DNA from: Candidatus Latescibacterota bacterium
GTDB taxonomy: Bacteria > Latescibacterota > UBA2968 > GCA-2709665
Length of the DNA: 64,000 nt
Direction of reading: 5' to 3'
NCBI GenBank assembly: GCA_965205485.1
Contig: OZ242180.1
Location: 1,664,001-1,728,000, forward strand
Part shown: positions 1 through 64,000 of the stretch, in pieces
Layout of the letters: every line of letters starts with the position of its first letter
Numbering within the stretch: position 1 is the first letter of the stretch
Notes under the pieces: generated by a model
What the model saw: only the letters and a program-made list of their open reading frames with translations
Database searches by the model: none
Told to the model about the DNA's origin: nothing
Made by a program: the position numbers and the translations under genes

Positions 1-27
1 AATTTGGAAATCGGGACCACACAACAG

Positions 28-638
28 TTATTCACGCGTGCAGGAACATCGCCGCCAGGCTTTCAACCGATCCGGATTTTCAGGTACTTGTCAGCCGGAT
101 CCAGAACCGGGTTCAGCAGTTCGTATCGGCCTGAGCCTCTCAATGCGCGGCTTACGGACAGCGAGGCGCGGGCGCTGTTTGCATGCCCTGACGCCTGGAA
201 AGACCGATTCAGTATATTGAATCGGTCTTTTCTTTGACAATGCGTGAAGATATCCACAAGAGACAACCCGCAAAGGCTCTATAATATTCCAATTTTTTGT
301 TCCATGACTTCCATTAAACAACAACTACATGGATGTGAGGTATGTGGAGAACACGGAATTCGGGCGGTCTCATGCAGGAAAAACCGATGGCTGAAATGCA
401 GGGTCGTTATGGAAAACATGTGCATATACGGCGTGTTGTTCACGTGTTCGCCGTCGGCGTTCATCGAACCTGTCCTCTTCCACAATTTCTGCAGAGGATT
501 TTCCACATAGCCTGATTACAGTAATCAAGGGATGGGATATTTTCCTATTTATCGTATAAACATATAGTTGAATTTGTCGTCCAGACAACAGACCCACCCG
601 GATCGGCAATTGTTGTTCACAACGCTGATTGTGAATAA
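28..638. promoter_or_regulatory. Probable chromosomal replication origin (oriC): DnaA-box cluster plus AT-rich segment
   Basis: Matches to TTWTNCACA: perfect TTTTCCACA 499-507 and TGTGAATAA (reverse complement TTATTCACA) 630-638; one-mismatch boxes at 28-36, 250-258, 343-351 (minus), 476-484 and 613-621. AT-rich tract ~538-575. Lies directly upstream of dnaN-recF-gyrB-gyrA. Confidence 0.8.
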
Positions 639-889
639 ATGCTGGTGAATGGGGATGATGCGTTTTCCTGAAGGGTGCGTCTCCACGTCGGCTCTCCGTG
701 ACATTGACCTGGAGCGCCGACACCCCATCGAATCCGCTCCGGAATCTGCGCGGGATCCCGCTTCTGTCGGCAGGGAAACACTGTCGCTGAGACGGGGCAT
801 ATCGAGGGGGCGCCGAAGCGGCTGAAACGCGGTTCGGCGCGGTCCCGTACGGGGCGTTTCAAAAGAGGCTTTCCGGGGGACAATGATCG

Positions 890-918
890 TTGACAAATTC
901 GATAAAAATCAGTATATT
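890..918 (+). promoter_or_regulatory. sigma70-type promoter upstream of dnaN
   Basis: TTGACA (890-895), 17-bp spacer, TATATT (913-918), about 105 bp before the dnaN ATG. Confidence 0.7.
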
Positions 919-1024
919 ACGTTTTAGTAACCTGCGGCCGATCAAGCCGCTTTTTCCTGCGAATTCGATCCCCGAATTTCAACCGGTTTCTGGTGGAGTA
1001 ACGTCTGTTCCCGGGAGATCTAAA

Positions 1025-2224
1025 ATGAAGGTGGTTATTGAGCAGGATATGCTCATCTGGGGCATCAACTCGGTGCTGGATATCGTCCCGTCGAAAACAG
1101 CCCTCCCGGTGCTTTCGAATATACTCGTCGGAACGAACGAGAGTGGACAAGTGTGCCTGACAGCTACAGATCTGGATATTTCCATCAATTGTATGCTTGC
1201 GGGTGCCGTGGAAACACCGGGATCCACCACGGTTCCGGCGCGCAAGTTCGCCGAAATCGTCAGGGAGTTGCCCGAGGGCCCCGTGGTTCTCTCCGAGGCT
1301 TCGGGGCGCGTGACGCTTCAGTGCCAGTCGGGGCTGGAAGGATCCTATGCGCTCATGGCCGCGCCTGCTGAAGACTTTCCCGAATTGCCCGCCGAAATCG
1401 AGGGCCCAGAGATGGTTTTCGAACCCGGAGAAGAAACGCCCGAGGACGGGGGCGAGGGTCTGTTGTTGCGGGACATGATCCAGAAAACTTCGTTCGCCGT
1501 ATCCAGAGACGAAACCAGACCTGTCCTGAACGGCGTTTTCTGGAAAGTCGGCGGCGGCCGTATGACCATGGTTGCCACGGACGGCGCGAGGCTGGTCCGG
1601 TACTCCAGGAGCCACTCCCATTCAGACGCGCAGGAGGTATCAACGGAAGCAATTGTTCCCACCCGGGCGCTGAACCACCTGGTGAAGCTGGATTCCGCCG
1701 GATGCAGTCTGGACCGGGTGCTGTTCGGTCAGAATCACCTCATGTTCGATCTGCGGGCGGCCAATGGCTCCGAGACGGGCGCGGGGGGCGCCATACGTCT
1801 GTTTTCGCGGCTGGTCGAAGGGCCCTATGTCGACTACGAGCAGGTGATCCCCCAGGACAATACCACCAGAATGAAGGTACCCAACGGCCAGTTCATGCCT
1901 GCTGTTCGAAGGGTCTCTATCCTTTCAAGCGCGCAGACCCACCAGGTGCGTATTGAGATGAACAGCGACCGTGTCGTACTTTCGGCCTCAAGCCAGGAGA
2001 TTGGTGGCGAGGCGCGCGAGGAACTGGAAGCCGAATACAGCGGCGATGAAATGGTGGTCGGTTATAATTCGAACTATCTCCTCGATATTCTCAGACGTAT
2101 CGACTCCGAGGAGGTATTGTTCGAGTTGGACGGGCCGATGGCCGCGGGGATCATTCGTCCGGCCGAGCAGCCGGAAGGCGAAGACTATCTGTGCCTGCTG
2201 ATGCCGCTTCGGATAAACGACTGA
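1025..2224 (+). CDS. dnaN: DNA polymerase III beta sliding clamp
   Basis: Motifs LPVLSNIL, ATDLDI, DETRPVLNG, VATDG, SRLVEGPYVDYEQVIP and C-terminal LLMPLR. Start moved to ATG 1025 (GGAG upstream); the TTG at 890 is the -35 box. Confidence 0.97.
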   Translation: MKVVIEQDMLIWGINSVLDIVPSKTALPVLSNILVGTNESGQVCLTATDLDISINCMLAGAVETPGSTTVPARKFAEIVRELPEGPVVLSEASGRVTLQCQSGLEGSYALMAAPAEDFPELPAEIEGPEMVFEPGEETPEDGGEGLLLRDMIQKTSFAVSRDETRPVLNGVFWKVGGGRMTMVATDGARLVRYSRSHSHSDAQEVSTEAIVPTRALNHLVKLDSAGCSLDRVLFGQNHLMFDLRAANGSETGAGGAIRLFSRLVEGPYVDYEQVIPQDNTTRMKVPNGQFMPAVRRVSILSSAQTHQVRIEMNSDRVVLSASSQEIGGEAREELEAEYSGDEMVVGYNSNYLLDILRRIDSEEVLFELDGPMAAGIIRPAEQPEGEDYLCLLMPLRIND

Positions 2225-2303
2225 TGGGTGTGCATGGTCCTCCGGTCGGTCGGCCGCGGCGTTCGGAGCCTGCTACGGATAAACGACTGATTGGCGAAGG
2301 GTT

Positions 2304-3386
2304 TTGTACCTTACGGCGCTCAAGCTTGTCAACTATCGAAATTTCGATGCCGTAGACTTTGAGTTTCCGGGCCGGAAGACCGCGGTTTGCGCCGAAAACG
2401 GCGCGGGCAAGTCAAACCTTCTGGAAGCCGTTTATTTTCTTGCCATAGCCAGATCCGGTCGCGGCTCAAGAGACAGGGACGTCGTTCGATGGGGGGCGGA
2501 ATACTTCACCATCGAAGCGGGCGTGGTCTGCGAAGACCGCTTGAGATCGATCCGAATCGCGTTCGATCGACGCGCCGGCAAAAAAAAAGCGCTTCTGGAT
2601 ACAGCCCCGCTCCCCCGCCTTTCGAGCCTTGTCGGCACGTTTAACGCCGTTCTGTTCTTCCCGGAAGATGTAGACCTGGTCTTGCGGGATCCCCCCCAGC
2701 GTCGCCGTCTCCTGGACATCCTCGTCTCCCAGAGCAAGACCTCCTATCTGTCCGATCTGGATCAATACCGCCGTGTACTGGCCCAGAGGAACCGGCTGCT
2801 GAAAGAGGGTCAGGGACGCGCGCCGGATGCCCGCCATCTGGCGCCCTGGGACGTTCAACTGGCGGCACTTGGGGCGCGGATCATTCGCGACAGACTCGAC
2901 GCTTTGGACGCCATGCGTCCTCAGATCGACGAATACTATCGACAGATTTCTCGGGGCAGTGAACAGGTCCGATGCGTTTACCGAAGTGCCGTAAGTGCTG
3001 ACGAACGAGACCGCGGTCGGGAAATTCTGGAGGCCGCATTGAAGCACAGACGGGCAGATGAAGCGGACCTCGGCTATACGCTGGTCGGTCCGCACAGGGA
3101 CAACCTGGTTTTCACGCTGGATAGCAGAAGCGCGCACAAATTCGCATCCAAGGGCCAACTCAAGAGCATTCTGCTGGCCTGGAAACTTGCGGAGGCCGCG
3201 TATCTGAAGTCCCACACCGGCAGTTTTCCTGTGCTGTTGATGGACGACGTCTTCGCGGAGTTGGACCGGCACCGCTCAGATGCGGCCATGGAACTTGTCA
3301 CATCGTTCGGACAGGTGTTCATCACCGCCGCGCGAGAGCCCGGAATGAACCTCGAGGACCGCGGATTCGAACTGGTGACGCTTTAA
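2304..3386 (+). CDS. recF: DNA replication and repair protein RecF
   Basis: NYRNF, P-loop ENGAGKSNLLEA, GPHRD, ASKGQ and LLMDDVFAELD motifs; canonical position after dnaN. Confidence 0.96.
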   Translation: MYLTALKLVNYRNFDAVDFEFPGRKTAVCAENGAGKSNLLEAVYFLAIARSGRGSRDRDVVRWGAEYFTIEAGVVCEDRLRSIRIAFDRRAGKKKALLDTAPLPRLSSLVGTFNAVLFFPEDVDLVLRDPPQRRRLLDILVSQSKTSYLSDLDQYRRVLAQRNRLLKEGQGRAPDARHLAPWDVQLAALGARIIRDRLDALDAMRPQIDEYYRQISRGSEQVRCVYRSAVSADERDRGREILEAALKHRRADEADLGYTLVGPHRDNLVFTLDSRSAHKFASKGQLKSILLAWKLAEAAYLKSHTGSFPVLLMDDVFAELDRHRSDAAMELVTSFGQVFITAAREPGMNLEDRGFELVTL

Positions 3387-3400
3387 CCGCACGGTGCCGC

Positions 3401-3739
3401 ATGGAAAAAATCGAAGCCCGTATGCAACGGGTCGAACGAAGGTGCGCGGGCACCGTTTCCCTGAGAGTGGCCCTGGGGGAGGCCGTACGTACGCTGGGCA
3501 TCGGGTCGAAGCTCCTCGAGCAGCGCGCGTTGATGCTTTTGCCGGAGCTGATTGACGAGCTTGGCGGCGTACCCCGCGCGATGGCCCGACCGGCCGAGAT
3601 TCGCCAGGGGGAACTCGTCATCCGGATCACACGGGACGCGGTGCGCCACCGGCTGTCGATCGAGCGCCACCGCATACAGGCCAGGTTGAACGAGGCCCTG
3701 GGTCGGGAGGTCGTTACGTCCATCCGTTTCGGGAGGTGA
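3401..3739 (+). CDS. DUF721 / DciA-like protein
   Basis: 112 aa between recF and gyrB; C-terminal pattern G-ELVIRI...LNEALG..VVTSIRF typical of DUF721. Confidence 0.75.
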   Translation: MEKIEARMQRVERRCAGTVSLRVALGEAVRTLGIGSKLLEQRALMLLPELIDELGGVPRAMARPAEIRQGELVIRITRDAVRHRLSIERHRIQARLNEALGREVVTSIRFGR

Positions 3740-5770
<2,031 letters not shown>

Positions 5771-5824
5771 ACGCGTATGGCGCCTGCCCCGGCAACCCGC
5801 AGGGTCGGGAGCCGAATTGACTGA

Positions 5825-5867
5825 GAAGCTGTGTTAAAATTACCGGTGGGGAATTTAAGACAGCTTC
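5825..5867 (-). mobile_element. Internally deleted 43-bp copy of the MITE family in the gyrB-gyrA spacer
   Basis: Reverse complement reads GAAGCTGTCTTAAATTCCCCACCGGTAATTTTAACACAGCTTC, i.e. both ends of the 10313 element fused; flanks TGA/TAA. Confidence 0.7.
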
Positions 5868-5887
5868 TAACACGGGAGACACGAAGC

Positions 5888-8374
5888 ATGATGAGCGCAC
5901 GGCAGCGGATCGTCCCGATGGACATCGGCGATGAATTGAAGAAGTCGATGCTGGACTACTCCATGAGCACGCTGGTGAATCGTGCGTTGCCGGATGTGCG
6001 CGACGGACTCAAGCCCTCGCAGCGGCGCATCCTCATTGCAATGAACGACCTGGGCCTGGGGCCCACTCGACAGCACAGGAAGTGCGCCAATATCGCCGGG
6101 CATACGTCAGGGAATTACCACCCTCACGGCGAGGAAATCGTGTACCCCACGCTGGTCAACCTGGCGCAGGACTTCAAGCTTCGCTATCCGCTGGTGGACG
6201 GGCAGGGCAATTTCGGCTCGATCGACGGGTATCCGCCGGCGGCGATGCGGTATACCGAGGCGAGGATGGCCGGCGCGGGCAGCGAGATGTTGCAGGACCT
6301 CGACAAGGACACGGTGGATTTCAACCCGAATTACGACGAAAGGCTCGAAGAACCCGCTGTCCTGCCATCCCGTTTTCCAAACATGCTCTGCAACGGCGCC
6401 GTGGGCATCGCGGTGACGATGGCGACGGCGATTCCACCGCACAACCTCCGCGAAGTGGTCGCCGGTCTGGTGGCGCTGATCGACAATCCCGATCTGGAAG
6501 TCCTGGATCTCATGGAATACATCAAGGGACCGGACTTTCCCACCGGCGGCGTGATTTACGGGATGAGCGGCGTGCTGGAAGCCTACCGTACCGGCCGCGG
6601 GTTGATACGGGTGCGGGCGACCGCCGCCGTGGAGACCTTGAATAACGGACGCGAGAACATCGTCATTACTGAAATCCCCTACATGGTGGCCAAGGCCGCG
6701 CTGCTGGAAAAGATGGCCGACCTGGTTCGGGAGAAGCGGGTCGAGGGAATATCGAATATCCGGGACGAATCCGACCGCAAGGGAATGCGGGTTGTGGTGG
6801 AATTGAAGCAGGATGCCTATAGCGAGGTGGTCCTGAACCAGCTGTACAAACATACGCAGCTGGAAAGCACGTTCGGCGCGAATATGATTGCGCTGGTGGA
6901 CAGGCAGCCAAGGCAGTTGAATCTGAAACAGGTGCTGCAGCACTATATCGATCACCGGCACGACGTGGTCGTACGGCGCACTTCATACGAGCTTCAGGTG
7001 GCGGAGGACCGCGCGCATATCCTGGAAGGACTGAGAATTGCGCTGGATGCCATAGAGGAAGTCATTCGAATTGTCCGGGGGGCGGCCGATCCGGATGCCG
7101 CCCGCTCGGTCCTGATGGAACGTCTGTCACTGTCCGAGAGGCAGGCGCAGGCAGTATTGACGATGACCATACAGCGGCTGACGGGACTCGAACACCGCAA
7201 GATCGAGGAAGAATACGAAGCGCTGGTTAACGAGATCGCACGGCTCAAGTCCATCCTGGACAGCAGGCAGGAGCGAATGGGGATTGTAAGGTCCGAGCTG
7301 GCGGAAGTAGAAGCGAAATACGGGGACGAACGGCGGTCCAGCATTGTCCTGTCCGCTTCGGAATTCAACATCGAAGACCTGATTGCCGACGAGGATATGG
7401 TCATCACCATATCTCATCAGGGATATATCAAGCGAATTCCGGTGGACACCTACCGGCAGCAGCGCCGGGGCGGGCGCGGGGTGACGGGGATGCGGACCAA
7501 GGAAGAGGATTTCGTGGAACACCTCTTCATCGCCTCCACCCACAGCTACATTCTGTTTCTGACGGATCGGGGTCACTGTCACTGGTTGAAGGTGCACGAG
7601 ATTCCCGAAGGCGGACGCGTTTCCCGCGGGCGTCCTGTGGTCAACCTGATCGAGATCGGCGAGGGTCACAAAGTGGCCGCCATCGTGCCGGTCAAGGCGT
7701 TTGACGACGGGCGTTATCTGATGAAGGTGACGCGCAACGGACTGGTCAAGAAGACGGTCCTGCCCGCGTACAGCCGGCCCAGGCGCGCCGGAATCATCGC
7801 GATGAACATCCTGGACGACGACCGGTTGATCGGAGCCGAAATCACGAATGGGTCACAGGAAATCGTGCTGGCAACCCGAGACGGTCAGGCCATACGGTTT
7901 CACGAACACGACGTGCGCGATATGGGGCGGGGCACCCGGGGGGTGCGGGGAATCTCCCTCGAGGATGACGACGAAGTGGTCTGCATGGTGGTGGTGCAGG
8001 ACGCAGACAGCACCCTGCTTACGGTTTCCGCGAAGGGATACGGCAAGCGGACGGGGGTATCGGATTACCGGCTGACCCGCCGCGGCGGCAAGGGCGTGAT
8101 CAACATCAGGACGACCGATCGTAACGGCAAGGTTGTGGCGGTGAGGGGCGTGGAGGACGAGGATGAACTGATGATCGTGTCCCTGAACGGGATCCTGATC
8201 CGGCAGCCGATCCACGAAATCAGCTCGATCGGAAGGAATACGCAGGGCGTGCGGCTGATCAATCTCGACGATGACGACGAGGTGATCGACGTCGCGCGCG
8301 TGATTTCCCAGAATAACGGGGAAGGTGCGGAAGGGCTTCCGCCGGAGACCGGCCCCAACGGAGACGTGCAATAG
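5888..8374 (+). CDS. gyrA: DNA gyrase subunit A
   Basis: RALPDVRDGLKP, YHPHG, catalytic AAMRYTE, GyrA-box QRRGGRG and C-terminal beta-pinwheel repeats. Confidence 0.98.
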   Translation: MMSARQRIVPMDIGDELKKSMLDYSMSTLVNRALPDVRDGLKPSQRRILIAMNDLGLGPTRQHRKCANIAGHTSGNYHPHGEEIVYPTLVNLAQDFKLRYPLVDGQGNFGSIDGYPPAAMRYTEARMAGAGSEMLQDLDKDTVDFNPNYDERLEEPAVLPSRFPNMLCNGAVGIAVTMATAIPPHNLREVVAGLVALIDNPDLEVLDLMEYIKGPDFPTGGVIYGMSGVLEAYRTGRGLIRVRATAAVETLNNGRENIVITEIPYMVAKAALLEKMADLVREKRVEGISNIRDESDRKGMRVVVELKQDAYSEVVLNQLYKHTQLESTFGANMIALVDRQPRQLNLKQVLQHYIDHRHDVVVRRTSYELQVAEDRAHILEGLRIALDAIEEVIRIVRGAADPDAARSVLMERLSLSERQAQAVLTMTIQRLTGLEHRKIEEEYEALVNEIARLKSILDSRQERMGIVRSELAEVEAKYGDERRSSIVLSASEFNIEDLIADEDMVITISHQGYIKRIPVDTYRQQRRGGRGVTGMRTKEEDFVEHLFIASTHSYILFLTDRGHCHWLKVHEIPEGGRVSRGRPVVNLIEIGEGHKVAAIVPVKAFDDGRYLMKVTRNGLVKKTVLPAYSRPRRAGIIAMNILDDDRLIGAEITNGSQEIVLATRDGQAIRFHEHDVRDMGRGTRGVRGISLEDDDEVVCMVVVQDADSTLLTVSAKGYGKRTGVSDYRLTRRGGKGVINIRTTDRNGKVVAVRGVEDEDELMIVSLNGILIRQPIHEISSIGRNTQGVRLINLDDDDEVIDVARVISQNNGEGAEGLPPETGPNGDVQ

Positions 8375-8431
8375 TGTTCTGGGACAGAAATAGGTTGCCT
8401 GAATTCGGCAGTCGAGTCGCCCGTCTCGCAT

Positions 8432-8557
8432 CCCTTCGACAAACTCAGGAACCAGCGCATTAGCCCTGAGCCGCTCCCTGAGCTTGTCGAAGGGTCGGCG
8501 AAGGGATGTCGATTGGCCCATTGCGGATAGTGAAACGCGCGCATTTCGACAAGCTCA
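8432..8557. repeat. REP-like inverted repeat cluster (CCCTTCGACAAGCTCAGG family) between convergent gyrA and hom
   Basis: CCCTTCGACAAACTCAGG 8432-8449, inverted CCCTGAGCTTGTCGAAGGG 8476-8494, partial copy ~8545-8557. Confidence 0.8.
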
Positions 8558-8590
8558 ATGACCACGTTTCTGTGAGCGAAGGTAACGCCG

Positions 8591-9922
8591 CTACAGCGCT
8601 TCGATGCGAAGGATCTGCGGCGGCTCGGTGATTACGGACAGTCGATCGATTTGTTGAACCGCCGTACGCATGCTGGCTTCCCGAGCCTCGTGCGTGGTCA
8701 TGATGAGCGGCACGGTCCCCTGCTCGGTTTCGGACCTGCCGTGCTGGATTACGGTCGCGATGCTGATTTTCTGCTCTGAAAAGATGCGCGCGATCCTTGC
8801 GAGTACGCCGGGTTGATCGTATACGGTAAACCGGCAATAAAAGCTGGTTTCGACGTCTTCGGGTGGAATTGCTTCCGCCTGAGGCAGATCGGCCAGAGCC
8901 GGACTGCCCGCGGCACGACCGGTCAGACGGCGTTCGGCCAGGTCCAGCAGATCGGATACCACGGCGCTGGCCGTGGGCATCTGTCCCGCGCCCCGGCCGT
9001 AGAGTACCTGAGGTCCGGCAGCATTCCCCACGATCTCCACGGCATTGAATTCATCCTTGATATTTGCCAGCAGTGCGCCTGAGGGCACCAGGACGGGGTG
9101 GACGCGCGCTTCGATCCGGCCATGGATTTCTTTCGCAATGGCCAGGAGCTTGATGGTATATCCAAGCTCCCTGGCGAAGTCTATATCCAGGGGAGAAACG
9201 TGCGAGATTCCCTCTTTTAGGATCTGCGAGGGATCCAGGCTGACGCGGAAGGCGATGCGGCACAGAAGGGCGAGTTTCTGGGCGACGTCCGTGCCGTCGA
9301 TATCCATCGTCGGATCCGCTTCGGCAAACCCCTTTTCCTGGGCCTTGCGGAGCATGCCTTGAAAGTCACCGCCGTTATCCGCCATCCTGGTAAGGATGTA
9401 ATTGGTGGTTCCGTTGAGAATCCCGTAAATGGACTGAATCCGGTTTGCGGCCAGGCCATCCGTGAGTGAACGGATAACAGGAATGCCGCCGCATACGCTG
9501 GCTTCGTAGCCAATGTTTGCGCCATTGCGCGCCGCGGCGCCGAACAGGTCGTTTCCGTGTTCCGCGAGCAGGGCCTTGTTCGCGGTGGCCAGGTCTTTGC
9601 CGTTCTCGAGCGCTTTCAGACAGAATCCCCTTGCGGGGTCGAGGCCTCCCATCACTTCCACCACGATCCGGATATCGGGATCGTCCACGACCTCGCTGGC
9701 GCTGGCCGTGAGGATTCCAACGGGCAGATCGCTTTCGCGCGATTTCGAGACGTCTTTCACGGCGATCCGCCTCAGGTCGAACGTCACGCCGCGAATGGAG
9801 CTGAAATAATCCGCACGCTGATTTAGAATGCGTACGACGCCGGCGCCGACGACGCCCAGGCCGATGAGACCGATACCGATGGGTCGGTGGTTGGGCATGC
9901 TGGAATCCATGCTCCTGATCAT
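8591..9922 (-). CDS. hom: Homoserine dehydrogenase with C-terminal ACT domain (true start may be 9898)
   Basis: GLGVVG Rossmann motif, TANKA, EASVCGGIP, NGTTNYIL, GFAEADP, GRGAG and ACT-domain DQPGVLA. Confidence 0.95.
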   Translation of the reverse strand: MIRSMDSSMPNHRPIGIGLIGLGVVGAGVVRILNQRADYFSSIRGVTFDLRRIAVKDVSKSRESDLPVGILTASASEVVDDPDIRIVVEVMGGLDPARGFCLKALENGKDLATANKALLAEHGNDLFGAAARNGANIGYEASVCGGIPVIRSLTDGLAANRIQSIYGILNGTTNYILTRMADNGGDFQGMLRKAQEKGFAEADPTMDIDGTDVAQKLALLCRIAFRVSLDPSQILKEGISHVSPLDIDFARELGYTIKLLAIAKEIHGRIEARVHPVLVPSGALLANIKDEFNAVEIVGNAAGPQVLYGRGAGQMPTASAVVSDLLDLAERRLTGRAAGSPALADLPQAEAIPPEDVETSFYCRFTVYDQPGVLARIARIFSEQKISIATVIQHGRSETEQGTVPLIMTTHEAREASMRTAVQQIDRLSVITEPPQILRIEAL

Positions 9923-10080
9923 GCGTTGAAGTGGTTACCCGGAACTCGTTTCCACTGAGGAATACAGCCCGGGATACGGACGAAATTCCGATAACGGACC
10001 AATATAAGACAAAGGGCAGCCGGAGGCAAGGAGGGACACCCGATGAATCGCGCTCCGGCGTGGGATTTGCCTGAAAAGGC

Positions 10081-10109
10081 TTGACAGCATCAGGGGGCTG
10101 TGTTATCTT
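10081..10109 (+). promoter_or_regulatory. sigma70 promoter for tRNA-Asp
   Basis: TTGACA, 17 bp, TATCTT with an extended -10 TG. Confidence 0.65.
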
Positions 10110-10157
10110 TACGCCCGCTCAAAATGCGGTAGATTCGGGCATGGGTACCAACGATGC

Positions 10158-10236
10158 GGGGTAGTAGCTCAGTATTGGTGAGAGTGCAGGCCTGTCAAGC
10201 CTGAGGTCGCGGGTTCGAGTCCCGTCTACCCCGCCA
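10158..10236 (+). tRNA. tRNA-Asp (GTC)
   Basis: Acceptor stem GGGGTAG/CTACCCC, anticodon arm CAGGC-CTGTCAA-GCCTG, T-arm GGTTCGAGTCC, G73 and encoded CCA. Confidence 0.96.
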
Positions 10237-10312
10237 TATAATGCGCTCGGAAGACCTCCTCTGACGCGTCCCGATGTTTCGCGGGATAGCGGATTCCCAC
10301 CACTTCCTTTCA

Positions 10313-10462
10313 GAAGCTGTCTTAAAATTCCCAGCGGTCTTCGCGCGGCTGCAAAAGCGGCGGTCGGCGTTGGGTATAGACAAATATGGGCGGATTTACC
10401 CGCCTTGACCGCCACTTTTTCGCTCGCGCTCGGGAACTCACCGGTAATTTTAAAACAGCTTC
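10313..10462 (+). mobile_element. MITE (150 bp) with terminal inverted repeats and a 3-bp TCA target duplication
   Basis: GAAGCTGTCTTAAAATT...AATTTTAAAACAGCTTC flanked by TCA (10310-12) and TCA (10463-65); homologous copy at 34618. Confidence 0.85.
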
Positions 10463-10629
10463 TCATGGGAGAGGGTGGTTTTTTTGTATTTGCATCGGTA
10501 ATGCCCGACTCAACGCAGGGTCGGGCCTTTTGGTGTTGGGGTTGGCCAGGGTATTCTGACCCTGGGCATTCGTCTCCGGCGTCTTTTCGTACGGAAGAGG
10601 GAACGCGAACGGGGTCCCGGGGAACTTGA

Positions 10630-13600
10630 ATGACGATCGAGCAGATATATGACAGGATGGTGAAGTCGCGGCCGTTCGAGGAACTGGCCCGTCTGGTCGA
10701 TGCGCGAACGCCCGAAATCCCCGTTCGCGGGCTCCCGGGCTCGCTGACCGCGTTCGGCATCGCCTGCGTTGAGGAAACCACAACGGGCCCTGTATTGGTG
10801 GTGTGCGCATCTGAGGACCGGGCGGAAGAAGCGCGAGACGATCTCGAACGGGTGCTGGGTTCGGCGCGTGTGGGCATGTTCCCGGTCTGGGGCGGGTCTC
10901 CGTACGACCACCGTTCGCCTCATCTCGACGTGATGGGGCTTCGGCTGGAGGCCCTGGATCAGTTGCGGGGGGCGGGCGACGGGGTTGTGGTTGCGCCGGT
11001 GGAAGCCCTGATGAGCCATACCCTGCCGCCCGACCTGTACGATCTGGCAGTTCAGGAGATCAGGGTCGGGGAGGAGGTCGCGCCCGATGGATTGGCGGAA
11101 CATCTGGTGGATATCGGCTATGAGCGCGTGACCCTGGTTGGCGGGGTGGGGCAGTTCAGCGTGCGGGGCGGGATCCTGGACGTCTGCTCGTTTGGCAGCA
11201 CACATCCGGTCCGCATCGAGTTCTTCGGCGACGAGGTGGAGTCGATTCGAGCGTTCGATCTGGGCACGCAGCGGTCTGTGGCCAGACGCGAAAACGTGCG
11301 GGTGCTGCCGTGCCGCGAGGCGGTCCTGGCGGAGACGTTGTCGGACGTTTTTGAGGAACATCTGGACGAAGCGGAACAGCAGCTTGGGATGGGCCTCGAT
11401 GGGCTGCGTGAGATGTTGGAGAGCGAGGGCGCATTCGACGGCCTCGAGCATTACCTGGGCGTGTTGTACAGGGACAACACCTGCCTGCTGGACCACGTTC
11501 AGGGAGGTTATGTCGTCGTGGACGACCCCGCGGCCGTGGAAGCGGCCGCGGCTGACGCCTGGGCGCGGGTGGAGGTGGCGGCGCGGCGCCAGAAGCGGAG
11601 GCGCGGAGAGCCGGAGCCGCTTCCGTCGCGCTCCGTCGCCCGTCATCCGGAGGCGACCCTGAAACGCCTGGCCGGCATGCGCAGGGTCCTGAACTGGCCG
11701 TTGGGCGGACCGTCGGAGGACGGCGTCCACTTCTCCGGCATCGGCGGGAGGCGATACGAGGGTCATCTGGATTCATTGAAGGAGGACCTGAGGAGACACT
11801 GGCAGGCGGATTACGAGGTGGTCCTGTTGTGCGAGAGCCAGGGCCAGAAAGCGCGGTTCGAAGAACTGCTCGAAGAAGAGGAGCACCTGATAACGATACA
11901 CGTGGGCACCCTGCACAGCGGCTTTACGTATACGTCCCCGACGGCGCGGTTGGCCGTGCTGAACGATCACGAGATCTATACCCTCACGCGCCGGCGGCGC
12001 CGTTACAGGCGATTCAAGGACGCCACGCCGATTCGCAGCATTTCGAGCCTCCGGACCGGCGATTTCGTCGTACACGTGGACCATGGCATCGGCCGCTACG
12101 AGGGTATCGAACATCTTGCGGTCGACGGGGTCCGGCAGGACTGTCTGACGATGGTTTATCGAGGCGGAGACCGGGTGTTCGTACCGGTGGACCAAATGGA
12201 CCGCGTGCAAAAATACGCGGGACAGGACGGAGTCGTTCCGGCACTGAGCAAGCTGGGTACGGCAGCCTGGGAACGCATAAAGGAAAAGGCCAGAAAGGAG
12301 GTCTTCAAGATGGCGGGCGAGTTGCTGTCTCTCTACGCGGAGAGAAAAGCAACGCCCGGAATCGAATTCTCGGATGACACAGCGCTCCAGCAAGCCCTTG
12401 AAGCTTCGTTTCCGTTCCAGGAGACGCGGGACCAACTTCAGACAATTCGCGAAGTAAAGGAGGATATGGAACAGTCGGCGCCGATGGATCGTCTGGTGTG
12501 CGGTGACGTTGGTTACGGAAAAACGGAAGTGGCGGTAAGGGCGGCGTTCAAGGCGGTGGCCGATGGAAAGCAGGTTGCGGTTCTGGCGCCGACCACCATT
12601 CTCGCGCAGCAGCACTATCGTACGTTTTCAGAGCGGTTGGACGGTCTTCCGGTTACAGTCGACGTGTTGAGCCGGTTCCGGACGCCCCGTGAGCTGCGGA
12701 CCGCGCTGGACGGCCTCGCCGCCGGGCAGGTGGACGTTGCGGTAGGTACACACCGCATGCTGTCTCAGGACGTCCGGTTTCGGGATCTGGGATTGCTCGT
12801 GATCGATGAAGAACACCGGTTCGGCGTGCGCCACAAGGAGCGGCTCAAGCAGGTTCGGCGGCAAGTGGATGTACTCACGCTGACGGCGACGCCGATTCCC
12901 AGGACGCTTCACATGTCCCTGATGGGCGCCCGGGATATGTCCATCATCCGTACGCCCCCCAGAGACCGGCTGCCTATCACGACCGAGGTCCTGCCGTTTG
13001 ACGAAGAGAGGATCGCGGAGGCGATTCTGCGGGAGGTTGACCGGGGGGGACAGGTGTATTTCGTCCACAACAGGGTACAATCGATGCCGGCCATCGTGAA
13101 TTTCCTCGAACAGCTCGTCCCGCAGGTGCGGTTCGGCGTGGCCCACGGTCAGATGCCGGAGAGACAACTCGAAAAGGTGATGATGGATTTTCTGGATGCC
13201 AGGTACGACTGCCTGATTTCCACGATGATTATCGAATCGGGATTGGATATCCCCAGTGTGAATACGCTGATCGTGAACCGCGCCGACCGCATGGGGCTCG
13301 CGCAGCTCTACCAGCTTCGCGGGCGCGTGGGTCGTTCGGCGCGGCAGGCGTTCGCGTTTCTTCTGATTCCTTCCTGGAAGTCGCTGAAAAAACCGGCCGT
13401 CCGGCGCCTGCGCGCCATCGAGGAATTCGCGGATCTTGGCTCAGGGTTCAATATCTCAATGCGGGACATGGAAATCCGGGGAACGGGCAACCTCCTGGGC
13501 GCGCAACAACATGGGCACATTACGGCCGTCGGCTTCGAGCTCTATTGCCGTCTGCTGGATGAGGCGATCGCCCAGATTCACGGCAACGAAACCGAGCCCG

Positions 13601-14040
13601 CCGCGGAGCCGGACGTGCAGGTGGCCGTATCCGCATATATTCCGGAAGCCTATATTTCGGACGAAGATCTGAAGATGCAGTTCTACCAGCGCCTTGGCGA
13701 CTGCCGGCAGACGGTTGAGGTCCTGACGCTCGAGGAGGAAATGGCGGACCGGTTCGGTCCGTTGCCCGGCCCCGCCGCGGCGCTGCTGGATACCGTATCC
13801 GTGCGGATACTGGCGAGGCAGCTGCGCGCGCACACGGTACGTACCGGACGCACGCTGTCGGTGGTATTTCCCGTCGGCCGGATGCTGACCAGGAAGCAGG
13901 TGGAAGCCTGGATCGCGGCCGCGCCCGTTCCACTCCAGTTTTCCCTGGGGGAGCAGGTGCTGATCGAGGCGGAGCTGGATGGCGCCGGCCCCAGGGAACG
14001 CCTTGCAAATGCCAAAAAGGTGTTGCAGAGCCTCGTCTGA
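10630..14040 (+). CDS. mfd: Transcription-repair coupling factor
   Basis: UvrB-like N-terminus, [41 protein letters not shown] and TRCF C-terminal domain. Confidence 0.98.
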
Positions 14041-14185
14041 ACGGATATATTCCCGGCCGGATACCGGGACAGAACATTCGGAACCGGACGACGCTCCGGT
14101 AGTCACAAATAGGAGCTGTCGCTCGCATGCAGAATCGTCCGGCGTAGGCCGTGGGGACGTACCTCGCAATCGGAGACGGAACACG

Positions 14186-15487
14186 ATGACAAGAAGCCAT
14201 CCAAAAGGCGCGTGGTTTGCATTGGCCGCGGCTGTGGCGCTGATATGCACGGCGAACGCCGCGGCAAAACCGCAGCTGCTGGATCAGATCGTCGCCGTGG
14301 TGGACGATCAGATCGTATTGCGTTCAGACGTGATGTCCAGCATGGCGCTGGTTGCCATGCAGCGGGGGCTGAGCCGGGAGGACCTCACGCCGGACAGGGT
14401 CAGTGAGTTGTTCGAGGTAATACTCGGGAACATGATCCAGGAAAAGCTCCTGCTGGCCAGGGCGGAACAGGACAGCATCGAGGTGGACGAGGAGGTCATC
14501 GAACGTGCGGTCCGTTCCCGCGTCCGGGAACTCAAGGCGGAACATGGCGAAGAGGCGTTTGCCGGCCAACTTGCCGAAGGGGGCGTAACAGAACGTGACC
14601 TGCGCGACCAGTACCGACAGGAGTTTCGGAAAGATTTTCTGAGACAGCGGATGTACACGCGCCTCAGCCAGCAGGTCGAAGTCTCGTTCAAGGACGTCCA
14701 GGGGTACAAGGAGCGCTACAAGAACGAACTACCCCCATTGTTGAGTATCAGTCATCTCCTGGTGGCTATCGAAGCTTCGGACGACCGTGCGGCGGAAGTC
14801 AGGGCGCAAGCGGACGCGATCATCGACCGCCTGAAAAACGGTGAAGACTTCGCGACCCTGGCGCAGCAGTATTCCAGCGACGCGGGAAGCCGGGAGGAAG
14901 GCGGCGACCTGGGTTATTTTCCGCGCGGACGCATGGTCCCGGCGTTTGAGGAGGCGGCCTTTGCGCTGCGGCCCGGGGAGATCAGCGCGCCGGTCAAAAC
15001 GAAGTTCGGTTACCATATCATCAAGGTGGAGGCAGCGTCCGGGGACCAGGTACGGGCGCGGCACATTCTTATTCCACTGCAGCCCTCGACGCGGGACGTG
15101 AAGACGGCCTACGACAAAGCGTTGGATCTGGCGAAACAGGCCCAGGCGGGAGAGGATTTCGCGGAACTGGCTCGAGAACATTCCGCGCACGAGGAGACCG
15201 CCAGGAAGGGCGGGCGGCTTCCCGGTCCGTTCTCTCAGGAGAACCTGCCATCCGAATTTTCGGACGTCCTGAAAACCATGCGCATGGGCGAAGTAAGCGC
15301 GCCGATACAATCGGAATACGGATGGCATGTCGTAAAGGTGAATGACGACCAGGACGCCGTGAAGGAAATCATGCAACAGGTCCGCCTGCAGGAGCGGTTT
15401 GAAGAGGTACTCTCGGAGACGCGCGAGCGTCTGTACGTGGAAGTTCGCCCGTACGATCTGGGTTACGGAAGCGGACCGCAGGAGTGA
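14186..15487 (+). CDS. surA: SurA-like periplasmic chaperone / parvulin peptidyl-prolyl isomerase
   Basis: Signal peptide, DQIVAVVD SurA N-terminus, and two rotamase domains ([32 protein letters not shown]). Follows mfd as is common. Confidence 0.85.
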
Positions 15488-15549
15488 GGAAGCAGTGTCC
15501 GGCGGCGCAACGCTCCTCGAACAGGTCTCGGCAATGCGTTTTATTCGAT

Positions 15550-15822
15550 ATGCGGCTTGATTTGTACCTTAAGCGATGTTGTCTGACACGGCGGCGTTCC
15601 GAGGCAAAACGCGCCTGCGAGAACGGAATCGTCATGCTGGACGGTCGGCGGGCGAAGCCGGGTCAGCCCGTCGCGCCGGGCAGGCGCGTGAGCATTTCCT
15701 TTCTGGATCGATACCTGGAGCTGGAAATCCTCAAGCTGCCCGCCGGGAACGTCTCAAGGACGGAGGCCAGGACCTATTACGAAGTGCTTCGGGACGAAGC
15801 GCGCGAGGTCACTGATTTCTAA
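15550..15822 (+). CDS. S4-domain RNA-binding protein (HslR/RqcP-like)
   Basis: MRLDLYL..RRSEAKRACENG....G.RAKP S4 motif; 90 aa. Confidence 0.9.
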   Translation: MRLDLYLKRCCLTRRRSEAKRACENGIVMLDGRRAKPGQPVAPGRRVSISFLDRYLELEILKLPAGNVSRTEARTYYEVLRDEAREVTDF

Positions 15823-15859
15823 TGACACCCATCGACAGGACGTCAAGGCGTCAAGTCCG

Positions 15860-15884
15860 GCCCCGCGGGGCGGGGCTTTTTTTT
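15860..15884 (+). terminator. Rho-independent terminator
   Basis: GCCCCGC-GGG-GCGGGGC followed by T8. Confidence 0.75.
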
Positions 15885-15955
15885 AGCGTACCCCGAGTCG
15901 AAAGTGCGCGGGCGTGTCGTTTGCCCTTTCGCTTTGACCTGCCTATATTGGATTT

Positions 15956-16771
15956 ATGTTCGGAAGAAAAAGGGAAAATCGCGTTGCGCAGCCCTACACC
16001 CGGCTTGCGGAAATTTATGATTATGTCATGCGGCACGTGGACTATGTGCAATGGGCGGACTACATTGAGGCCGTCTTTGCCAGACATAACGTTGCGCCGC
16101 CACGGGTACTCGACCTGGCATGCGGCACGGGCAGCATGGCATTGGAACTGCGAAAGCGGAACTACCGCGCATACGGAGCGGACAATTGCCGGGAAATGCT
16201 GGACGTGGCTATGGACAAAACGGCAAAAGCAGGACAAAACGTCGAATTCTTCCAGAAAAACCTGATGGACCTGTCCGGTCTGCCGCCGGTGGAAGCGGCG
16301 CTGTGTTTGTACGACAGCATGAATTACCTGATGACCATCGAGGACGTCGCCCAGGCGTTGAGAGAGGTCCACCGGATTCTGCTGCCGAACGGCATATTCG
16401 TCTTCGACGTCTGTACTGAAACGAACTCGCTGCGATATTTTCGCAGGCTGACGGATAAGGACGGCGGCGACGGGTTCACGTACGTCAGGGAGAGCTTCTA
16501 CAGGAAAGGGATCCAGTTCAATCGATTCGACATCAGGTTCAAACAGACGGACGTATCCGTGGAAGAGGAACACCGTCAGCGGATTTATGCGCTGCCGGAC
16601 CTATTGACCGTACTGGAACAGTCACCGTTTTCGCTGGAAGGGACCTACGATGGATTTGGTTTCTGCAGGCCTGACGAACATTCGGACCGGGTGCATTTCG
16701 TACTGCGCAAAGCCGGCGCCGGTAACGCGTTGGGGCGCGTGACGAAGGGTTCCGGGGACGTGACGGGATAA
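15956..16771 (+). CDS. Class I SAM-dependent methyltransferase
   Basis: VLDLACGTG motif I, CLYDSMNY and L.PNGIFVFD. Confidence 0.9.
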   Translation: MFGRKRENRVAQPYTRLAEIYDYVMRHVDYVQWADYIEAVFARHNVAPPRVLDLACGTGSMALELRKRNYRAYGADNCREMLDVAMDKTAKAGQNVEFFQKNLMDLSGLPPVEAALCLYDSMNYLMTIEDVAQALREVHRILLPNGIFVFDVCTETNSLRYFRRLTDKDGGDGFTYVRESFYRKGIQFNRFDIRFKQTDVSVEEEHRQRIYALPDLLTVLEQSPFSLEGTYDGFGFCRPDEHSDRVHFVLRKAGAGNALGRVTKGSGDVTG

Positions 16772-16798
16772 CCGGGTGGAAGGATACCAGACCTCACG

Positions 16799-17758
16799 AT
16801 GGATTATACCGCAGCCATATCTTTTTTTGAACCTGACGTACCGTATCTGCTTGCAACCCATGTCAATGCGGACTGCGACGGTATTGGGGGCCTCCTGGCG
16901 CTGAGGGAGATGCTCGTCCGGAAAGAGCGGGTTTGCAGGCTCATCGTCAGCGACGAGACTTTGAATCCGAAGTTTGCTTTTCTACCGGGATTTGAGCATA
17001 TTGAGTTGTACCGATCTCTTGCGCATCGACCGTCCTTTAACAGGGCGGTATTTGTGGACACGCCCACGCTCGACCCGCAGCGCGTGGGCGACGTTTGCCG
17101 GCTGATCGGAGAGCGCGCCAGCACGATGATTATCGATCATCACGCGGCCCGGAAGCCGGAGGGCGACGTCCGCATCGTCGATAGCGCGGCCAGTTCCGCC
17201 AGTGAGCTGGTCTATGGGCTGCTTCTCGCGGCGGAGGCGGAGATCGGGTCTGCGGTCGCCAACCAGATTTACGCGGGAATCGCTTTCGATACCAAGCTGT
17301 TCAGGGTTTCGCATCCGGAACGTGCGCTGAAGGTATGCGGCGAACTGGTGGATTACGGCGCGGCCCCGGAAGCGATTGCCGACGCGCTGTTCGCCCGGGA
17401 AAGCCTTGAAACCATGGTGACGCTGGCGGCCGCTCTGGGTACGCTGGAACTTCATTACGATGGCCGGGTGAATACGCTGGTGGTGGACCACGAGACGTAC
17501 CGGATGGGTGGCGACCCGGATCCCGTGGTGGACCACGCTATGGCAATCGACGGGGTTCAGGTGGCGGTGGTTCTGAAGGAAGAGGCACACGGTCGGTTCC
17601 GCGTCAGCCTGCGTTCGCGGGGCGGGGTGGATGTGAATCGAATCGCCGCAGCGTTTGGCGGCGGCGGGCACAGGCGCGCTTCGGGGTGCAGGATTGAAAA
17701 GCCCGTTGAAGAGGCGAAACGCCTGCTGTTGGCCGAAGTAGAGAAGCAATTGAACTGA
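16799..17758 (+). CDS. nrnA: DHH/DHHA1 phosphoesterase (NrnA-like oligoribonuclease/pAp phosphatase)
   Basis: H.NADCD, FVD, IDHH, DT, VSLRS and FGGGGH..ASG. Confidence 0.88.
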   Translation: MDYTAAISFFEPDVPYLLATHVNADCDGIGGLLALREMLVRKERVCRLIVSDETLNPKFAFLPGFEHIELYRSLAHRPSFNRAVFVDTPTLDPQRVGDVCRLIGERASTMIIDHHAARKPEGDVRIVDSAASSASELVYGLLLAAEAEIGSAVANQIYAGIAFDTKLFRVSHPERALKVCGELVDYGAAPEAIADALFARESLETMVTLAAALGTLELHYDGRVNTLVVDHETYRMGGDPDPVVDHAMAIDGVQVAVVLKEEAHGRFRVSLRSRGGVDVNRIAAAFGGGGHRRASGCRIEKPVEEAKRLLLAEVEKQLN

Positions 17759-17840
17759 TTCCGCACGATGCAGCCGCGCGGACACGACCTGCGGTCGGCC
17801 GTCTGACGCTCGTCCGGGTGAGGAGGAACGTCGTTCGCCA

Positions 17841-18749
17841 ATGGATTTGATTACGCTCAAGACATGGTCGTCTGAGGAAATCCTGGAAACGGTCGAGGCG
17901 GGTCTGTTGATGAAGGCAGACCCGAAACGGTTTTCGGGATCATTGCGGGGCCGAACGCTGGCGATGCTGTTTCAGAAGCCATCGACGCGGACCCGATGTT
18001 CGTTCGAGACGGGGATGAACCAGCTGGGGGGGTACGCCATGAACCTGGATTGGCGCGCCACCAATTTCCAGTTGGCGGACCTCAGGGACGAAGCCCAGGT
18101 TCTTTCCCGGTATTCCGACGTCATTATGGCCAGGATGTTGAATCATTGCGACCTCCGTGAACTTGCGGCCGGGGCGGAGGTTCCCGTGATTAACGGGTGT
18201 TGCGACCGGTACCACCCGTGCCAGGCGCTTGGCGATCTGATGACGGTACGTGAAATCCGGGGAAAACTGGAAGGCGCCCACCTGGTCTACGTGGGCATCC
18301 GGAACAACGTGTGCAATTCATTGATCGCCGGATGTACCAAGGCCGGAGTGCGAATCACGACGGTGACGCCGGAAGTAAACAAACCCTCCGAAGACGAAGA
18401 CCTCACCGATCGGGCCAGGAAGACCGGTCTTTACCGGGAGACCCTGGACCTGGAGGCGGCGGTGGCCGGAGCGGATTTCCTGTATACGGATACCTGGATC
18501 GACATGGAATTCTTCGAAGATCCTGCGTATGAAGCGGAAAAGAAGCGACGCGTCGAGGCCTTTGCCACGTATCAGATTAATATGGACCTGCTGGACAAAA
18601 CCGGAGCGCTGGTCATGCATTGCCTGCCCGCACACAAAGGGTACGAGTTGACAGCGGAAGTGATGGCGAGCCAACGATGCGTGGCGGTGGACCAGGCGGA
18701 AAACAGGATGCACGTCCAGAAGGCGATCCTGACGCAGTTGCTCGGATAA
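17841..18749 (+). CDS. argF: Ornithine carbamoyltransferase
   Basis: PSTRT, HPCQ, YTDTW and HCLP motifs. Confidence 0.88.
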   Translation: MDLITLKTWSSEEILETVEAGLLMKADPKRFSGSLRGRTLAMLFQKPSTRTRCSFETGMNQLGGYAMNLDWRATNFQLADLRDEAQVLSRYSDVIMARMLNHCDLRELAAGAEVPVINGCCDRYHPCQALGDLMTVREIRGKLEGAHLVYVGIRNNVCNSLIAGCTKAGVRITTVTPEVNKPSEDEDLTDRARKTGLYRETLDLEAAVAGADFLYTDTWIDMEFFEDPAYEAEKKRRVEAFATYQINMDLLDKTGALVMHCLPAHKGYELTAEVMASQRCVAVDQAENRMHVQKAILTQLLG

Positions 18750-18785
18750 CGAAGCCGCCCCCGCGGCACGGGAGTATGGATCGGC

Positions 18786-19421
18786 GTGGCGGGACTCTTT
18801 ATTACCTTTGAAGGCATCGACAGAAGCGGGAAAACCACTCAGGCCAAACGGCTGGCCGAACGGCTTCGCGCGGAAGGGCGATCCGTGGTGTTCACCCTGG
18901 AACCGGGCGGAACCGGGCTGGGCCGGAAGGTTCGCAGTCTGCTGCTGGAGCGTCGATCGGAAGTGGACCCAATTGCGGAGATGCTGTTATTCACGGCCGA
19001 TCGGGCCCAACACGTCAATACGGTGATCCGTCCGGCGCTCTCGCAGGGAGAAGTGGTCGTATCCGATCGGTTTTTCGACTCCACGGTCGTCTATCAGGGG
19101 TACGGGCGCGGGCTGAACGTGGATCGTATTCGGGCGGTCCAGGAGGTGGCCACCGGGGGGCTGAGACCGGACCTGACCGTCTGGATCGACGTGGACCTCG
19201 AAACCTCGAAGCAGCGACGGATACCAGAAGATGCCGACAGGCTCGAGGCCGCCGGCGACGCGTTTTTCAACCGTGTAAGGAACGGCTACCAAAGGATCTG
19301 GCAGGCGGAGCCGGAACGGGTTCTTCGGGTTGACGGCCGGCTCCCTGTCGAGGAACTCGCGTGCCGGATCCACAAAGCGGTACGGGATCGGCTGCCGGGC
19401 GCGGTTCGGCCAAACGGTTGA
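18786..19421 (+). CDS. tmk: Thymidylate kinase
   Basis: FITFEGIDRSGKTTQ, EPGGT, DRF and YQG. Confidence 0.95.
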   Translation: MAGLFITFEGIDRSGKTTQAKRLAERLRAEGRSVVFTLEPGGTGLGRKVRSLLLERRSEVDPIAEMLLFTADRAQHVNTVIRPALSQGEVVVSDRFFDSTVVYQGYGRGLNVDRIRAVQEVATGGLRPDLTVWIDVDLETSKQRRIPEDADRLEAAGDAFFNRVRNGYQRIWQAEPERVLRVDGRLPVEELACRIHKAVRDRLPGAVRPNG

Positions 19422-19545
19422 TTCACAGCGAGTTCGGGGCGGGGACGGCGGCACGCGACGGCTTCCCGGAAGAATGGCGAGAGATTGCCGGGACAGGACC
19501 CGCGACAACGTGGAAGGTTGGGATCTGATAATGCGGAGGCGGAAT

Positions 19546-21468
19546 ATGAGCGGACGGAAACGCAGACGGATATGGGTAGGAGCGGCACTCATCGGCATTC
19601 TGGGGACCTGCGTGGTTCTGGACTCGCGGCTTGTCAATGGGGAAGACGGCTACGCCGCCGTGGAGAACAGTATCGACGAATACATCGAAACACTGAAGCT
19701 GCTGACCACGAGTTATTACAAACCACTGGCGTCCGACTCGCTCACGACTTCAGCCATCGAAGGCATGCTGGACGAACTCGACCCGTATACGCAGATGCTC
19801 AACAAGCGCGGTCTGGACGATCTGATCATCGATACCCAGGGCAAATTCGGCGGGCTGGGCATCACCATCAGCACCATGAAGAGGAACGGCGTCGAGGTAC
19901 CCGTCGTTCTGAGTGTTATCGAGGGTACGCCTGCCGATACTTCCGGCCTTGTGGTCGGCGACCGGATCGTCGCGGTGGACGGAGATCCCACTCTGAATAA
20001 AAAGCTCGAGGAGGTCGTGGACGTGCTGCGTGGGACGCCTGGCAATCGGGTTGTGATTACGATCGACCGAACGGGCCGCTCTCAGACGTTCGACCAGGAG
20101 ATTATCCGGGCGCGTATTCGCGTGAAAAGCGTGGCGAGCATTGACGGAATCGAAGAAGGTATCGGTTACATCGCCATGTCCGGTCTGATCAGCAGCCGGT
20201 TTTCAGAGTCCACCCCGGATGAGCTGAAAGCCGCCGTGGATGAGCTGAAAGCGAAGAATCCCAGGGGTATTATCCTGGATCTGAGGGGGAATCCGGGCGG
20301 GCTGCTGGCGCAGGCCGTCGCCGTCGCCGACGTGTTTCTGGAACCCGATCTGCTGGTTGTCACCACGCGGGGCCGCGTGGATTCCCAGAATAAAGAATAT
20401 CGCACCGCGGAAGCGTCCAGGGTTAAGGATATCCCGCTCGTGGTTCTGGTCAACAGCCACAGCGCGAGCGCATCGGAGATTGTCGCCGGGGCGATTCAGG
20501 ACTCGGACCGGGGGCTGATCCTGGGCACACCAACTTTCGGCAAGGGCTCCGTTCAGTCCTTTCAGCGTGTCAGCAATGAAAAAGCGTTGAAGTGGACGAC
20601 AGCCCTCTATTACACCCCCAGCGGTCGCAGCATCCACAAGAGCAGGCGGTTCGGACGGCTGGGCAACCTGGCATTGAGTGTCGGGGAGTCGCAGGTGCCT
20701 CTGTATCAGACGGTTGCGACGATTGCGGGGGAAGAGAGTCGGGAGGACGCGATCACGCGGCTATTCGAACAGTTCGATCTTGAATCCACAAAACAGGCAG
20801 AGCAGCTGTTCGAGACGGAGCTGGGTCAGATGCTGGGAATGGCGTTGAGAGAGGACCGCGTCGCAAACGAAGTCTCGGATTCGGCCAGGGTCTTCAAGAC
20901 TGCCGGCGGGCGTACGGTCTTCGGCGGAGGCGGAATCACGCCCGACGTGGTGGTGAAACCGAAGCGCAGACCAAGATTGATACTCGAAATGTACCGGGCC
21001 GGATTGTTTTTCGACTTTGCCGTAGAATACGCCGCGCAGACCACGTTTCCCCGGAATCCGGAGGGCTACGAGGTGGGGGACAGGGAAATCAACGCGTTCC
21101 GGGCATTTCTCGCGGACTCGTCGAAACTCGGCAATTTCGGTCGTTACCGCACGCCGGCCCAGAACGAACTGGAGAATCTGAACCGGGCGCTGGCTGCCGC
21201 GGGCCTGGAACCGAAAGCGGACCGGGCATTGGAAGTCCTGCGGAACGTCGTTGAATCGGAGCGGGAGGCGGAGTTCGAAAAGGCGGAACCGTTTATCCGG
21301 CTGGAAATCGGAAGGGAACTGGGAAACCGGGTCTGGGGGAAGAAGGGACGCATTCTGGCGCGGCTGAAGGGCGATGAACAGTTTCACGAGGCCGTCCGAA
21401 TTCTCAAGGACCCTGAACGGTACCGAAGGAGTATGAAGCTGGCGCTCGCCGACGATAGCGGGCGTTGA
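19546..21468 (+). CDS. S41 family carboxy-terminal processing protease with PDZ domain
   Basis: LDPY, GGLGI PDZ, DLRGNPGG, SASASEI, TFGKGSVQ and YYTPSGRSI. N-terminal TM/signal; GGAGG RBS before ATG 19546. Confidence 0.92.
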   Translation: MSGRKRRRIWVGAALIGILGTCVVLDSRLVNGEDGYAAVENSIDEYIETLKLLTTSYYKPLASDSLTTSAIEGMLDELDPYTQMLNKRGLDDLIIDTQGKFGGLGITISTMKRNGVEVPVVLSVIEGTPADTSGLVVGDRIVAVDGDPTLNKKLEEVVDVLRGTPGNRVVITIDRTGRSQTFDQEIIRARIRVKSVASIDGIEEGIGYIAMSGLISSRFSESTPDELKAAVDELKAKNPRGIILDLRGNPGGLLAQAVAVADVFLEPDLLVVTTRGRVDSQNKEYRTAEASRVKDIPLVVLVNSHSASASEIVAGAIQDSDRGLILGTPTFGKGSVQSFQRVSNEKALKWTTALYYTPSGRSIHKSRRFGRLGNLALSVGESQVPLYQTVATIAGEESREDAITRLFEQFDLESTKQAEQLFETELGQMLGMALREDRVANEVSDSARVFKTAGGRTVFGGGGITPDVVVKPKRRPRLILEMYRAGLFFDFAVEYAAQTTFPRNPEGYEVGDREINAFRAFLADSSKLGNFGRYRTPAQNELENLNRALAAAGLEPKADRALEVLRNVVESEREAEFEKAEPFIRLEIGRELGNRVWGKKGRILARLKGDEQFHEAVRILKDPERYRRSMKLALADDSGR

Positions 21469-21980
21469 ACGCGAAGCCGGATGCAAAACCGACGTTCCTT
21501 GCGCGGGACAACCACGATACGTGGGCGGAGATCATGGAAGACGCAAACGGTGATCGGGGCGATCTCTACGAAGAGGTACTCGAACACGCACGCCGCGAAA
21601 TAAATGCATCGGCCTCCCAGGTTGAAGAGCTGAGACGTGCGCTCAACTTGCTCGAAGCGCGTGTCGAGGCGGCGAAGGCCGTCTACGAAGCCGCTGCCGC
21701 TCGCCTGAATCTGCAGGACGAGTCGGACGGCCAGGGTCTTTCTGTTTCGGAATCGCTGGCATCCGTCCAGGCGCTCCTGTCGGATGATGAATCCAGGGCG
21801 TTGCGGAGCTGCCCCCGGAATCACTCCACGGCCGGGTTGGCGACCCGGCAACAGGACGGGGAGAAAGACGACCCTCCCGAATCATGGCGCCGGTTTCAGA
21901 TTGGCGGATCCACCCTGGTGTGGAAGCGAGTCAAGAAGCCGAAGCGGCGGCAGAGCCGGAGCGGGGGCAGGGCTTCCTGA
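21465..21980 (+). CDS. Hypothetical protein with a coiled-coil segment (start may be 21534)
   Basis: Fills the gap in a co-oriented run; heptad-like helix EELRRALNLLEARVEAAKAVYEAA. Confidence 0.55.
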   Translation: MNAKPDAKPTFLARDNHDTWAEIMEDANGDRGDLYEEVLEHARREINASASQVEELRRALNLLEARVEAAKAVYEAAAARLNLQDESDGQGLSVSESLASVQALLSDDESRALRSCPRNHSTAGLATRQQDGEKDDPPESWRRFQIGGSTLVWKRVKKPKRRQSRSGGRAS

Positions 21981-22040
21981 ACATTCGCACAACTGTCACT
22001 GTCCTTGAAAAATCACGAAGATTGTCCGCGTCCGAGGTAG

Positions 22041-23528
22041 ATGGGCCGTTCCATTACCACATCAGGTCGGGTGATTGACATGGGAATCTGTGCAGAGGAA
22101 GAAACGATTCAAGTGACCGACGCGAAAGAGCGAAGCCTCTGTATTGACCGAATGACGCCCGGTGGCGGCCTGTATACGGATGTGCAGCGCACGGTGCATC
22201 CCAAATCCAACAGCCCCTGGCGGGTGTCGCCCGAACCGTTCTGGATGCCACCGCGGGTGATCGAACATCTGGAACGCCTGGGCACGCATCTGTACGAATT
22301 CTATAAGGCCTGCAACCTTCTGTATTCTCAGAGTGTCCGGAAAATCCAGCCGGAGTGGGTGGCGGCCTACCTGGATCAGGGGAAGCCGGAAACCGTAATC
22401 GGATACGGCCGGATGAACCGTTTCAAACAGCATCTGCCCCTGGTGATCCGGCCGGACCTGATTCCGACCCCCGCGGGGACGATCGCTTCGGAACTGGATT
22501 CGGTGCCGGGGGGGATCGGATTCACGGCCAGCCTGGCGGAGCGGTACGGCCGGTTCGGATTTGATATTGTGGGCGGCGCCGACGGTATGGTGAACGGATT
22601 CATGGGGATGGTGCGTTCGGTTGCCGGGATTGGGGAGCCGGTGCTGGGCATTGTGGTTTCAGAGGAATCTTCGGGGTACCGCCCCGAAATGACCTGGCTG
22701 GGGGAAGCCCTGAACCGGGCGGGACTTGAAACCTGCGTTGTGCGCCCGGAAGAGATTATTTTCAGCGAAGCCGGACTGTTCGTGAACGGTACAGGCGGTC
22801 GACGGCAGATTGACGTTCTCTATCGTTTTTTCGAACTGTTCGACCTGAAAAACATACCGAAGATGGATCTGATTTTATATGCCATTCGAAAGGGAACGGT
22901 CAAGGCAACGCCGCCGTTGAAAGCCCACCTGGAAGAGAAAATGCTGATGGCGCTGTTTCACCATCCCATCTTGCGTTCGTTCTGGCTTCGCGAACTTGGA
23001 GAAGAAGGGGTGGCGTTCCTCATGCAGACCTTTCCGAAGACGTGGATTCTGGACCCGCGTCCTCTGCCGCCGCACGCCGTTATTCCGGGTTTGAGCGTGA
23101 ACGGCAGGTATTTCGGAAACTGGCAGGACCTCGGCTCCCTGGGACAGAAACAACGCCGTTTTGTGATTAAGCCGTCCGGTTTCTCCGATCAGGCCTGGGG
23201 GAGCCGCGGCGTAGCCGTCGGCCACGATATGTCGGAGTCGGACTGGCAGACCACGATAGAGTCCGCGCTCGCCGAATATCCCGGATCGCCGCACATATTG
23301 CAGGAGTTCCACACGGGCTCCCGCTTTTCGGTGTCGTACTACGATTTCCAGACGGATCGCATGATGCGCCTCAAAGGACGGGTGCGCATCCAGCCTTATT
23401 ATTTCATTCAGGATGGGCGGCCCGTATTGTCGGGCGTGCAGGCCACGGTTTGCCCGCCGGACAAGAAAGTACTGCACGGGATGGTCGATGCGGTGGTGAT
23501 GCCGGGTGGGGTGGAGGATCCCGAGTGA
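22041..23528 (+). CDS. Glutathionylspermidine-synthase-like / circularly permuted ATP-grasp ligase (start uncertain)
   Basis: IRPDL...ASELDSVPGG, LYRFFE, EEK, VIKPSG...WGSRGVAVG and ILQEF: motif order of circularly permuted ATP-grasp enzymes. Confidence 0.65.
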   Translation: MGRSITTSGRVIDMGICAEEETIQVTDAKERSLCIDRMTPGGGLYTDVQRTVHPKSNSPWRVSPEPFWMPPRVIEHLERLGTHLYEFYKACNLLYSQSVRKIQPEWVAAYLDQGKPETVIGYGRMNRFKQHLPLVIRPDLIPTPAGTIASELDSVPGGIGFTASLAERYGRFGFDIVGGADGMVNGFMGMVRSVAGIGEPVLGIVVSEESSGYRPEMTWLGEALNRAGLETCVVRPEEIIFSEAGLFVNGTGGRRQIDVLYRFFELFDLKNIPKMDLILYAIRKGTVKATPPLKAHLEEKMLMALFHHPILRSFWLRELGEEGVAFLMQTFPKTWILDPRPLPPHAVIPGLSVNGRYFGNWQDLGSLGQKQRRFVIKPSGFSDQAWGSRGVAVGHDMSESDWQTTIESALAEYPGSPHILQEFHTGSRFSVSYYDFQTDRMMRLKGRVRIQPYYFIQDGRPVLSGVQATVCPPDKKVLHGMVDAVVMPGGVEDPE

Positions 23529-24403
23529 TGTCACCGGTGGAACGACATATGAACGAAGGCGCCGGGTCGGGGCTACCGGAAGCCGAGGAAAAGCTGTGCC
23601 GGCTCGAGAAGCTTCTCCGGGAGATGGGGAGTGTGGTCGTGGCGTTTTCAGGGGGCGTGGACAGCACGTTTCTGGCGGCGGCGGCGCACCGGGCGCTGGG
23701 AACGAAGGCGCTCGCGGTGACCGCGGTTTCGGCCAGCTATGCCACCGGGGAACTCGAGAACGCGCGGGCTCTAGCGGGCCGTATCGGTATTTCCATGGAG
23801 GTGGTCCACACACGGGAAATGGAGAATCCGGACTACGTAAAAAACGAGCCCGACCGATGCTACCATTGCAAGACGGCGCTGGCCGACAAGCTGGATGAAG
23901 TCCTCGAAAGGTACGGGAGTCGGTATCGATTTCTGATTTACGGGGCCATCGCGGACGACGTGGGTGACTTCAGGCCGGGCATGACGGCCGCGCGTGACAG
24001 GGGGGTGCGGGCCCCCATGATCGAGGCGGGCCTGACAAAGGAGGATATCCGCCTGTTGTCCAGAGCCTGGGGGTTGCCCACCTGGGATCGCCCGGCGTCG
24101 GCCTGCCTGTCGTCCCGAATTTCCTATGGTACTCCCGTGACCGTGGAAGCGCTGTCTATGGTCGACCGGGCCGAGGCGTTTCTCAAGACGCTGGGATTCC
24201 GCCTGGTTCGGGTTAGACACCATGACGACATCGCCCGCATCGAAGTTTCACCCGAGGAGATCAGCCGATTCTTCCTGGACGGACTCGTCGACCGGGTCGT
24301 GGCGCGCTTGAAGGAAATCGGATATCGGTACGTCACGCTGGATATGCAGGGATACCGTAGCGGAAGTTTGAATGAGACGATTCTGAACATCCAGGGCAAG
24401 TAG
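23528..24403 (+). CDS. larE: ATP-dependent sulfur transferase LarE (PP-loop)
   Basis: VAFSGGVDS PP-loop, RCYHCK, DD.GDFRPG, ACLSSR, VRVRHH and GYRSGSLN. TGATG overlap with the upstream gene. Confidence 0.92.
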   Translation: MSPVERHMNEGAGSGLPEAEEKLCRLEKLLREMGSVVVAFSGGVDSTFLAAAAHRALGTKALAVTAVSASYATGELENARALAGRIGISMEVVHTREMENPDYVKNEPDRCYHCKTALADKLDEVLERYGSRYRFLIYGAIADDVGDFRPGMTAARDRGVRAPMIEAGLTKEDIRLLSRAWGLPTWDRPASACLSSRISYGTPVTVEALSMVDRAEAFLKTLGFRLVRVRHHDDIARIEVSPEEISRFFLDGLVDRVVARLKEIGYRYVTLDMQGYRSGSLNETILNIQGK

Positions 24404-24445
24404 TCATCGACGCTCAGTATTGTAGGCTTACACGGGACCTGAACA

Positions 24446-25018
24446 GTGGCACTTCTCGAAATCAAGAAATTCGGCTGCCCGACACTCAGAAGGAAGGCGC
24501 GGCCGGTTGAAGCGATTACGGAAGAGGTGCGTACCCTCGTGGACGATATGTTCGAGACGATGTACGCGGCGGAGGGGATCGGGCTGGCGGCGCCCCAGGT
24601 GGGCGTCAGCCAGCGCGTGGTGGTTCTGGACGTCAGCCCGGGCGATCCTGAGGCCGAACCAACGGTGTTGATCAACCCGGAGCTCAGCGAGGCTGAGGGC
24701 GAGGTCGTCGGTGAAGAGGGGTGCCTGAGTCTGCCGGGGGTTGTGGGAGACGTCAACCGCCGGGCGCAGGTCCGGGTTGACGCCCTGGACCGGGAGGGAA
24801 ACGTCTTCAGCGGGACGATGTCGGATATTGCCGCGCGCGCGGTTCAGCATGAGGTCGATCACCTGAACGGCGTTCTGGTGACGGACCATTTCAGCGCAGT
24901 CAAACGAAACCTTCTGCGCAGCCAACTCGTCGCGTTGAAACGGGAAGGCAGCCGCCAGAAACGCGGGCTGATCTACGTGGATCCGGTCCCCGTTGACAAT
25001 TCGAAAGCCGGTCCGTGA
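24446..25018 (+). CDS. def: Peptide deformylase
   Basis: GIGLAAPQ, EGCLS and QHEVDHL. Confidence 0.96.
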   Translation: MALLEIKKFGCPTLRRKARPVEAITEEVRTLVDDMFETMYAAEGIGLAAPQVGVSQRVVVLDVSPGDPEAEPTVLINPELSEAEGEVVGEEGCLSLPGVVGDVNRRAQVRVDALDREGNVFSGTMSDIAARAVQHEVDHLNGVLVTDHFSAVKRNLLRSQLVALKREGSRQKRGLIYVDPVPVDNSKAGP

Positions 25019-25857
25019 ACCAGCGTATCGATCTGCATCTTCACTCGACGAACTCCGACGGGACATTCACGCCTCGGGAAGTGGTTCGCCGGGCCGCGGA
25101 AGCCGGACTCAGCGCGATCAGTTTGACGGATCACGACTCGACCGACGGCGTCGCGGAGGCAGAGGAGGAAGGCGCGCGGCTGGGTATCGAAGTGATACCG
25201 GGAACTGAGCTGAGCGCCAGGAACGACGGCACCGACGTGCATATTCTGGGGTACTTCATCGACCCGGATCACCCGGATCTGATCTCGTGGCTCGACACGT
25301 TTCGAAAGGCCAGGTTGCAGCGGGCGGAACGTATGGTGAGAAAGTTGAATCGTATGGGATTGCGCGTGCCCCTCGAGCAGGTGCTGGCCAGGGCAGGGGC
25401 CGGCGCAATCGGCCGTCCACATATCGCCGACGTGATGGTGGAAGAAGGCCTTGTTTTCTCCGTCGACGAAGCGTTCCACAAATACCTGGGTTATTCGAAG
25501 CCGGCTTATGTTGGCAAATATTCGCAGTCGCCGTCCAGGGCCATCCAGGTGATCAGGGCGGCGGGCGGACTGGCGTGCCTTGCCCACCCCGGATTGTATC
25601 GACGGGACGACCTGATTCCGGAGATGGTATCCGCCGGGCTGGACGGCATCGAGGTGCGGCACACCAAGCACAATGCCTCGCAGGTCGCCAGATATTCGAA
25701 GATTGCATTGGAAAACAACCTCCTGTGCACGGGTGGGTCCGATTGCCATGGCGATGGAAGGGGGGACCCGATCGTCGGTACTGTGGATGTGCCGTTTTCC
25801 TACCTGGAGGCGATGAGGGAACGCCTTAAGACCGCTTCTAAGGACAGACGAGAGTAA
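25015..25857 (+). CDS. PHP-domain phosphoesterase (TrpH/YciV-like)
   Basis: DLHLHS..SDG, TDHD, GRPH, LAHP and GGSDCHG. Confidence 0.92.
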   Translation: MNQRIDLHLHSTNSDGTFTPREVVRRAAEAGLSAISLTDHDSTDGVAEAEEEGARLGIEVIPGTELSARNDGTDVHILGYFIDPDHPDLISWLDTFRKARLQRAERMVRKLNRMGLRVPLEQVLARAGAGAIGRPHIADVMVEEGLVFSVDEAFHKYLGYSKPAYVGKYSQSPSRAIQVIRAAGGLACLAHPGLYRRDDLIPEMVSAGLDGIEVRHTKHNASQVARYSKIALENNLLCTGGSDCHGDGRGDPIVGTVDVPFSYLEAMRERLKTASKDRRE

Positions 25858-25920
25858 CTTACAGCGCAGGGATGCGGGAAGCGTGGTCGCCCGGTCGTAC
25901 CGCGGCGGGAGACACGTCGA

Positions 25921-26913
25921 TTGGACCAGTCAATGCTGCCGGACAGGGCCTTTTTTGACGAAAACCGGGCCGATCTCTACTTTCTAAATACCCGCGAGGT
26001 GTTGTCGCGGGAGGGGATCGATCCGGTTGTTACAATGGAGGTGTTTCCGAACGGGAACGGTACGCTCTGCGGCATGACGGAGGTCCTCGGGAATCTGGCT
26101 GAAGTCTTGCCTGAGGATGCGTCCGTCTGGGCGCTGGGCGAGGGTGAGCCGATGTCCCGAAAGGAAGTCGTTCTCCGGATACAGGCCCGTTACAGCGGCT
26201 TTGGCATCTACGAGACCGCCTATCTCGGTACGCTCGCCCAGAAGAGCGGCTGGGCGACGGCGGCGCGGGAATGCGTGGAGGCTGCAAAGGGAATTCCGGT
26301 GATTAGCTTCGGCGCGCGGCACGTTCATCCGGCGATCTCGGACGTCATGGAATACTCGGCCCTTGTTGGCGGATGTTCAGGTTGCGCCACGCCGGCAGGG
26401 GCGCGTTTGGCCGGCCGCGATCCGACCGGCACCATGCCGCACGCGCTGATGTTGATCATGGGTGACACGCTCACGGCGGCCCATGCCTTCGACCGGCACA
26501 TGCCCGAATCGATCCGGCGGCTCGTGCTTGTGGATACATTTATGGATGAAGCGGAGGAGAGTGTGCGGCTGGCCCGGGAGATGGGTGGACGGCTGCAGGG
26601 CGTGCGTCTGGATACGCCCTCTGAATTGGGTGGTGTGACGCCCGATCTCGTGAGCAGGGTTCGAACCGGGCTGGATCGCGCGGGGCATCGGGAGGTGAAG
26701 ATCTACGTGAGCGGCGGAATGACGCCGGACCGCATCCGGGAGTTCGTAGCGGCAGTGTCCGCGGTGGACGGGTTCGGCGTGGGCAGCGCAATCAGCGGCG
26801 CCTCGCCCATCGATTTCACGTCCGATATCAAAGCCGTGGGGCCACGGTCCGTGGCGAAGCGGGGGCGGAGGCCGGGGGTGACGGAGAATGCCAGGCTCAG
26901 GCAGGTGCGTTGA
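25921..26913 (+). CDS. pncB: Nicotinate phosphoribosyltransferase (short form)
   Basis: DLYF, SFGARH, GTMPHA, LVDTF, GVRLDT, SGG, FGVG and AKRG. Confidence 0.88.
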   Translation: MDQSMLPDRAFFDENRADLYFLNTREVLSREGIDPVVTMEVFPNGNGTLCGMTEVLGNLAEVLPEDASVWALGEGEPMSRKEVVLRIQARYSGFGIYETAYLGTLAQKSGWATAARECVEAAKGIPVISFGARHVHPAISDVMEYSALVGGCSGCATPAGARLAGRDPTGTMPHALMLIMGDTLTAAHAFDRHMPESIRRLVLVDTFMDEAEESVRLAREMGGRLQGVRLDTPSELGGVTPDLVSRVRTGLDRAGHREVKIYVSGGMTPDRIREFVAAVSAVDGFGVGSAISGASPIDFTSDIKAVGPRSVAKRGRRPGVTENARLRQVR

Positions 26914-26966
26914 CGAATCAACCCCTCCGCCGGCGGGTGCTCCGAAAAAACGCGTGGAGACGGAAT

Positions 26967-27269
26967 ATGGAGGTCAAGGTCCTGTTTTTCGCATCGTGCA
27001 GGGATCTGGTCGGGACGAGGGAGGCGTCGATGTCGCTGCCCGAGCACGCCTCCGTCGCTGACCTGCTGACGCGGCTGGCGGAAGCGCATCCCCGGTTGCG
27101 GGAAATGGAAGGCAGTCTGATGATTTCGGTCAACCAGGCGTACGTGGATCGGACCCGGCGGCTCGGTGACGGGGACGAGGTGGCGTTCATCCCGCCGGTC
27201 AGCGGGGGAGCGTCGACCGACGGCATCGCGGGAGACGGCTCAGGGGAAGGAAGAACCCATGTCAGGTGA
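26967..27269 (+). CDS. moaD: MoaD/ThiS sulfur carrier with a 19-aa extension after Gly-Gly
   Basis: MEVKVLFFA..RD, SVNQ and DGDEVAFIPPVSGG, followed by ASTDGIAGDGSGEGRTHVR. Confidence 0.88.
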   Translation: MEVKVLFFASCRDLVGTREASMSLPEHASVADLLTRLAEAHPRLREMEGSLMISVNQAYVDRTRRLGDGDEVAFIPPVSGGASTDGIAGDGSGEGRTHVR

Positions 27270-27711
27270 TCTGTACCACATCCAGGAAGGACCCATTTCG
27301 GCCGACGCGCTGCACGACGCCGTGCTGAGAGATTCGGATGGCGCGGTGGCGACCTTCGCGGGGGTGGTGCGAGACCATTCGATGGGCCGCAGGACGAGCT
27401 ATCTGGTGTACGATGCCTACAGGGAGATGGCCGAAAAGAAAATGGAAGCAATCGGCCGGGAAGTGAAGGCGAGGTGGGAGGTGGACCGGGTGGGCATGCT
27501 GCATCGCGTGGGGCGATTGGAGATCGGCGAGACCAGCGTACTGATCGCGATTTCCGCGCCGCACCGCAAAGCGGCACTGGAAGCCTGTCATTACGCGATC
27601 GACCGGCTGAAGGAAACCGTGCCTATCTGGAAGAAGGAAGTGTGGACGGATGGCGAAGAATGGATCGAAGGCGATCCCTCGGCCTCAGGAAACACAGCGG
27701 TCAAAGGATAA
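27259..27711 (+). CDS. moaE: Molybdopterin synthase catalytic subunit
   Basis: GAVATFAGVVR, HRVG.L.IGE, SAPHR and LKETVPIWKKE. Confidence 0.94.
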   Translation: MSGDLYHIQEGPISADALHDAVLRDSDGAVATFAGVVRDHSMGRRTSYLVYDAYREMAEKKMEAIGREVKARWEVDRVGMLHRVGRLEIGETSVLIAISAPHRKAALEACHYAIDRLKETVPIWKKEVWTDGEEWIEGDPSASGNTAVKG

Positions 27712-27770
27712 CAGTCAGCTGTCAGCGGCAAGATCACAAATCCACGAGACGGTCCTTTCAGGTCTATCTG

Positions 27771-27801
27771 ACCCGCCGCCCGGTCTGGGTGGGGGGTTTT
27801 T
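27771..27801 (+). terminator. Probable Rho-independent terminator
   Basis: ACCCGCCGCCCG/TGGGTGGGGGGT stem followed by a T-run after moaE. Confidence 0.5.
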
Positions 27802-27843
27802 CCGTGTTATTCCGTCCATCTCCGTAGTCCGCAAGTTTCTGAC

Positions 27844-28821
27844 GTGCTTGCAGGCCACCCGATTCCAATTTGCGCCACTGAGGTGATTCACGGAAAAACC
27901 GGCCCCGCGCCGAGTCACGTGAATTTGAAAAAGGACGTAATTGACAGGAAAACAAATTTGAAGACAGTCCTATACCTTCGCCATCTGCCGTGGATTTTCC
28001 TGTCCCTGTGCGCCGCGTCGCTTCTGACGAGTCCACTTGCGATCGATCAGGTTGCCGCCCGGCAGGCGTCGCCGGATCGCCGAGCGTCATCACAGGCGGA
28101 CTCGATTGCCGGGCAGGTGCCTCGACGATATACGTACCGCGTGATAAACACGTATCCCCACGATCACGGCGCGTTTACCCAGGGGCTGGTTTATGAACGA
28201 GGCTATCTTTACGAGGGAACAGGGCTTTACGGGAGGTCTTCATTGCGCGAGGTCGTGTTGGAAACCGGCCAGGTCACGCGGATCAAGACGCTGGAGTCCC
28301 GGTATTTCGGGGAAGGGATTACGATCTTCGGAAATCGCATCATTCAGTTGACCTGGGTGGCGCGGACCGGATTCGTCTATAACAGGGAGACATTCGAACG
28401 CGTTCGGTCGTTTACATATTCCTCCGAGGGGTGGGGAATCACGCACGACGGCCGGCGGTTGATCGTGAGCGACGGAACGCCGATGCTGTATTTCAGGGAT
28501 CCCGATACGTTCGAGGAGGTGGGGCGGGTGGAAGTCCGGGACGAGATGGGGCCGGTGACCCGGCTGAATGAACTGGAATACGTCGAGGGTGAAGTCTACG
28601 CCAATGTCTGGGAATCGGACCTGATCGCGAGGATCAACCCGGAGTCCGGCAGGGTCGTGGCCTGGATCGACCTGGCGGGATTGATGCCCGGAAGGGAACG
28701 ACTCGGTGCGGATGCCGCGTTGAACGGAATCGCCTATGATGGGGACCGGAGGCGCCTGTTCGTGACCGGAAAGCGATGGCCGAAGCTGTTCGAGATTGAA
28801 GTGGTGCCCGGAAAAGAGTGA
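27844..28821 (+). CDS. Glutaminyl-peptide cyclotransferase (bacterial/plant type); true start probably downstream
   Basis: YPHD..AFTQGL, EGTGLYG, FGEGIT, EGWGIT, LNELE, LNGIA and VTGKRW. Confidence 0.92.
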   Translation: MLAGHPIPICATEVIHGKTGPAPSHVNLKKDVIDRKTNLKTVLYLRHLPWIFLSLCAASLLTSPLAIDQVAARQASPDRRASSQADSIAGQVPRRYTYRVINTYPHDHGAFTQGLVYERGYLYEGTGLYGRSSLREVVLETGQVTRIKTLESRYFGEGITIFGNRIIQLTWVARTGFVYNRETFERVRSFTYSSEGWGITHDGRRLIVSDGTPMLYFRDPDTFEEVGRVEVRDEMGPVTRLNELEYVEGEVYANVWESDLIARINPESGRVVAWIDLAGLMPGRERLGADAALNGIAYDGDRRRLFVTGKRWPKLFEIEVVPGKE

Positions 28822-28870
28822 TGCGGAAGGACAAGGCACGGGAACCTGGAGGCGCGGCGCAGGCCGCGCC

Positions 28871-30259
28871 TCATTTGTTGTGGCGCCATTTGAGGAGCGT
28901 GCCGATGTCCATCAGGTAGGTGGAGTCTGACTTGCTGCGATCGGAGCGGTCCTTGAGGGATTCGATTCTCCCCGTGGTGGAACGACAGAGCCCATTGAAG
29001 ATATTACCGGGCACTTCGATGCGGTTGCGGGTCTTGTAGAAGGCGCGAACGAGTTCCGACCGGGCGGGAATCATGGTTCCCGTGGGCGTGCCTGCGCTGT
29101 CGATACGAAATTCCCGGTCGTATTCCCAGCCCATGCAATAGTCTCCCGTGCGCGTCTGAAGGAACGTGGTGAAATTGAGGGCCGCGCAGAGGCGGTCCCT
29201 GAGTGAATCGGAAAATGGATGATCGATGGGGAGAACGTCGTACAGCGAGGCGAGGCCGTTCGCGGTAATGGACTGATAGCCGATATGGAAGTTGTGACCC
29301 GGCCATCCGCCCCGGGGAAGCTGCGCGAAGAAGACGCCGCCGCGGGTCCGCCAGATGGCCGTCTCCAGGTAACTTTCTTCTCCGGTGAACGCGTACAGCA
29401 GGGATAGAAACCAGAGCGCGAAGGCATCGTAGTTGTTGTTTCCGGTAAAGGGACAGGACGTCGTCCAGTCCGCGGCCCTTCGAACGGCGTTGAGGTATTC
29501 CTCCTTTCCGGTAACCCGAAAGCCCTCCGCAAGGGCCAGCCCCGCCCAGCCCGTATCGTAGAAGTTGTCGCGCTGGTTCATCACGCCGCCGGGAACGCCC
29601 TTGTACCACCAGCGGAAGGCGCCGTTCTCGTCCTGCTCCGCAAGGAGATAGTCCAGGCCGTCGACAGCCAGCTTCCGGTACTGCTCGTCGCCCAGCGCTT
29701 CGTAGCCGTACAGATAACCCAGGATGACGTCCGAGGGCCAGCGGTACGCGGGCTTCTCCGCATCCGGGACCGTACCCCAGCCGCCGTCCGGGTTGCGGCA
29801 CGCTTCACATTCGGCGTGCGCCGTCCGGAACGCCGCATCCAGCGTTTCGTGGTCTATCGCTTCGAAGGCGTAGTTCGCATCGACGATTCGGTCACGTGTC
29901 GCAACCGGAAAGCCGTCGGCCAGGCGGCGGCCGGGTACGACTACCTCAAACGATTCGGTAGCGATGGCTCTGTAATTCCGGGCCCTGGAATAGACCTGCG
30001 CCGTGATGAGATATGTTCCCGGCTGAAAATCGGATTCGAGGCCGCAGTCGAACGGGAGAACCGTGTGGCCGTCGTTCAGGTCCCGGTTGACCTCCCCGGA
30101 TGCGTACCGCGTTGCGCCCAGGGGATCGTTGATCGCGAGCCGGGTGCGGACCGTTTGTTTGTCCATCCCGATCACGTGGATGTCGATGGAGACCCGCTCG
30201 CCGGGAACGAAGCCGAAGCTCTTGTCGGGGATGGAAACGACGAGACAGGGATCTGACAT
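28871..30259 (-). CDS. Hypothetical protein: N-terminal beta-sandwich plus helical (alpha/alpha)-barrel-like domain
   Basis: Repeated helices with Q...G.W/F turns (EQDENGAF, QLPRGGW) and YxxTG...YL motifs, as in six-hairpin glycosidase/terpene-cyclase-like folds. Same strand as the upstream genes. Confidence 0.6.
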   Translation of the reverse strand: MSDPCLVVSIPDKSFGFVPGERVSIDIHVIGMDKQTVRTRLAINDPLGATRYASGEVNRDLNDGHTVLPFDCGLESDFQPGTYLITAQVYSRARNYRAIATESFEVVVPGRRLADGFPVATRDRIVDANYAFEAIDHETLDAAFRTAHAECEACRNPDGGWGTVPDAEKPAYRWPSDVILGYLYGYEALGDEQYRKLAVDGLDYLLAEQDENGAFRWWYKGVPGGVMNQRDNFYDTGWAGLALAEGFRVTGKEEYLNAVRRAADWTTSCPFTGNNNYDAFALWFLSLLYAFTGEESYLETAIWRTRGGVFFAQLPRGGWPGHNFHIGYQSITANGLASLYDVLPIDHPFSDSLRDRLCAALNFTTFLQTRTGDYCMGWEYDREFRIDSAGTPTGTMIPARSELVRAFYKTRNRIEVPGNIFNGLCRSTTGRIESLKDRSDRSKSDSTYLMDIGTLLKWRHNK

Positions 30260-30299
30260 ATCGCAAAGTCCTTATTTTTAGACACCCATGACCCGGGAT

Positions 30300-30472
30300 C
30301 CTGAGCCGCTCCCTGAGCCGTTGTTCTGAGCCTGCCGAAGGGTCGAAGGCGCTGCCCTGAGCTTGTCGAAGGGGTCGGCGAAGGATTAGAACGGCAACCT
30401 AACGCGGGCGCTTCGACATTTCGACACCCTTCGACAAGCTCAGGGACCGAGCTCACTGCAGGCATGCTCAGC
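30300..30472. repeat. Cluster of CCTGAGCTTGTCGAAGG-family REP-like palindromes
   Basis: Several CCTGAGC(C/T)...CGAAGG units and the inverted CCCTTCGACAAGCTCAGGG; shares CCTGAGCCGCTCCCTGAGC with the 8464 copy. Confidence 0.8.
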
Positions 30473-30546
30473 GTCCCCTTTGAGCAGGTTCTTTTCCAGT
30501 CTTGCAGGAGCAACAGATGTCGACTATTCACTGCTCCCCGTAATGG

Positions 30547-32226
30547 CTATCGTGTTGCCGGGATAACGGGCAGGACGATATGGGATGGATATTGTCTCGA
30601 GTGATGGACGGCCTGATGGGCCTGGCGCATTTCGGTTTCGCTTGCCAAAGAGCCGCCCGTGTTGAGATTGCGGTCGAACCGGGGGAAGTTCGACGACGAG
30701 ATCTCGAGCCGGATGCGGTGGCCTTTCCTGAATACGTTCCCAGTGACACCGAGGTCGATCTCATAGGCGTATACGTTGCCGGGTTCGAGCAAAGACGGGC
30801 TGGTAAGGCTCTCGCGAAAACGGGCCCTCAGGATTCCGTCGCAGAGGTTCATGGCGTACCCCGATGGCGATACGTCCACCAGCTTGGCGGTCCAGTCCGT
30901 GTCCGTACAGTCGGTGGCGGCGTAGAGTACGACCTTGACGGGTCCGGTGACTTCCAGGTCCGTTTCCATTGCGTCGCTGGTATAACAAAGCACGTCGCTC
31001 CGCATTTCCACCGGGCGCTGGTCCTGCGGCCCCCAGGGAACGATGTGGGGGGAGCAGCAGTTGTTTCCGCCCATGGTCGGCGCCGGATAGCGCGGATCGT
31101 AGGTGTAGTGATCGGGGTGCTCTTCGCCCGGCGGATCGGTGCAGAGGCAGCCGTCGCCGAGCAGCGTGTTGGCCTGGCCGGTCGAATGCAGATGCCATTT
31201 TTCCCACCGGGTCCGGGCGAGCGGCCACTCGCATTCGTCCCGCCACCGGTTGACCCCCATGATGAAGAGCCTCAGCGGCGGTTCGTCCGCAACGCCGTTG
31301 TCGATGCCTTTGAGCCAGTAGTCGAACCAGCGCTGTTCCAGGCTCTCGAGGTCCACCATGGACGGCGCCCCGAAGTCCACGTCGCCGGTCTTTGGCGACG
31401 TGCTGAGGGCGTGCGGCCACGGACCCACGATGAGCTTGCTCTTCCTCGCGTCTTCGGAGCCGCCGTTCTGACGAAGGCCGTTGTAGTTGCTGAAGGTCTG
31501 GGCGGCGTAGAGATCGTACCAGCCTCCCATATTGAACGCGGGCGCGATAATATCCCCCCAGCGGGTTTCGTCGTTGAATTCCTCCCAGTAGTCGTCGTAA
31601 GCGTCGTGTTCGACCCAGTCCTTCCAGAAGTCGACGTCGCGGCCCGAGGCTTCGTCCATTCTGTTGAGGGGCAGCGCCCGGAAGGCTTCGGTCCAATTGT
31701 GAAACTCGATGGTCTGGCCGGTGCGGGCGTTGGTGCGCATGCCCCAGGTGAGCATGACGTTGAGCTGGAACGCGCCGCCGGGGTGGACGAGCCCGGTGTA
31801 GTAGTCTGCGCAGATGACTCGCGGCGTCATGCATTTGAGATAACGGCTGGCATACGGCGCGCTGCGCCACTGTACGGCGCCGCCGTAGGAACTTCCGGCC
31901 ATTCCTATCCTGCCGCTGCACCACTCCCGGTTCCCGATCCACTCCTGGGTATCGTACCCGTCTTCACCCTCACGAAACGCGTAATAGGTGCCCTCGGAGT
32001 CCCACCGTCCGCGGCAGTCCTGAAGTACGCAGGCGTATCCGTTATTGGCCAGGCGCCTGGCTTTTCCGACCATTCCATCGTCGTTATTGCTGTATGGCGT
32101 GCGCATCAGGACCGTGGGGAATCTCCCGCGGGCGCGCGGCAGGTAGATGTCCGCCGAGAGGTTGATCCCGTCGCGCATCGGGACCTTCACGTCCAGTTGC
32201 ATGTCTACGTCGTAGTTGGGCAGCAT
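30547..32226 (-). CDS. CocE/NonD family (peptidase S15) alpha/beta hydrolase
   Basis: PMRDG..LSADIYLP, RTPY, QDCRGR..SEG, GSSYGG nucleophile, GGWYD, GPWPH and SSSNFPRFDRN. Confidence 0.93.
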   Translation of the reverse strand: MLPNYDVDMQLDVKVPMRDGINLSADIYLPRARGRFPTVLMRTPYSNNDDGMVGKARRLANNGYACVLQDCRGRWDSEGTYYAFREGEDGYDTQEWIGNREWCSGRIGMAGSSYGGAVQWRSAPYASRYLKCMTPRVICADYYTGLVHPGGAFQLNVMLTWGMRTNARTGQTIEFHNWTEAFRALPLNRMDEASGRDVDFWKDWVEHDAYDDYWEEFNDETRWGDIIAPAFNMGGWYDLYAAQTFSNYNGLRQNGGSEDARKSKLIVGPWPHALSTSPKTGDVDFGAPSMVDLESLEQRWFDYWLKGIDNGVADEPPLRLFIMGVNRWRDECEWPLARTRWEKWHLHSTGQANTLLGDGCLCTDPPGEEHPDHYTYDPRYPAPTMGGNNCCSPHIVPWGPQDQRPVEMRSDVLCYTSDAMETDLEVTGPVKVVLYAATDCTDTDWTAKLVDVSPSGYAMNLCDGILRARFRESLTSPSLLEPGNVYAYEIDLGVTGNVFRKGHRIRLEISSSNFPRFDRNLNTGGSLASETEMRQAHQAVHHSRQYPSHIVLPVIPATR

Positions 32227-32273
32227 TGGTTTCCTCGTTTTTGGGGGTATTTCGCTGTTGCGCGTTGGAACGA

Positions 32274-34598
32274 CTACACCAGCACCGGGCCGTTGGCGTC
32301 GGACCAGTCCATCCTGATCCGATCCACCTCACCGTCGTGATGGACAATTCGCACGTTCCAGACGTCGCCGCGGCGGGTGATCCTCGACGTGACGCCCGCG
32401 CTGACGCCGTCCGTGAATGGCACGAGGGCGTAGCCTGTCCGGAAGGGCAACGACGTCCGTTTCCTGTAGATGACGACGGGCGCGGGAACGTCCTGTCCAT
32501 CGATAGCGAGCCATCCCTGTACCGGATCGTTCCGGCCGCAGACGATGCGGGGCGTCATTCTGACGAGGGGGAGGACTTCCAGGTTTGGTGGATGCATGCG
32601 CCCGGTCCGGACGGCGCGGCTTTCCGGGTCGATCAGCACGCGGTAGGGCATGAAGTGGAAGAGCGCCTCGTAAGTGCGGCGGCCTTCGCCCGTGAGTTCG
32701 TCGAAGATGAGAAAGTAATCCGGCTTGACGAACATGACGATCCGGCGGTGCGAGACGGACGCGTCCAAACCGGCATACCCGGCGTCGTACGTGGCGATGG
32801 CCACGTCGGAGCGCTCGTCGGAGCGCCAGACCGTTTTGTCTCGGGCGGATTCAACCCATTCCGCGACGGTGCCTGCCCCGCGGTTCTGCCCGCAGCCGTC
32901 CACGAGGACCGTGTTGTGCGCTTCGGTTGTCTTATAGAACGAGGTCCAGGCATTCGGATAGTACGAGGCGATTCCGGGGTCCACGATGAAGGGCAGACCG
33001 TGGGCGTAGAGATCGAACGAGAGCATATCTTCGTGCTGGTGGAATCGGCCGTACGGACCTCCTTCGAACAGGAGGTAGCGGGCGTCGCGGTCCCAGCCGC
33101 TGCGCATCACGAAATACCCGGAGTCCCGGTGGGCTATGGAAGTGTAGTCCGGCGGGCTGCCTTCTGCTCCCTCGGTGCCGATCCAGGTGGCGGATTCGCT
33201 GTCGAGAATGGCGCCCGGTCCCGTGAGCCCGTCGCCGAATTTTCCGTCCAGGCTGCCGGCGTCGGAAACGGAGGGGAAGGTGAAGTCGGGCCGGTTGACG
33301 GAGACGCACCAGTCGTACATGCGCCGGATGCCTGCTTCCAGTTCAGGATCCAGGGACCGGCCGAACTTTCCTGCCACCTTATATGCATCCAGGAACCAGG
33401 AGGCGATCGAGATCTGATATCCCGGCGTGAGTTCGTAGGAGGCGCCATCCGGAAAGACCTGGATGTCCATGTCGTCGATAAGCCGCCGGCTGGCGGCCTC
33501 GTACCAGGCTTCGGCGTCCTTGAATTCGGGAAAGGAGCAGGCTGTGGCGAGCAGAGACCTGCCTTCCGATATGGTCTTGTTGGAAGGCGGGAAGGATTCG
33601 AATCTCAGGAGGTAGACGACGTGTTCGTAGATGGATTTGAGCAGGTCAACGATGGTCCGGTCTTCGGTCTTCGGACATTCGCAGAGCACGGTGAACGCGT
33701 CGACAAGCGTATTGAACGACCGCATGCTCACGATCAGCGAATGCCCCCAGGCCAGGCCGCCCGCGCGGACGCCGAAGGGAACGGGTGTTTTGCGCATCCA
33801 GTCGCACAGGATGGATTCGATTCCCTTAGGGTATTTGGGGTCCCGGGCCTTTTCCCAGGCACGTTCGAGGGACTTGAAGTAGTAGAACGCGTGGATGATG
33901 ATGGACCACTCGATATATCCGTAAGGGTTTGCGTCCCAGTCCACGCCGTCGGGCCAGTGGTGGTCCATGATATAACCGGCGAGGATCCGGTCCGCCTCTT
34001 CGATATTTGCATCGGACCCTGAATCGGATGTCGTGTGCCGCCTGTTGTACGCGCTGGAACGGAAATGCGATGCGATTGCCGAAAGCCGGGCGTCCCTGCC
34101 GGTTGCCCGCGCCGCGGCTTCGAGCCCCGGATGGTTCAGATCGATGGCGGCGATGAGGGCGTCGTCCGTCATTCGCGGGCCCGTGACGATGCGGCGCTGG
34201 ACGAGGCGGATATTCCGGACGCGGCTTCCGGGCGGCACGCGGATATCGCCCGAGGACATGTCGCCCCACCCCGCCGTCGGGATTCCGGCGGTATAAAAAC
34301 ACTCCGCCGGGAAGCGGAACTCGCGCCAGCCCCGCCAGATGTTGCCGCCGCGGGGGGAGACGATGGCGTTGAACCAGTAGCCGTCGTCCTGGCTCATGCC
34401 TTCGGTGCGATGCCCCGAGGTTAGCGTGCAGCGGATCTCGTCGTCCACCCCTTCAGGCAGGAAGATTTCGGCGCGGATTTCGTTTGCCAGACCCCAGTCG
34501 CCGACATCCAGTGGGAGACCGGCGCGCTCGCCCTGCTCGGCGGTTGATAGGGTCCATTCTGCGACAATAGCGTCGTCTTCGAACATGGTCAGGTCCAT
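32274..34598 (-). CDS. Heparinase II/III family polysaccharide lyase
   Basis: QVFPDG..YELTPGY, SGYFVMRSGW, H.H.D.LSF, VDPG..SY and AHNTVLVDG; AAAGGAGG RBS. Confidence 0.88.
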   Translation of the reverse strand: MDLTMFEDDAIVAEWTLSTAEQGERAGLPLDVGDWGLANEIRAEIFLPEGVDDEIRCTLTSGHRTEGMSQDDGYWFNAIVSPRGGNIWRGWREFRFPAECFYTAGIPTAGWGDMSSGDIRVPPGSRVRNIRLVQRRIVTGPRMTDDALIAAIDLNHPGLEAAARATGRDARLSAIASHFRSSAYNRRHTTSDSGSDANIEEADRILAGYIMDHHWPDGVDWDANPYGYIEWSIIIHAFYYFKSLERAWEKARDPKYPKGIESILCDWMRKTPVPFGVRAGGLAWGHSLIVSMRSFNTLVDAFTVLCECPKTEDRTIVDLLKSIYEHVVYLLRFESFPPSNKTISEGRSLLATACSFPEFKDAEAWYEAASRRLIDDMDIQVFPDGASYELTPGYQISIASWFLDAYKVAGKFGRSLDPELEAGIRRMYDWCVSVNRPDFTFPSVSDAGSLDGKFGDGLTGPGAILDSESATWIGTEGAEGSPPDYTSIAHRDSGYFVMRSGWDRDARYLLFEGGPYGRFHQHEDMLSFDLYAHGLPFIVDPGIASYYPNAWTSFYKTTEAHNTVLVDGCGQNRGAGTVAEWVESARDKTVWRSDERSDVAIATYDAGYAGLDASVSHRRIVMFVKPDYFLIFDELTGEGRRTYEALFHFMPYRVLIDPESRAVRTGRMHPPNLEVLPLVRMTPRIVCGRNDPVQGWLAIDGQDVPAPVVIYRKRTSLPFRTGYALVPFTDGVSAGVTSRITRRGDVWNVRIVHHDGEVDRIRMDWSDANGPVLV

Positions 34599-34617
34599 GG
34601 CGCCTCCTTTCGATTAA

Positions 34618-34826
34618 GAAGCTGTTTTAAAACTCCCAACGGTCTTCGCGCGGCTGCAAAAGCGTCGGTCTGCGTTGGTCAAATCCACCCGTCGTACGAG
34701 ATCGAGGCTGCGCTTGCTCGCCTCTCTTAGGCGAATTTGCCCGTCGGCGCTGCGCGCCCCTCGCGCCTCATAACCGACACATTTTCGCGCGCGCTCGGGA
34801 CTCACCGGGAATTTTAAAACAACTTC
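34618..34826 (+). mobile_element. MITE (209 bp), same family as 10313-10462, with a TAA target duplication
   Basis: GAAGCTGTTTTAAAA...TTTTAAAACAACTTC flanked by TAA (34615-17) and TAA (34827-29); shares internal CGGTCTTCGCGCGGCTGCAAAAGCG. Confidence 0.85.
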
Positions 34827-35180
34827 TAAGACAATTTACGAAATGGGGAATGGGGGTTCAAGAATCATCGCGCATGCCGTAGAGAGCCGCCTTGCCGTCT
34901 TGTCGCCGACCGCATTAGGGCTTGCGGATCGCCGGTCAGGTGTATTTCTTATCGATTGTAAGTTACGGACCTACCCCCTGGCCCCCTTCCTGACAGGAAG
35001 GGGGAAAAAGGAAGAAGGAAGAAGTAGCGGTAACTTTGACATCTGTCACTTCTGCAATAGGACGCTCGCATGACACGAAGGAGAGAGGATTGATGAGGAG
35101 AGCGGAAATCCGGTGGCGTACGGTGTCGTCTCCCCTCTCACGTCTTCCCACTTCAGAGGGTGCCGGGGTAAGGTCCCCCG

Positions 35181-35328
35181 GGAGCGAGGGCATCCTGCCC
35201 TCGGCGGCTGATTCGCGAGCTCCTGGCGCCGTTATTCCAGTAATGGTTTCGGATGGGTGGAAGCAGCAGGCCCTCGATGCGGATATCGACGGGTTGTTTG
35301 CTGTTCGAGGGCAGGATGCCCTCGCTCC
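35181..35328. repeat. REPIN-like element: perfect 23-bp inverted repeat pair
   Basis: GGAGCGAGGGCATCCTGCCCTCG (35181-35203) and its exact reverse complement (35306-35328); degenerate copy at 57752. Confidence 0.85.
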
Positions 35329-35365
35329 GGATATTGGAAGATCGTGTCACGGCTTCTTTAGTTTT

Positions 35366-35555
35366 TCTCCCTCTCTCCTGGTAGGAGAGAGGGCCGGGGA
35401 GAGAGGTCTGGGCGGTGGGGAGTGGCGGATCTTGATCTTGCCTTTCGTCTATAGCTGACGACTGAAGGCAGATGGTTCTGTGCGAGGGGGCCGGGAAGAT
35501 GTGGACTTTGATTCTGTTTTCGTTTTTGATTTTGACGGCTGACGGCTGACGGCTG
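35366..35555 (-). repeat. Composite repeat: CAGC(C/G/T)GT heptamer tandem plus CCCTCTCTCC hairpin module
   Basis: Reverse-orientation homologue of 38920-39030 and 57518-57625. Confidence 0.7.
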
Positions 35556-35569
35556 TTTTTGGAGCGCTG

Positions 35570-36767
35570 ATGGGTATTCGTCTCGGAATCTGCGGCACCG
35601 GAGCATTTGCGAATTCGTTCATACCCCTGTTCAAGGCGCATCCGGACGTCGACCACCTGGTGTTGTGCGACCTGGACGCGGAGAAGCTGGCGGAGAAATC
35701 AGCGCGTTTCGGCGTTCCGGACACGTATCCGTCGCTCGATGCACTGTGCACCTCCGACGTGGACGCCATCGCGATCATTACGCAGCACCATCTGCACGGC
35801 CCACAGGCGGTCCAGGCGTTGCGCAGCGGCAAGCACGTGTATTCGGCGGTGCCGTCGGCCGTGACGCTGGATGAAATCTCCGGGCTTGTGAAGGCGGTGG
35901 AAGAGACCGGGTTGATTTACATGATCGGGGAGACGAGTTATTATTATCCGTGCACCATTTATTGCCGGGACCGTTTTCAGAAGGGAGACTTCGGACATAT
36001 CGTGTACGGAGAGGCGGAGTATTACCACGATTACTCGCACGGACTGTACGCGGTCGCGCAATGGCGGCATGGCGAGAAGTGGAAGACAGCTTTTCGGGTC
36101 CCCGCCGCTGCATTATCCCACGCATTCGACCAGCATGATCGTGTCCGTCACAGGGGCACACGCCACGCACGTGAGCGGGATGGGATTCACGGACCGTCAT
36201 GAGGATAATCTGTATACGAGCGAAGACAACGTCTGGAAGAACCCGTTCAGCAACGAGACCATGTTGTGCAGGATGTCGGACGGAAGCATGGCGCGGTTCA
36301 ACGAGTTCCGCCGAATCGGACATCCCGGCACCGTCGGGATGAGCCTGTATGGAACGGATGCCGGATACGAGGAGCAGGTGGGAGGACAGGTGTGGATCAC
36401 CAAGGACCGGAAAACGTGTGAGGACCTGACCGCGGAATTGTCCTGTGGAGGCGTACTGGCCGCTCCGGCCGACGACCCGATGGGCGCGGTTACGGGGGAC
36501 GACGGCACGCACCAGGGGGCGTCTCCGGTGCATCCGGTACACCTGCTGCCGAGGGAGTTCATCGGCCTGGGAAATGGGCACAAGGGCGCGCACCAGTTCC
36601 TCGTGCACGATTTCGTGACGGCGTGCGTGACGGGCCGAACGCCGCCCAACAACGTGTGGCAGGCGGCGCGGTACCTGGTTCCCGGGCTGGTGGGGCATCA
36701 GTCCGCGATGAGCGGCGGCGTGTTGACGGAAGTGCCGGATTTTGGGGACGGAACCGCAACGTCATGA
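35570..36767 (+). pseudogene. Gfo/Idh/MocA oxidoreductase split by a +1 frameshift near 36083-36087
   Basis: The N-half (35570 frame: GICGTG, GKHVYSAVP, GETSYY, EYYHD) continues in the +1 frame (PPLHYPTHS, EFRRIG, GHKGAHQFLV). May be a sequencing error. Confidence 0.8.
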
Positions 36768-36791
36768 GAGGAATGGTTCGATAGGCGGGAT

Positions 36792-37154
36792 TTGCAAGGG
36801 AATGACCTTGATTCGTCATTTTTCGGGAGACACGAAGTGATTAAGCGAGTATCCGGAGAGGGATGGGCGTTTGTATCCGACGACGTGCCTGACTCTGACA
36901 TGGAACCGCTGGTCTCACGCGCGCCGGAGGAGCAGCAAATCCGGATTCGACTTGAGAAGCGGAAGCGGGGCAAGGTCGTAACGCTGGCGGAAGGTCTCGT
37001 GCTGGTAAAGGGGGACATGAAGGACCTGGCGCGCGCCTTGAGAGAAGCCTGTGGAACAGGGGGGACGATTCGGGGGGAGACGATCGAGTTGCAGGGAGAT
37101 TGCCGTCAAAGGGTCCGTGACTGGCTGGTGGAAAACGGCTGGGGACTTCGATGA
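36792..37154 (+). CDS. yciH: SUI1/YciH translation initiation factor family (start may be GTG 36837)
   Basis: IRLEK..RGKVVT, L..ACGTGGT and IELQGD.R. Confidence 0.9.
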   Translation: MQGNDLDSSFFGRHEVIKRVSGEGWAFVSDDVPDSDMEPLVSRAPEEQQIRIRLEKRKRGKVVTLAEGLVLVKGDMKDLARALREACGTGGTIRGETIELQGDCRQRVRDWLVENGWGLR

Positions 37155-37314
37155 TAGAACAAGAAAGGAAGCCATCAGCGATCAGCCGTCAGCTGTCAGC
37201 CTGAACCGAAAACCGGACAGGAATGTCTGACCCACCATCAAACACGCTTTCTCGCCGGCTCGACAAGTCAACAGGCTGGCCAACAGGGAAACATTCATAG
37301 CGGAGAACTTGACC

Positions 37315-38853
37315 ATGGCCACCGTAGATTGCGATGCAGTGATTCTGGGAGGCGGGCACAACGGGCTGGTTGCGGCGTCCTACCTGGCGGATGCCGGAAT
37401 GGACGTGCTGTTGCTGGAACGCCGCGACCTCCTGGGCGGCGCCTGTGCGACCGAGGAACTCTTTCCCGGCTACCGTTTTTCATCCTGCTCCTACATCTGC
37501 CACCTGCTGCAGGACAAGGTGATCGACGAGTTGGCCCTGCGGGAGCACGGATTCGAGGTCTATCACCTCGACCCCTCCCGGCACCAGCCCTTCCCAAATG
37601 GTTCAGCGCTCCGCCTCTGGGACGACCTGGAACGCAGCCAGGATGAGCTTGCCCGATTCTCTCGGAAGGACGCGGAGGCCTATCCGGAATGGCTCGCTTT
37701 CTGGGAACGGGCAGCAAACATCATCTACCCGTATTTTCTGACGCCGCCGCCTACGATCGGGGAGATCGCCTCGCGGCTGAACGGCACGCCCGACGAGGGG
37801 TTTCTGGACCGCCTGCTCACGACAAGCATGACCGACCTCGTGACGGAGTTCTTCGAGTCCGACGAAGCCCAGGGCGCGTTCATCCAGGCGCAGGACGTGG
37901 GCGACCCGGCGGCGCCGGGCAGCGCGTGGTGTTATGCATATATCAAATGCAACGTGTTCGGCCGGCCGGAGAACGTGGGGATCGTCAAGGGCGGGATGGG
38001 CGGAATCGCCAACGCGCTCGCGAGGGCGGCGCGGTCTCGCGATGCGGTTCTGCAGACGGGAGCGGAGGTTCAACAGATCCTGGTGGAAGAGGGACGGGCG
38101 TGCGGCGTGACGCTGGCCGACGGGACGGAGATCCGCAGCCGGATTGTGGTCTCCAACGCCGATCCCAAGCGAACGTTTTTAAAGCTGCTGCCGCCCGGGG
38201 CGCTGGACGCGCGATTCCTTGCAAAGGCCAATCGTCTGAAGACCAGGACGGCCTACCTTAAATTCCACGCGGCGCTCTCTGGCCTTCCGGACTTCGCGAG
38301 GGGCGAATCCGGATTCGATCCGCGCTGGGCGGCTGAAATCAAGATCTGTCCATCCATCGACTACTTCGTCCGCGCCTGGGACGAGGCCAGGTGTGGGGAT
38401 CCCGCGACTGAACCCGTATTGGAAGTGCAGATTCCATCTGTCTACGACGACTCGATGGCGCCCCCCGGCCACCACGTCATGTCGGTCTGGGCCCTCTATG
38501 CGCCCGTGCGCCCGCGCGACGGCACCTGGGACGAGAGACGCGAAGAGGTGGGTGAGCGCATGATCGATACACTGTCGACCTATGCGCCGAACCTGCGGGA
38601 CATTCTGGTGGACTGGTCGCTGTTCACACCCTATGACCTGGAGGAGAGGGTGGGCCTTACCGACGGCAATATCCGGCACCTGGACATCGTGCCGGACCAG
38701 TTCCTCGCGCAGCGACCCCTCGGCGGATGGTCGCGCTACACGACGCCGGTTCCGAACCTGTATCTCTGCGGCGCGGGTACCCATCCGGGCGGCGAGGTGA
38801 CCGGCGCTCCCGGCCACAACGCCGCGAAGGCCATCCTGGAGGAGTGGGGATAG
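37315..38853 (+). CDS. FAD-dependent oxidoreductase, phytoene dehydrogenase-like (PYROXD2 family)
   Basis: GGGHNGLVAA.YLA, LGGAC.TEE, GGMG, SNADP and LCGAGTHPGG.VTGAPGHNAA. Confidence 0.92.
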   Translation: MATVDCDAVILGGGHNGLVAASYLADAGMDVLLLERRDLLGGACATEELFPGYRFSSCSYICHLLQDKVIDELALREHGFEVYHLDPSRHQPFPNGSALRLWDDLERSQDELARFSRKDAEAYPEWLAFWERAANIIYPYFLTPPPTIGEIASRLNGTPDEGFLDRLLTTSMTDLVTEFFESDEAQGAFIQAQDVGDPAAPGSAWCYAYIKCNVFGRPENVGIVKGGMGGIANALARAARSRDAVLQTGAEVQQILVEEGRACGVTLADGTEIRSRIVVSNADPKRTFLKLLPPGALDARFLAKANRLKTRTAYLKFHAALSGLPDFARGESGFDPRWAAEIKICPSIDYFVRAWDEARCGDPATEPVLEVQIPSVYDDSMAPPGHHVMSVWALYAPVRPRDGTWDERREEVGERMIDTLSTYAPNLRDILVDWSLFTPYDLEERVGLTDGNIRHLDIVPDQFLAQRPLGGWSRYTTPVPNLYLCGAGTHPGGEVTGAPGHNAAKAILEEWG

Positions 38854-38919
38854 CGCGCGAGTCAACCAGGATTCGTATGATTTTCGGGACCTCTCTCGCC
38901 GGTCCCTCAGGCAGGGGGC

Positions 38920-39030
38920 TATCAGCCGTCAGCGGTCAGCTAAAATCGAAAGGCAAAAGCAAAAGCTGCCCCTCCACCCGGCCCCGCAGACCTCTCTCCC
39001 CGGCCCTCTCTCCCACCGGGAGAGAGGGAG
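38920..39030 (+). repeat. Composite heptamer/CCCTCTCTCC-hairpin repeat
   Basis: ATCAGCCGTCAGCGGTCAGC...GCAGACCTCTCTCCCCGGCCCTCTCTCCCACCGGGAGAGAGGG. Confidence 0.7.
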
Positions 39031-39233
39031 CAAAGGCAGGGCTTGTTTTGACGCTTTCTCGCTTTATGCGTCATCAGTGGAGTTTTAGCCGTATGGTCAA
39101 GACGTTGTGACGCACGCCGTTTTGCACCGTCACCTTCTGTGCCTTTTGTGCTTTTTGTGGTAAATTAACGGTTGTCTTTTTCGAATTGAGGTTAAGTACT
39201 CACCAGTTCGTCGACCAGGCGGAATGTTGGAGA

Positions 39234-40577
39234 TCAGAAACGGAGGGTGAATACGGTTTCTTCATCGGGCGTGGATTGAACGCTGATGGCGCCGCGATGC
39301 TGGCGCATGATCTGCCGGCATAGCGACAATCCGATGCCCGATCCCTCCTGTCTGGTCGTGAAGAAGGGGATGAAGATGCGGTCCTGCACCTCGTCGAGGA
39401 TGCCAGGGCCGTTGTCCTGTACGCGGATGAGAACGCGCCCCCTTCGGTCCAGGGCCGCAGTGAGGTCGATACGGGGCTGATCTCGCCCGGCCAGGGCTTC
39501 CGCCGCGTTCCGCACGAGATTGATGAGCGCCTGCTCCACGAGGCTCGGGTCGGCCGTGACTTCCAGGGTCTCGGGTTCGACCCGCGTGCGCAGGGCGATG
39601 CCTGCCGTTTCGCATTCCGGATTCATGAGGGACGCAACGCGGTCGAAGAGTCCGGCGACGGGACAGATCCGGAAGTCGGGCCGGGGTATCCGCGTGAGCT
39701 GGCGGTACGTGTCCACAAACTGCTGCAGGCCTTCGCTACGCGACTGTATGGTCTCGAGCGCGGCGCTCACGTCTGCCTCGGTCTGCTGATCGAGCGGGGA
39801 CTGGCGACCGGATTCGGGAAAGTGGCCGCGTACCGTGGAGGCAAGGGACGAAATGGGCGTGATCGAATTCATGATTTCGTGGATGAGTACCCGTATGAGT
39901 TTCTGCCACGCCTCCATTTCCTGTTCTTCCAGTTCGCTCTGGATGTCCTGCACCGACGCCAGAATGAACGATTCGCCGCGCATCCGGATCTCGGTGGCGT
40001 GGATGATGATCTGAAGGAGTTCGTCTTCGTCCTGGACCTTGACCAGGGTCCTGTCGCCCGGGCCCAGCGCGAGAAGCGTGTCGGCAAGGGTCTCGCTCAC
40101 CGTCTGAAGTTCTCGCACGTTGTGGATGTGGGGCCGGCGAAGCAGGCGCTGGGCGGCGGTATTCATCAGCTCGATGCGGCCGTCAGATCCATAACAGACC
40201 AGGCCAACCCCCACGTGCTGGACCACGGTCTGCAGGTATTGGAAGTTCTCCTCTTTTTCCGCGCGCGTCCTCCGGAAGGCGTTCAGCACCTCGTTGAACG
40301 CCTCTTTCAGGTCGTCGAAGGCGGACCCGAGTCCGCGGCCGCTGAAGGACTGGGAGAAGTCTTCGTACCGGATGGCCTGCAGGAAGCGCGTGAGGTCCCG
40401 GCTGGTGCGCTCCACGTAGTGGATGAGGGCATAGGCCTGGTAAAGCGTCATGCCGGCCAGGATGAGGACGGTGGTGTAGTAGGACGTCTCGAAGAGGACG
40501 TACGCAAGGGCGCAGATGGTGGCGCAGAGGAAAGCCACCCGCACGATGCAGAGCGTCCGGAAGTGTCTATAGACCAT
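39234..40577 (-). CDS. Membrane sensor histidine kinase (NtrY-like, with PAS)
   Basis: Two N-terminal TM helices, H-box HEIMNS, N-box INLVRNA, DNGPGI, FIPFFTT and GSGIGL. Confidence 0.93.
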   Translation of the reverse strand: MVYRHFRTLCIVRVAFLCATICALAYVLFETSYYTTVLILAGMTLYQAYALIHYVERTSRDLTRFLQAIRYEDFSQSFSGRGLGSAFDDLKEAFNEVLNAFRRTRAEKEENFQYLQTVVQHVGVGLVCYGSDGRIELMNTAAQRLLRRPHIHNVRELQTVSETLADTLLALGPGDRTLVKVQDEDELLQIIIHATEIRMRGESFILASVQDIQSELEEQEMEAWQKLIRVLIHEIMNSITPISSLASTVRGHFPESGRQSPLDQQTEADVSAALETIQSRSEGLQQFVDTYRQLTRIPRPDFRICPVAGLFDRVASLMNPECETAGIALRTRVEPETLEVTADPSLVEQALINLVRNAAEALAGRDQPRIDLTAALDRRGRVLIRVQDNGPGILDEVQDRIFIPFFTTRQEGSGIGLSLCRQIMRQHRGAISVQSTPDEETVFTLRF

Positions 40578-41943
40578 ATTTTTCCAGCCTGCGGTAGAGT
40601 GCGCTGCGTGTGATGCCCAGTTCCCGGGCCGTGTGGCTGATGTTTCCCTCGTGCTTCTCGATAGCCTTGCGGATAGCGGTCTTCTCGATGCGTTCGAGGT
40701 TGAAGTCTTCGCAGCGAATGTGGTCGCCCGGGGCGGTTTCCGGCGTACTGAGCGGAAAGTCGGACGGTTGCAGCGTTCCGTTTTCGTTCATGATCACCGC
40801 GCGTTCGATGGCGTGCTGCAGTTCGCGGACGTTTCCGGGCCAGGAGTACCCTTTGAGTTTTTCCAGGGTGCCGGGATGCAGGCCGATGCGGGGCTTCTTG
40901 TACTTCCTGCAATACCGGTCCAGGAAACTGCCGATGAGGAGCGGCAGGTCTTCGCGGCGCTCCCGGAGCGGCGGCAGACTGATTTCAACGGTGTTGACGC
41001 GGTAGAGCAGGTCCTGGCGGAATTCGTTTCGCGCGGCCAGTTCGTGGATGGGCGTATTGGTGGCGCACACGAGCCGGATATCGATGGGGACGGGCTTGTT
41101 GGTGCCCAGGCGAAAAACCGTGCGCTTTTCGAGTACGGTGAGCAGCTTTGCCTGAAGCGGCAGCGAGAGGTTGCCGATCTCATCCAGGAACAGCGTCCCG
41201 CCCGAAGCCGTTTCAAACCGCCCCGCACGGTCATCCCTGGCGTCTGTAAAGGCGCCTTTTTTGTGTCCGAAGAGTTCGCTCTCGAAGAGGGTCTCGGGGA
41301 CGGCGCCGAGGTCCACGTGGATGAAGACCTGGTCCGCACGGCCGGAATGACGGTGAAGGGCGCGTGCGACCGCGTCTTTGCCCGTCCCGTTGTCGCCCAA
41401 GATCAGCACGTTGGCGTCGGTGGCGGCGACCTTCCGGATGGATTCGAAAACATCGCGCATCACCGGAGAGACGGCAACGATACCGGGAAACTGCCTGTCC
41501 AGGTCGGCGTGGATCTGCCGCTGGCGGGAGCGCAGCCGGAAGACGTCGAGCCGCGACCGGCGAAGTCTGGCCGCCGATGACAGCGTGGCCAGCAGCTTCT
41601 CGTTCTGCCAGGGCTTCAGGACAAAGTCCGTGGCGCCTTCCCGTATGGCCTGCACGGCCGTATTGACGTCGCCGAACGCCGTGATCAGGACCACCACGGC
41701 GGACGGATCCAGCTCCAGGATCCTTCCGAGCCAGTGGAACCCTTCCCTGCCCGAGGTGGCGTCCTGCGCGAAGTTCATATCCAGCAGGATCACGTCGTAC
41801 GCGTCGTTCTGCAGCAGTTCGGGAATGCGCTCGGGATCGGCTTCGGTATCCACCCGCCCCGCGTGCTGCTTGAGGAAGAGCTGCGCGGCCAGCAGCACGT
41901 CGCGGTCGTCGTCGACGATCAGAATCTTGTCAAATGTCTTCAT
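40567..41943 (-). CDS. Sigma54-dependent response regulator (REC-AAA+-Fis HTH)
   Basis: REC (VDDD, LLDMN, KPW), [36 protein letters not shown] and [15 protein letters not shown]. Confidence 0.96.
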
Positions 41944-42046
41944 GGAAGCCTCTGTCGTTCAGGCATGGAAAGGCCGCAGGTACCCGGCTATCTGGAGCTC
42001 GAAGGGGTAGGGCCAATCCTGCCGGCAATGGCTCATTCCTTTGGGA

Positions 42047-42062
42047 CGCATTTTTCGTGCCA
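42047..42062 (-). promoter_or_regulatory. sigma54 -24/-12 promoter facing the regulator/kinase operon
   Basis: Minus strand reads TGGCACGAAAAATGCG (GG-N10-GC spacing). Confidence 0.65.
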
Positions 42063-42150
42063 ATGCGCCCCATGGATCGAATTCACGCACAACCATAATG
42101 ATCACAGAGACTTATCCTGTCAAGCGGTTCGAGCACCGGCGCCTCCCACG

Positions 42151-42187
42151 TGTCCATTTTCGAACACTGCTGTATCATTATCGGACA
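42151..42187. promoter_or_regulatory. Paired upstream activator sites, copy 1
   Basis: TGTCCATTTTCGAACA-4 bp-TGTATCATTATCGGACA; recurs at 58810 and 62880. Confidence 0.85.
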
Positions 42188-42250
42188 CTCAGAGGATGGC
42201 GTTTTCGTCGACACAGCGCTAAATGCCTGTAAAATCGGGTGAAATCCACA

Positions 42251-42266
42251 TGGCACGCCCGTTGCT
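42251..42266 (+). promoter_or_regulatory. sigma54 -24/-12 promoter of the permease array
   Basis: TGGCACGCCCGTTGCT, a perfect TGGCACG-N4-TTGCW. Confidence 0.88.
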
Positions 42267-42278
42267 GATGTTCTTAAA

Positions 42279-42750
42279 GGATGACAGCGGGAAACAACCG
42301 GCCTGCCCATCGGCCAGCATGTCATTCAGAGCGGAGCGAAGAATCTCCCGTCTTCTCGATTGTCCATGAGGTCAACGCCCGGTAAGCCTTTACGCGCGGA
42401 CGCTCTGACTGCCTTGCGGCCTTTTCTGCATGACACTTTCGGCGAACGTGCTGCCTCTTAGGCGTCGCCACGTGCAAATCGCGCGGGAATGATCCAACGC
42501 CGCAGTAGATCCTTCGTCGGCCTGGGGGCCACCTCTGCATGACGATCTGGTCTGACTTGTAACGGATGTGACTCCTGGACGTTGCACCCAGGCCTCTTCG
42601 ACAGGCTCAGGGCAAGTCCTCTGGATGACAGCGGGAAGCAACGTGCTTGGCTATCGGCCAGCATGTCATTCAGAGCGGAGCGAAGAATCTCCCGTCTTCT
42701 CGATTGTCCACGAGGTCAACAACCGGCAAACCCTTATGCGCGGACGCTTC
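42279..42750. repeat. BIME/REPIN-like mosaic (GTCATTCAGAGCGGAGCGAAGAATCT family), tandemly duplicated
   Basis: Units at 42321 and 42665; inverted partner AGATCCTTCG...CTCTGGATGACA 42507-42630. Confidence 0.85.
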
Positions 42751-42855
42751 GTCGGCACGACAGTATCGGGGTATCTGTGAAGTATCCCTATCGCGGATGA
42801 TACGGCAGTACGAAGTGCTGTTCTTTAAGGAACCTGATCCGTGAGGAGTCAATTG

Positions 42856-45216
42856 ATGTTCTGGAATTATCTCAAGGTGGCTTATCGGAATCTGATGCGG
42901 TACCCGCTTTATGCCGCGATTAACGTGGTGGGCCTGGGCATCGCGATAGCGTTCTGCGTGCTGGCGTTCCTGTATGTACGTCACGAGTGGACCTACGATG
43001 CGTTTCACGAAAACGCCGATCGCATCTACAGGGTCTATGCGGAGGACGATCGAGGACGAAGTAAGGCCGGCGCTCCGCCCGAATTGGCGCCTGCGTTAAC
43101 TGAAGCGTATCCGGATCTACGTATCGCGAGAATTGGTTTTGATTGGAAATACCGATTCATCCACCATCGAGGTGTAAATATAGCGGAGACGATAAACGTT
43201 TCAGATCCCGACATTTTCCAAGTGTTGTCCTTTCCTCTTCTGAAAGGGGATCCGGCAACGGCGCTTAAGGATCCGCACAGTGTGGTTATTACCGAGAACA
43301 TGGCAGAAAAGTATTTTCCGGGTGATGACCCAATTGGTAAGAAGCTATCTATCCTGACAGGTGATGGCGCAGATACCGGCATCCGGGATCTAATCGTTAC
43401 GGGAATAGCACTGCCGGTCCCCAGAAATTCGAGTATTCACTTCGAATTCCTTACCAGGCTTGAAGTTACGGGCAATGAACCTATACGGTGGAGACACATG
43501 TTATTTACAACCTGCATATTGCTGCCAGACGACGTTAGCCCGTCCGAAGTCGAGCAGCGGATGAAAGATCTTGTGTCGACATGGCCCAAAAGCCCAATAT
43601 GGGAGAAATTGAAACTGCAGCCGCTTAGAGATATTCACTTCGGTTCCGTGGGCGTTGGACTACGTCCGGCGGGCAATCCGGTATATTCGTATATCCTGGC
43701 GTGCATTGCGATGTTTGTGCTTGTCATTGCCGCGGTCAATTATACAAACCTATCCGTGGGGATGTCATTCTCTCGTTTTCGGGAAGTTGGATTGCGTAAA
43801 GTGGCCGGTGGTCTGCGAATCCAATTGGCAACGCAGTTTATGACAGAATCGGTACTGCTGACGCTTGTCGCACTTGGGCTTGGCCTCGCGCTGGCCGAAC
43901 TGTTCATGCCGGGCTTCAACAGTCTGACGCGAATGGAATTTTCTATCTCCGATCTGGTGGATTCTACTGCACCGGTTTTTCTGGTTATCCTGTTGCTGGT
44001 AGTAGGCATCGTTTCGGGCAGTTATCCCGCGCTTATTGCGTCACGATTTCTGCCGGCTGATGCGCTTAAAGGGCAGATGAAATTGGAACGATTGGGCCGC
44101 ATTAGACGGGTACTTGTGGTATTGCAGGTTGCCATCTCAATTCTCTTGGTCGGGTGTACGACTGTCGTCGGCCGGCAATTGAATCTGATGACGACGAAAC
44201 CGTTGGGTTTTAGTCCGAAGGATGTTTTTATAGTCCATAGAATGGATAAACTGAGTGATAAAGGAGTTGCCGGAGCCTATCAGGAGGCAGCCCGGTCCTA
44301 CCATGGCGTGTTGAAGACCACAAGAACCGGGCACGCTTTCAGCAACATGATCCAGAGCTTTGCAGATGTAAGATCAGACGGTGCTATTTTGAATGACGTC
44401 CAGATCCTTGACGGCGATCTGGGCTTGCTGGAAACGCTGGCTGTGCGGCTGAAATCGGGTCGAGGATTCGAGAGAGAAGGCGACGCCAAAACATCCGTAC
44501 TCGTTAACGAAGCCCTGGCAGAAAAGCTGGGATGGCAAGCGCCTCAGGGAAAGACACTACAGTTAGGCAGCGGTAGCCGAAAATATACCGTGATCGGCGT
44601 TGTTCGCGACTTTTACTTTCATTCAGTTCATCGTTCCGTAAAGCCCGCAGTGATGACCCTTAATCCCAGATCACGACGTACAAGAATGCTGATGGTTCGC
44701 ATACGACCGGACGACAGGGCGGACGCCGTTCGTTTTTTGAAAGAGAAGTGGGTGGAATTGGCGCCCGGCGAAGTGTTCTACTCTTCGTTTCTCGAGGACG
44801 ACATTGAGCGTCAATACCGAGAGGAACGGCGGTGGTTCAGAATCGCGGGTTACGCGACGTTTTTCGCGGTATTCATCGCCTGTCTGGGCGCCTTCGGACT
44901 GACGTCGCTCACCGTGGCCAGGCGCACCAAGGAAATCGGGATCCGGAAGATCCTGGGAGCGCCGACGTCGCGTATCGTTTCTCTGCTGACACGGGAATAT
45001 GTGGTCCTTGTCGGAATCGCCGCTCTGATCGCCTGGCCCGCGACCCACGTCGCGGCGGAGCGCTGGCTGCGAGACTTCGCGTATCGCGTGGACCCGGGGA
45101 TAGGCACGTTTCTGCTGGGAGGTCTGATCACGCTTCTCGTGGTGCTCCTGGCGGTTAGCCTTCAGGTCACACGTGCAGCCCGCGCGAATCCGGTCGACGC
45201 GCTGCGGTATGAATAG
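42856..45216 (+). CDS. MacB/FtsX-type duplicated ABC transporter permease P1
   Basis: MFWNYLKVAYRN, two MacB periplasmic plus FtsX repeats, RTKEIGIRK and ANPVDALRYE; no ATPase domain. Confidence 0.93.
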   Translation: MFWNYLKVAYRNLMRYPLYAAINVVGLGIAIAFCVLAFLYVRHEWTYDAFHENADRIYRVYAEDDRGRSKAGAPPELAPALTEAYPDLRIARIGFDWKYRFIHHRGVNIAETINVSDPDIFQVLSFPLLKGDPATALKDPHSVVITENMAEKYFPGDDPIGKKLSILTGDGADTGIRDLIVTGIALPVPRNSSIHFEFLTRLEVTGNEPIRWRHMLFTTCILLPDDVSPSEVEQRMKDLVSTWPKSPIWEKLKLQPLRDIHFGSVGVGLRPAGNPVYSYILACIAMFVLVIAAVNYTNLSVGMSFSRFREVGLRKVAGGLRIQLATQFMTESVLLTLVALGLGLALAELFMPGFNSLTRMEFSISDLVDSTAPVFLVILLLVVGIVSGSYPALIASRFLPADALKGQMKLERLGRIRRVLVVLQVAISILLVGCTTVVGRQLNLMTTKPLGFSPKDVFIVHRMDKLSDKGVAGAYQEAARSYHGVLKTTRTGHAFSNMIQSFADVRSDGAILNDVQILDGDLGLLETLAVRLKSGRGFEREGDAKTSVLVNEALAEKLGWQAPQGKTLQLGSGSRKYTVIGVVRDFYFHSVHRSVKPAVMTLNPRSRRTRMLMVRIRPDDRADAVRFLKEKWVELAPGEVFYSSFLEDDIERQYREERRWFRIAGYATFFAVFIACLGAFGLTSLTVARRTKEIGIRKILGAPTSRIVSLLTREYVVLVGIAALIAWPATHVAAERWLRDFAYRVDPGIGTFLLGGLITLLVVLLAVSLQVTRAARANPVDALRYE

Positions 45217-45222
45217 AGCGGG

Positions 45223-45730
45223 CGACCCCTCTCCCAACCCCTCCCCGGCGCGGGGAGGGTAGCGGAAGTGCTGCCTCTCAGGTATTGACACGTGCAGGTC
45301 GCGTGTGGACGATCCAATGCCGCAGTAGATCCTTCGTCGGCCTGGGGCACCCTTCGACAAGCTCAGGGCGAGTGCTCAGGGACCGCAGGCTCAGGGCAAG
45401 TCCTCTGGATGACAGTTCGGGCGAGCGTGTGATGGTCCGACCGTAGGGGCAGGTTTCAAACCTGCCCATGTCGATGTGTCCGCGGATGCCTTGCGATCAC
45501 GAGTGTCGGCTTCCGCAGAGTGGCAGCAAAGTGGGCAGACAGGAATGTCCGCCCCACCCTCAGATCAGGCTTCCGCTCGTCAGGCATTCGCCTTTCTCTG
45601 GATGACAGCGGGAAGCACGTGCTTGACTATGGGTCAGCATGTCATTCAGAGCGGAGCGAAGAATCTCCCGTCTTCTCGCTCGTACGTGTAGCATATGGCT
45701 TTTGTAGACAAATTTGTGCGCGGACGCTTT
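45223..45730. repeat. Mosaic of several REP families between P1 and P2
   Basis: CCCTCTCCCC..GGGGAGGG hairpin, AGATCCTTCG unit 45327-45414 with nested CCCTTCGACAAGCTCAGG, GTAG-type REP 45443-45467, GGCAGACAGGAATGTCCGCCCCACC 45531-45562 and GTCATTCAGAG unit 45641. Confidence 0.85.
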
Positions 45731-45829
45731 CTCAGGTCGACAGTATGAGGCACGCGTAACGAATCCGTATCGCAGTTGATTCGGCAGTACGAAGCGCTTT
45801 GATTGATCCAATCCAAGAGGAGTCAGTCG

Positions 45830-48379
45830 ATGTTCTGGAATTACCTCAAGGTGGCCTGGCGAAATCTGCTGCGGCACCCGCTATATGCAGCCATTAACGT
45901 AGTGGGTCTGGGCATCGCAATTTCGTTTTGTCTGCTGGCGTTCCTTTTTGTGCGATACGAGTGGACCTACGACGGGTTTCACGAAAACGCCGATCGAATC
46001 TACCGGGTCTACGCGGAATTTGAAAGCCGTATCACATCAGAAAATACACCGCGGGAACTGGCGCCGACGCTGTCGGAGGCATTTCCGGACGTCCGTTCCG
46101 TCAGGATACATTCAGGGCTGCGCATTGTCCACGATCGAGGTCAGACCACGAAGGTAAACATCCTTCAGGCGGATCCGTCAATTCTGGACGTCTTTTCCTT
46201 TCCTCTGATCAAGGGAGACCCCGCCACCGCATTGGTGGCTCCGAACTACGTGGTGATTACCGAATCCATGGCTGCGAGATATTTCTCCGGACAGGATCCG
46301 ATCGGAAAGTCGATTTCCGTTCAGGACGTCGAGCCGATGGTATTGAAATTCGGGGGCGGAGGATCGGATGAAAGTGACAAGCAACGGACTGGTCAAAAAG
46401 AAGGTTCGGCCGGCGCAAAGCCGGCCCCGGCGCGGACGGAGGTAAGAATTTTATCCTTCTCAATAGGTCCAACGTCACCTTACACCAGGCAGGAAGAACC
46501 GGATAAACCTCCGACTCAGGAATTGACGGTGACCGGTGTGATCAGAGACATTCCCAAAAACTCTACCCTTCGCTTTGACTTTCTCTCTCCCTTGAACCCT
46601 TACATTCAGAATCGCGAATGGAACACCGTGAACACCTATGTCTTGCTGCCGAAAAATCTGAGTCGCCTCCAAATGGAGCGCCGGCTTGGCGGCCTTTCGA
46701 TACCATGGCCGAGGAACCGACAGCCTGAGAAGCTGAAACTTTTGGCTTTGAGAGACATCTACTTTAATTCCAACATCGTCGGCACCGACGTCGGCGGGGG
46801 CCGCCTCACGGGTCATTCAGGGACTCCCGCCCATTCGTTTATCCTGGGTGGCATTGCGATGCTCGTGCTGATCGTGGCCGCGGTCAACTATACGAACCTA
46901 TCGGTTGGCCGCTCGTTCTCCCGTGCCCGGGAAGTCGGAATGCGGAAGGTTGCCGGGGGACTGCGAACCCAACTGGTGAGGCAGTTTCTCGCGGAATCGG
47001 TCCTGTTGACCCTGGTCGCGTTTGGGCTCGGGCTCGCGCTTGCTGAAGTACTCCTGCCGGGCTTCAACAGCCTGGTCAGCAGGAAGTTCTCCCTTTCCGA
47101 TCTGGCGGATTCCAACTCACTCGCATATCTACTCGTCATGGCGCTGGTTGTGGGGGTTTTCGCCGGGGGTTATCCGGCGTTATTCATGTCGGGATTCTTT
47201 CCGGTCGATGCGTTGAAGGGGCGATTCATGGCGGATCGAATGGGGACCTTCAGCCGTGCGCTCGTCGTGTTCCAACTGGCCATCTCCACGGCACTGGTGA
47301 CATGCATGACCATAGCGTCCATACAAATGAGCATATTGAAATCGAAACCGCTTGGATTCGAGCCCAGCCACGTCGTCGTCGTTCGTCTATTCGGGATAAC
47401 GCAAAGAATGAACTTGGCCAAGGCCTTTGAGGAGGCCGTCCGGCCATACCATTCCGTCTTGAATACGACGAGAACAGCACACGGATTCAGCAGTCTGATG
47501 CGGAGTGCCTTCAACATCAGTTGGGAGGGGAAGACACTGGAAGGCGTTGAGAGTATGATGTGTGATACACGCTTCCTGGAGACAATGGATATAAGGCTAC
47601 TGGACGGGCGGAATTTCGAAAGGGACAGCGATGCGGAGACGTCGGTCATCGTCAACGAAACGCTCGTCAGTACTCTAGGATGGGACGCGCCTCTGGGCGA
47701 GACGATTCGGATCGGCCGGAAGGACTTACAGGTTATCGGCGTCGTCAGGGATTTTCATTTCCGGTCCCTTCACCACGCCATCGGGCCTGCGGTGTTGCAA
47801 TTGCAGGCGACTTCGTCGACCGCCAGGTCCCTGCCGGACTTCCGCGTCCTATTGATGATTCGGATTCGCCCGGAAAACGTCTTTGACACACTGGATTTCC
47901 TGAGAGAGAAGTGGGATGAAATCGCACCGGATGTTCCGTTTGATCATATCTTCCTGGATGAGGAAATAGACCGTCAATACCGCGAAGAACGGCGGTGGTT
48001 CAGAATCGCGGGCTATGCGACCCTTTTTGCCGTGTTCATCTCCTGTCTGGGCGCTTTCGGCTTGACGTCGCTCACCGTCGCCAGACGGACCAAGGAAATC
48101 GGGATCAGGAAGACCCTTGGCGCGCCGACGCCGCGTATCGTTTCTCTGCTGACCAGGGAATACGTGGTCCTCGTCGGAATCGCCGCTCTGATCGCCTGGC
48201 CCGCGACCTACTTCGCGGCAGAGCGCTGGCTGCGCGATTTCGCGTATCGCGTGGACCCGGGGCTCGGGACATTTCTGCTGGGAGGCGCGCTCATGCTTCT
48301 CATGGTGCTCCTGGCGGTGAGCCTTCAGGTCACCCGGGCAGCCCGGGCGAATCCCGTGGACGCGTTGCGGTATGAGTGA
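45830..48379 (+). CDS. MacB/FtsX-type ABC permease P2
   Basis: Same architecture as P1, with a ~50-aa insertion in the first periplasmic domain. Confidence 0.93.
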   Translation: MFWNYLKVAWRNLLRHPLYAAINVVGLGIAISFCLLAFLFVRYEWTYDGFHENADRIYRVYAEFESRITSENTPRELAPTLSEAFPDVRSVRIHSGLRIVHDRGQTTKVNILQADPSILDVFSFPLIKGDPATALVAPNYVVITESMAARYFSGQDPIGKSISVQDVEPMVLKFGGGGSDESDKQRTGQKEGSAGAKPAPARTEVRILSFSIGPTSPYTRQEEPDKPPTQELTVTGVIRDIPKNSTLRFDFLSPLNPYIQNREWNTVNTYVLLPKNLSRLQMERRLGGLSIPWPRNRQPEKLKLLALRDIYFNSNIVGTDVGGGRLTGHSGTPAHSFILGGIAMLVLIVAAVNYTNLSVGRSFSRAREVGMRKVAGGLRTQLVRQFLAESVLLTLVAFGLGLALAEVLLPGFNSLVSRKFSLSDLADSNSLAYLLVMALVVGVFAGGYPALFMSGFFPVDALKGRFMADRMGTFSRALVVFQLAISTALVTCMTIASIQMSILKSKPLGFEPSHVVVVRLFGITQRMNLAKAFEEAVRPYHSVLNTTRTAHGFSSLMRSAFNISWEGKTLEGVESMMCDTRFLETMDIRLLDGRNFERDSDAETSVIVNETLVSTLGWDAPLGETIRIGRKDLQVIGVVRDFHFRSLHHAIGPAVLQLQATSSTARSLPDFRVLLMIRIRPENVFDTLDFLREKWDEIAPDVPFDHIFLDEEIDRQYREERRWFRIAGYATLFAVFISCLGAFGLTSLTVARRTKEIGIRKTLGAPTPRIVSLLTREYVVLVGIAALIAWPATYFAAERWLRDFAYRVDPGLGTFLLGGALMLLMVLLAVSLQVTRAARANPVDALRYE

Positions 48380-48555
48380 GGGCGGGCACGGCGACCCCTC
48401 CCCCGGCCCCTCCCCGGCGCGGGGAGGGATGTTCCCCGCGTCTCGACGGAAGCATTTCGCGGATGATTCGGCAGCACAAAGTGGAGTCCTACAGTTTCCG
48501 TTGCGGCTGGGCATAGCAAAGCCGCGCCAGGGAAAGACACAGGAGGTGGCCCAAC

Positions 48556-50946
48556 GTGATCGGGAACTACCTGAAAGTCGCCATTCGCAACCTGATGAGG
48601 AACAAGACATTTTCGGCCATCAACATCCTTGGCCTTGCAATCGGCATGGCGTGTTGCATGCTCATTCTCCTCTACGTTCAGGATGAACTGAGCTATGACC
48701 GGCACCATGAGAACGCGGATCGAATCTTTCGGCTTGCTGATGAGGTCCGCGTGAGTGGGAAGACACATCGACTTGCGGTTACGCCGTTCCAGATGGGTCC
48801 GGCTCTCGTGCAGGACTATCCAACAGTTGTCGATGCCGTGAGGTTCTTCAGGGGTATCGGCGAAAAAACGCTGGTTGAAACGACGGAGGGATATTTCTAC
48901 GAGCCGGGCGTCATGTTCACGGATTCGAACATCTTTCGGGTCTTTGACTTTCCACTGAGCAACGGAGATCCCCAGACGGCGCTTCGGGAACCTTATTCCA
49001 TTGTGCTTTCGGCAGCAATGGCTCGGAAATATTTCGGCGACGACGACCCGATGAGGCGGCCCCTCTCGGTGGACCGGAAATTGTATAAGGTCACCGGCAT
49101 CCTGAAGGAACCCACGTACAACAGCCATTTACAGTTCGATTTTCTAGCAACGCCCATAGAAAGTGACGACGACGGCTGGATCGCTCACAGCTATTATACC
49201 TATCTGCTCTTGCGGGACGAAAGTGCTGCGTCCGAGTTGGAACAGGCATTGCCCGATTTTGTCGAACGACATATTCGTGAAAGAGACAAAGCCAGGCGGG
49301 TGCAGATGAAACCCTTCCTGCAGCCGTTGACCGATATTCATCTGCATTCCAGCCTCGAATTTGAAGCCAGTCCCGGCGGGGACATCAGATATGTCTACCT
49401 GTTCATTGCAATTGCGCTGTTTGTGTTGTTGCTGGCGTGCATCAACTATACGATCCTCTCGACCGCGAATTGCGCGTACCGGTCCAAGGAGGTCGGACTG
49501 CGGAAAGTGGTCGGCGCAAGACGACAACAGATGATTTTTCAGTTTCTGGGCGACTCGACCCTGATCGCCTCAATTTCCACAATTGTCGCCGTCGTGTTCG
49601 TCGAGATTGTGCTGCCCGCGTTTGGTGCCTTTACTGAACGCAACCTGAATCTTGAATATCTGCGAGGCAGCGGTCTCGTGTTGGGATTCATTGGCATTGT
49701 ACTGTTTACAGGGGTACTGTCCGGAAGCTATCCCGCCCTGTTTCTCTCCTCCTTTCAGCCGGTTGCCGCACTGAAAGGTTTGGCGCGTGCCGGTTCCAAC
49801 AAACTGAGTTTGCAAAGGACGCTTGTCGTCGTTCAGTTTGCCATTTCAATCGTACTTTTGATTGGGACGGGTGTCGTTTATGACCAGTCGGGTTTCATAC
49901 GCAACAAGCGACTAGGATTTCAGAAAGAGCACGTGCTCGTAATGCCCTACGGCGATAAGGATGCCATGGATGGATATAAGAATGCAGTGTCAGCGTACAG
50001 TTCGGTATTGGACGTCTCCGCTTCGTCGACCGTGCCGGGGCGGAAGATCGCAAGTCACTTCTTTCGCCCCGTCGTCGAGGGCGGAAGCAGCGATGCCTCG
50101 GTATTCAACGTGGTATTTGCGGGTCACGGGTTTATCTCGACGTTTGGATTCGAAATATCGGAGGGGCGTGCCTTTTCGAAGGAGTTCGGTAGCGACCGAC
50201 TCGGGACATTCATGCTCAATCAGGCGGCGATGCGGAAATTGGGGTGGGCTTCCTGTAAGGACAAGAAACTGGCGCATGTCTTTCCGGAAGGCGGTCAATT
50301 CAAGGTAAACGTCCAGGGAGATGTAGTGGGCGTTGTGAAGGATTTTCACTACAGGTCGCTGCATCACGAAATCGAACCCCTTGTGATCATGCTGGTTGAC
50401 AGGGGATGGGTAAACTACCTGTCGATCCGGATCCGACCGGATGACGTTGCCGGCACGCTGGAATTTCTGAAAACCCGGTGGCGCGACGTCGTGCCGAATG
50501 CGCCTTTTGAATATTCGTTCCTGGACACGTCTTTTGACCGGCTTTACCGGACGGAAACTCGACTTGGGACGCTTCTCGGCGTGTTCTCCATCCTGGCGAT
50601 TGTTGTGGCGGGTCTCGGTCTGTTCGGCCTGGCGTCCATCAGTGTGCAACAAAGGACCAAGGAAATTGGTATCCGGAAGGCGGTGGGGGCATCCGTTGCC
50701 AACGTTGTCTTGCTCTTGTCCAGGGAGTATGTCGTGCTTGTGGGTATTGCCAATCTTGTCGCCTGGCCGATTGCCTATTATGCAATGGACCGTTGGCTGG
50801 AGAATTTCGCGTACCGGGTCGATCTGGCGATCCCGACGTTTGTTCTGGTGGGATTCCTGTCGCTGAGCATTGCGCTTCTTACAGTGGGCTACAAGACCTG
50901 TAAAGCAGCAGTGGCGAATCCGGTCGACGCGTTGCGGTATGAATGA
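48556..50946 (+). CDS. MacB/FtsX-type ABC permease P3
   Basis: AGGAGG RBS, GTG start; INILGLAIGMACC, LQPLTDIHLHS and RTKEIGIRK. Confidence 0.93.
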   Translation: MIGNYLKVAIRNLMRNKTFSAINILGLAIGMACCMLILLYVQDELSYDRHHENADRIFRLADEVRVSGKTHRLAVTPFQMGPALVQDYPTVVDAVRFFRGIGEKTLVETTEGYFYEPGVMFTDSNIFRVFDFPLSNGDPQTALREPYSIVLSAAMARKYFGDDDPMRRPLSVDRKLYKVTGILKEPTYNSHLQFDFLATPIESDDDGWIAHSYYTYLLLRDESAASELEQALPDFVERHIRERDKARRVQMKPFLQPLTDIHLHSSLEFEASPGGDIRYVYLFIAIALFVLLLACINYTILSTANCAYRSKEVGLRKVVGARRQQMIFQFLGDSTLIASISTIVAVVFVEIVLPAFGAFTERNLNLEYLRGSGLVLGFIGIVLFTGVLSGSYPALFLSSFQPVAALKGLARAGSNKLSLQRTLVVVQFAISIVLLIGTGVVYDQSGFIRNKRLGFQKEHVLVMPYGDKDAMDGYKNAVSAYSSVLDVSASSTVPGRKIASHFFRPVVEGGSSDASVFNVVFAGHGFISTFGFEISEGRAFSKEFGSDRLGTFMLNQAAMRKLGWASCKDKKLAHVFPEGGQFKVNVQGDVVGVVKDFHYRSLHHEIEPLVIMLVDRGWVNYLSIRIRPDDVAGTLEFLKTRWRDVVPNAPFEYSFLDTSFDRLYRTETRLGTLLGVFSILAIVVAGLGLFGLASISVQQRTKEIGIRKAVGASVANVVLLLSREYVVLVGIANLVAWPIAYYAMDRWLENFAYRVDLAIPTFVLVGFLSLSIALLTVGYKTCKAAVANPVDALRYE

Positions 50947-51016
50947 GGGCGGACGTGCTGCCTCTCCCACGGTCTTTCGGCTTCCACACCAAAATAGCCG
51001 GAGCCGCCGAGCGATG

Positions 51017-51654
51017 GATACACTTCGACGACGGCTATAGTAAGTCATGTCATTCAGAGCGGAGCGAAGATCTGACCGATACATTTCTCCAATGGTTATT
51101 GCAATTCGTGTAATTCAAAGCGTAGCCAAGAATCTCCCGTCTTCTCGGCTGGACGTGCAGTATATGGCCTTTGTAGACGAACTTGTGCGCGGACGCTTCG
51201 ACACCCTTTCGGCTTCCTCTGCAAGACGGTTTGTGCCGACCCTTGGCCGAAACATCTCGCCAGTGGTTACTGCAAAACAAGTCATTCAGAGTGGAGTCGA
51301 AACAATAGCGGTTTTGTGCTGCATTTGTTGGAGGGCCGAATGCCGGAAGCTTTGCAATCATCCCATGCTGCAGTAGATCCTTCGTCGGCCCGGGGAACTC
51401 GTCTGCACGACAATCTGGTCCCATGTGAAACCGACGTGATCCCTCGTCGTTGCACCCAGGCCTCCTCTGGATGACAGTTTAGGCGAACGTTTGACCGATA
51501 CACTTCGCCAAGGGATATTGCAAAGCATTTCATTCTGAGCGCAGCGAAGAATCTCCTGTCTTCTCGACCGGACGTGGAGCAGAAGCCTTCACCGGCCCAT
51601 TTGCGCGGACGTTTCTTCAGCATGTTGGCAGACAGGAATGTCCGTCCCACCCTC
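51017..51654. repeat. Mosaic REP array between P3 and P4
   Basis: GTCATTC-family units at 51049, 51110, 51281 and 51529; inverted partner 51375-51476; GGCAGACAGGAATGTCC copy at 51627. Confidence 0.85.
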
Positions 51655-51695
51655 AAAACGGCTACCTCAGCGACAATGCAGGCGAGGAATCGGCG

Positions 51696-54068
51696 ATGTT
51701 CTGGAATTACCTCACGGTAGCCTGGCGGAATCTGCTGCGGCACCCGCTTTATGCCGCGATCAATGTGGTGGGTCTGGCCGTCGGGCTTGCGTGTTGTCTG
51801 TTGGTTCTGACGCTCGTATTGGACGAGGTCAGCTACGACAGGTTTCACGAGAAGGCGGACAGAATCTATCGTGTCCTCTGGGACGGGCAGTTCGGAGACA
51901 ACGCGTGGACGACGCCGGTGAGTCCTGTTCCGGTGGCTGAAGCACTGTCCAACTTTCCTGAAGTGGAGGGCGCCGTGCGCATGCGCCGGGAGCGGCGCAC
52001 GCTTCGGATAGGACAAACGCGGGCAAACGAGACCGGCTTTTTTTACGTGGAGACCAGCTTCTTCGATGTCTTTACCGTGCGTTTTGTAAAAGGAGATCCG
52101 GTTACCGCGCTTCGGGACCCCGACTCTGTTGTGATTGCCGAACGGACGGCTCGTCGATACTTCCGGGGTCAGGACCCGCTGGGTCAGCCGCTGAAACTGA
52201 TCGACGGTACGACTCTGCGGATCACGGGCGTGGTGGAGGGGTTTCCTCAGCAGTCCCACTTTCAATTCGACTTTCTTGCGCCATTGTGGACGCTTCCCAT
52301 TGTAGAGCAACGCAAGAACAGTTGGGGTTCGGCCACCGCATATACATATGTCGTTTTGAGGGAACAAGCCAACGCTTCCGAGGTGGAAACGAAACTCCGG
52401 GAGTACGTTAATCGTCAAGGGCTGGCGGCGAGCTATATCCGATCTGGCGGTTACAGCCGGTTCCGATTGCAGCCGATGACGCATATTCACCTGCGCTCAC
52501 AGTACGACTACGAACTCGAACAGAATGGCGACATTGTACACGTATATATCTTCACCCTGGTTGCCGTACTCGTTCTGTTCCTGGCGTGCGTCAATTTCGT
52601 AAATCTGCACACGGCGCTGTCAACCAGCCGGACTCGAGAGATCGGAATTCGAAAGGTGCTGGGTTCACGACGCGGGCGGCTCGTCCGCCAGTTTCTGATT
52701 GAGTCATCAATGCACTTTGTCCTGGCACTCGTTCTGGCAATTGGGCTAAGCGAACTGGCAGTATCACATCTGGAAAGCCTCACGGGAAAACAGTTGTCGA
52801 TGAGCAGTCTGAGTTCGCCGCCGGTTGCTCTGGCGCTGTCCGGCATATTCGTCGTGGTTGCCGCGCTGGCCGGCACGTATCCCGCGCTCGTGCTGTCTTC
52901 CTTTCGGCCTGCGGACGTGTTTACAGAGCGAATTTCGGCGGGCCTTGGAGGAGACCGGCTGCGCAACGGGCTCGTCGTGGCGCAATTCTGCGTCTCGATA
53001 GGTATGCTCATCGGCGTATTTGTGATTCGCGAACAGCTTCTCTTTGTGCAGCACAAGCGACTCGGATTCGAAAGAGAAAACGTGCTTGTCGTACACGGAG
53101 CCAGGGGTCTTGGGCGGCATTCACACGTATTCCGGGAACGTCTCACAACGCTTGCTCCCGTGGTCGCCGCCTCAGTTGCGCAAAGCGTGCCGGGTAAGGA
53201 ATTCGACTCGACGCCGTTCCTGCCCGAACAACCGGCCAACTACGAACAGACCTCTCTCACGTACGCGACGGTTGACGAGCATTACGCGGAAGCCCTGGGG
53301 CTGGAGGTCTTCAGGGGTCGGAATTTCGCTCCTGAAGAATTCCCTTCCGATTCGACGGCCTTCCTGATCAACCGATCGGCCGCCGCGATACTCGGATGGG
53401 AAGAACCGGTGGGCAAACGAATGGTATTTGCGGGCCGTGAAGGAAAAGTCATAGGAGTCGTCAACGACTTCCACTACCAGTCGCTGCGCCACCGGATCGA
53501 ACCGCTGGTGCTTCCTTTTCTCCGCTGGGGCCGTTCTTATGTCGTCGTTCGGTTGCATCCCGGCAACGTGGCCGACGCTGTTGCATCGGTGCGAGGCTTG
53601 TGGGAGGAATTCGCGCCCGATCAGCCATTCGAATATTCCTTTCTGGATATCGACTACCTTCGGCTCTACGAAAACGAGCAACGGATGATTCATGTCGTGC
53701 AGGTATTCTCCGGCCTCGCGATTTTCATCGCCTGCCTTGGTCTTCTGGGGCTGGCTTCCTTCGCGGCCGCAAAGCGGAAAACAGAAATCGGCATTCGCAA
53801 GGTGCTGGGCGCCACAGTGGCGAACATCGTGTTCCTGCTGACCAGGGACTTTGCCCGGCACGTTTTGATCGCTTTTGTTTTCGCGTCGCCGATCGCGTTT
53901 TACGTCCTGTCCCGGTGGCAGCAGAATTTCGCCTATCGCTCGAATATCGAATGGTGGATGTTTGCTGTGTCTGGAGGCCTGGCGATGGGGATCGCGCTGG
54001 TGACTGTGAGCGGACAGGCGATCCGCGCCGCGACGGCCAACCCCGTGGAAGCGCTGCGCAGCGAATGA
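51696..54068 (+). CDS. MacB/FtsX-type ABC permease P4
   Basis: Same architecture; ends ANPVEALRSE. Confidence 0.93.
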   Translation: MFWNYLTVAWRNLLRHPLYAAINVVGLAVGLACCLLVLTLVLDEVSYDRFHEKADRIYRVLWDGQFGDNAWTTPVSPVPVAEALSNFPEVEGAVRMRRERRTLRIGQTRANETGFFYVETSFFDVFTVRFVKGDPVTALRDPDSVVIAERTARRYFRGQDPLGQPLKLIDGTTLRITGVVEGFPQQSHFQFDFLAPLWTLPIVEQRKNSWGSATAYTYVVLREQANASEVETKLREYVNRQGLAASYIRSGGYSRFRLQPMTHIHLRSQYDYELEQNGDIVHVYIFTLVAVLVLFLACVNFVNLHTALSTSRTREIGIRKVLGSRRGRLVRQFLIESSMHFVLALVLAIGLSELAVSHLESLTGKQLSMSSLSSPPVALALSGIFVVVAALAGTYPALVLSSFRPADVFTERISAGLGGDRLRNGLVVAQFCVSIGMLIGVFVIREQLLFVQHKRLGFERENVLVVHGARGLGRHSHVFRERLTTLAPVVAASVAQSVPGKEFDSTPFLPEQPANYEQTSLTYATVDEHYAEALGLEVFRGRNFAPEEFPSDSTAFLINRSAAAILGWEEPVGKRMVFAGREGKVIGVVNDFHYQSLRHRIEPLVLPFLRWGRSYVVVRLHPGNVADAVASVRGLWEEFAPDQPFEYSFLDIDYLRLYENEQRMIHVVQVFSGLAIFIACLGLLGLASFAAAKRKTEIGIRKVLGATVANIVFLLTRDFARHVLIAFVFASPIAFYVLSRWQQNFAYRSNIEWWMFAVSGGLAMGIALVTVSGQAIRAATANPVEALRSE

Positions 54069-54111
54069 TGGGAATGCCGTTTGACATACGTACATGTAGA
54101 TCTGCCGCCCT

Positions 54112-54349
54112 GTCATTCAGAGCGCAGCGAAGAATCTCCTGTCTACTCGCTCGTACGTGTAGTATATGGCCTTTGACGACAAACTCGTGCGCGGATGCTT
54201 CGACAGCCTTGCGGTTTCTCCTTGTATCCGCAATTCGACAGGAGAATCTTGAGGTGGGCAGACAGGAATGTCCGCCCCACCCTCACACCGGCTTCCTGAT
54301 GACAGTTTGTACCGACACCTGACCGACAGATTTCGCCAATGGTTATTGC
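54112..54349. repeat. Mosaic REP unit after P4
   Basis: GTCATTCAGAGCGCAGCGAAGAATCT 54112, GTGGGCAGACAGGAATGTCCGCCCCACC 54254 and GACCGACAGATTTCGCCAATGGTTATTGC 54321. Confidence 0.8.
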
Positions 54350-54361
54350 CGATGGCGCTCG

Positions 54362-55759
54362 ATGAATAGCCAAGGAGGAGAGCAAGTGGAGACTGAATTT
54401 TTCGAACGTATCAGGATCTGCGACGTGAGCGAACCGTTCGCCGCTGCCGATCGCGCCCGCGGCGACGCCTTGTTGTCCGTGATTGCCGGCGAACGCGCAA
54501 GCCAGGGCCCGGGGAACAAGATCGTTATCTGTCACGGCAGGACCCACATCGCCTGGCAGGACTCGTACAATGAGAGGTACTTCGCCCGGGTACGTACGCT
54601 CGATCATGGAACCGGCAGGTGGACCGCGGGCGCCATCCTGGCCGAGGGCGTCGACGAGCATTCCCGTCCCACCCTTGCGATCGATAGCCGGGGCTACCTG
54701 CACATGGTCATGGGCGGTCACAACTCGCCCCTGCAGTACCAGCGATCGCTGCGGCCGCACGATGCGTCGGCCTGGACCTCTCCCGAGGCTTTCGGCCGAA
54801 ACACCTATCCCGTGCTCCTCTGCGGTCCCGACAACACGCTGCACCTCGCCGCCCGCGACGGCAGCCACAGTGGCATGGAATTCTGGGAGCGACCGCCTGA
54901 CGGCAATTGGCAAAGCCGTGGACTGATCGTGACCCGGCAGCGGCGTTTCACCGGATATACCGGCATGAACAACGACGTGGCCTGGGGACCGGAACGGAAG
55001 ACAATGCACATGAGCATGGCCTTTTTCCTGAGTCGAAAGGCGAATGCGGGGGAGCACCCGCGTGACGTGGCCGGTCTGTACCAGGCCGTGGGGTACATGC
55101 GCTCCTTCGACTTCGGACGCACCTGGCAGAAAGCCGACGGGACGCCGGTTCCGCTTCCAGCGACGTCGGACACGCTCGACCTGCTGGAGGAAGGCGAGAG
55201 CAACAACCCCAAGCCCGGCATCGAGCACTGCGGCATGGCCGTCGACTCGAAGGACCGGCCCTACGTTGGCTACGTTCGCCACACGCCCACGCCCTGTCGC
55301 GTTTTCTTGAAGACGCCGGACGCCGGGAGGTGGCGCGGACTGCCGTTAGGCGAGGCCGTGGCGTCGCACTGGCCCGGCTGGGGGGTACTCGCCTTCAAGC
55401 CGGTCATGACGTCCGACGACTTACTTTGCATTCTCGCCCAACTCGTTGCCCTGGGGCACCCGGATGAGAACTGGGCACCGGGTATCCATGGCCTGCCCTC
55501 CTTCTGGCTGCGCGACCATCCGGAACTCTCGCGGGTCGTCTGGCTCGAATCTTCCGATTACGGAGAGACATTCACGCCGCGTGAGGTACTCGCATTCGAC
55601 CCTGAACAAGGTCAGCTTATGTCCTCCCTGGAACGCCCGAACGGCGCCAATCCCATCCCGCCAGGCGCCCGTCCGTCATTCATCTACACGCTGGGCGATT
55701 CCCGATACACGGTTGAGGGCGAGACTATAGACAACGATCTGTACTGGGTACGTGTCTGA
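54362..55759 (+). CDS. BNR-4 repeat-containing beta-propeller protein (start probably GTG 54386)
   Basis: D.H..P.LAIDSRGYLH...GGH, TYP and Asp-boxes (SFDFGRTW, SSDYGETF). Confidence 0.8.
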   Translation: MNSQGGEQVETEFFERIRICDVSEPFAAADRARGDALLSVIAGERASQGPGNKIVICHGRTHIAWQDSYNERYFARVRTLDHGTGRWTAGAILAEGVDEHSRPTLAIDSRGYLHMVMGGHNSPLQYQRSLRPHDASAWTSPEAFGRNTYPVLLCGPDNTLHLAARDGSHSGMEFWERPPDGNWQSRGLIVTRQRRFTGYTGMNNDVAWGPERKTMHMSMAFFLSRKANAGEHPRDVAGLYQAVGYMRSFDFGRTWQKADGTPVPLPATSDTLDLLEEGESNNPKPGIEHCGMAVDSKDRPYVGYVRHTPTPCRVFLKTPDAGRWRGLPLGEAVASHWPGWGVLAFKPVMTSDDLLCILAQLVALGHPDENWAPGIHGLPSFWLRDHPELSRVVWLESSDYGETFTPREVLAFDPEQGQLMSSLERPNGANPIPPGARPSFIYTLGDSRYTVEGETIDNDLYWVRV

Positions 55760-56008
55760 ATCGATGCGTGTGCAGGGACCGGCCCGGAGACGATTTCAAG
55801 CTTGACGTTGCGGAATCAGGTTGGCTACATTGGTGTTGCGCGGTCTGTGGTCCATGGATTCATTTGTAGAATTCGAAATTGCGGGCGACACGCGGGTTCT
55901 TGGGACTCTATCCTGTTTATCCTGTCCATCCATGTAAATTCCCGCTTTGTGAATTGAAGAGGCTGGATAAGCGGTCATTCAGGACCGCTTTTTGTTTTGG
56001 GTGCGCCA

Positions 56009-57175
56009 ATGTCGCAGAAACGACAGGAGGAGCGATTCCAGACGACCGACGTGCTCATGCTATCAGGCGGGCACGCGGTGCACGATACGTACAGCGGTTT
56101 CCTGGCGCCGCTGCTGCCGGTGTTTATCCAGACCATGTCGCTGACCAAGACCGAGGCGGGCATGCTGATGGTCGTGAGGCAGGCGCCGTCGGTATTTCAG
56201 CCGGTTATCGGACTTCGGGCGGACCGCTCGAATCTGCGCTTCCTTGTCATTCTCGGACCCGCGGTCACTGGCATCGCGATGAGTTTACTTGGCGTGGCCG
56301 GCGGGTACTCGACGCTGGTCGCGCTGCTGTTGATCGCCGGCTTCAGCTCGGCGGCCTTTCACGCCGTCGGGCCGGCCATGGCCGGAACCCTGTCAGGACC
56401 GAACCTGGGTCGCGGCATGGGAATCTGGATGTTGTGCGGTGAGCTCGGCCGCACGCTGGGGCCGATACTGATCGTGAGCGTCATCGGCGTGTGGGGGGTT
56501 GCTGGAACAGCCTATCTGATTCCCGCGGGCATTGTGGCTTCGCTGATCCTGTTCTTGCGGATGAGGCGCGTCGCGGCGCAGGCATTTTCCTTCTATAAGG
56601 CGCTGCCATGGCGTTCCGCCCTGAAACGCATGGCGCCCGTTATGGTCCCGCTGTCCGGAATCGTGTTCGTCCGCGCGTTTACGATGGCTTCGCTCACTGC
56701 ATTCCTGCCCACGTTCCTGAGCGAAGAGGGCGCGAGCCTGTGGCTGGCCGGCGCATCCCTTTCGGTCCTGGAAGGCGCGGGCATCGCGGGGGCCCTGATC
56801 GGTGGATGGGTGAGCGACAGGCTGGGGCGCAGGCGCGTGCTGGGCCTGTCGATGATCGCGACGCCCATTCTGCTCTTTGTCTTTCTCGACAGCCAGGGCT
56901 GGGTCCTGTTCCCGGTCCTGGTCGTTCTGGGTTTCGTCGCGCTTTCGACGGGTCCCGTGGTCATGGCGATGGTCCAGGAAAGCTGCCCCGAAAACCGGGC
57001 ATTCGCCAACGGGATCTATATGGGCGGGGGATTCGCGCTGAGGGGATTGGCGATGCTGCTGCTTGGGATGATGGGCGACGCCTACGGCCTGCGGCGGGCA
57101 TTCGAAGTCAGCGCGGTTCTGATGTTCGCCGGCGTTTTGCTGGTGTTGAAAATACCTAAGGACGGGGAGACGTGA
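56009..57175 (+). CDS. MFS transporter (Fsr-like)
   Basis: H...D.Y..FL.PLLP, QP..G..AD, S..FH and GGWVSDRLGRR; about 12 hydrophobic segments. Confidence 0.9.
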   Translation: MSQKRQEERFQTTDVLMLSGGHAVHDTYSGFLAPLLPVFIQTMSLTKTEAGMLMVVRQAPSVFQPVIGLRADRSNLRFLVILGPAVTGIAMSLLGVAGGYSTLVALLLIAGFSSAAFHAVGPAMAGTLSGPNLGRGMGIWMLCGELGRTLGPILIVSVIGVWGVAGTAYLIPAGIVASLILFLRMRRVAAQAFSFYKALPWRSALKRMAPVMVPLSGIVFVRAFTMASLTAFLPTFLSEEGASLWLAGASLSVLEGAGIAGALIGGWVSDRLGRRRVLGLSMIATPILLFVFLDSQGWVLFPVLVVLGFVALSTGPVVMAMVQESCPENRAFANGIYMGGGFALRGLAMLLLGMMGDAYGLRRAFEVSAVLMFAGVLLVLKIPKDGET

Positions 57176-57309
57176 GACGTTAGACGGGAGATGAAGTCCT
57201 TGCCCGATAGGTTTACCTATTCGCCTGCGGCGTGAGCTGAAACCCGCACCGGGCAGACAATCTCTACCCTCTTACGTCTTACGTCTACCCGCTTTCGGAG
57301 GGTTGATTG

Positions 57310-57343
57310 AAAAAAACCACCGGCCTCTCTACGAGACCGGCGG
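57310..57343 (-). terminator. Rho-independent terminator (minus strand; possibly bidirectional)
   Basis: Minus strand reads CCGCCGGTCTC-GTAGA-GAGGCCGGTGG-T7. Confidence 0.75.
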
Positions 57344-57357
57344 TTCTTTGTGAAAAT

Positions 57358-57432
57358 TTATCCCTTTGGTCGCCTTTGACCCTTGACGAATACGAGCCTC
57401 GGGCGGCGTCTTCGCCGTTTGATCTGTGGCAC
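57358..57432 (-). CDS. Putative 24-aa Arg/Lys-rich small protein MPQIKRRRRRPRLVFVKGQRRPKG
   Basis: AAAAGGGGGTGGTGACC RBS directly before GTG, TAA stop and a terminator 14 bp downstream; below the ORF-track size cutoff. Confidence 0.55.
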   Translation of the reverse strand: MPQIKRRRRRPRLVFVKGQRRPKG

Positions 57433-57517
57433 GGTCACCACCCCCTTTTAAGGTAGATATATTATTGGTTTCATGGATTTGATCGTTTTCCGTGAAGATT
57501 TGTTCCAGGAAAAAAAC

Positions 57518-57812
57518 CAGCTGTCAGCCATCAGCCTTCAGCGGTCAGCAAAAGGCAAGAACGAAATGCATATTCAAGAGCAACCCCTCCTCCCAGCCCC
57601 GCAGACCTCTACCCCAGGCCCCTCAGACAAAGCTGTCGGCCCTTAGCCAACAGCAAAACAAAGAATCAGGTGACGTCTGCGCCGTTATGTGGGCGATCGC
57701 CAAAGGCAGGCAACCACGAGGGTTGCCCCTACAAATGCAACGACGGCGTTCCGAGGGCAGGATGCGCTCGACACTATTACCCCTGTCCTTCAGGAGAGGG
57801 GTCAGGAAGTAG
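57518..57812. repeat. Cluster of heptamer-tandem, GTAG-REP and hairpin repeats
   Basis: CAGCTGTCAGCCATCAGCCTTCAGCGGTCAGC; reverse-complement GTAGGGGCAACCCTCGTGGTTGCC 57709-57732; CGAGGGCAGGATGCGCTCG 57752; CCCCTGTCCTTCAGGAGAGGGG. Confidence 0.7.
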
Positions 57813-57942
57813 ATCTGAAAGGCGGTGAGAAGGGAGACTGGAAAGGTCGAGGAGTGAGGTATAAAACGTGAGTGTCGGGCCGGAAACCGATCGCCGTGTG
57901 GCGACCGGATGGAGATATTGACGGTCTGTCACATTATGCTTG

Positions 57943-58338
57943 CTACAATGTCGCCCACTTTCGCTGAATCGGATACGAGTCAAGACTCGAATCTCGACTT
58001 ACGATTGGGATGCCTTCTACAATACTCTGCGCGACAATGAGCCGATCAAAAGGATCGTGATGAAAGAACGAGAGGTTTCTGACAACATCGAGATGTCGAG
58101 GACTGATATGAAGAAGATCGATCGCATTGTCTGCGATATGTTCGTCAACAAGATTCGCAAACGACGTGTTGAGTTGCAGCTTACCAATACTGACCTTTAT
58201 TGCCATTTCCCATAAGCTCGCAATGCTCAAAAGGCGCTGGTTATCGGAACTCTCGATTAATTGTCTGGCAATTGAGCTGAGATTGGGGTCGCCGTTGACG
58301 AACCAAAGATACGTGTGGGTGTCAAGTAGCAACTTCAC
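57943..58338 (-). CDS. Type II toxin, VapC/PIN domain
   Basis: LLLDTH, SIASLWEMAIK.SIGKL and HHDPFDRLIVAQ. Confidence 0.93.
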   Translation of the reverse strand: MKLLLDTHTYLWFVNGDPNLSSIARQLIESSDNQRLLSIASLWEMAIKVSIGKLQLNTSFANLVDEHIADNAIDLLHISPRHLDVVRNLSFFHHDPFDRLIVAQSIVEGIPIVSRDSSLDSYPIQRKWATL

Positions 58339-58562
58339 GGAGAATAGCCCCGGAAATCGTCAATGGGTTCGTCGAAGTCATCGGACACCTGGATGAGACC
58401 CTTCGCGCTCCCGTATTTTGGTGTTGGTTGATCGTGGGACAGCGCAACGAGTTTCACGGAGGAGCCGTCAGTCTGGGTGATGATGATCTCTTCGCCATTT
58501 GTTGCTTCTTTAACCAGTTCGGCGAGGCAGGATTCTGCTTCTGTCAGGGAGATTTTCTGCAT
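58335..58562 (-). CDS. Type II antitoxin, Phd/YefM-like
   Basis: EA...L.ELV..A..GEEIIIT and GSAKG.I..SDDFDEP; GTGA overlap with the toxin gene. Confidence 0.9.
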   Translation of the reverse strand: MQKISLTEAESCLAELVKEATNGEEIIITQTDGSSVKLVALSHDQPTPKYGSAKGLIQVSDDFDEPIDDFRGYSP

Positions 58563-58809
58563 TTTCAATCCCTCAATATCTGCAGATTTATGACTGTTTG
58601 AATAATAAATATCGCAAATTTCAAGTTTTCCTGCAATTCCTAATCGAATTTGCTACACCTACTTTTTTTAGTTTGGCATGGGATGATGGCGTCTCATTCA
58701 ACGGGAAACTTACCTACCTGCGACGCTGGTAACAGCGCATTTTTCACCTCCAGGGAAAGTGAAGACAAAACACATCTGCAATCTGTGGTTGCCGTAATTT
58801 ACCCCATAT

Positions 58810-58926
58810 TGTCCATTTTCGGACAATAGTGTATCATTATCGAACACTTGTCGGGCAGTTCCATCGGACAAGTATCACATATATAATTGTTAATTAATAA
58901 GTTGTATTCATGGCACGATAATCGCA
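58810..58926 (+). promoter_or_regulatory. Paired activator sites, IHF-like site and sigma54 promoter (copy 2)
   Basis: TGTCCATTTTCGGACA (58810-25), TGTATCATTATCGAACA (58830-46), AATTAATAAGTTG (58892-58904) and TGGCACGATAATCGCA (58911-26). Confidence 0.85.
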
Positions 58927-59097
58927 AGTGGACAGATCGCCGGGACGTTCGGCGATCCACATACTTCGGTCCGGGTGCCTGAGCGGAAAACCGCTCCAGA
59001 ATCGATTCTTGCGTGTGAGACCGTGTTCGGGGCATGTTCGGATGTTTGATGTAAACGGACAGCTGGAACGACCCACATTTTCGGAGGTGGAGATCCG

Positions 59098-59922
59098 ATG
59101 AAATCGATTTCAATCACGATCGCGATATCCGGCCTCTGTCTGTTGCCAGTTGGATGCGACGCGGGCAAGATTGTCGAGGAGGAGGTCCTCGAGCGTTCCG
59201 TCGAGCTTGCGCTCGGAGGACGACTCACCATTGTCAACGTGAACGGGGATGTCTCAGTCAGTTCCTGGGACCGGCTCGAGGTGAAGATGAAGGCGGTCAA
59301 GCGCGCGCGTGCCGAAAGCGCAGAAGAGGCACGGCTGCTTCTGGATAAGACCACGGTGCAATTCGAAAGAACCGAAGAGGGGATCGACATCCGCACGGAT
59401 GCACCAAAAAAACCGGGGAGGAACCGAAACGTCAGCGTCGCCTATACGGTGACGGTGCCTAAAGAGATCGACCTGGAATTGAAAACGGTCAATGGAACCA
59501 TAGAGGTCAAGGATATATCTGGCGCCGTCGATGCGAAGACGACCAACGGCCGCATCGGGCTTACCGGGATCGTCGGGGCAATTCAGGCAAAGACGACGAA
59601 CGGTAAGATCGGTCTCCTGGAGGTGCTGGGTCCGATCAACGCGAAGACGACAAACGGGAGCATCGAGGTGGCGGTTGGCGGGAGCGGCGAACAACAGCAC
59701 GAGTTCCGCGCTGCAACGACAAACGGCAGCATCGAGGTAACGCTGCCAAAAGGTCTGAAAGCAAACCTGAAAGCATCCACGGTAAACGGAAAGATCAATA
59801 CCGATTTTCCGGTTACCGTGAAGGGCCTCATCAGCAAGTCCGTCGACGGCGTCATCAACGGCGGCGGGGAACTGATTCATCTGAAGACGGTGAACGGATC
59901 GATTCGGTTGAAGGAGCGATAG
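59098..59922 (+). CDS. DUF4097 beta-strand-repeat (putative adhesin) lipoprotein
   Basis: Lipobox LPVGC; repeated (K/A)T(T/V)NG.I motifs; GGAGGT RBS. Confidence 0.88.
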   Translation: MKSISITIAISGLCLLPVGCDAGKIVEEEVLERSVELALGGRLTIVNVNGDVSVSSWDRLEVKMKAVKRARAESAEEARLLLDKTTVQFERTEEGIDIRTDAPKKPGRNRNVSVAYTVTVPKEIDLELKTVNGTIEVKDISGAVDAKTTNGRIGLTGIVGAIQAKTTNGKIGLLEVLGPINAKTTNGSIEVAVGGSGEQQHEFRAATTNGSIEVTLPKGLKANLKASTVNGKINTDFPVTVKGLISKSVDGVINGGGELIHLKTVNGSIRLKER

Positions 59923-60513
59923 ACCGCAAGTCCGCCTTCGTTAGCGTTCATAACGATTGCTTTCTTGGACGTCTCTGAACGCCAGGGGGTATATCGCAGA
60001 ATGCTCCCTTCCACAACGGAAAGACCCACGCTGCCGGGCAGACAGCGAATGGTCTGATCTACGAAACGTCCACCTTCAGGCAGGAAGACCAAACGTATTC
60101 CGCTTCGGTTCGAGGGGACGAATCAGGCGAGACCCACGATAATCGGCTGAAGTGGCAGGCTCAGATCCCGGACTTCCGGGTTCAGCTTCTCAATGGCGAT
60201 TCTCTGGCAATCGCCTGAGAGGCGGATTCGTGGTAATCAACTGGTGGGCCACCACCTGTTCGCCGTGTTTTGCCCGGGTTGAATGAACTGGTAGAGAAAT
60301 ACACAATGACGATATTTCATTCCTTGCCATTGCGACCGACAAAAGAGAAGACCTTTCTCGGTTCCTCGAAAGTCGCAAATTCGCATACACCCAGGCACTG
60401 TACAACGATACGGTTACAGAAATTTTCGGGAATGCGCTTTTCTACAGATTACGTGAAAGTGTACGCACGAGACCGTTTGACGTCCGAATCACTCCCATAA
60501 AGGCACGGGACCC

Positions 60514-62853
60514 ATGCTCCGAAATTACCTGATCGTTGCGTATCGCAATCTCATGCGCCACAGGGTCTACTCCCTGATCAACGTGGCGGGGCTCTCAATC
60601 GGGATCGCAATCTGCATTCTGGCGTTCTTGTACATCCGTAACCAGTGGACGTACGATGCGTTCCATGAGAATGCAGGCCGGATCTACAGGGCCTGCCTCG
60701 TTGACCGTACGGGTGCGAGTGGGCAGACGCCCGACGCGTTAGGTCCGGCCCTGGAAGAGGCGTTTCCGGACCTTCGAACCGTGAGGATGGGCTGGGGTGC
60801 TTCCTCGGTGAAGTATCAGGACCGGACCATTGTCGGAATTTTCAGAGTTGCCGATCCGGCGATTCTGGAAGTGTTTACCTTTCCCCTCCTCCGTGGAGAT
60901 CCGGCGACGGCAATGGAAGATCCCTACTCGCTCATTGTCACCGAAGGGGCATCTCGGAAGTACTTCGGCGACGAAGACCCCATCGGTAAAGTCCTTTCTG
61001 TGGAGATGTGGGGGCGACCGCCAGTGGTCCGGGACTTCGTTATCACCGGGATTGCGAAATCCATACCCAAGAATTCCAGCATTCGGTTTGATTTTCTGGC
61101 CACGATTGCGGATAGAGGCAAGGCGCGTAGCTGGTCAATGAGCTCTACCCAGACATTTGTATTGCTTTCAGAAAACAAACGTCCGGCGGATGTCGAAGAT
61201 CGATCTACAAAGTTACTCAGGGCAAACCGGGGAGAGCGGTGGAACGAGTCAATCACCTTGCAGCCACTGCTGGAGATGCATCTCAATCGGGGTAAACGCG
61301 GACCCGATGGAGCAGGAAACCCGGCGTTATCTTACATTCTGCTCGGTATCGCTCTCCTCGTCCTCACGATTGCCTGTGTGAACTTCATTACCCTCGCTGT
61401 GGGCCGATCTTACTACCGCGACCGGGAGGTGGCGATGCGGAAGGTGGCGGGTGCGTCCCGGAACCAGTTGAGGATGCAGTTTCTTGGAGAATCGACGCTA
61501 CTATGCCTTTTCGCGCTCATTGCCGGCGTTGGTTTAACGGAGCTTCTCCTGCCGGCTTTCAATAGTATTGTTGTCACCGACCTTGCCTTGGGCGATCAAG
61601 TCGACGGTGGGGGTCTGGCTCTTTTGGTTGGAATCATCGTAATCGTCGGACTGACCGCGGGCGGCTACCCTGCCTTCGTGCTGTCAGGGGTCCCGCCTGC
61701 TGCGGCATTGAAAGGCCGCATGCGGCTCGGTGGGCCGAGCCGATTCGGGCGTGCGCTGATGATATTGCAATTCGTTCTGTCCGTGTCCCTCGTCGTCACG
61801 GCGCTGCTAATGGTCAGGCAGTTTGATTTCCTGAGGTCGAAACCCCTGGGGTTTGACAGTGAACATCTTGTGCGCATCGATGCATTTGATACGCTGCAGC
61901 CGGGTACGGGACTGACCGAGGTTTACCGGAACGAGTTGTCAGGACACCATATGATTCTGGGCGTAACGGCCACCAGTCACACTCTGAGCAACAGGACGAG
62001 ACTCCATGGTATTGTCGAACATGAAGGAAAAGAGATCGATGTAGAACACATCGAAGTCGGCCATGATTTTCTGGAGACCATGGGCGTATCGCTCCTGGAA
62101 GGCGCCGATTTCGATCCACGTAAGCCGGGTTCATCGAGATTCTTTATTATCAACGAGTCCCTGGTCCATCGTCTGGGATGGGAAGGTCCGATCCAAGGCA
62201 GGACGCTGCGGGGAAACAACCGAAACTTTACTGTTATCGGAGTGGTACAGGACTTTCATTTTCGGTCTTTGCATCACAAAATCGGGCCTATGGTGTTGAC
62301 TTTCTTTCCTCGCCACACCTATCAGATGCTTGTCAGGATCCGTCCTGAGAACGTACCCGGTACACTGGCCTTCCTCAAGGACAAGTGGCGGAAGGTAGCG
62401 CCGGGCCGCGAGTTTCGCTATTCCTTTCTAGACGATGAACTGGACAGGCAGTACTGGAGGGAGGAACGATTAAGCCGCATTCTTGGATATGCTACGCTGC
62501 TGGCGATCTTCATTGCCTGTCTCGGCGCGTTCGGGCTTACCGCCCTTGCAGTGGCCAGGCGTACCCGGGAGATTGGGATCCGGAAGGTACTGGGCGCCCA
62601 TGCGTCCGGGATTGTCTCCCTGTTATCCAGGGATTTTGTTAAGCTCGTGGTCATTGCGAGTCTGATCGCGTTCCCGGCGGCGTACTATGCGACGGAACGA
62701 TGGCTGCAAGATTTCGCGTACCGGATCGACCCGGACTTTCCTTCCTTTGCGATAGGCGCGGCGTTCGTGCTGCTGGCTGTCCTGCTGACCGTGAGCGTCC
62801 AGGCCATCCGGGCGGCCTGGGCGAATCCGGTGGATGCGCTGCGTACCGAGTGA
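60514..62853 (+). CDS. MacB/FtsX-type ABC permease P5
   Basis: MLRNYLIVAYRN, RRTREIGIRK and ANPVDALRTE; P1/P2 subfamily (WTYDAFHENA, CLGAFGLT). Confidence 0.93.
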   Translation: MLRNYLIVAYRNLMRHRVYSLINVAGLSIGIAICILAFLYIRNQWTYDAFHENAGRIYRACLVDRTGASGQTPDALGPALEEAFPDLRTVRMGWGASSVKYQDRTIVGIFRVADPAILEVFTFPLLRGDPATAMEDPYSLIVTEGASRKYFGDEDPIGKVLSVEMWGRPPVVRDFVITGIAKSIPKNSSIRFDFLATIADRGKARSWSMSSTQTFVLLSENKRPADVEDRSTKLLRANRGERWNESITLQPLLEMHLNRGKRGPDGAGNPALSYILLGIALLVLTIACVNFITLAVGRSYYRDREVAMRKVAGASRNQLRMQFLGESTLLCLFALIAGVGLTELLLPAFNSIVVTDLALGDQVDGGGLALLVGIIVIVGLTAGGYPAFVLSGVPPAAALKGRMRLGGPSRFGRALMILQFVLSVSLVVTALLMVRQFDFLRSKPLGFDSEHLVRIDAFDTLQPGTGLTEVYRNELSGHHMILGVTATSHTLSNRTRLHGIVEHEGKEIDVEHIEVGHDFLETMGVSLLEGADFDPRKPGSSRFFIINESLVHRLGWEGPIQGRTLRGNNRNFTVIGVVQDFHFRSLHHKIGPMVLTFFPRHTYQMLVRIRPENVPGTLAFLKDKWRKVAPGREFRYSFLDDELDRQYWREERLSRILGYATLLAIFIACLGAFGLTALAVARRTREIGIRKVLGAHASGIVSLLSRDFVKLVVIASLIAFPAAYYATERWLQDFAYRIDPDFPSFAIGAAFVLLAVLLTVSVQAIRAAWANPVDALRTE

Positions 62854-62879
62854 AGACCATCTTTCCGCATCCTCGACAC

Positions 62880-62996
62880 TGTTCGTTTTCGGACATTGGT
62901 GTATCAAAATCGGACACTTGATTGACGTCTCTTCGCTAGAGTAAACGATATACAGTCGAAATCTATGTGCAAATGACTGTTGGCACGGTTGTCGCT
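62880..62996 (+). promoter_or_regulatory. Paired activator sites and sigma54 promoter (copy 3)
   Basis: TGTTCGTTTTCGGACA (62880-95), TGTATCAAAATCGGACA (62900-16) and TGGCACGGTTGTCGCT (62981-96). Confidence 0.85.
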
Positions 62997-63045
62997 TTAT
63001 TGATCCGCCAGGCCGTCAGAATCCGTAAATTCGATACAAGAAGGA

Positions 63046-63678
63046 GTGAATACAATTTCCGATGAGATGAAATGTGAATGCAGGAACCTGGACGTCACGC
63101 CTGAATCCGACGCGTCGGTGATCGATCGGGCGCTTGCAGGCGACGAGTGGGCCTTTACGTACCTTTACAGGGCCCACCGCGATCGGGTGCGTGCGCTTGT
63201 GAGGCGCGATTCAGAAGGCCCGGACGAGACCGAGGACCTGGTCCAGATGGTCTTCATCAAGGCGTTTCTGGGGCTGGCCGGTTTTCGCGGACAGGCCGCT
63301 TTCACCACGTGGCTCACGCGCATCGCGTTGAATGAGTGTACCAATTACGTGCGGTCCCTGAAAAGGCGGAAGACCTGGTTGAGTGAGATTGAGGATGCCG
63401 TGCCCGCGATCCAGGCGCGCTGGCTGCCGGCTGCTGGCGAAGATCCCGAAACGGCGATGGTCCGGAAGGAACGCAGGGAAATCGTGAAGCGGAGCATCAA
63501 TGCGCTGCCGGAACGTCACCGCGACGCGGTCTGTCTGCATTATCTTATGGATCGGTCCTACGATGAGATCGCCGAGCAGCTGCAGGTACCGGTGGGGACC
63601 CTGAAAGTCTGGATGTACCGGGGGCGGCAGGGTTTGAGGCGGGAAGTCGAGCGGCAGGGGATGGCGGGGGATTTATAG
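63046..63678 (+). CDS. ECF-family RNA polymerase sigma factor
   Basis: GD..AF, EDLVQ..F, F.TWL.RIA.N and LP...R...SY.EIA..L..PVGT.K...RGR; AAGGAG RBS. Confidence 0.93.
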   Translation: MNTISDEMKCECRNLDVTPESDASVIDRALAGDEWAFTYLYRAHRDRVRALVRRDSEGPDETEDLVQMVFIKAFLGLAGFRGQAAFTTWLTRIALNECTNYVRSLKRRKTWLSEIEDAVPAIQARWLPAAGEDPETAMVRKERREIVKRSINALPERHRDAVCLHYLMDRSYDEIAEQLQVPVGTLKVWMYRGRQGLRREVERQGMAGDL

Positions 63679-63739
63679 CGGCGGCCTGAGATCCCGTAAT
63701 GCTCGAGGCCGGCGTTTCAGAGGACGTTGAGTCAAAACG

Positions 63740-64000
63740 ATGGAAGAGCAAAAACCAAAGAAGGAAAAGGGACGCGTGTTGCGTCTGAATCGTTCAGGCG
63801 CGTCGTCTGATCGCCAGGCTTCCGATCCGGAGGCGTCTCAAGGTCCGGCGGACTCGGTAGGCGGAGACAAACCGGTCCCCGGTTTCGTGAATCCGGGTAC
63901 GTCCGCGTCTGGACGGGAGACGCCATCCACGGGCATGGACCGCAAGATCGAGAAGAAGCTGTTGACGTCGAAGCGCATCATCACTGCAGGGGCGGTCACC
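63740..64000 (+). CDS. 5' fragment of a probable HlyD-family/MacA-like periplasmic adaptor (runs off the window)
   Basis: Open from ATG 63740 (alternative ATG 63935) to the window end. MDRKIEKKLLTSKRIITAGAV resembles the basic pre-TM N-terminus of adaptors that accompany these permeases. Confidence 0.55.
   Translation, partial: MEEQKPKKEKGRVLRLNRSGASSDRQASDPEASQGPADSVGGDKPVPGFVNPGTSASGRETPSTGMDRKIEKKLLTSKRIITAGAVT

Follow-up and report, generated by a model that had tools for sequence, protein, structure and literature searches.

A tandem dyad before sigma-54-type promoters as the probable activator site of an NtrC-type regulator in Latescibacterota

A 37-bp tandem dyad precedes sigma-54-type promoters of exporter genes in the 5.13-Mb genome of a Candidatus Latescibacterota bacterium. 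We consider it probable (roughly 0.8) that the NtrC-type regulator encoded next to this element uses it as a tandem upstream activator site, driving the sigma-54 promoters of a MacB-like exporter set and likely of the regulator's own operon. The motif lies about 100 bases before four sigma-54-type promoters and travels with the activator gene over several phyla, and is therefore likely to be the docking site of the activator. Coordinates refer to the window, the whole stretch of 64,000 nucleotides that was analyzed.

Dyads, promoters and spacing

The operator is built from a 16-bp dyad (dyad A), 4 bp and a 17-bp dyad (dyad B). The outline of dyad A is TGT-N10-ACA, with the inner bases TGTYCR-N4-YGRACA, and the second dyad, 21-22 bp further on, is obligate. 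The original prediction had placed the dyad pair at three positions of the window, and exact matching confirms them: operators 1 to 3, identified by exact pattern and matrix and given without strand, lie at 42151..42187, 58810..58846 and 62880..62916, and there is no other exact match in the window or the genome. TGGCACG follows at 42251, 58911 and 62981, as the start of plus-strand -24/-12 promoter sequences at 42251..42265 (+100 from operator 1), 58911..58925 (+101 from operator 2) and 62981..62995 (+101 from operator 3), which all have the GC end of the GG-N10-GC element.

When up to 6 mismatches were tolerated in the exact pattern search of the 5.13 Mb, only one additional match was obtained. 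This fourth site, outside the window, scored 44.5 bits versus 22.6 bits for the runner-up, using a matrix built from the three window sites, so that it was unseen in training. At +103 follows TGGCACG, for which the chance expectation in a 4-bp window is about 2.3e-4, with GA at -12 and, behind it, a permease gene of the same family as P1-P5 described below. Strict -24/-12 matches number 28 in the genome, and the dyad pair accompanies these 4 only. The predicted spacing of 100-101 bp thus holds for the window sites but not as a fixed value, the range in the genome being 100-103, which falls among the distances of about 80-150 bp typical of activator dyads before sigma-54 promoters.

Across phyla, the operator-promoter spacing is helically stepped (about 11 bp) rather than fixed. 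Distances fell on an 11-bp ladder, picked post hoc with the data already seen, in 51 of 54 cases, with none at 93-99 or 106-114. The end of the second half-site was found at +37 or +38 in 53/77 non-redundant promoters, compared to a background of 3.7%.

The DNA between operator and promoter differs, as predicted: in the six pairs that can be formed from the four genome sites, ungapped spacer identity is 17-43%. This bears on the idea that the repeats merely came along as passengers when promoter cassettes were duplicated, or are mobile-element ends, not all of them necessarily functional. Some cassette duplication is indeed seen in a related genome (G040), where 9 of 45 promoter pairs have more than 60% of the spacer in common, and some also the upstream flank, and the REP-like repeats within permease leaders point the same way. 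However, dyads, spacing and promoter are kept here in spite of the low spacer identity, the distances step by helical turns across phyla, and duplication accounts for spread but not for conservation. The passenger idea is thus largely refuted in this genome, and we regard it as very unlikely.

An IHF-like element lies at 42220..42230 on the plus strand, 31 bp before promoter 1. With the same relaxed pattern, which was also a post hoc choice made with the data already seen, such elements were found at 17 of 54 promoters (2.1 in shuffles), in 16 of the 54 at -33 to -31, and this genome has a correctly placed element before 2 of its 4 operator-linked promoters. The genome contains four HU/IHF-family genes and rpoN (TIGR02395, 436 bits, above cut-off).

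Operator 1 is common to two divergent promoters. Toward the regulator gene, a minus-strand -24/-12 sequence at 42048..42062, overlooked in the original prediction, is found 104 bp from dyad A in minus-strand reading. Its 14-mer is identical in all 14 genus loci examined, and a regulator-facing promoter is linked in only 23/124 orthologs, 14 of these from one genus. A sigma-70-like match at 42095..42123 (minus strand, 10/12), a possible basal promoter, also faces the regulator gene and is kept in the 14 genus loci; on its own it is weak, because the region contains 13 such matches versus 7.9 expected. Since operator 1 faces a candidate promoter of the regulator's own operon, positive feedback is suggested. 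The predicted three-target regulon agrees with the genes found, and lacks the fourth member outside the window and likely the regulator operon.

CRP-type sites have an outline like TGT-N10-ACA, so the 16-bp dyad might be taken for the site of a CRP/FNR-family or another non-AAA+ factor that modulates the promoters. The resemblance is confined to the shape of dyad A, to which the sigma-70-like promoter 28 bp from operator 1 may be added. We regard this explanation as extremely unlikely: no CRP-family HTH (PF13545) scores above cut-off in the genome, the motif co-occurs with the activator, and a sigma-54 promoter requires an AAA+ activator regardless (PMC4641369).

Regulator, kinase and motif across genomes

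The regulator (40567..41943, minus strand, 458 aa) is an NtrC-type response regulator or enhancer-binding protein by Pfam and sequence, with a receiver, a sigma-54 AAA+ domain containing a GAFTDA loop, and a Fis-type HTH. Among the NCBIfam equivalogs listed for it (25, including NtrC, NifA, AtoC, ZraR, NtrX, GlrR and PrsR), all were below cut-off, the best at 384.5 versus 502.6. The GAFTDA loop is present in 70/77 regulator ortholog proteins and keeps the Phe and Thr that are the critical residues of the GAFTGA-type loop (PMC3162934). As an identifier of the regulator, for which it had originally been used, GAFTDA was discarded, because one other of the 14 sigma-54 activators of the genome carries it. 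The recognition helix LG[LI][TS]RxxLYRR is kept in orthologs and differs from that of the 13 other activators.

The neighboring sensor histidine kinase (39234..40577, minus strand, 447 aa; Pfam HATPase_c) was characterized with a structure model (mean pLDDT 79). Helices 2-30 and 34-70, joined by a 3-residue turn, form a predicted membrane hairpin, followed in the prediction by a helical linker, an alpha/beta domain that appears PAS-like from its secondary-structure pattern, the phospho-His helix and the ATPase domain. The model contains no outer sensor domain. H233 is invariant in 82 aligned relatives, and the full-length kinase orthologs compared also have the two-helix hairpin.

Motif and regulator tend to occur together. 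In 151 genomes of the own phylum, both were found in 64, the regulator only in 8, the motif only in 5 and neither in 74; in 151 genomes of Bacteroidota, the respective numbers were 22, 14, 2 and 113, and a reversed-pattern control gave 0 in both sets. These tallies overstate independence, because the genomes are kin. Within four mixed genera, the motif was present in 17/21 regulator-positive genomes versus 0/17 regulator-negative ones, and the link was seen again in Pseudoalteromonas. The original prediction had named lack of motif enrichment near orthologous regulators as a refutation, and the outcome favors the pairing: among 124 non-identical orthologs, 79 have a dyad in the 400 bp before the regulator gene, versus 0.5% in shuffles, and the other 45 have none in this interval. 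The single-dyad pattern was used in place of the strict-geometry matrix, which found sites in only 19/80 distant loci because the inter-dyad spacer is 4 or 5 bp.

Individual genomes speak for the pairing or against it. On the supporting side, G040 has no site beside the regulator, and in 9 of its 10 sites the promoter is at 101-102; 8 sites directly head a permease or ATPase gene. In G016, a single contig, only a truncated kinase is present, and regulator and motif are both missing. On the other side, neither regulator nor kinase ortholog was found in G072, which has 7 sites, and G037, G128, G207 and G288 carry the motif without regulator match and without kinase. In G067, the genes behind the operator encode propeller proteins and others; of the 11 sites examined there, 4 lack a promoter match. 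Two of the six plasmid loci examined (L154, L155) have no dyad. G072, G055 and G073 carry symmetric sites that had been considered promoterless look-alikes; this was dropped, as degenerate -24/-12 elements are found at 112, 102 and 102, respectively.

In a rival view, a different one of the 14 activators, or several whose DNA-binding heads are alike, would occupy the sites, and the neighboring regulator would merely be co-inherited with the exporter genes. The number of activators in the genome, the five genomes with motif but no detected ortholog (G072, G037, G128, G207, G288) and the different targets in the G067 lineage would fit. Against this stand the dyad adjoining the ortholog at most loci in several phyla, the joint gain and loss of motif and regulator within genera, and the divergent recognition helices of the other activators. 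Moreover, the kinase is present in 2 of the 5 genomes counted above as motif-only in the own phylum, and one of these two also has a regulator truncated at the end of a contig. We therefore judge binding by another activator to be unlikely and retain the adjacent regulator as the probable ligand of the operator.

Target genes and proposed mechanism

All genes behind the window operators are on the plus strand, and domain matches agree with the predicted targets. Promoter 1 precedes an array of permeases with duplicated MacB_PCD/FtsX domains, P1 (42841..45216, 791 aa), P2 (45803..48379, 858 aa), P3 (48556..50946, 796 aa) and P4 (51696..54068, 790 aa), assigned by Pfam and, except for P2, NCBIfam; they are presumably co-transcribed across gaps of about 590, 180 and 750 bp. 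Promoter 2 precedes a DUF4097 (Toastrack) protein (59098..59922, 274 aa; Pfam, sequence) and permease P5 (60514..62853, 779 aa; Pfam, NCBIfam). The former had been called a lipoprotein; DUF4097 stands, and the possible lipoprotein nature depends on an imperfect lipobox. Promoter 3 precedes an ECF sigma factor (63046..63678, 210 aa; Pfam, NCBIfam), behind which there is no anti-sigma gene, the next frame being the predicted adaptor. This HlyD-type periplasmic adaptor begins at 63740..64000 and runs past the window edge; its true start is likely 63935, where the family N-terminus matches. Genes for an ABC ATPase and for another permease, the sixth (P6), follow beyond the edge.

The genome encodes 12 permeases, 5 of them without operator, and no TolC-family gene was found in the regulon, as all 8 frames with an OEP domain are located away from the operators. 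The permease family is large, with more than 7,700 of 8,000 scored candidates past E 1e-100 and about 40 matches in one relative. REP-like repeats occur in permease leaders. Among solved structures, the permeases and the kinase resembled nothing closer than distant permeases of the MacB type and kinases of a generic kind. A complex prediction of P3, one of the 12 permeases, with two copies of kinase residues 1-100 scored 0.01, which counts neither for nor against an interaction.

In the mechanism that we propose, the kinase would phosphorylate the regulator, and two regulator dimers would occupy the dyads, two helical turns apart, as expected from how sigma-54 activators work. An AAA+ ring would then assemble and reach the sigma-54 polymerase through a DNA loop, aided by an IHF-family protein, so that the promoter opens. 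The phosphorylated regulator would thereby turn on the exporter-set promoters and, likely, its own operon. Two steps are the least secure: the kinase, having no outer domain, would most likely sense the membrane's state or that of the exporter itself, and the output would be envelope export or detoxification of peptide-like substrates, with one common adaptor and ATPase serving many interchangeable permeases.

For this last part only, there is an alternative with somewhat less than even odds. It keeps the proposed pairing of operator and regulator, but takes the regulon for a broad response in secretion or envelope remodeling, of which exporters are merely the most frequent targets; the PAS-like domain of the kinase would detect a cue from the cytoplasm or the membrane, independently of the exporter. 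The predicted cytoplasmic location of that domain would suit this alternative, as would the non-exporter targets in G067 and its kin, the ECF sigma and DUF4097 genes among the targets here, and the lack of an adjacent exporter gene on the divergent side at 32/74 loci. On the other hand, exporter genes dominate as first genes behind the operator, and regulator and permease co-occur in the mixed genera (38 genomes: both in 19, regulator only in 2, permease only in 3, neither in 14).

Comparison with known systems

The switch follows a textbook design, and control of the FtsX-like permease family by sigma-54 has already been published: sigma-54 promoters are enriched before COG0577 FtsX-like permeases in Gammaproteobacteria, Opitutia and Bacteroidia (PMC12316311). 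The available part of that report concerns the same permease family and promoter type, and names no activator, operator or kinase. In the topic literature searched, no paper on this operator or regulator was found. What appears to be new, judged from the DNA, is the operator and its pairing with the regulator, within an ordinary kind of switch; about sigma-54 itself, the switch teaches nothing new. The operator lets the regulon be read from sequence in uncultured phyla, and in a culturable species operator and predicted activator could be made into a reporter to find the inducing signal; Labilibaculum euxinus and Roseivirga spongicola are culturable relatives that carry this locus.

The NtrB/NtrC system of enteric bacteria (glnAp2, glnALG) combines a kinase with a receiver-AAA+-Fis activator and has tandem dyads about 100 bp before -24/-12 elements, with a sigma-70-like and a sigma-54 promoter in front of the glnALG regulator operon. 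Kinase/activator layout, tandem dyads at about 100 bp and the two promoter types at the regulator operon are alike, whereas operator sequence, membrane-anchored kinase and exporter targets differ, and the regulator scores 324 versus the NtrC cut-off of 558.6. The NifA upstream activator sequence, TGT-N10-ACA with an IHF site, resembles the present operator in the outline of dyad A, in distance and possibly in the IHF-like element between operator and promoter. In contrast, the element described here has TGTYCR-N4-YGRACA plus the obligate second dyad, and belongs with a response regulator (305 versus the NifA cut-off of 528.85). The predicted control of an alternative sigma factor gene by a sigma-54 activator has a parallel in HrpS/HrpR and hrpL (PMC8657755), but the Hrp activators lack the receiver domain that is present here.

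The best NCBIfam matches of permeases, adaptor and ATPase were to ADOP (TIGR03434) and to the darobactin exporter DarBCD (NF038008, NF038010, NF038007), all below cut-off (ADOP 277-311/622, DarB 63-121/700, DarC 170/450, DarD 270/375). ADOP permeases are tied to PadR regulators.

Finally, the Bce modules have BceR, an OmpR-type regulator, and a BceB-type permease. Here, an NtrC-type sigma-54 activator takes the place of the OmpR-type regulator, and duplicated MacB_PCD/FtsX permeases that of the BceB type. The cells are also diderm, an adaptor protein is part of the set, and the duplicated permeases can number dozens in one genome. The kinase, in its structure model, has the two membrane helices and the lack of an extracellular domain that are typical of Bce-type kinases. 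In BceRS-BceAB of Firmicutes (PMC9169098), a kinase without extracellular domain likewise stands beside a MacB-related ABC transporter that it would up-regulate, and by analogy transporter-dependent sensing may operate here as well. Tentatively, and with a rather low likelihood, the system could be the diderm equivalent of Bce flux sensing, coupled to sigma-54. In that case, interchangeable MacB-like permeases, up to dozens of them, would form a receptor array that is read by a sensor-less kinase. The signal would return to this array, to the kinase-regulator operon and to a downstream ECF sigma factor through a single 37-bp operator that Latescibacterota share with Bacteroidota and Pseudoalteromonas.

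Operators and targets in the genome

As originally predicted, the 37-bp pattern occurs exactly at window positions 42151, 58810 and 62880 (operators 1, 2 and 3); it is found nowhere else in the window or the 5.13-Mb genome (G000). Each copy comprises a 16-bp dyad TGT-N10-ACA (dyad A) and a 17-bp dyad TGT-N11-ACA, separated by four free bases. Sigma-54-type -24/-12 sequences begin 100, 101 and 101 bp beyond the pattern starts, and the DNA between operator and promoter does differ (spacer identity 17-43%). The proposed targets were also recovered: four duplicated MacB_PCD/FtsX permeases (P1-P4), a DUF4097 protein with one more permease (P5), and the gene of an ECF sigma factor, after which the cluster continues outside the window with an adaptor, an ABC ATPase and the permease P6. 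Genes for the receiver-AAA+-Fis regulator (40567..41943, minus strand) and the sensor histidine kinase (39234..40577, minus strand) are divergent from operator 1.

The suggested genome scan, with a matrix derived from operators 1-3, yielded one extra site: the window sites scored 52-55 bits, one further place 44.5, and the next best 22.6. At this fourth operator (G000 3521792), TGGCACG lies at +103, and the gene behind it encodes an 812-aa member of the P1-P6 permease family. Counting clusters that are read through, 7 of 12 permeases in the genome lie behind an operator and 5 do not. Among 28 strict -24/-12 matches, 4 come with paired dyads, and 4 more with just one TGT-N10/11-ACA. The genome has rpoN and four HU/IHF-family genes.

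Other features of the genome were recorded alongside. A TolC-family gene (G000 3119105-3120614), which lacks a dyad pair and has its -24/-12 match about 270 bp ahead of the first domain, may encode an outer channel controlled by another activator. An ECF sigma factor paralog (G000 2816943-2817518, 43% identical) has no operator match nearby. A REP-like repeat, with 23 BLAST pieces genome-wide, fills permease leaders (window 42256-42440, 42623-42748, 45600-45678, 51046-51567 and 54100-54149); the P1 leader (590 bp) contains an internal duplication of a ~126-bp block, and the leader in locus L134 measures about 100 bp. Just past the window (L001 1182-2421), a short frame between adaptor and ATPase, with runs of a short repeated unit on both sides, looks from its sequence like a four-helix-bundle protein. 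A PIN-domain gene (57943-58338, minus strand), in an AT-richer stretch directly upstream of operator 2, probably encodes the toxin of a toxin-antitoxin pair, without connection to the regulon. The window start adjoins usual origin-region genes (dnaN, recF, gyrB and gyrA, 890-8374).

Pairing of motif and regulator across genomes

Because the genome encodes 14 sigma-54 activators, adjacency of regulator and operator is insufficient to assign the activator. Of 151 genomes in the phylum, 64 contain both the regulator ortholog and the tandem motif, 8 the regulator only, 5 the motif only and 74 neither, with only 11 candidates scored per genome and the genomes being kin, hence not independent; a reversed-pattern control over the same genomes gave zero matches. 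Within the four mixed genera, 17 of the 21 regulator-bearing genomes also have the motif, versus 0 of the 17 that lack the regulator (hand count). As for the five motif-only genomes, one (G031) has the kinase and a regulator cut by the contig end, in another (G019) the kinase lies close to the start of a contig, and neither gene was found in G037, G128 and G072. A dyad-plus-promoter search of 151 Bacteroidota genomes gave 22 with both, 14 with regulator only, 2 with motif only and 113 with neither (control 0); no kinase was found in the two motif-only genomes.

Enrichment near orthologous regulators, set as a test by the original prediction, was observed: across all retrieved loci, a dyad lies at most 400 bp upstream in 79 of 124 non-identical orthologs versus 0.5% of shuffles, a count that left out rows with <420 bp upstream, <45% identity or an absent N-terminus. 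The window's divergent arrangement, dyad and promoter included, recurs in two Pseudoalteromonas records. Exporter genes occupy the divergent side in 42 of the 74 loci having >2 kb upstream, and none are there in 32. The predicted recognition helix is kept among regulator orthologs and is different in the 13 other activators of G000. No site was found beside the regulator in G040, where a promoter lies at 101-102 bp for 9 of 10 sites, heading seven permeases, one ATPase, and one thioredoxin-like gene followed by a permease; this arrangement shows putative regulator control at a distance. Together, the comparative genomics well supports a real regulon of apparently ordinary design. In a single-contig relative (G016, C1 39716-40537), a truncated kinase and two permeases occur, and regulator and motif are absent; it is apparently a system in decay.

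The targets may extend past exporters. Of 11 sites examined in G067, 7 are followed at 101-104 by a -24/-12 match. Genes downstream of the sites encode, among others, propeller, DUF4159 and oxidoreductase proteins, and no permease was recognised among them. In this one family of the phylum (L115, L233-L242 from G067, and L117-L119), the operator heads secreted-looking propeller and other proteins, not permeases, and -24 boxes are often degenerate. G072 has 7 sites and no regulator ortholog was found there; Cyclobacteriaceae have the dyad between the regulator and a small divergent gene of non-exporter type. These results speak against a pure exporter regulon. Separately, in several distant genomes (L058, L070, L208, L216) the first gene after dyad and promoter encodes a small protein (87-98 aa, family unassigned).

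Spacing and the regulator-facing promoter

Of 77 non-redundant dyad-promoter pairs, 23 lack a second half-site; in the others it ends at +37 (32 pairs), +38 (21) or +36 (1), against a background of 3.7%. Promoter distances in the 54 pairs with this half-site cluster at 78-81, 89-92, 100-105, 115 and 124-126; the intervals 93-99 and 106-114 are empty. An 11-bp ladder, chosen after the data were seen, accommodates 51 of 54 distances within 2.5 bp (chance, about half), and some (Bacteroidota) loci came from a search bounded to 76-106 bp. Since distances step on this ladder, 100-101 bp appears to be a single rung of it, in keeping with DNA looping expectation. The claimed fixed spacing holds at the three window sites and fails as a rule, given +103 at the fourth site and helical steps elsewhere. 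An IHF-like element at -33 to -31 accompanies 16 of 54 promoters (17 versus 2.1 in shuffles for a wider window, using a relaxed post hoc pattern) and is in place at 2 of 4 promoters in G000.

A minus-strand -24/-12 sequence (42062-42048), overlooked earlier, is directed towards the regulator gene and lies 104 bp from dyad A; a sigma-70-like match (42123-42095) has the same orientation. Both are kept in 14/14 genus loci, with variable neighbouring bases. Since a linked regulator-facing promoter occurs in only 23 of 124 orthologs (14 from the window's genus, 9 from elsewhere), positive feedback via the shared enhancer is likely in this genome and not general.

Mechanism, signal and known systems

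Sigma-54 activators bind dyads as phosphorylated dimers, oligomerise, loop DNA and open the promoter. Here, phosphorylated regulator dimers would bind both dyads, and the oligomer would then loop the DNA and open the -24/-12 promoter. The largest share of promoters lies at most 100 nt from the nearest activator site, according to the available part of PMC4641369.

The signal we infer from the kinase, modelled as helices 2-30 and 34-70 with a three-residue join, a helical linker, a PAS-like domain and a catalytic core; H233 is invariant. A membrane or PAS cue leads, at roughly 0.45. Its predicted lack of an outer domain gives the kinase a resemblance to BceS, which senses via its ABC transporter (PMC9169098, in part), and by this analogy transporter-coupled sensing is possible, if rather unlikely; the remaining probability falls to another partner. 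Among the 38 genomes of the mixed genera, 19 have regulator and permease, 14 have neither, 2 have just the regulator and 3 just the permease (hand count); this co-occurrence fits a sensing partnership or plain regulation alike.

The sigma-54 link to COG0577 permeases is already known: such promoters precede them in three classes, termed a previously unrecognised axis (PMC12316311), the accessible portion of which names neither activator nor operator. The circuit is not described in the portions available of PMC3162934, PMC9723704, PMC8657755, PMC4641369 or bioRxiv 10.1101/2020.09.24.301986, and the operator was not found in print within the literature covered by a topic search (titles and abstract openings, with supplements and most subscription journals outside its scope). 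Toastrack occurs in operons with ABC parts and other regulators in charge (PSP paper, bioRxiv 10.1101/2020.09.24.301986, in part), and HrpS acting on hrpL provides a precedent for sigma-54 control of a sigma factor gene (PMC8657755, likewise in part). The transporter parts come closest to the ADOP and DarBCD models, and, since all matches fall below the cut-offs, export of peptide-like substrates is a guess from this kinship.
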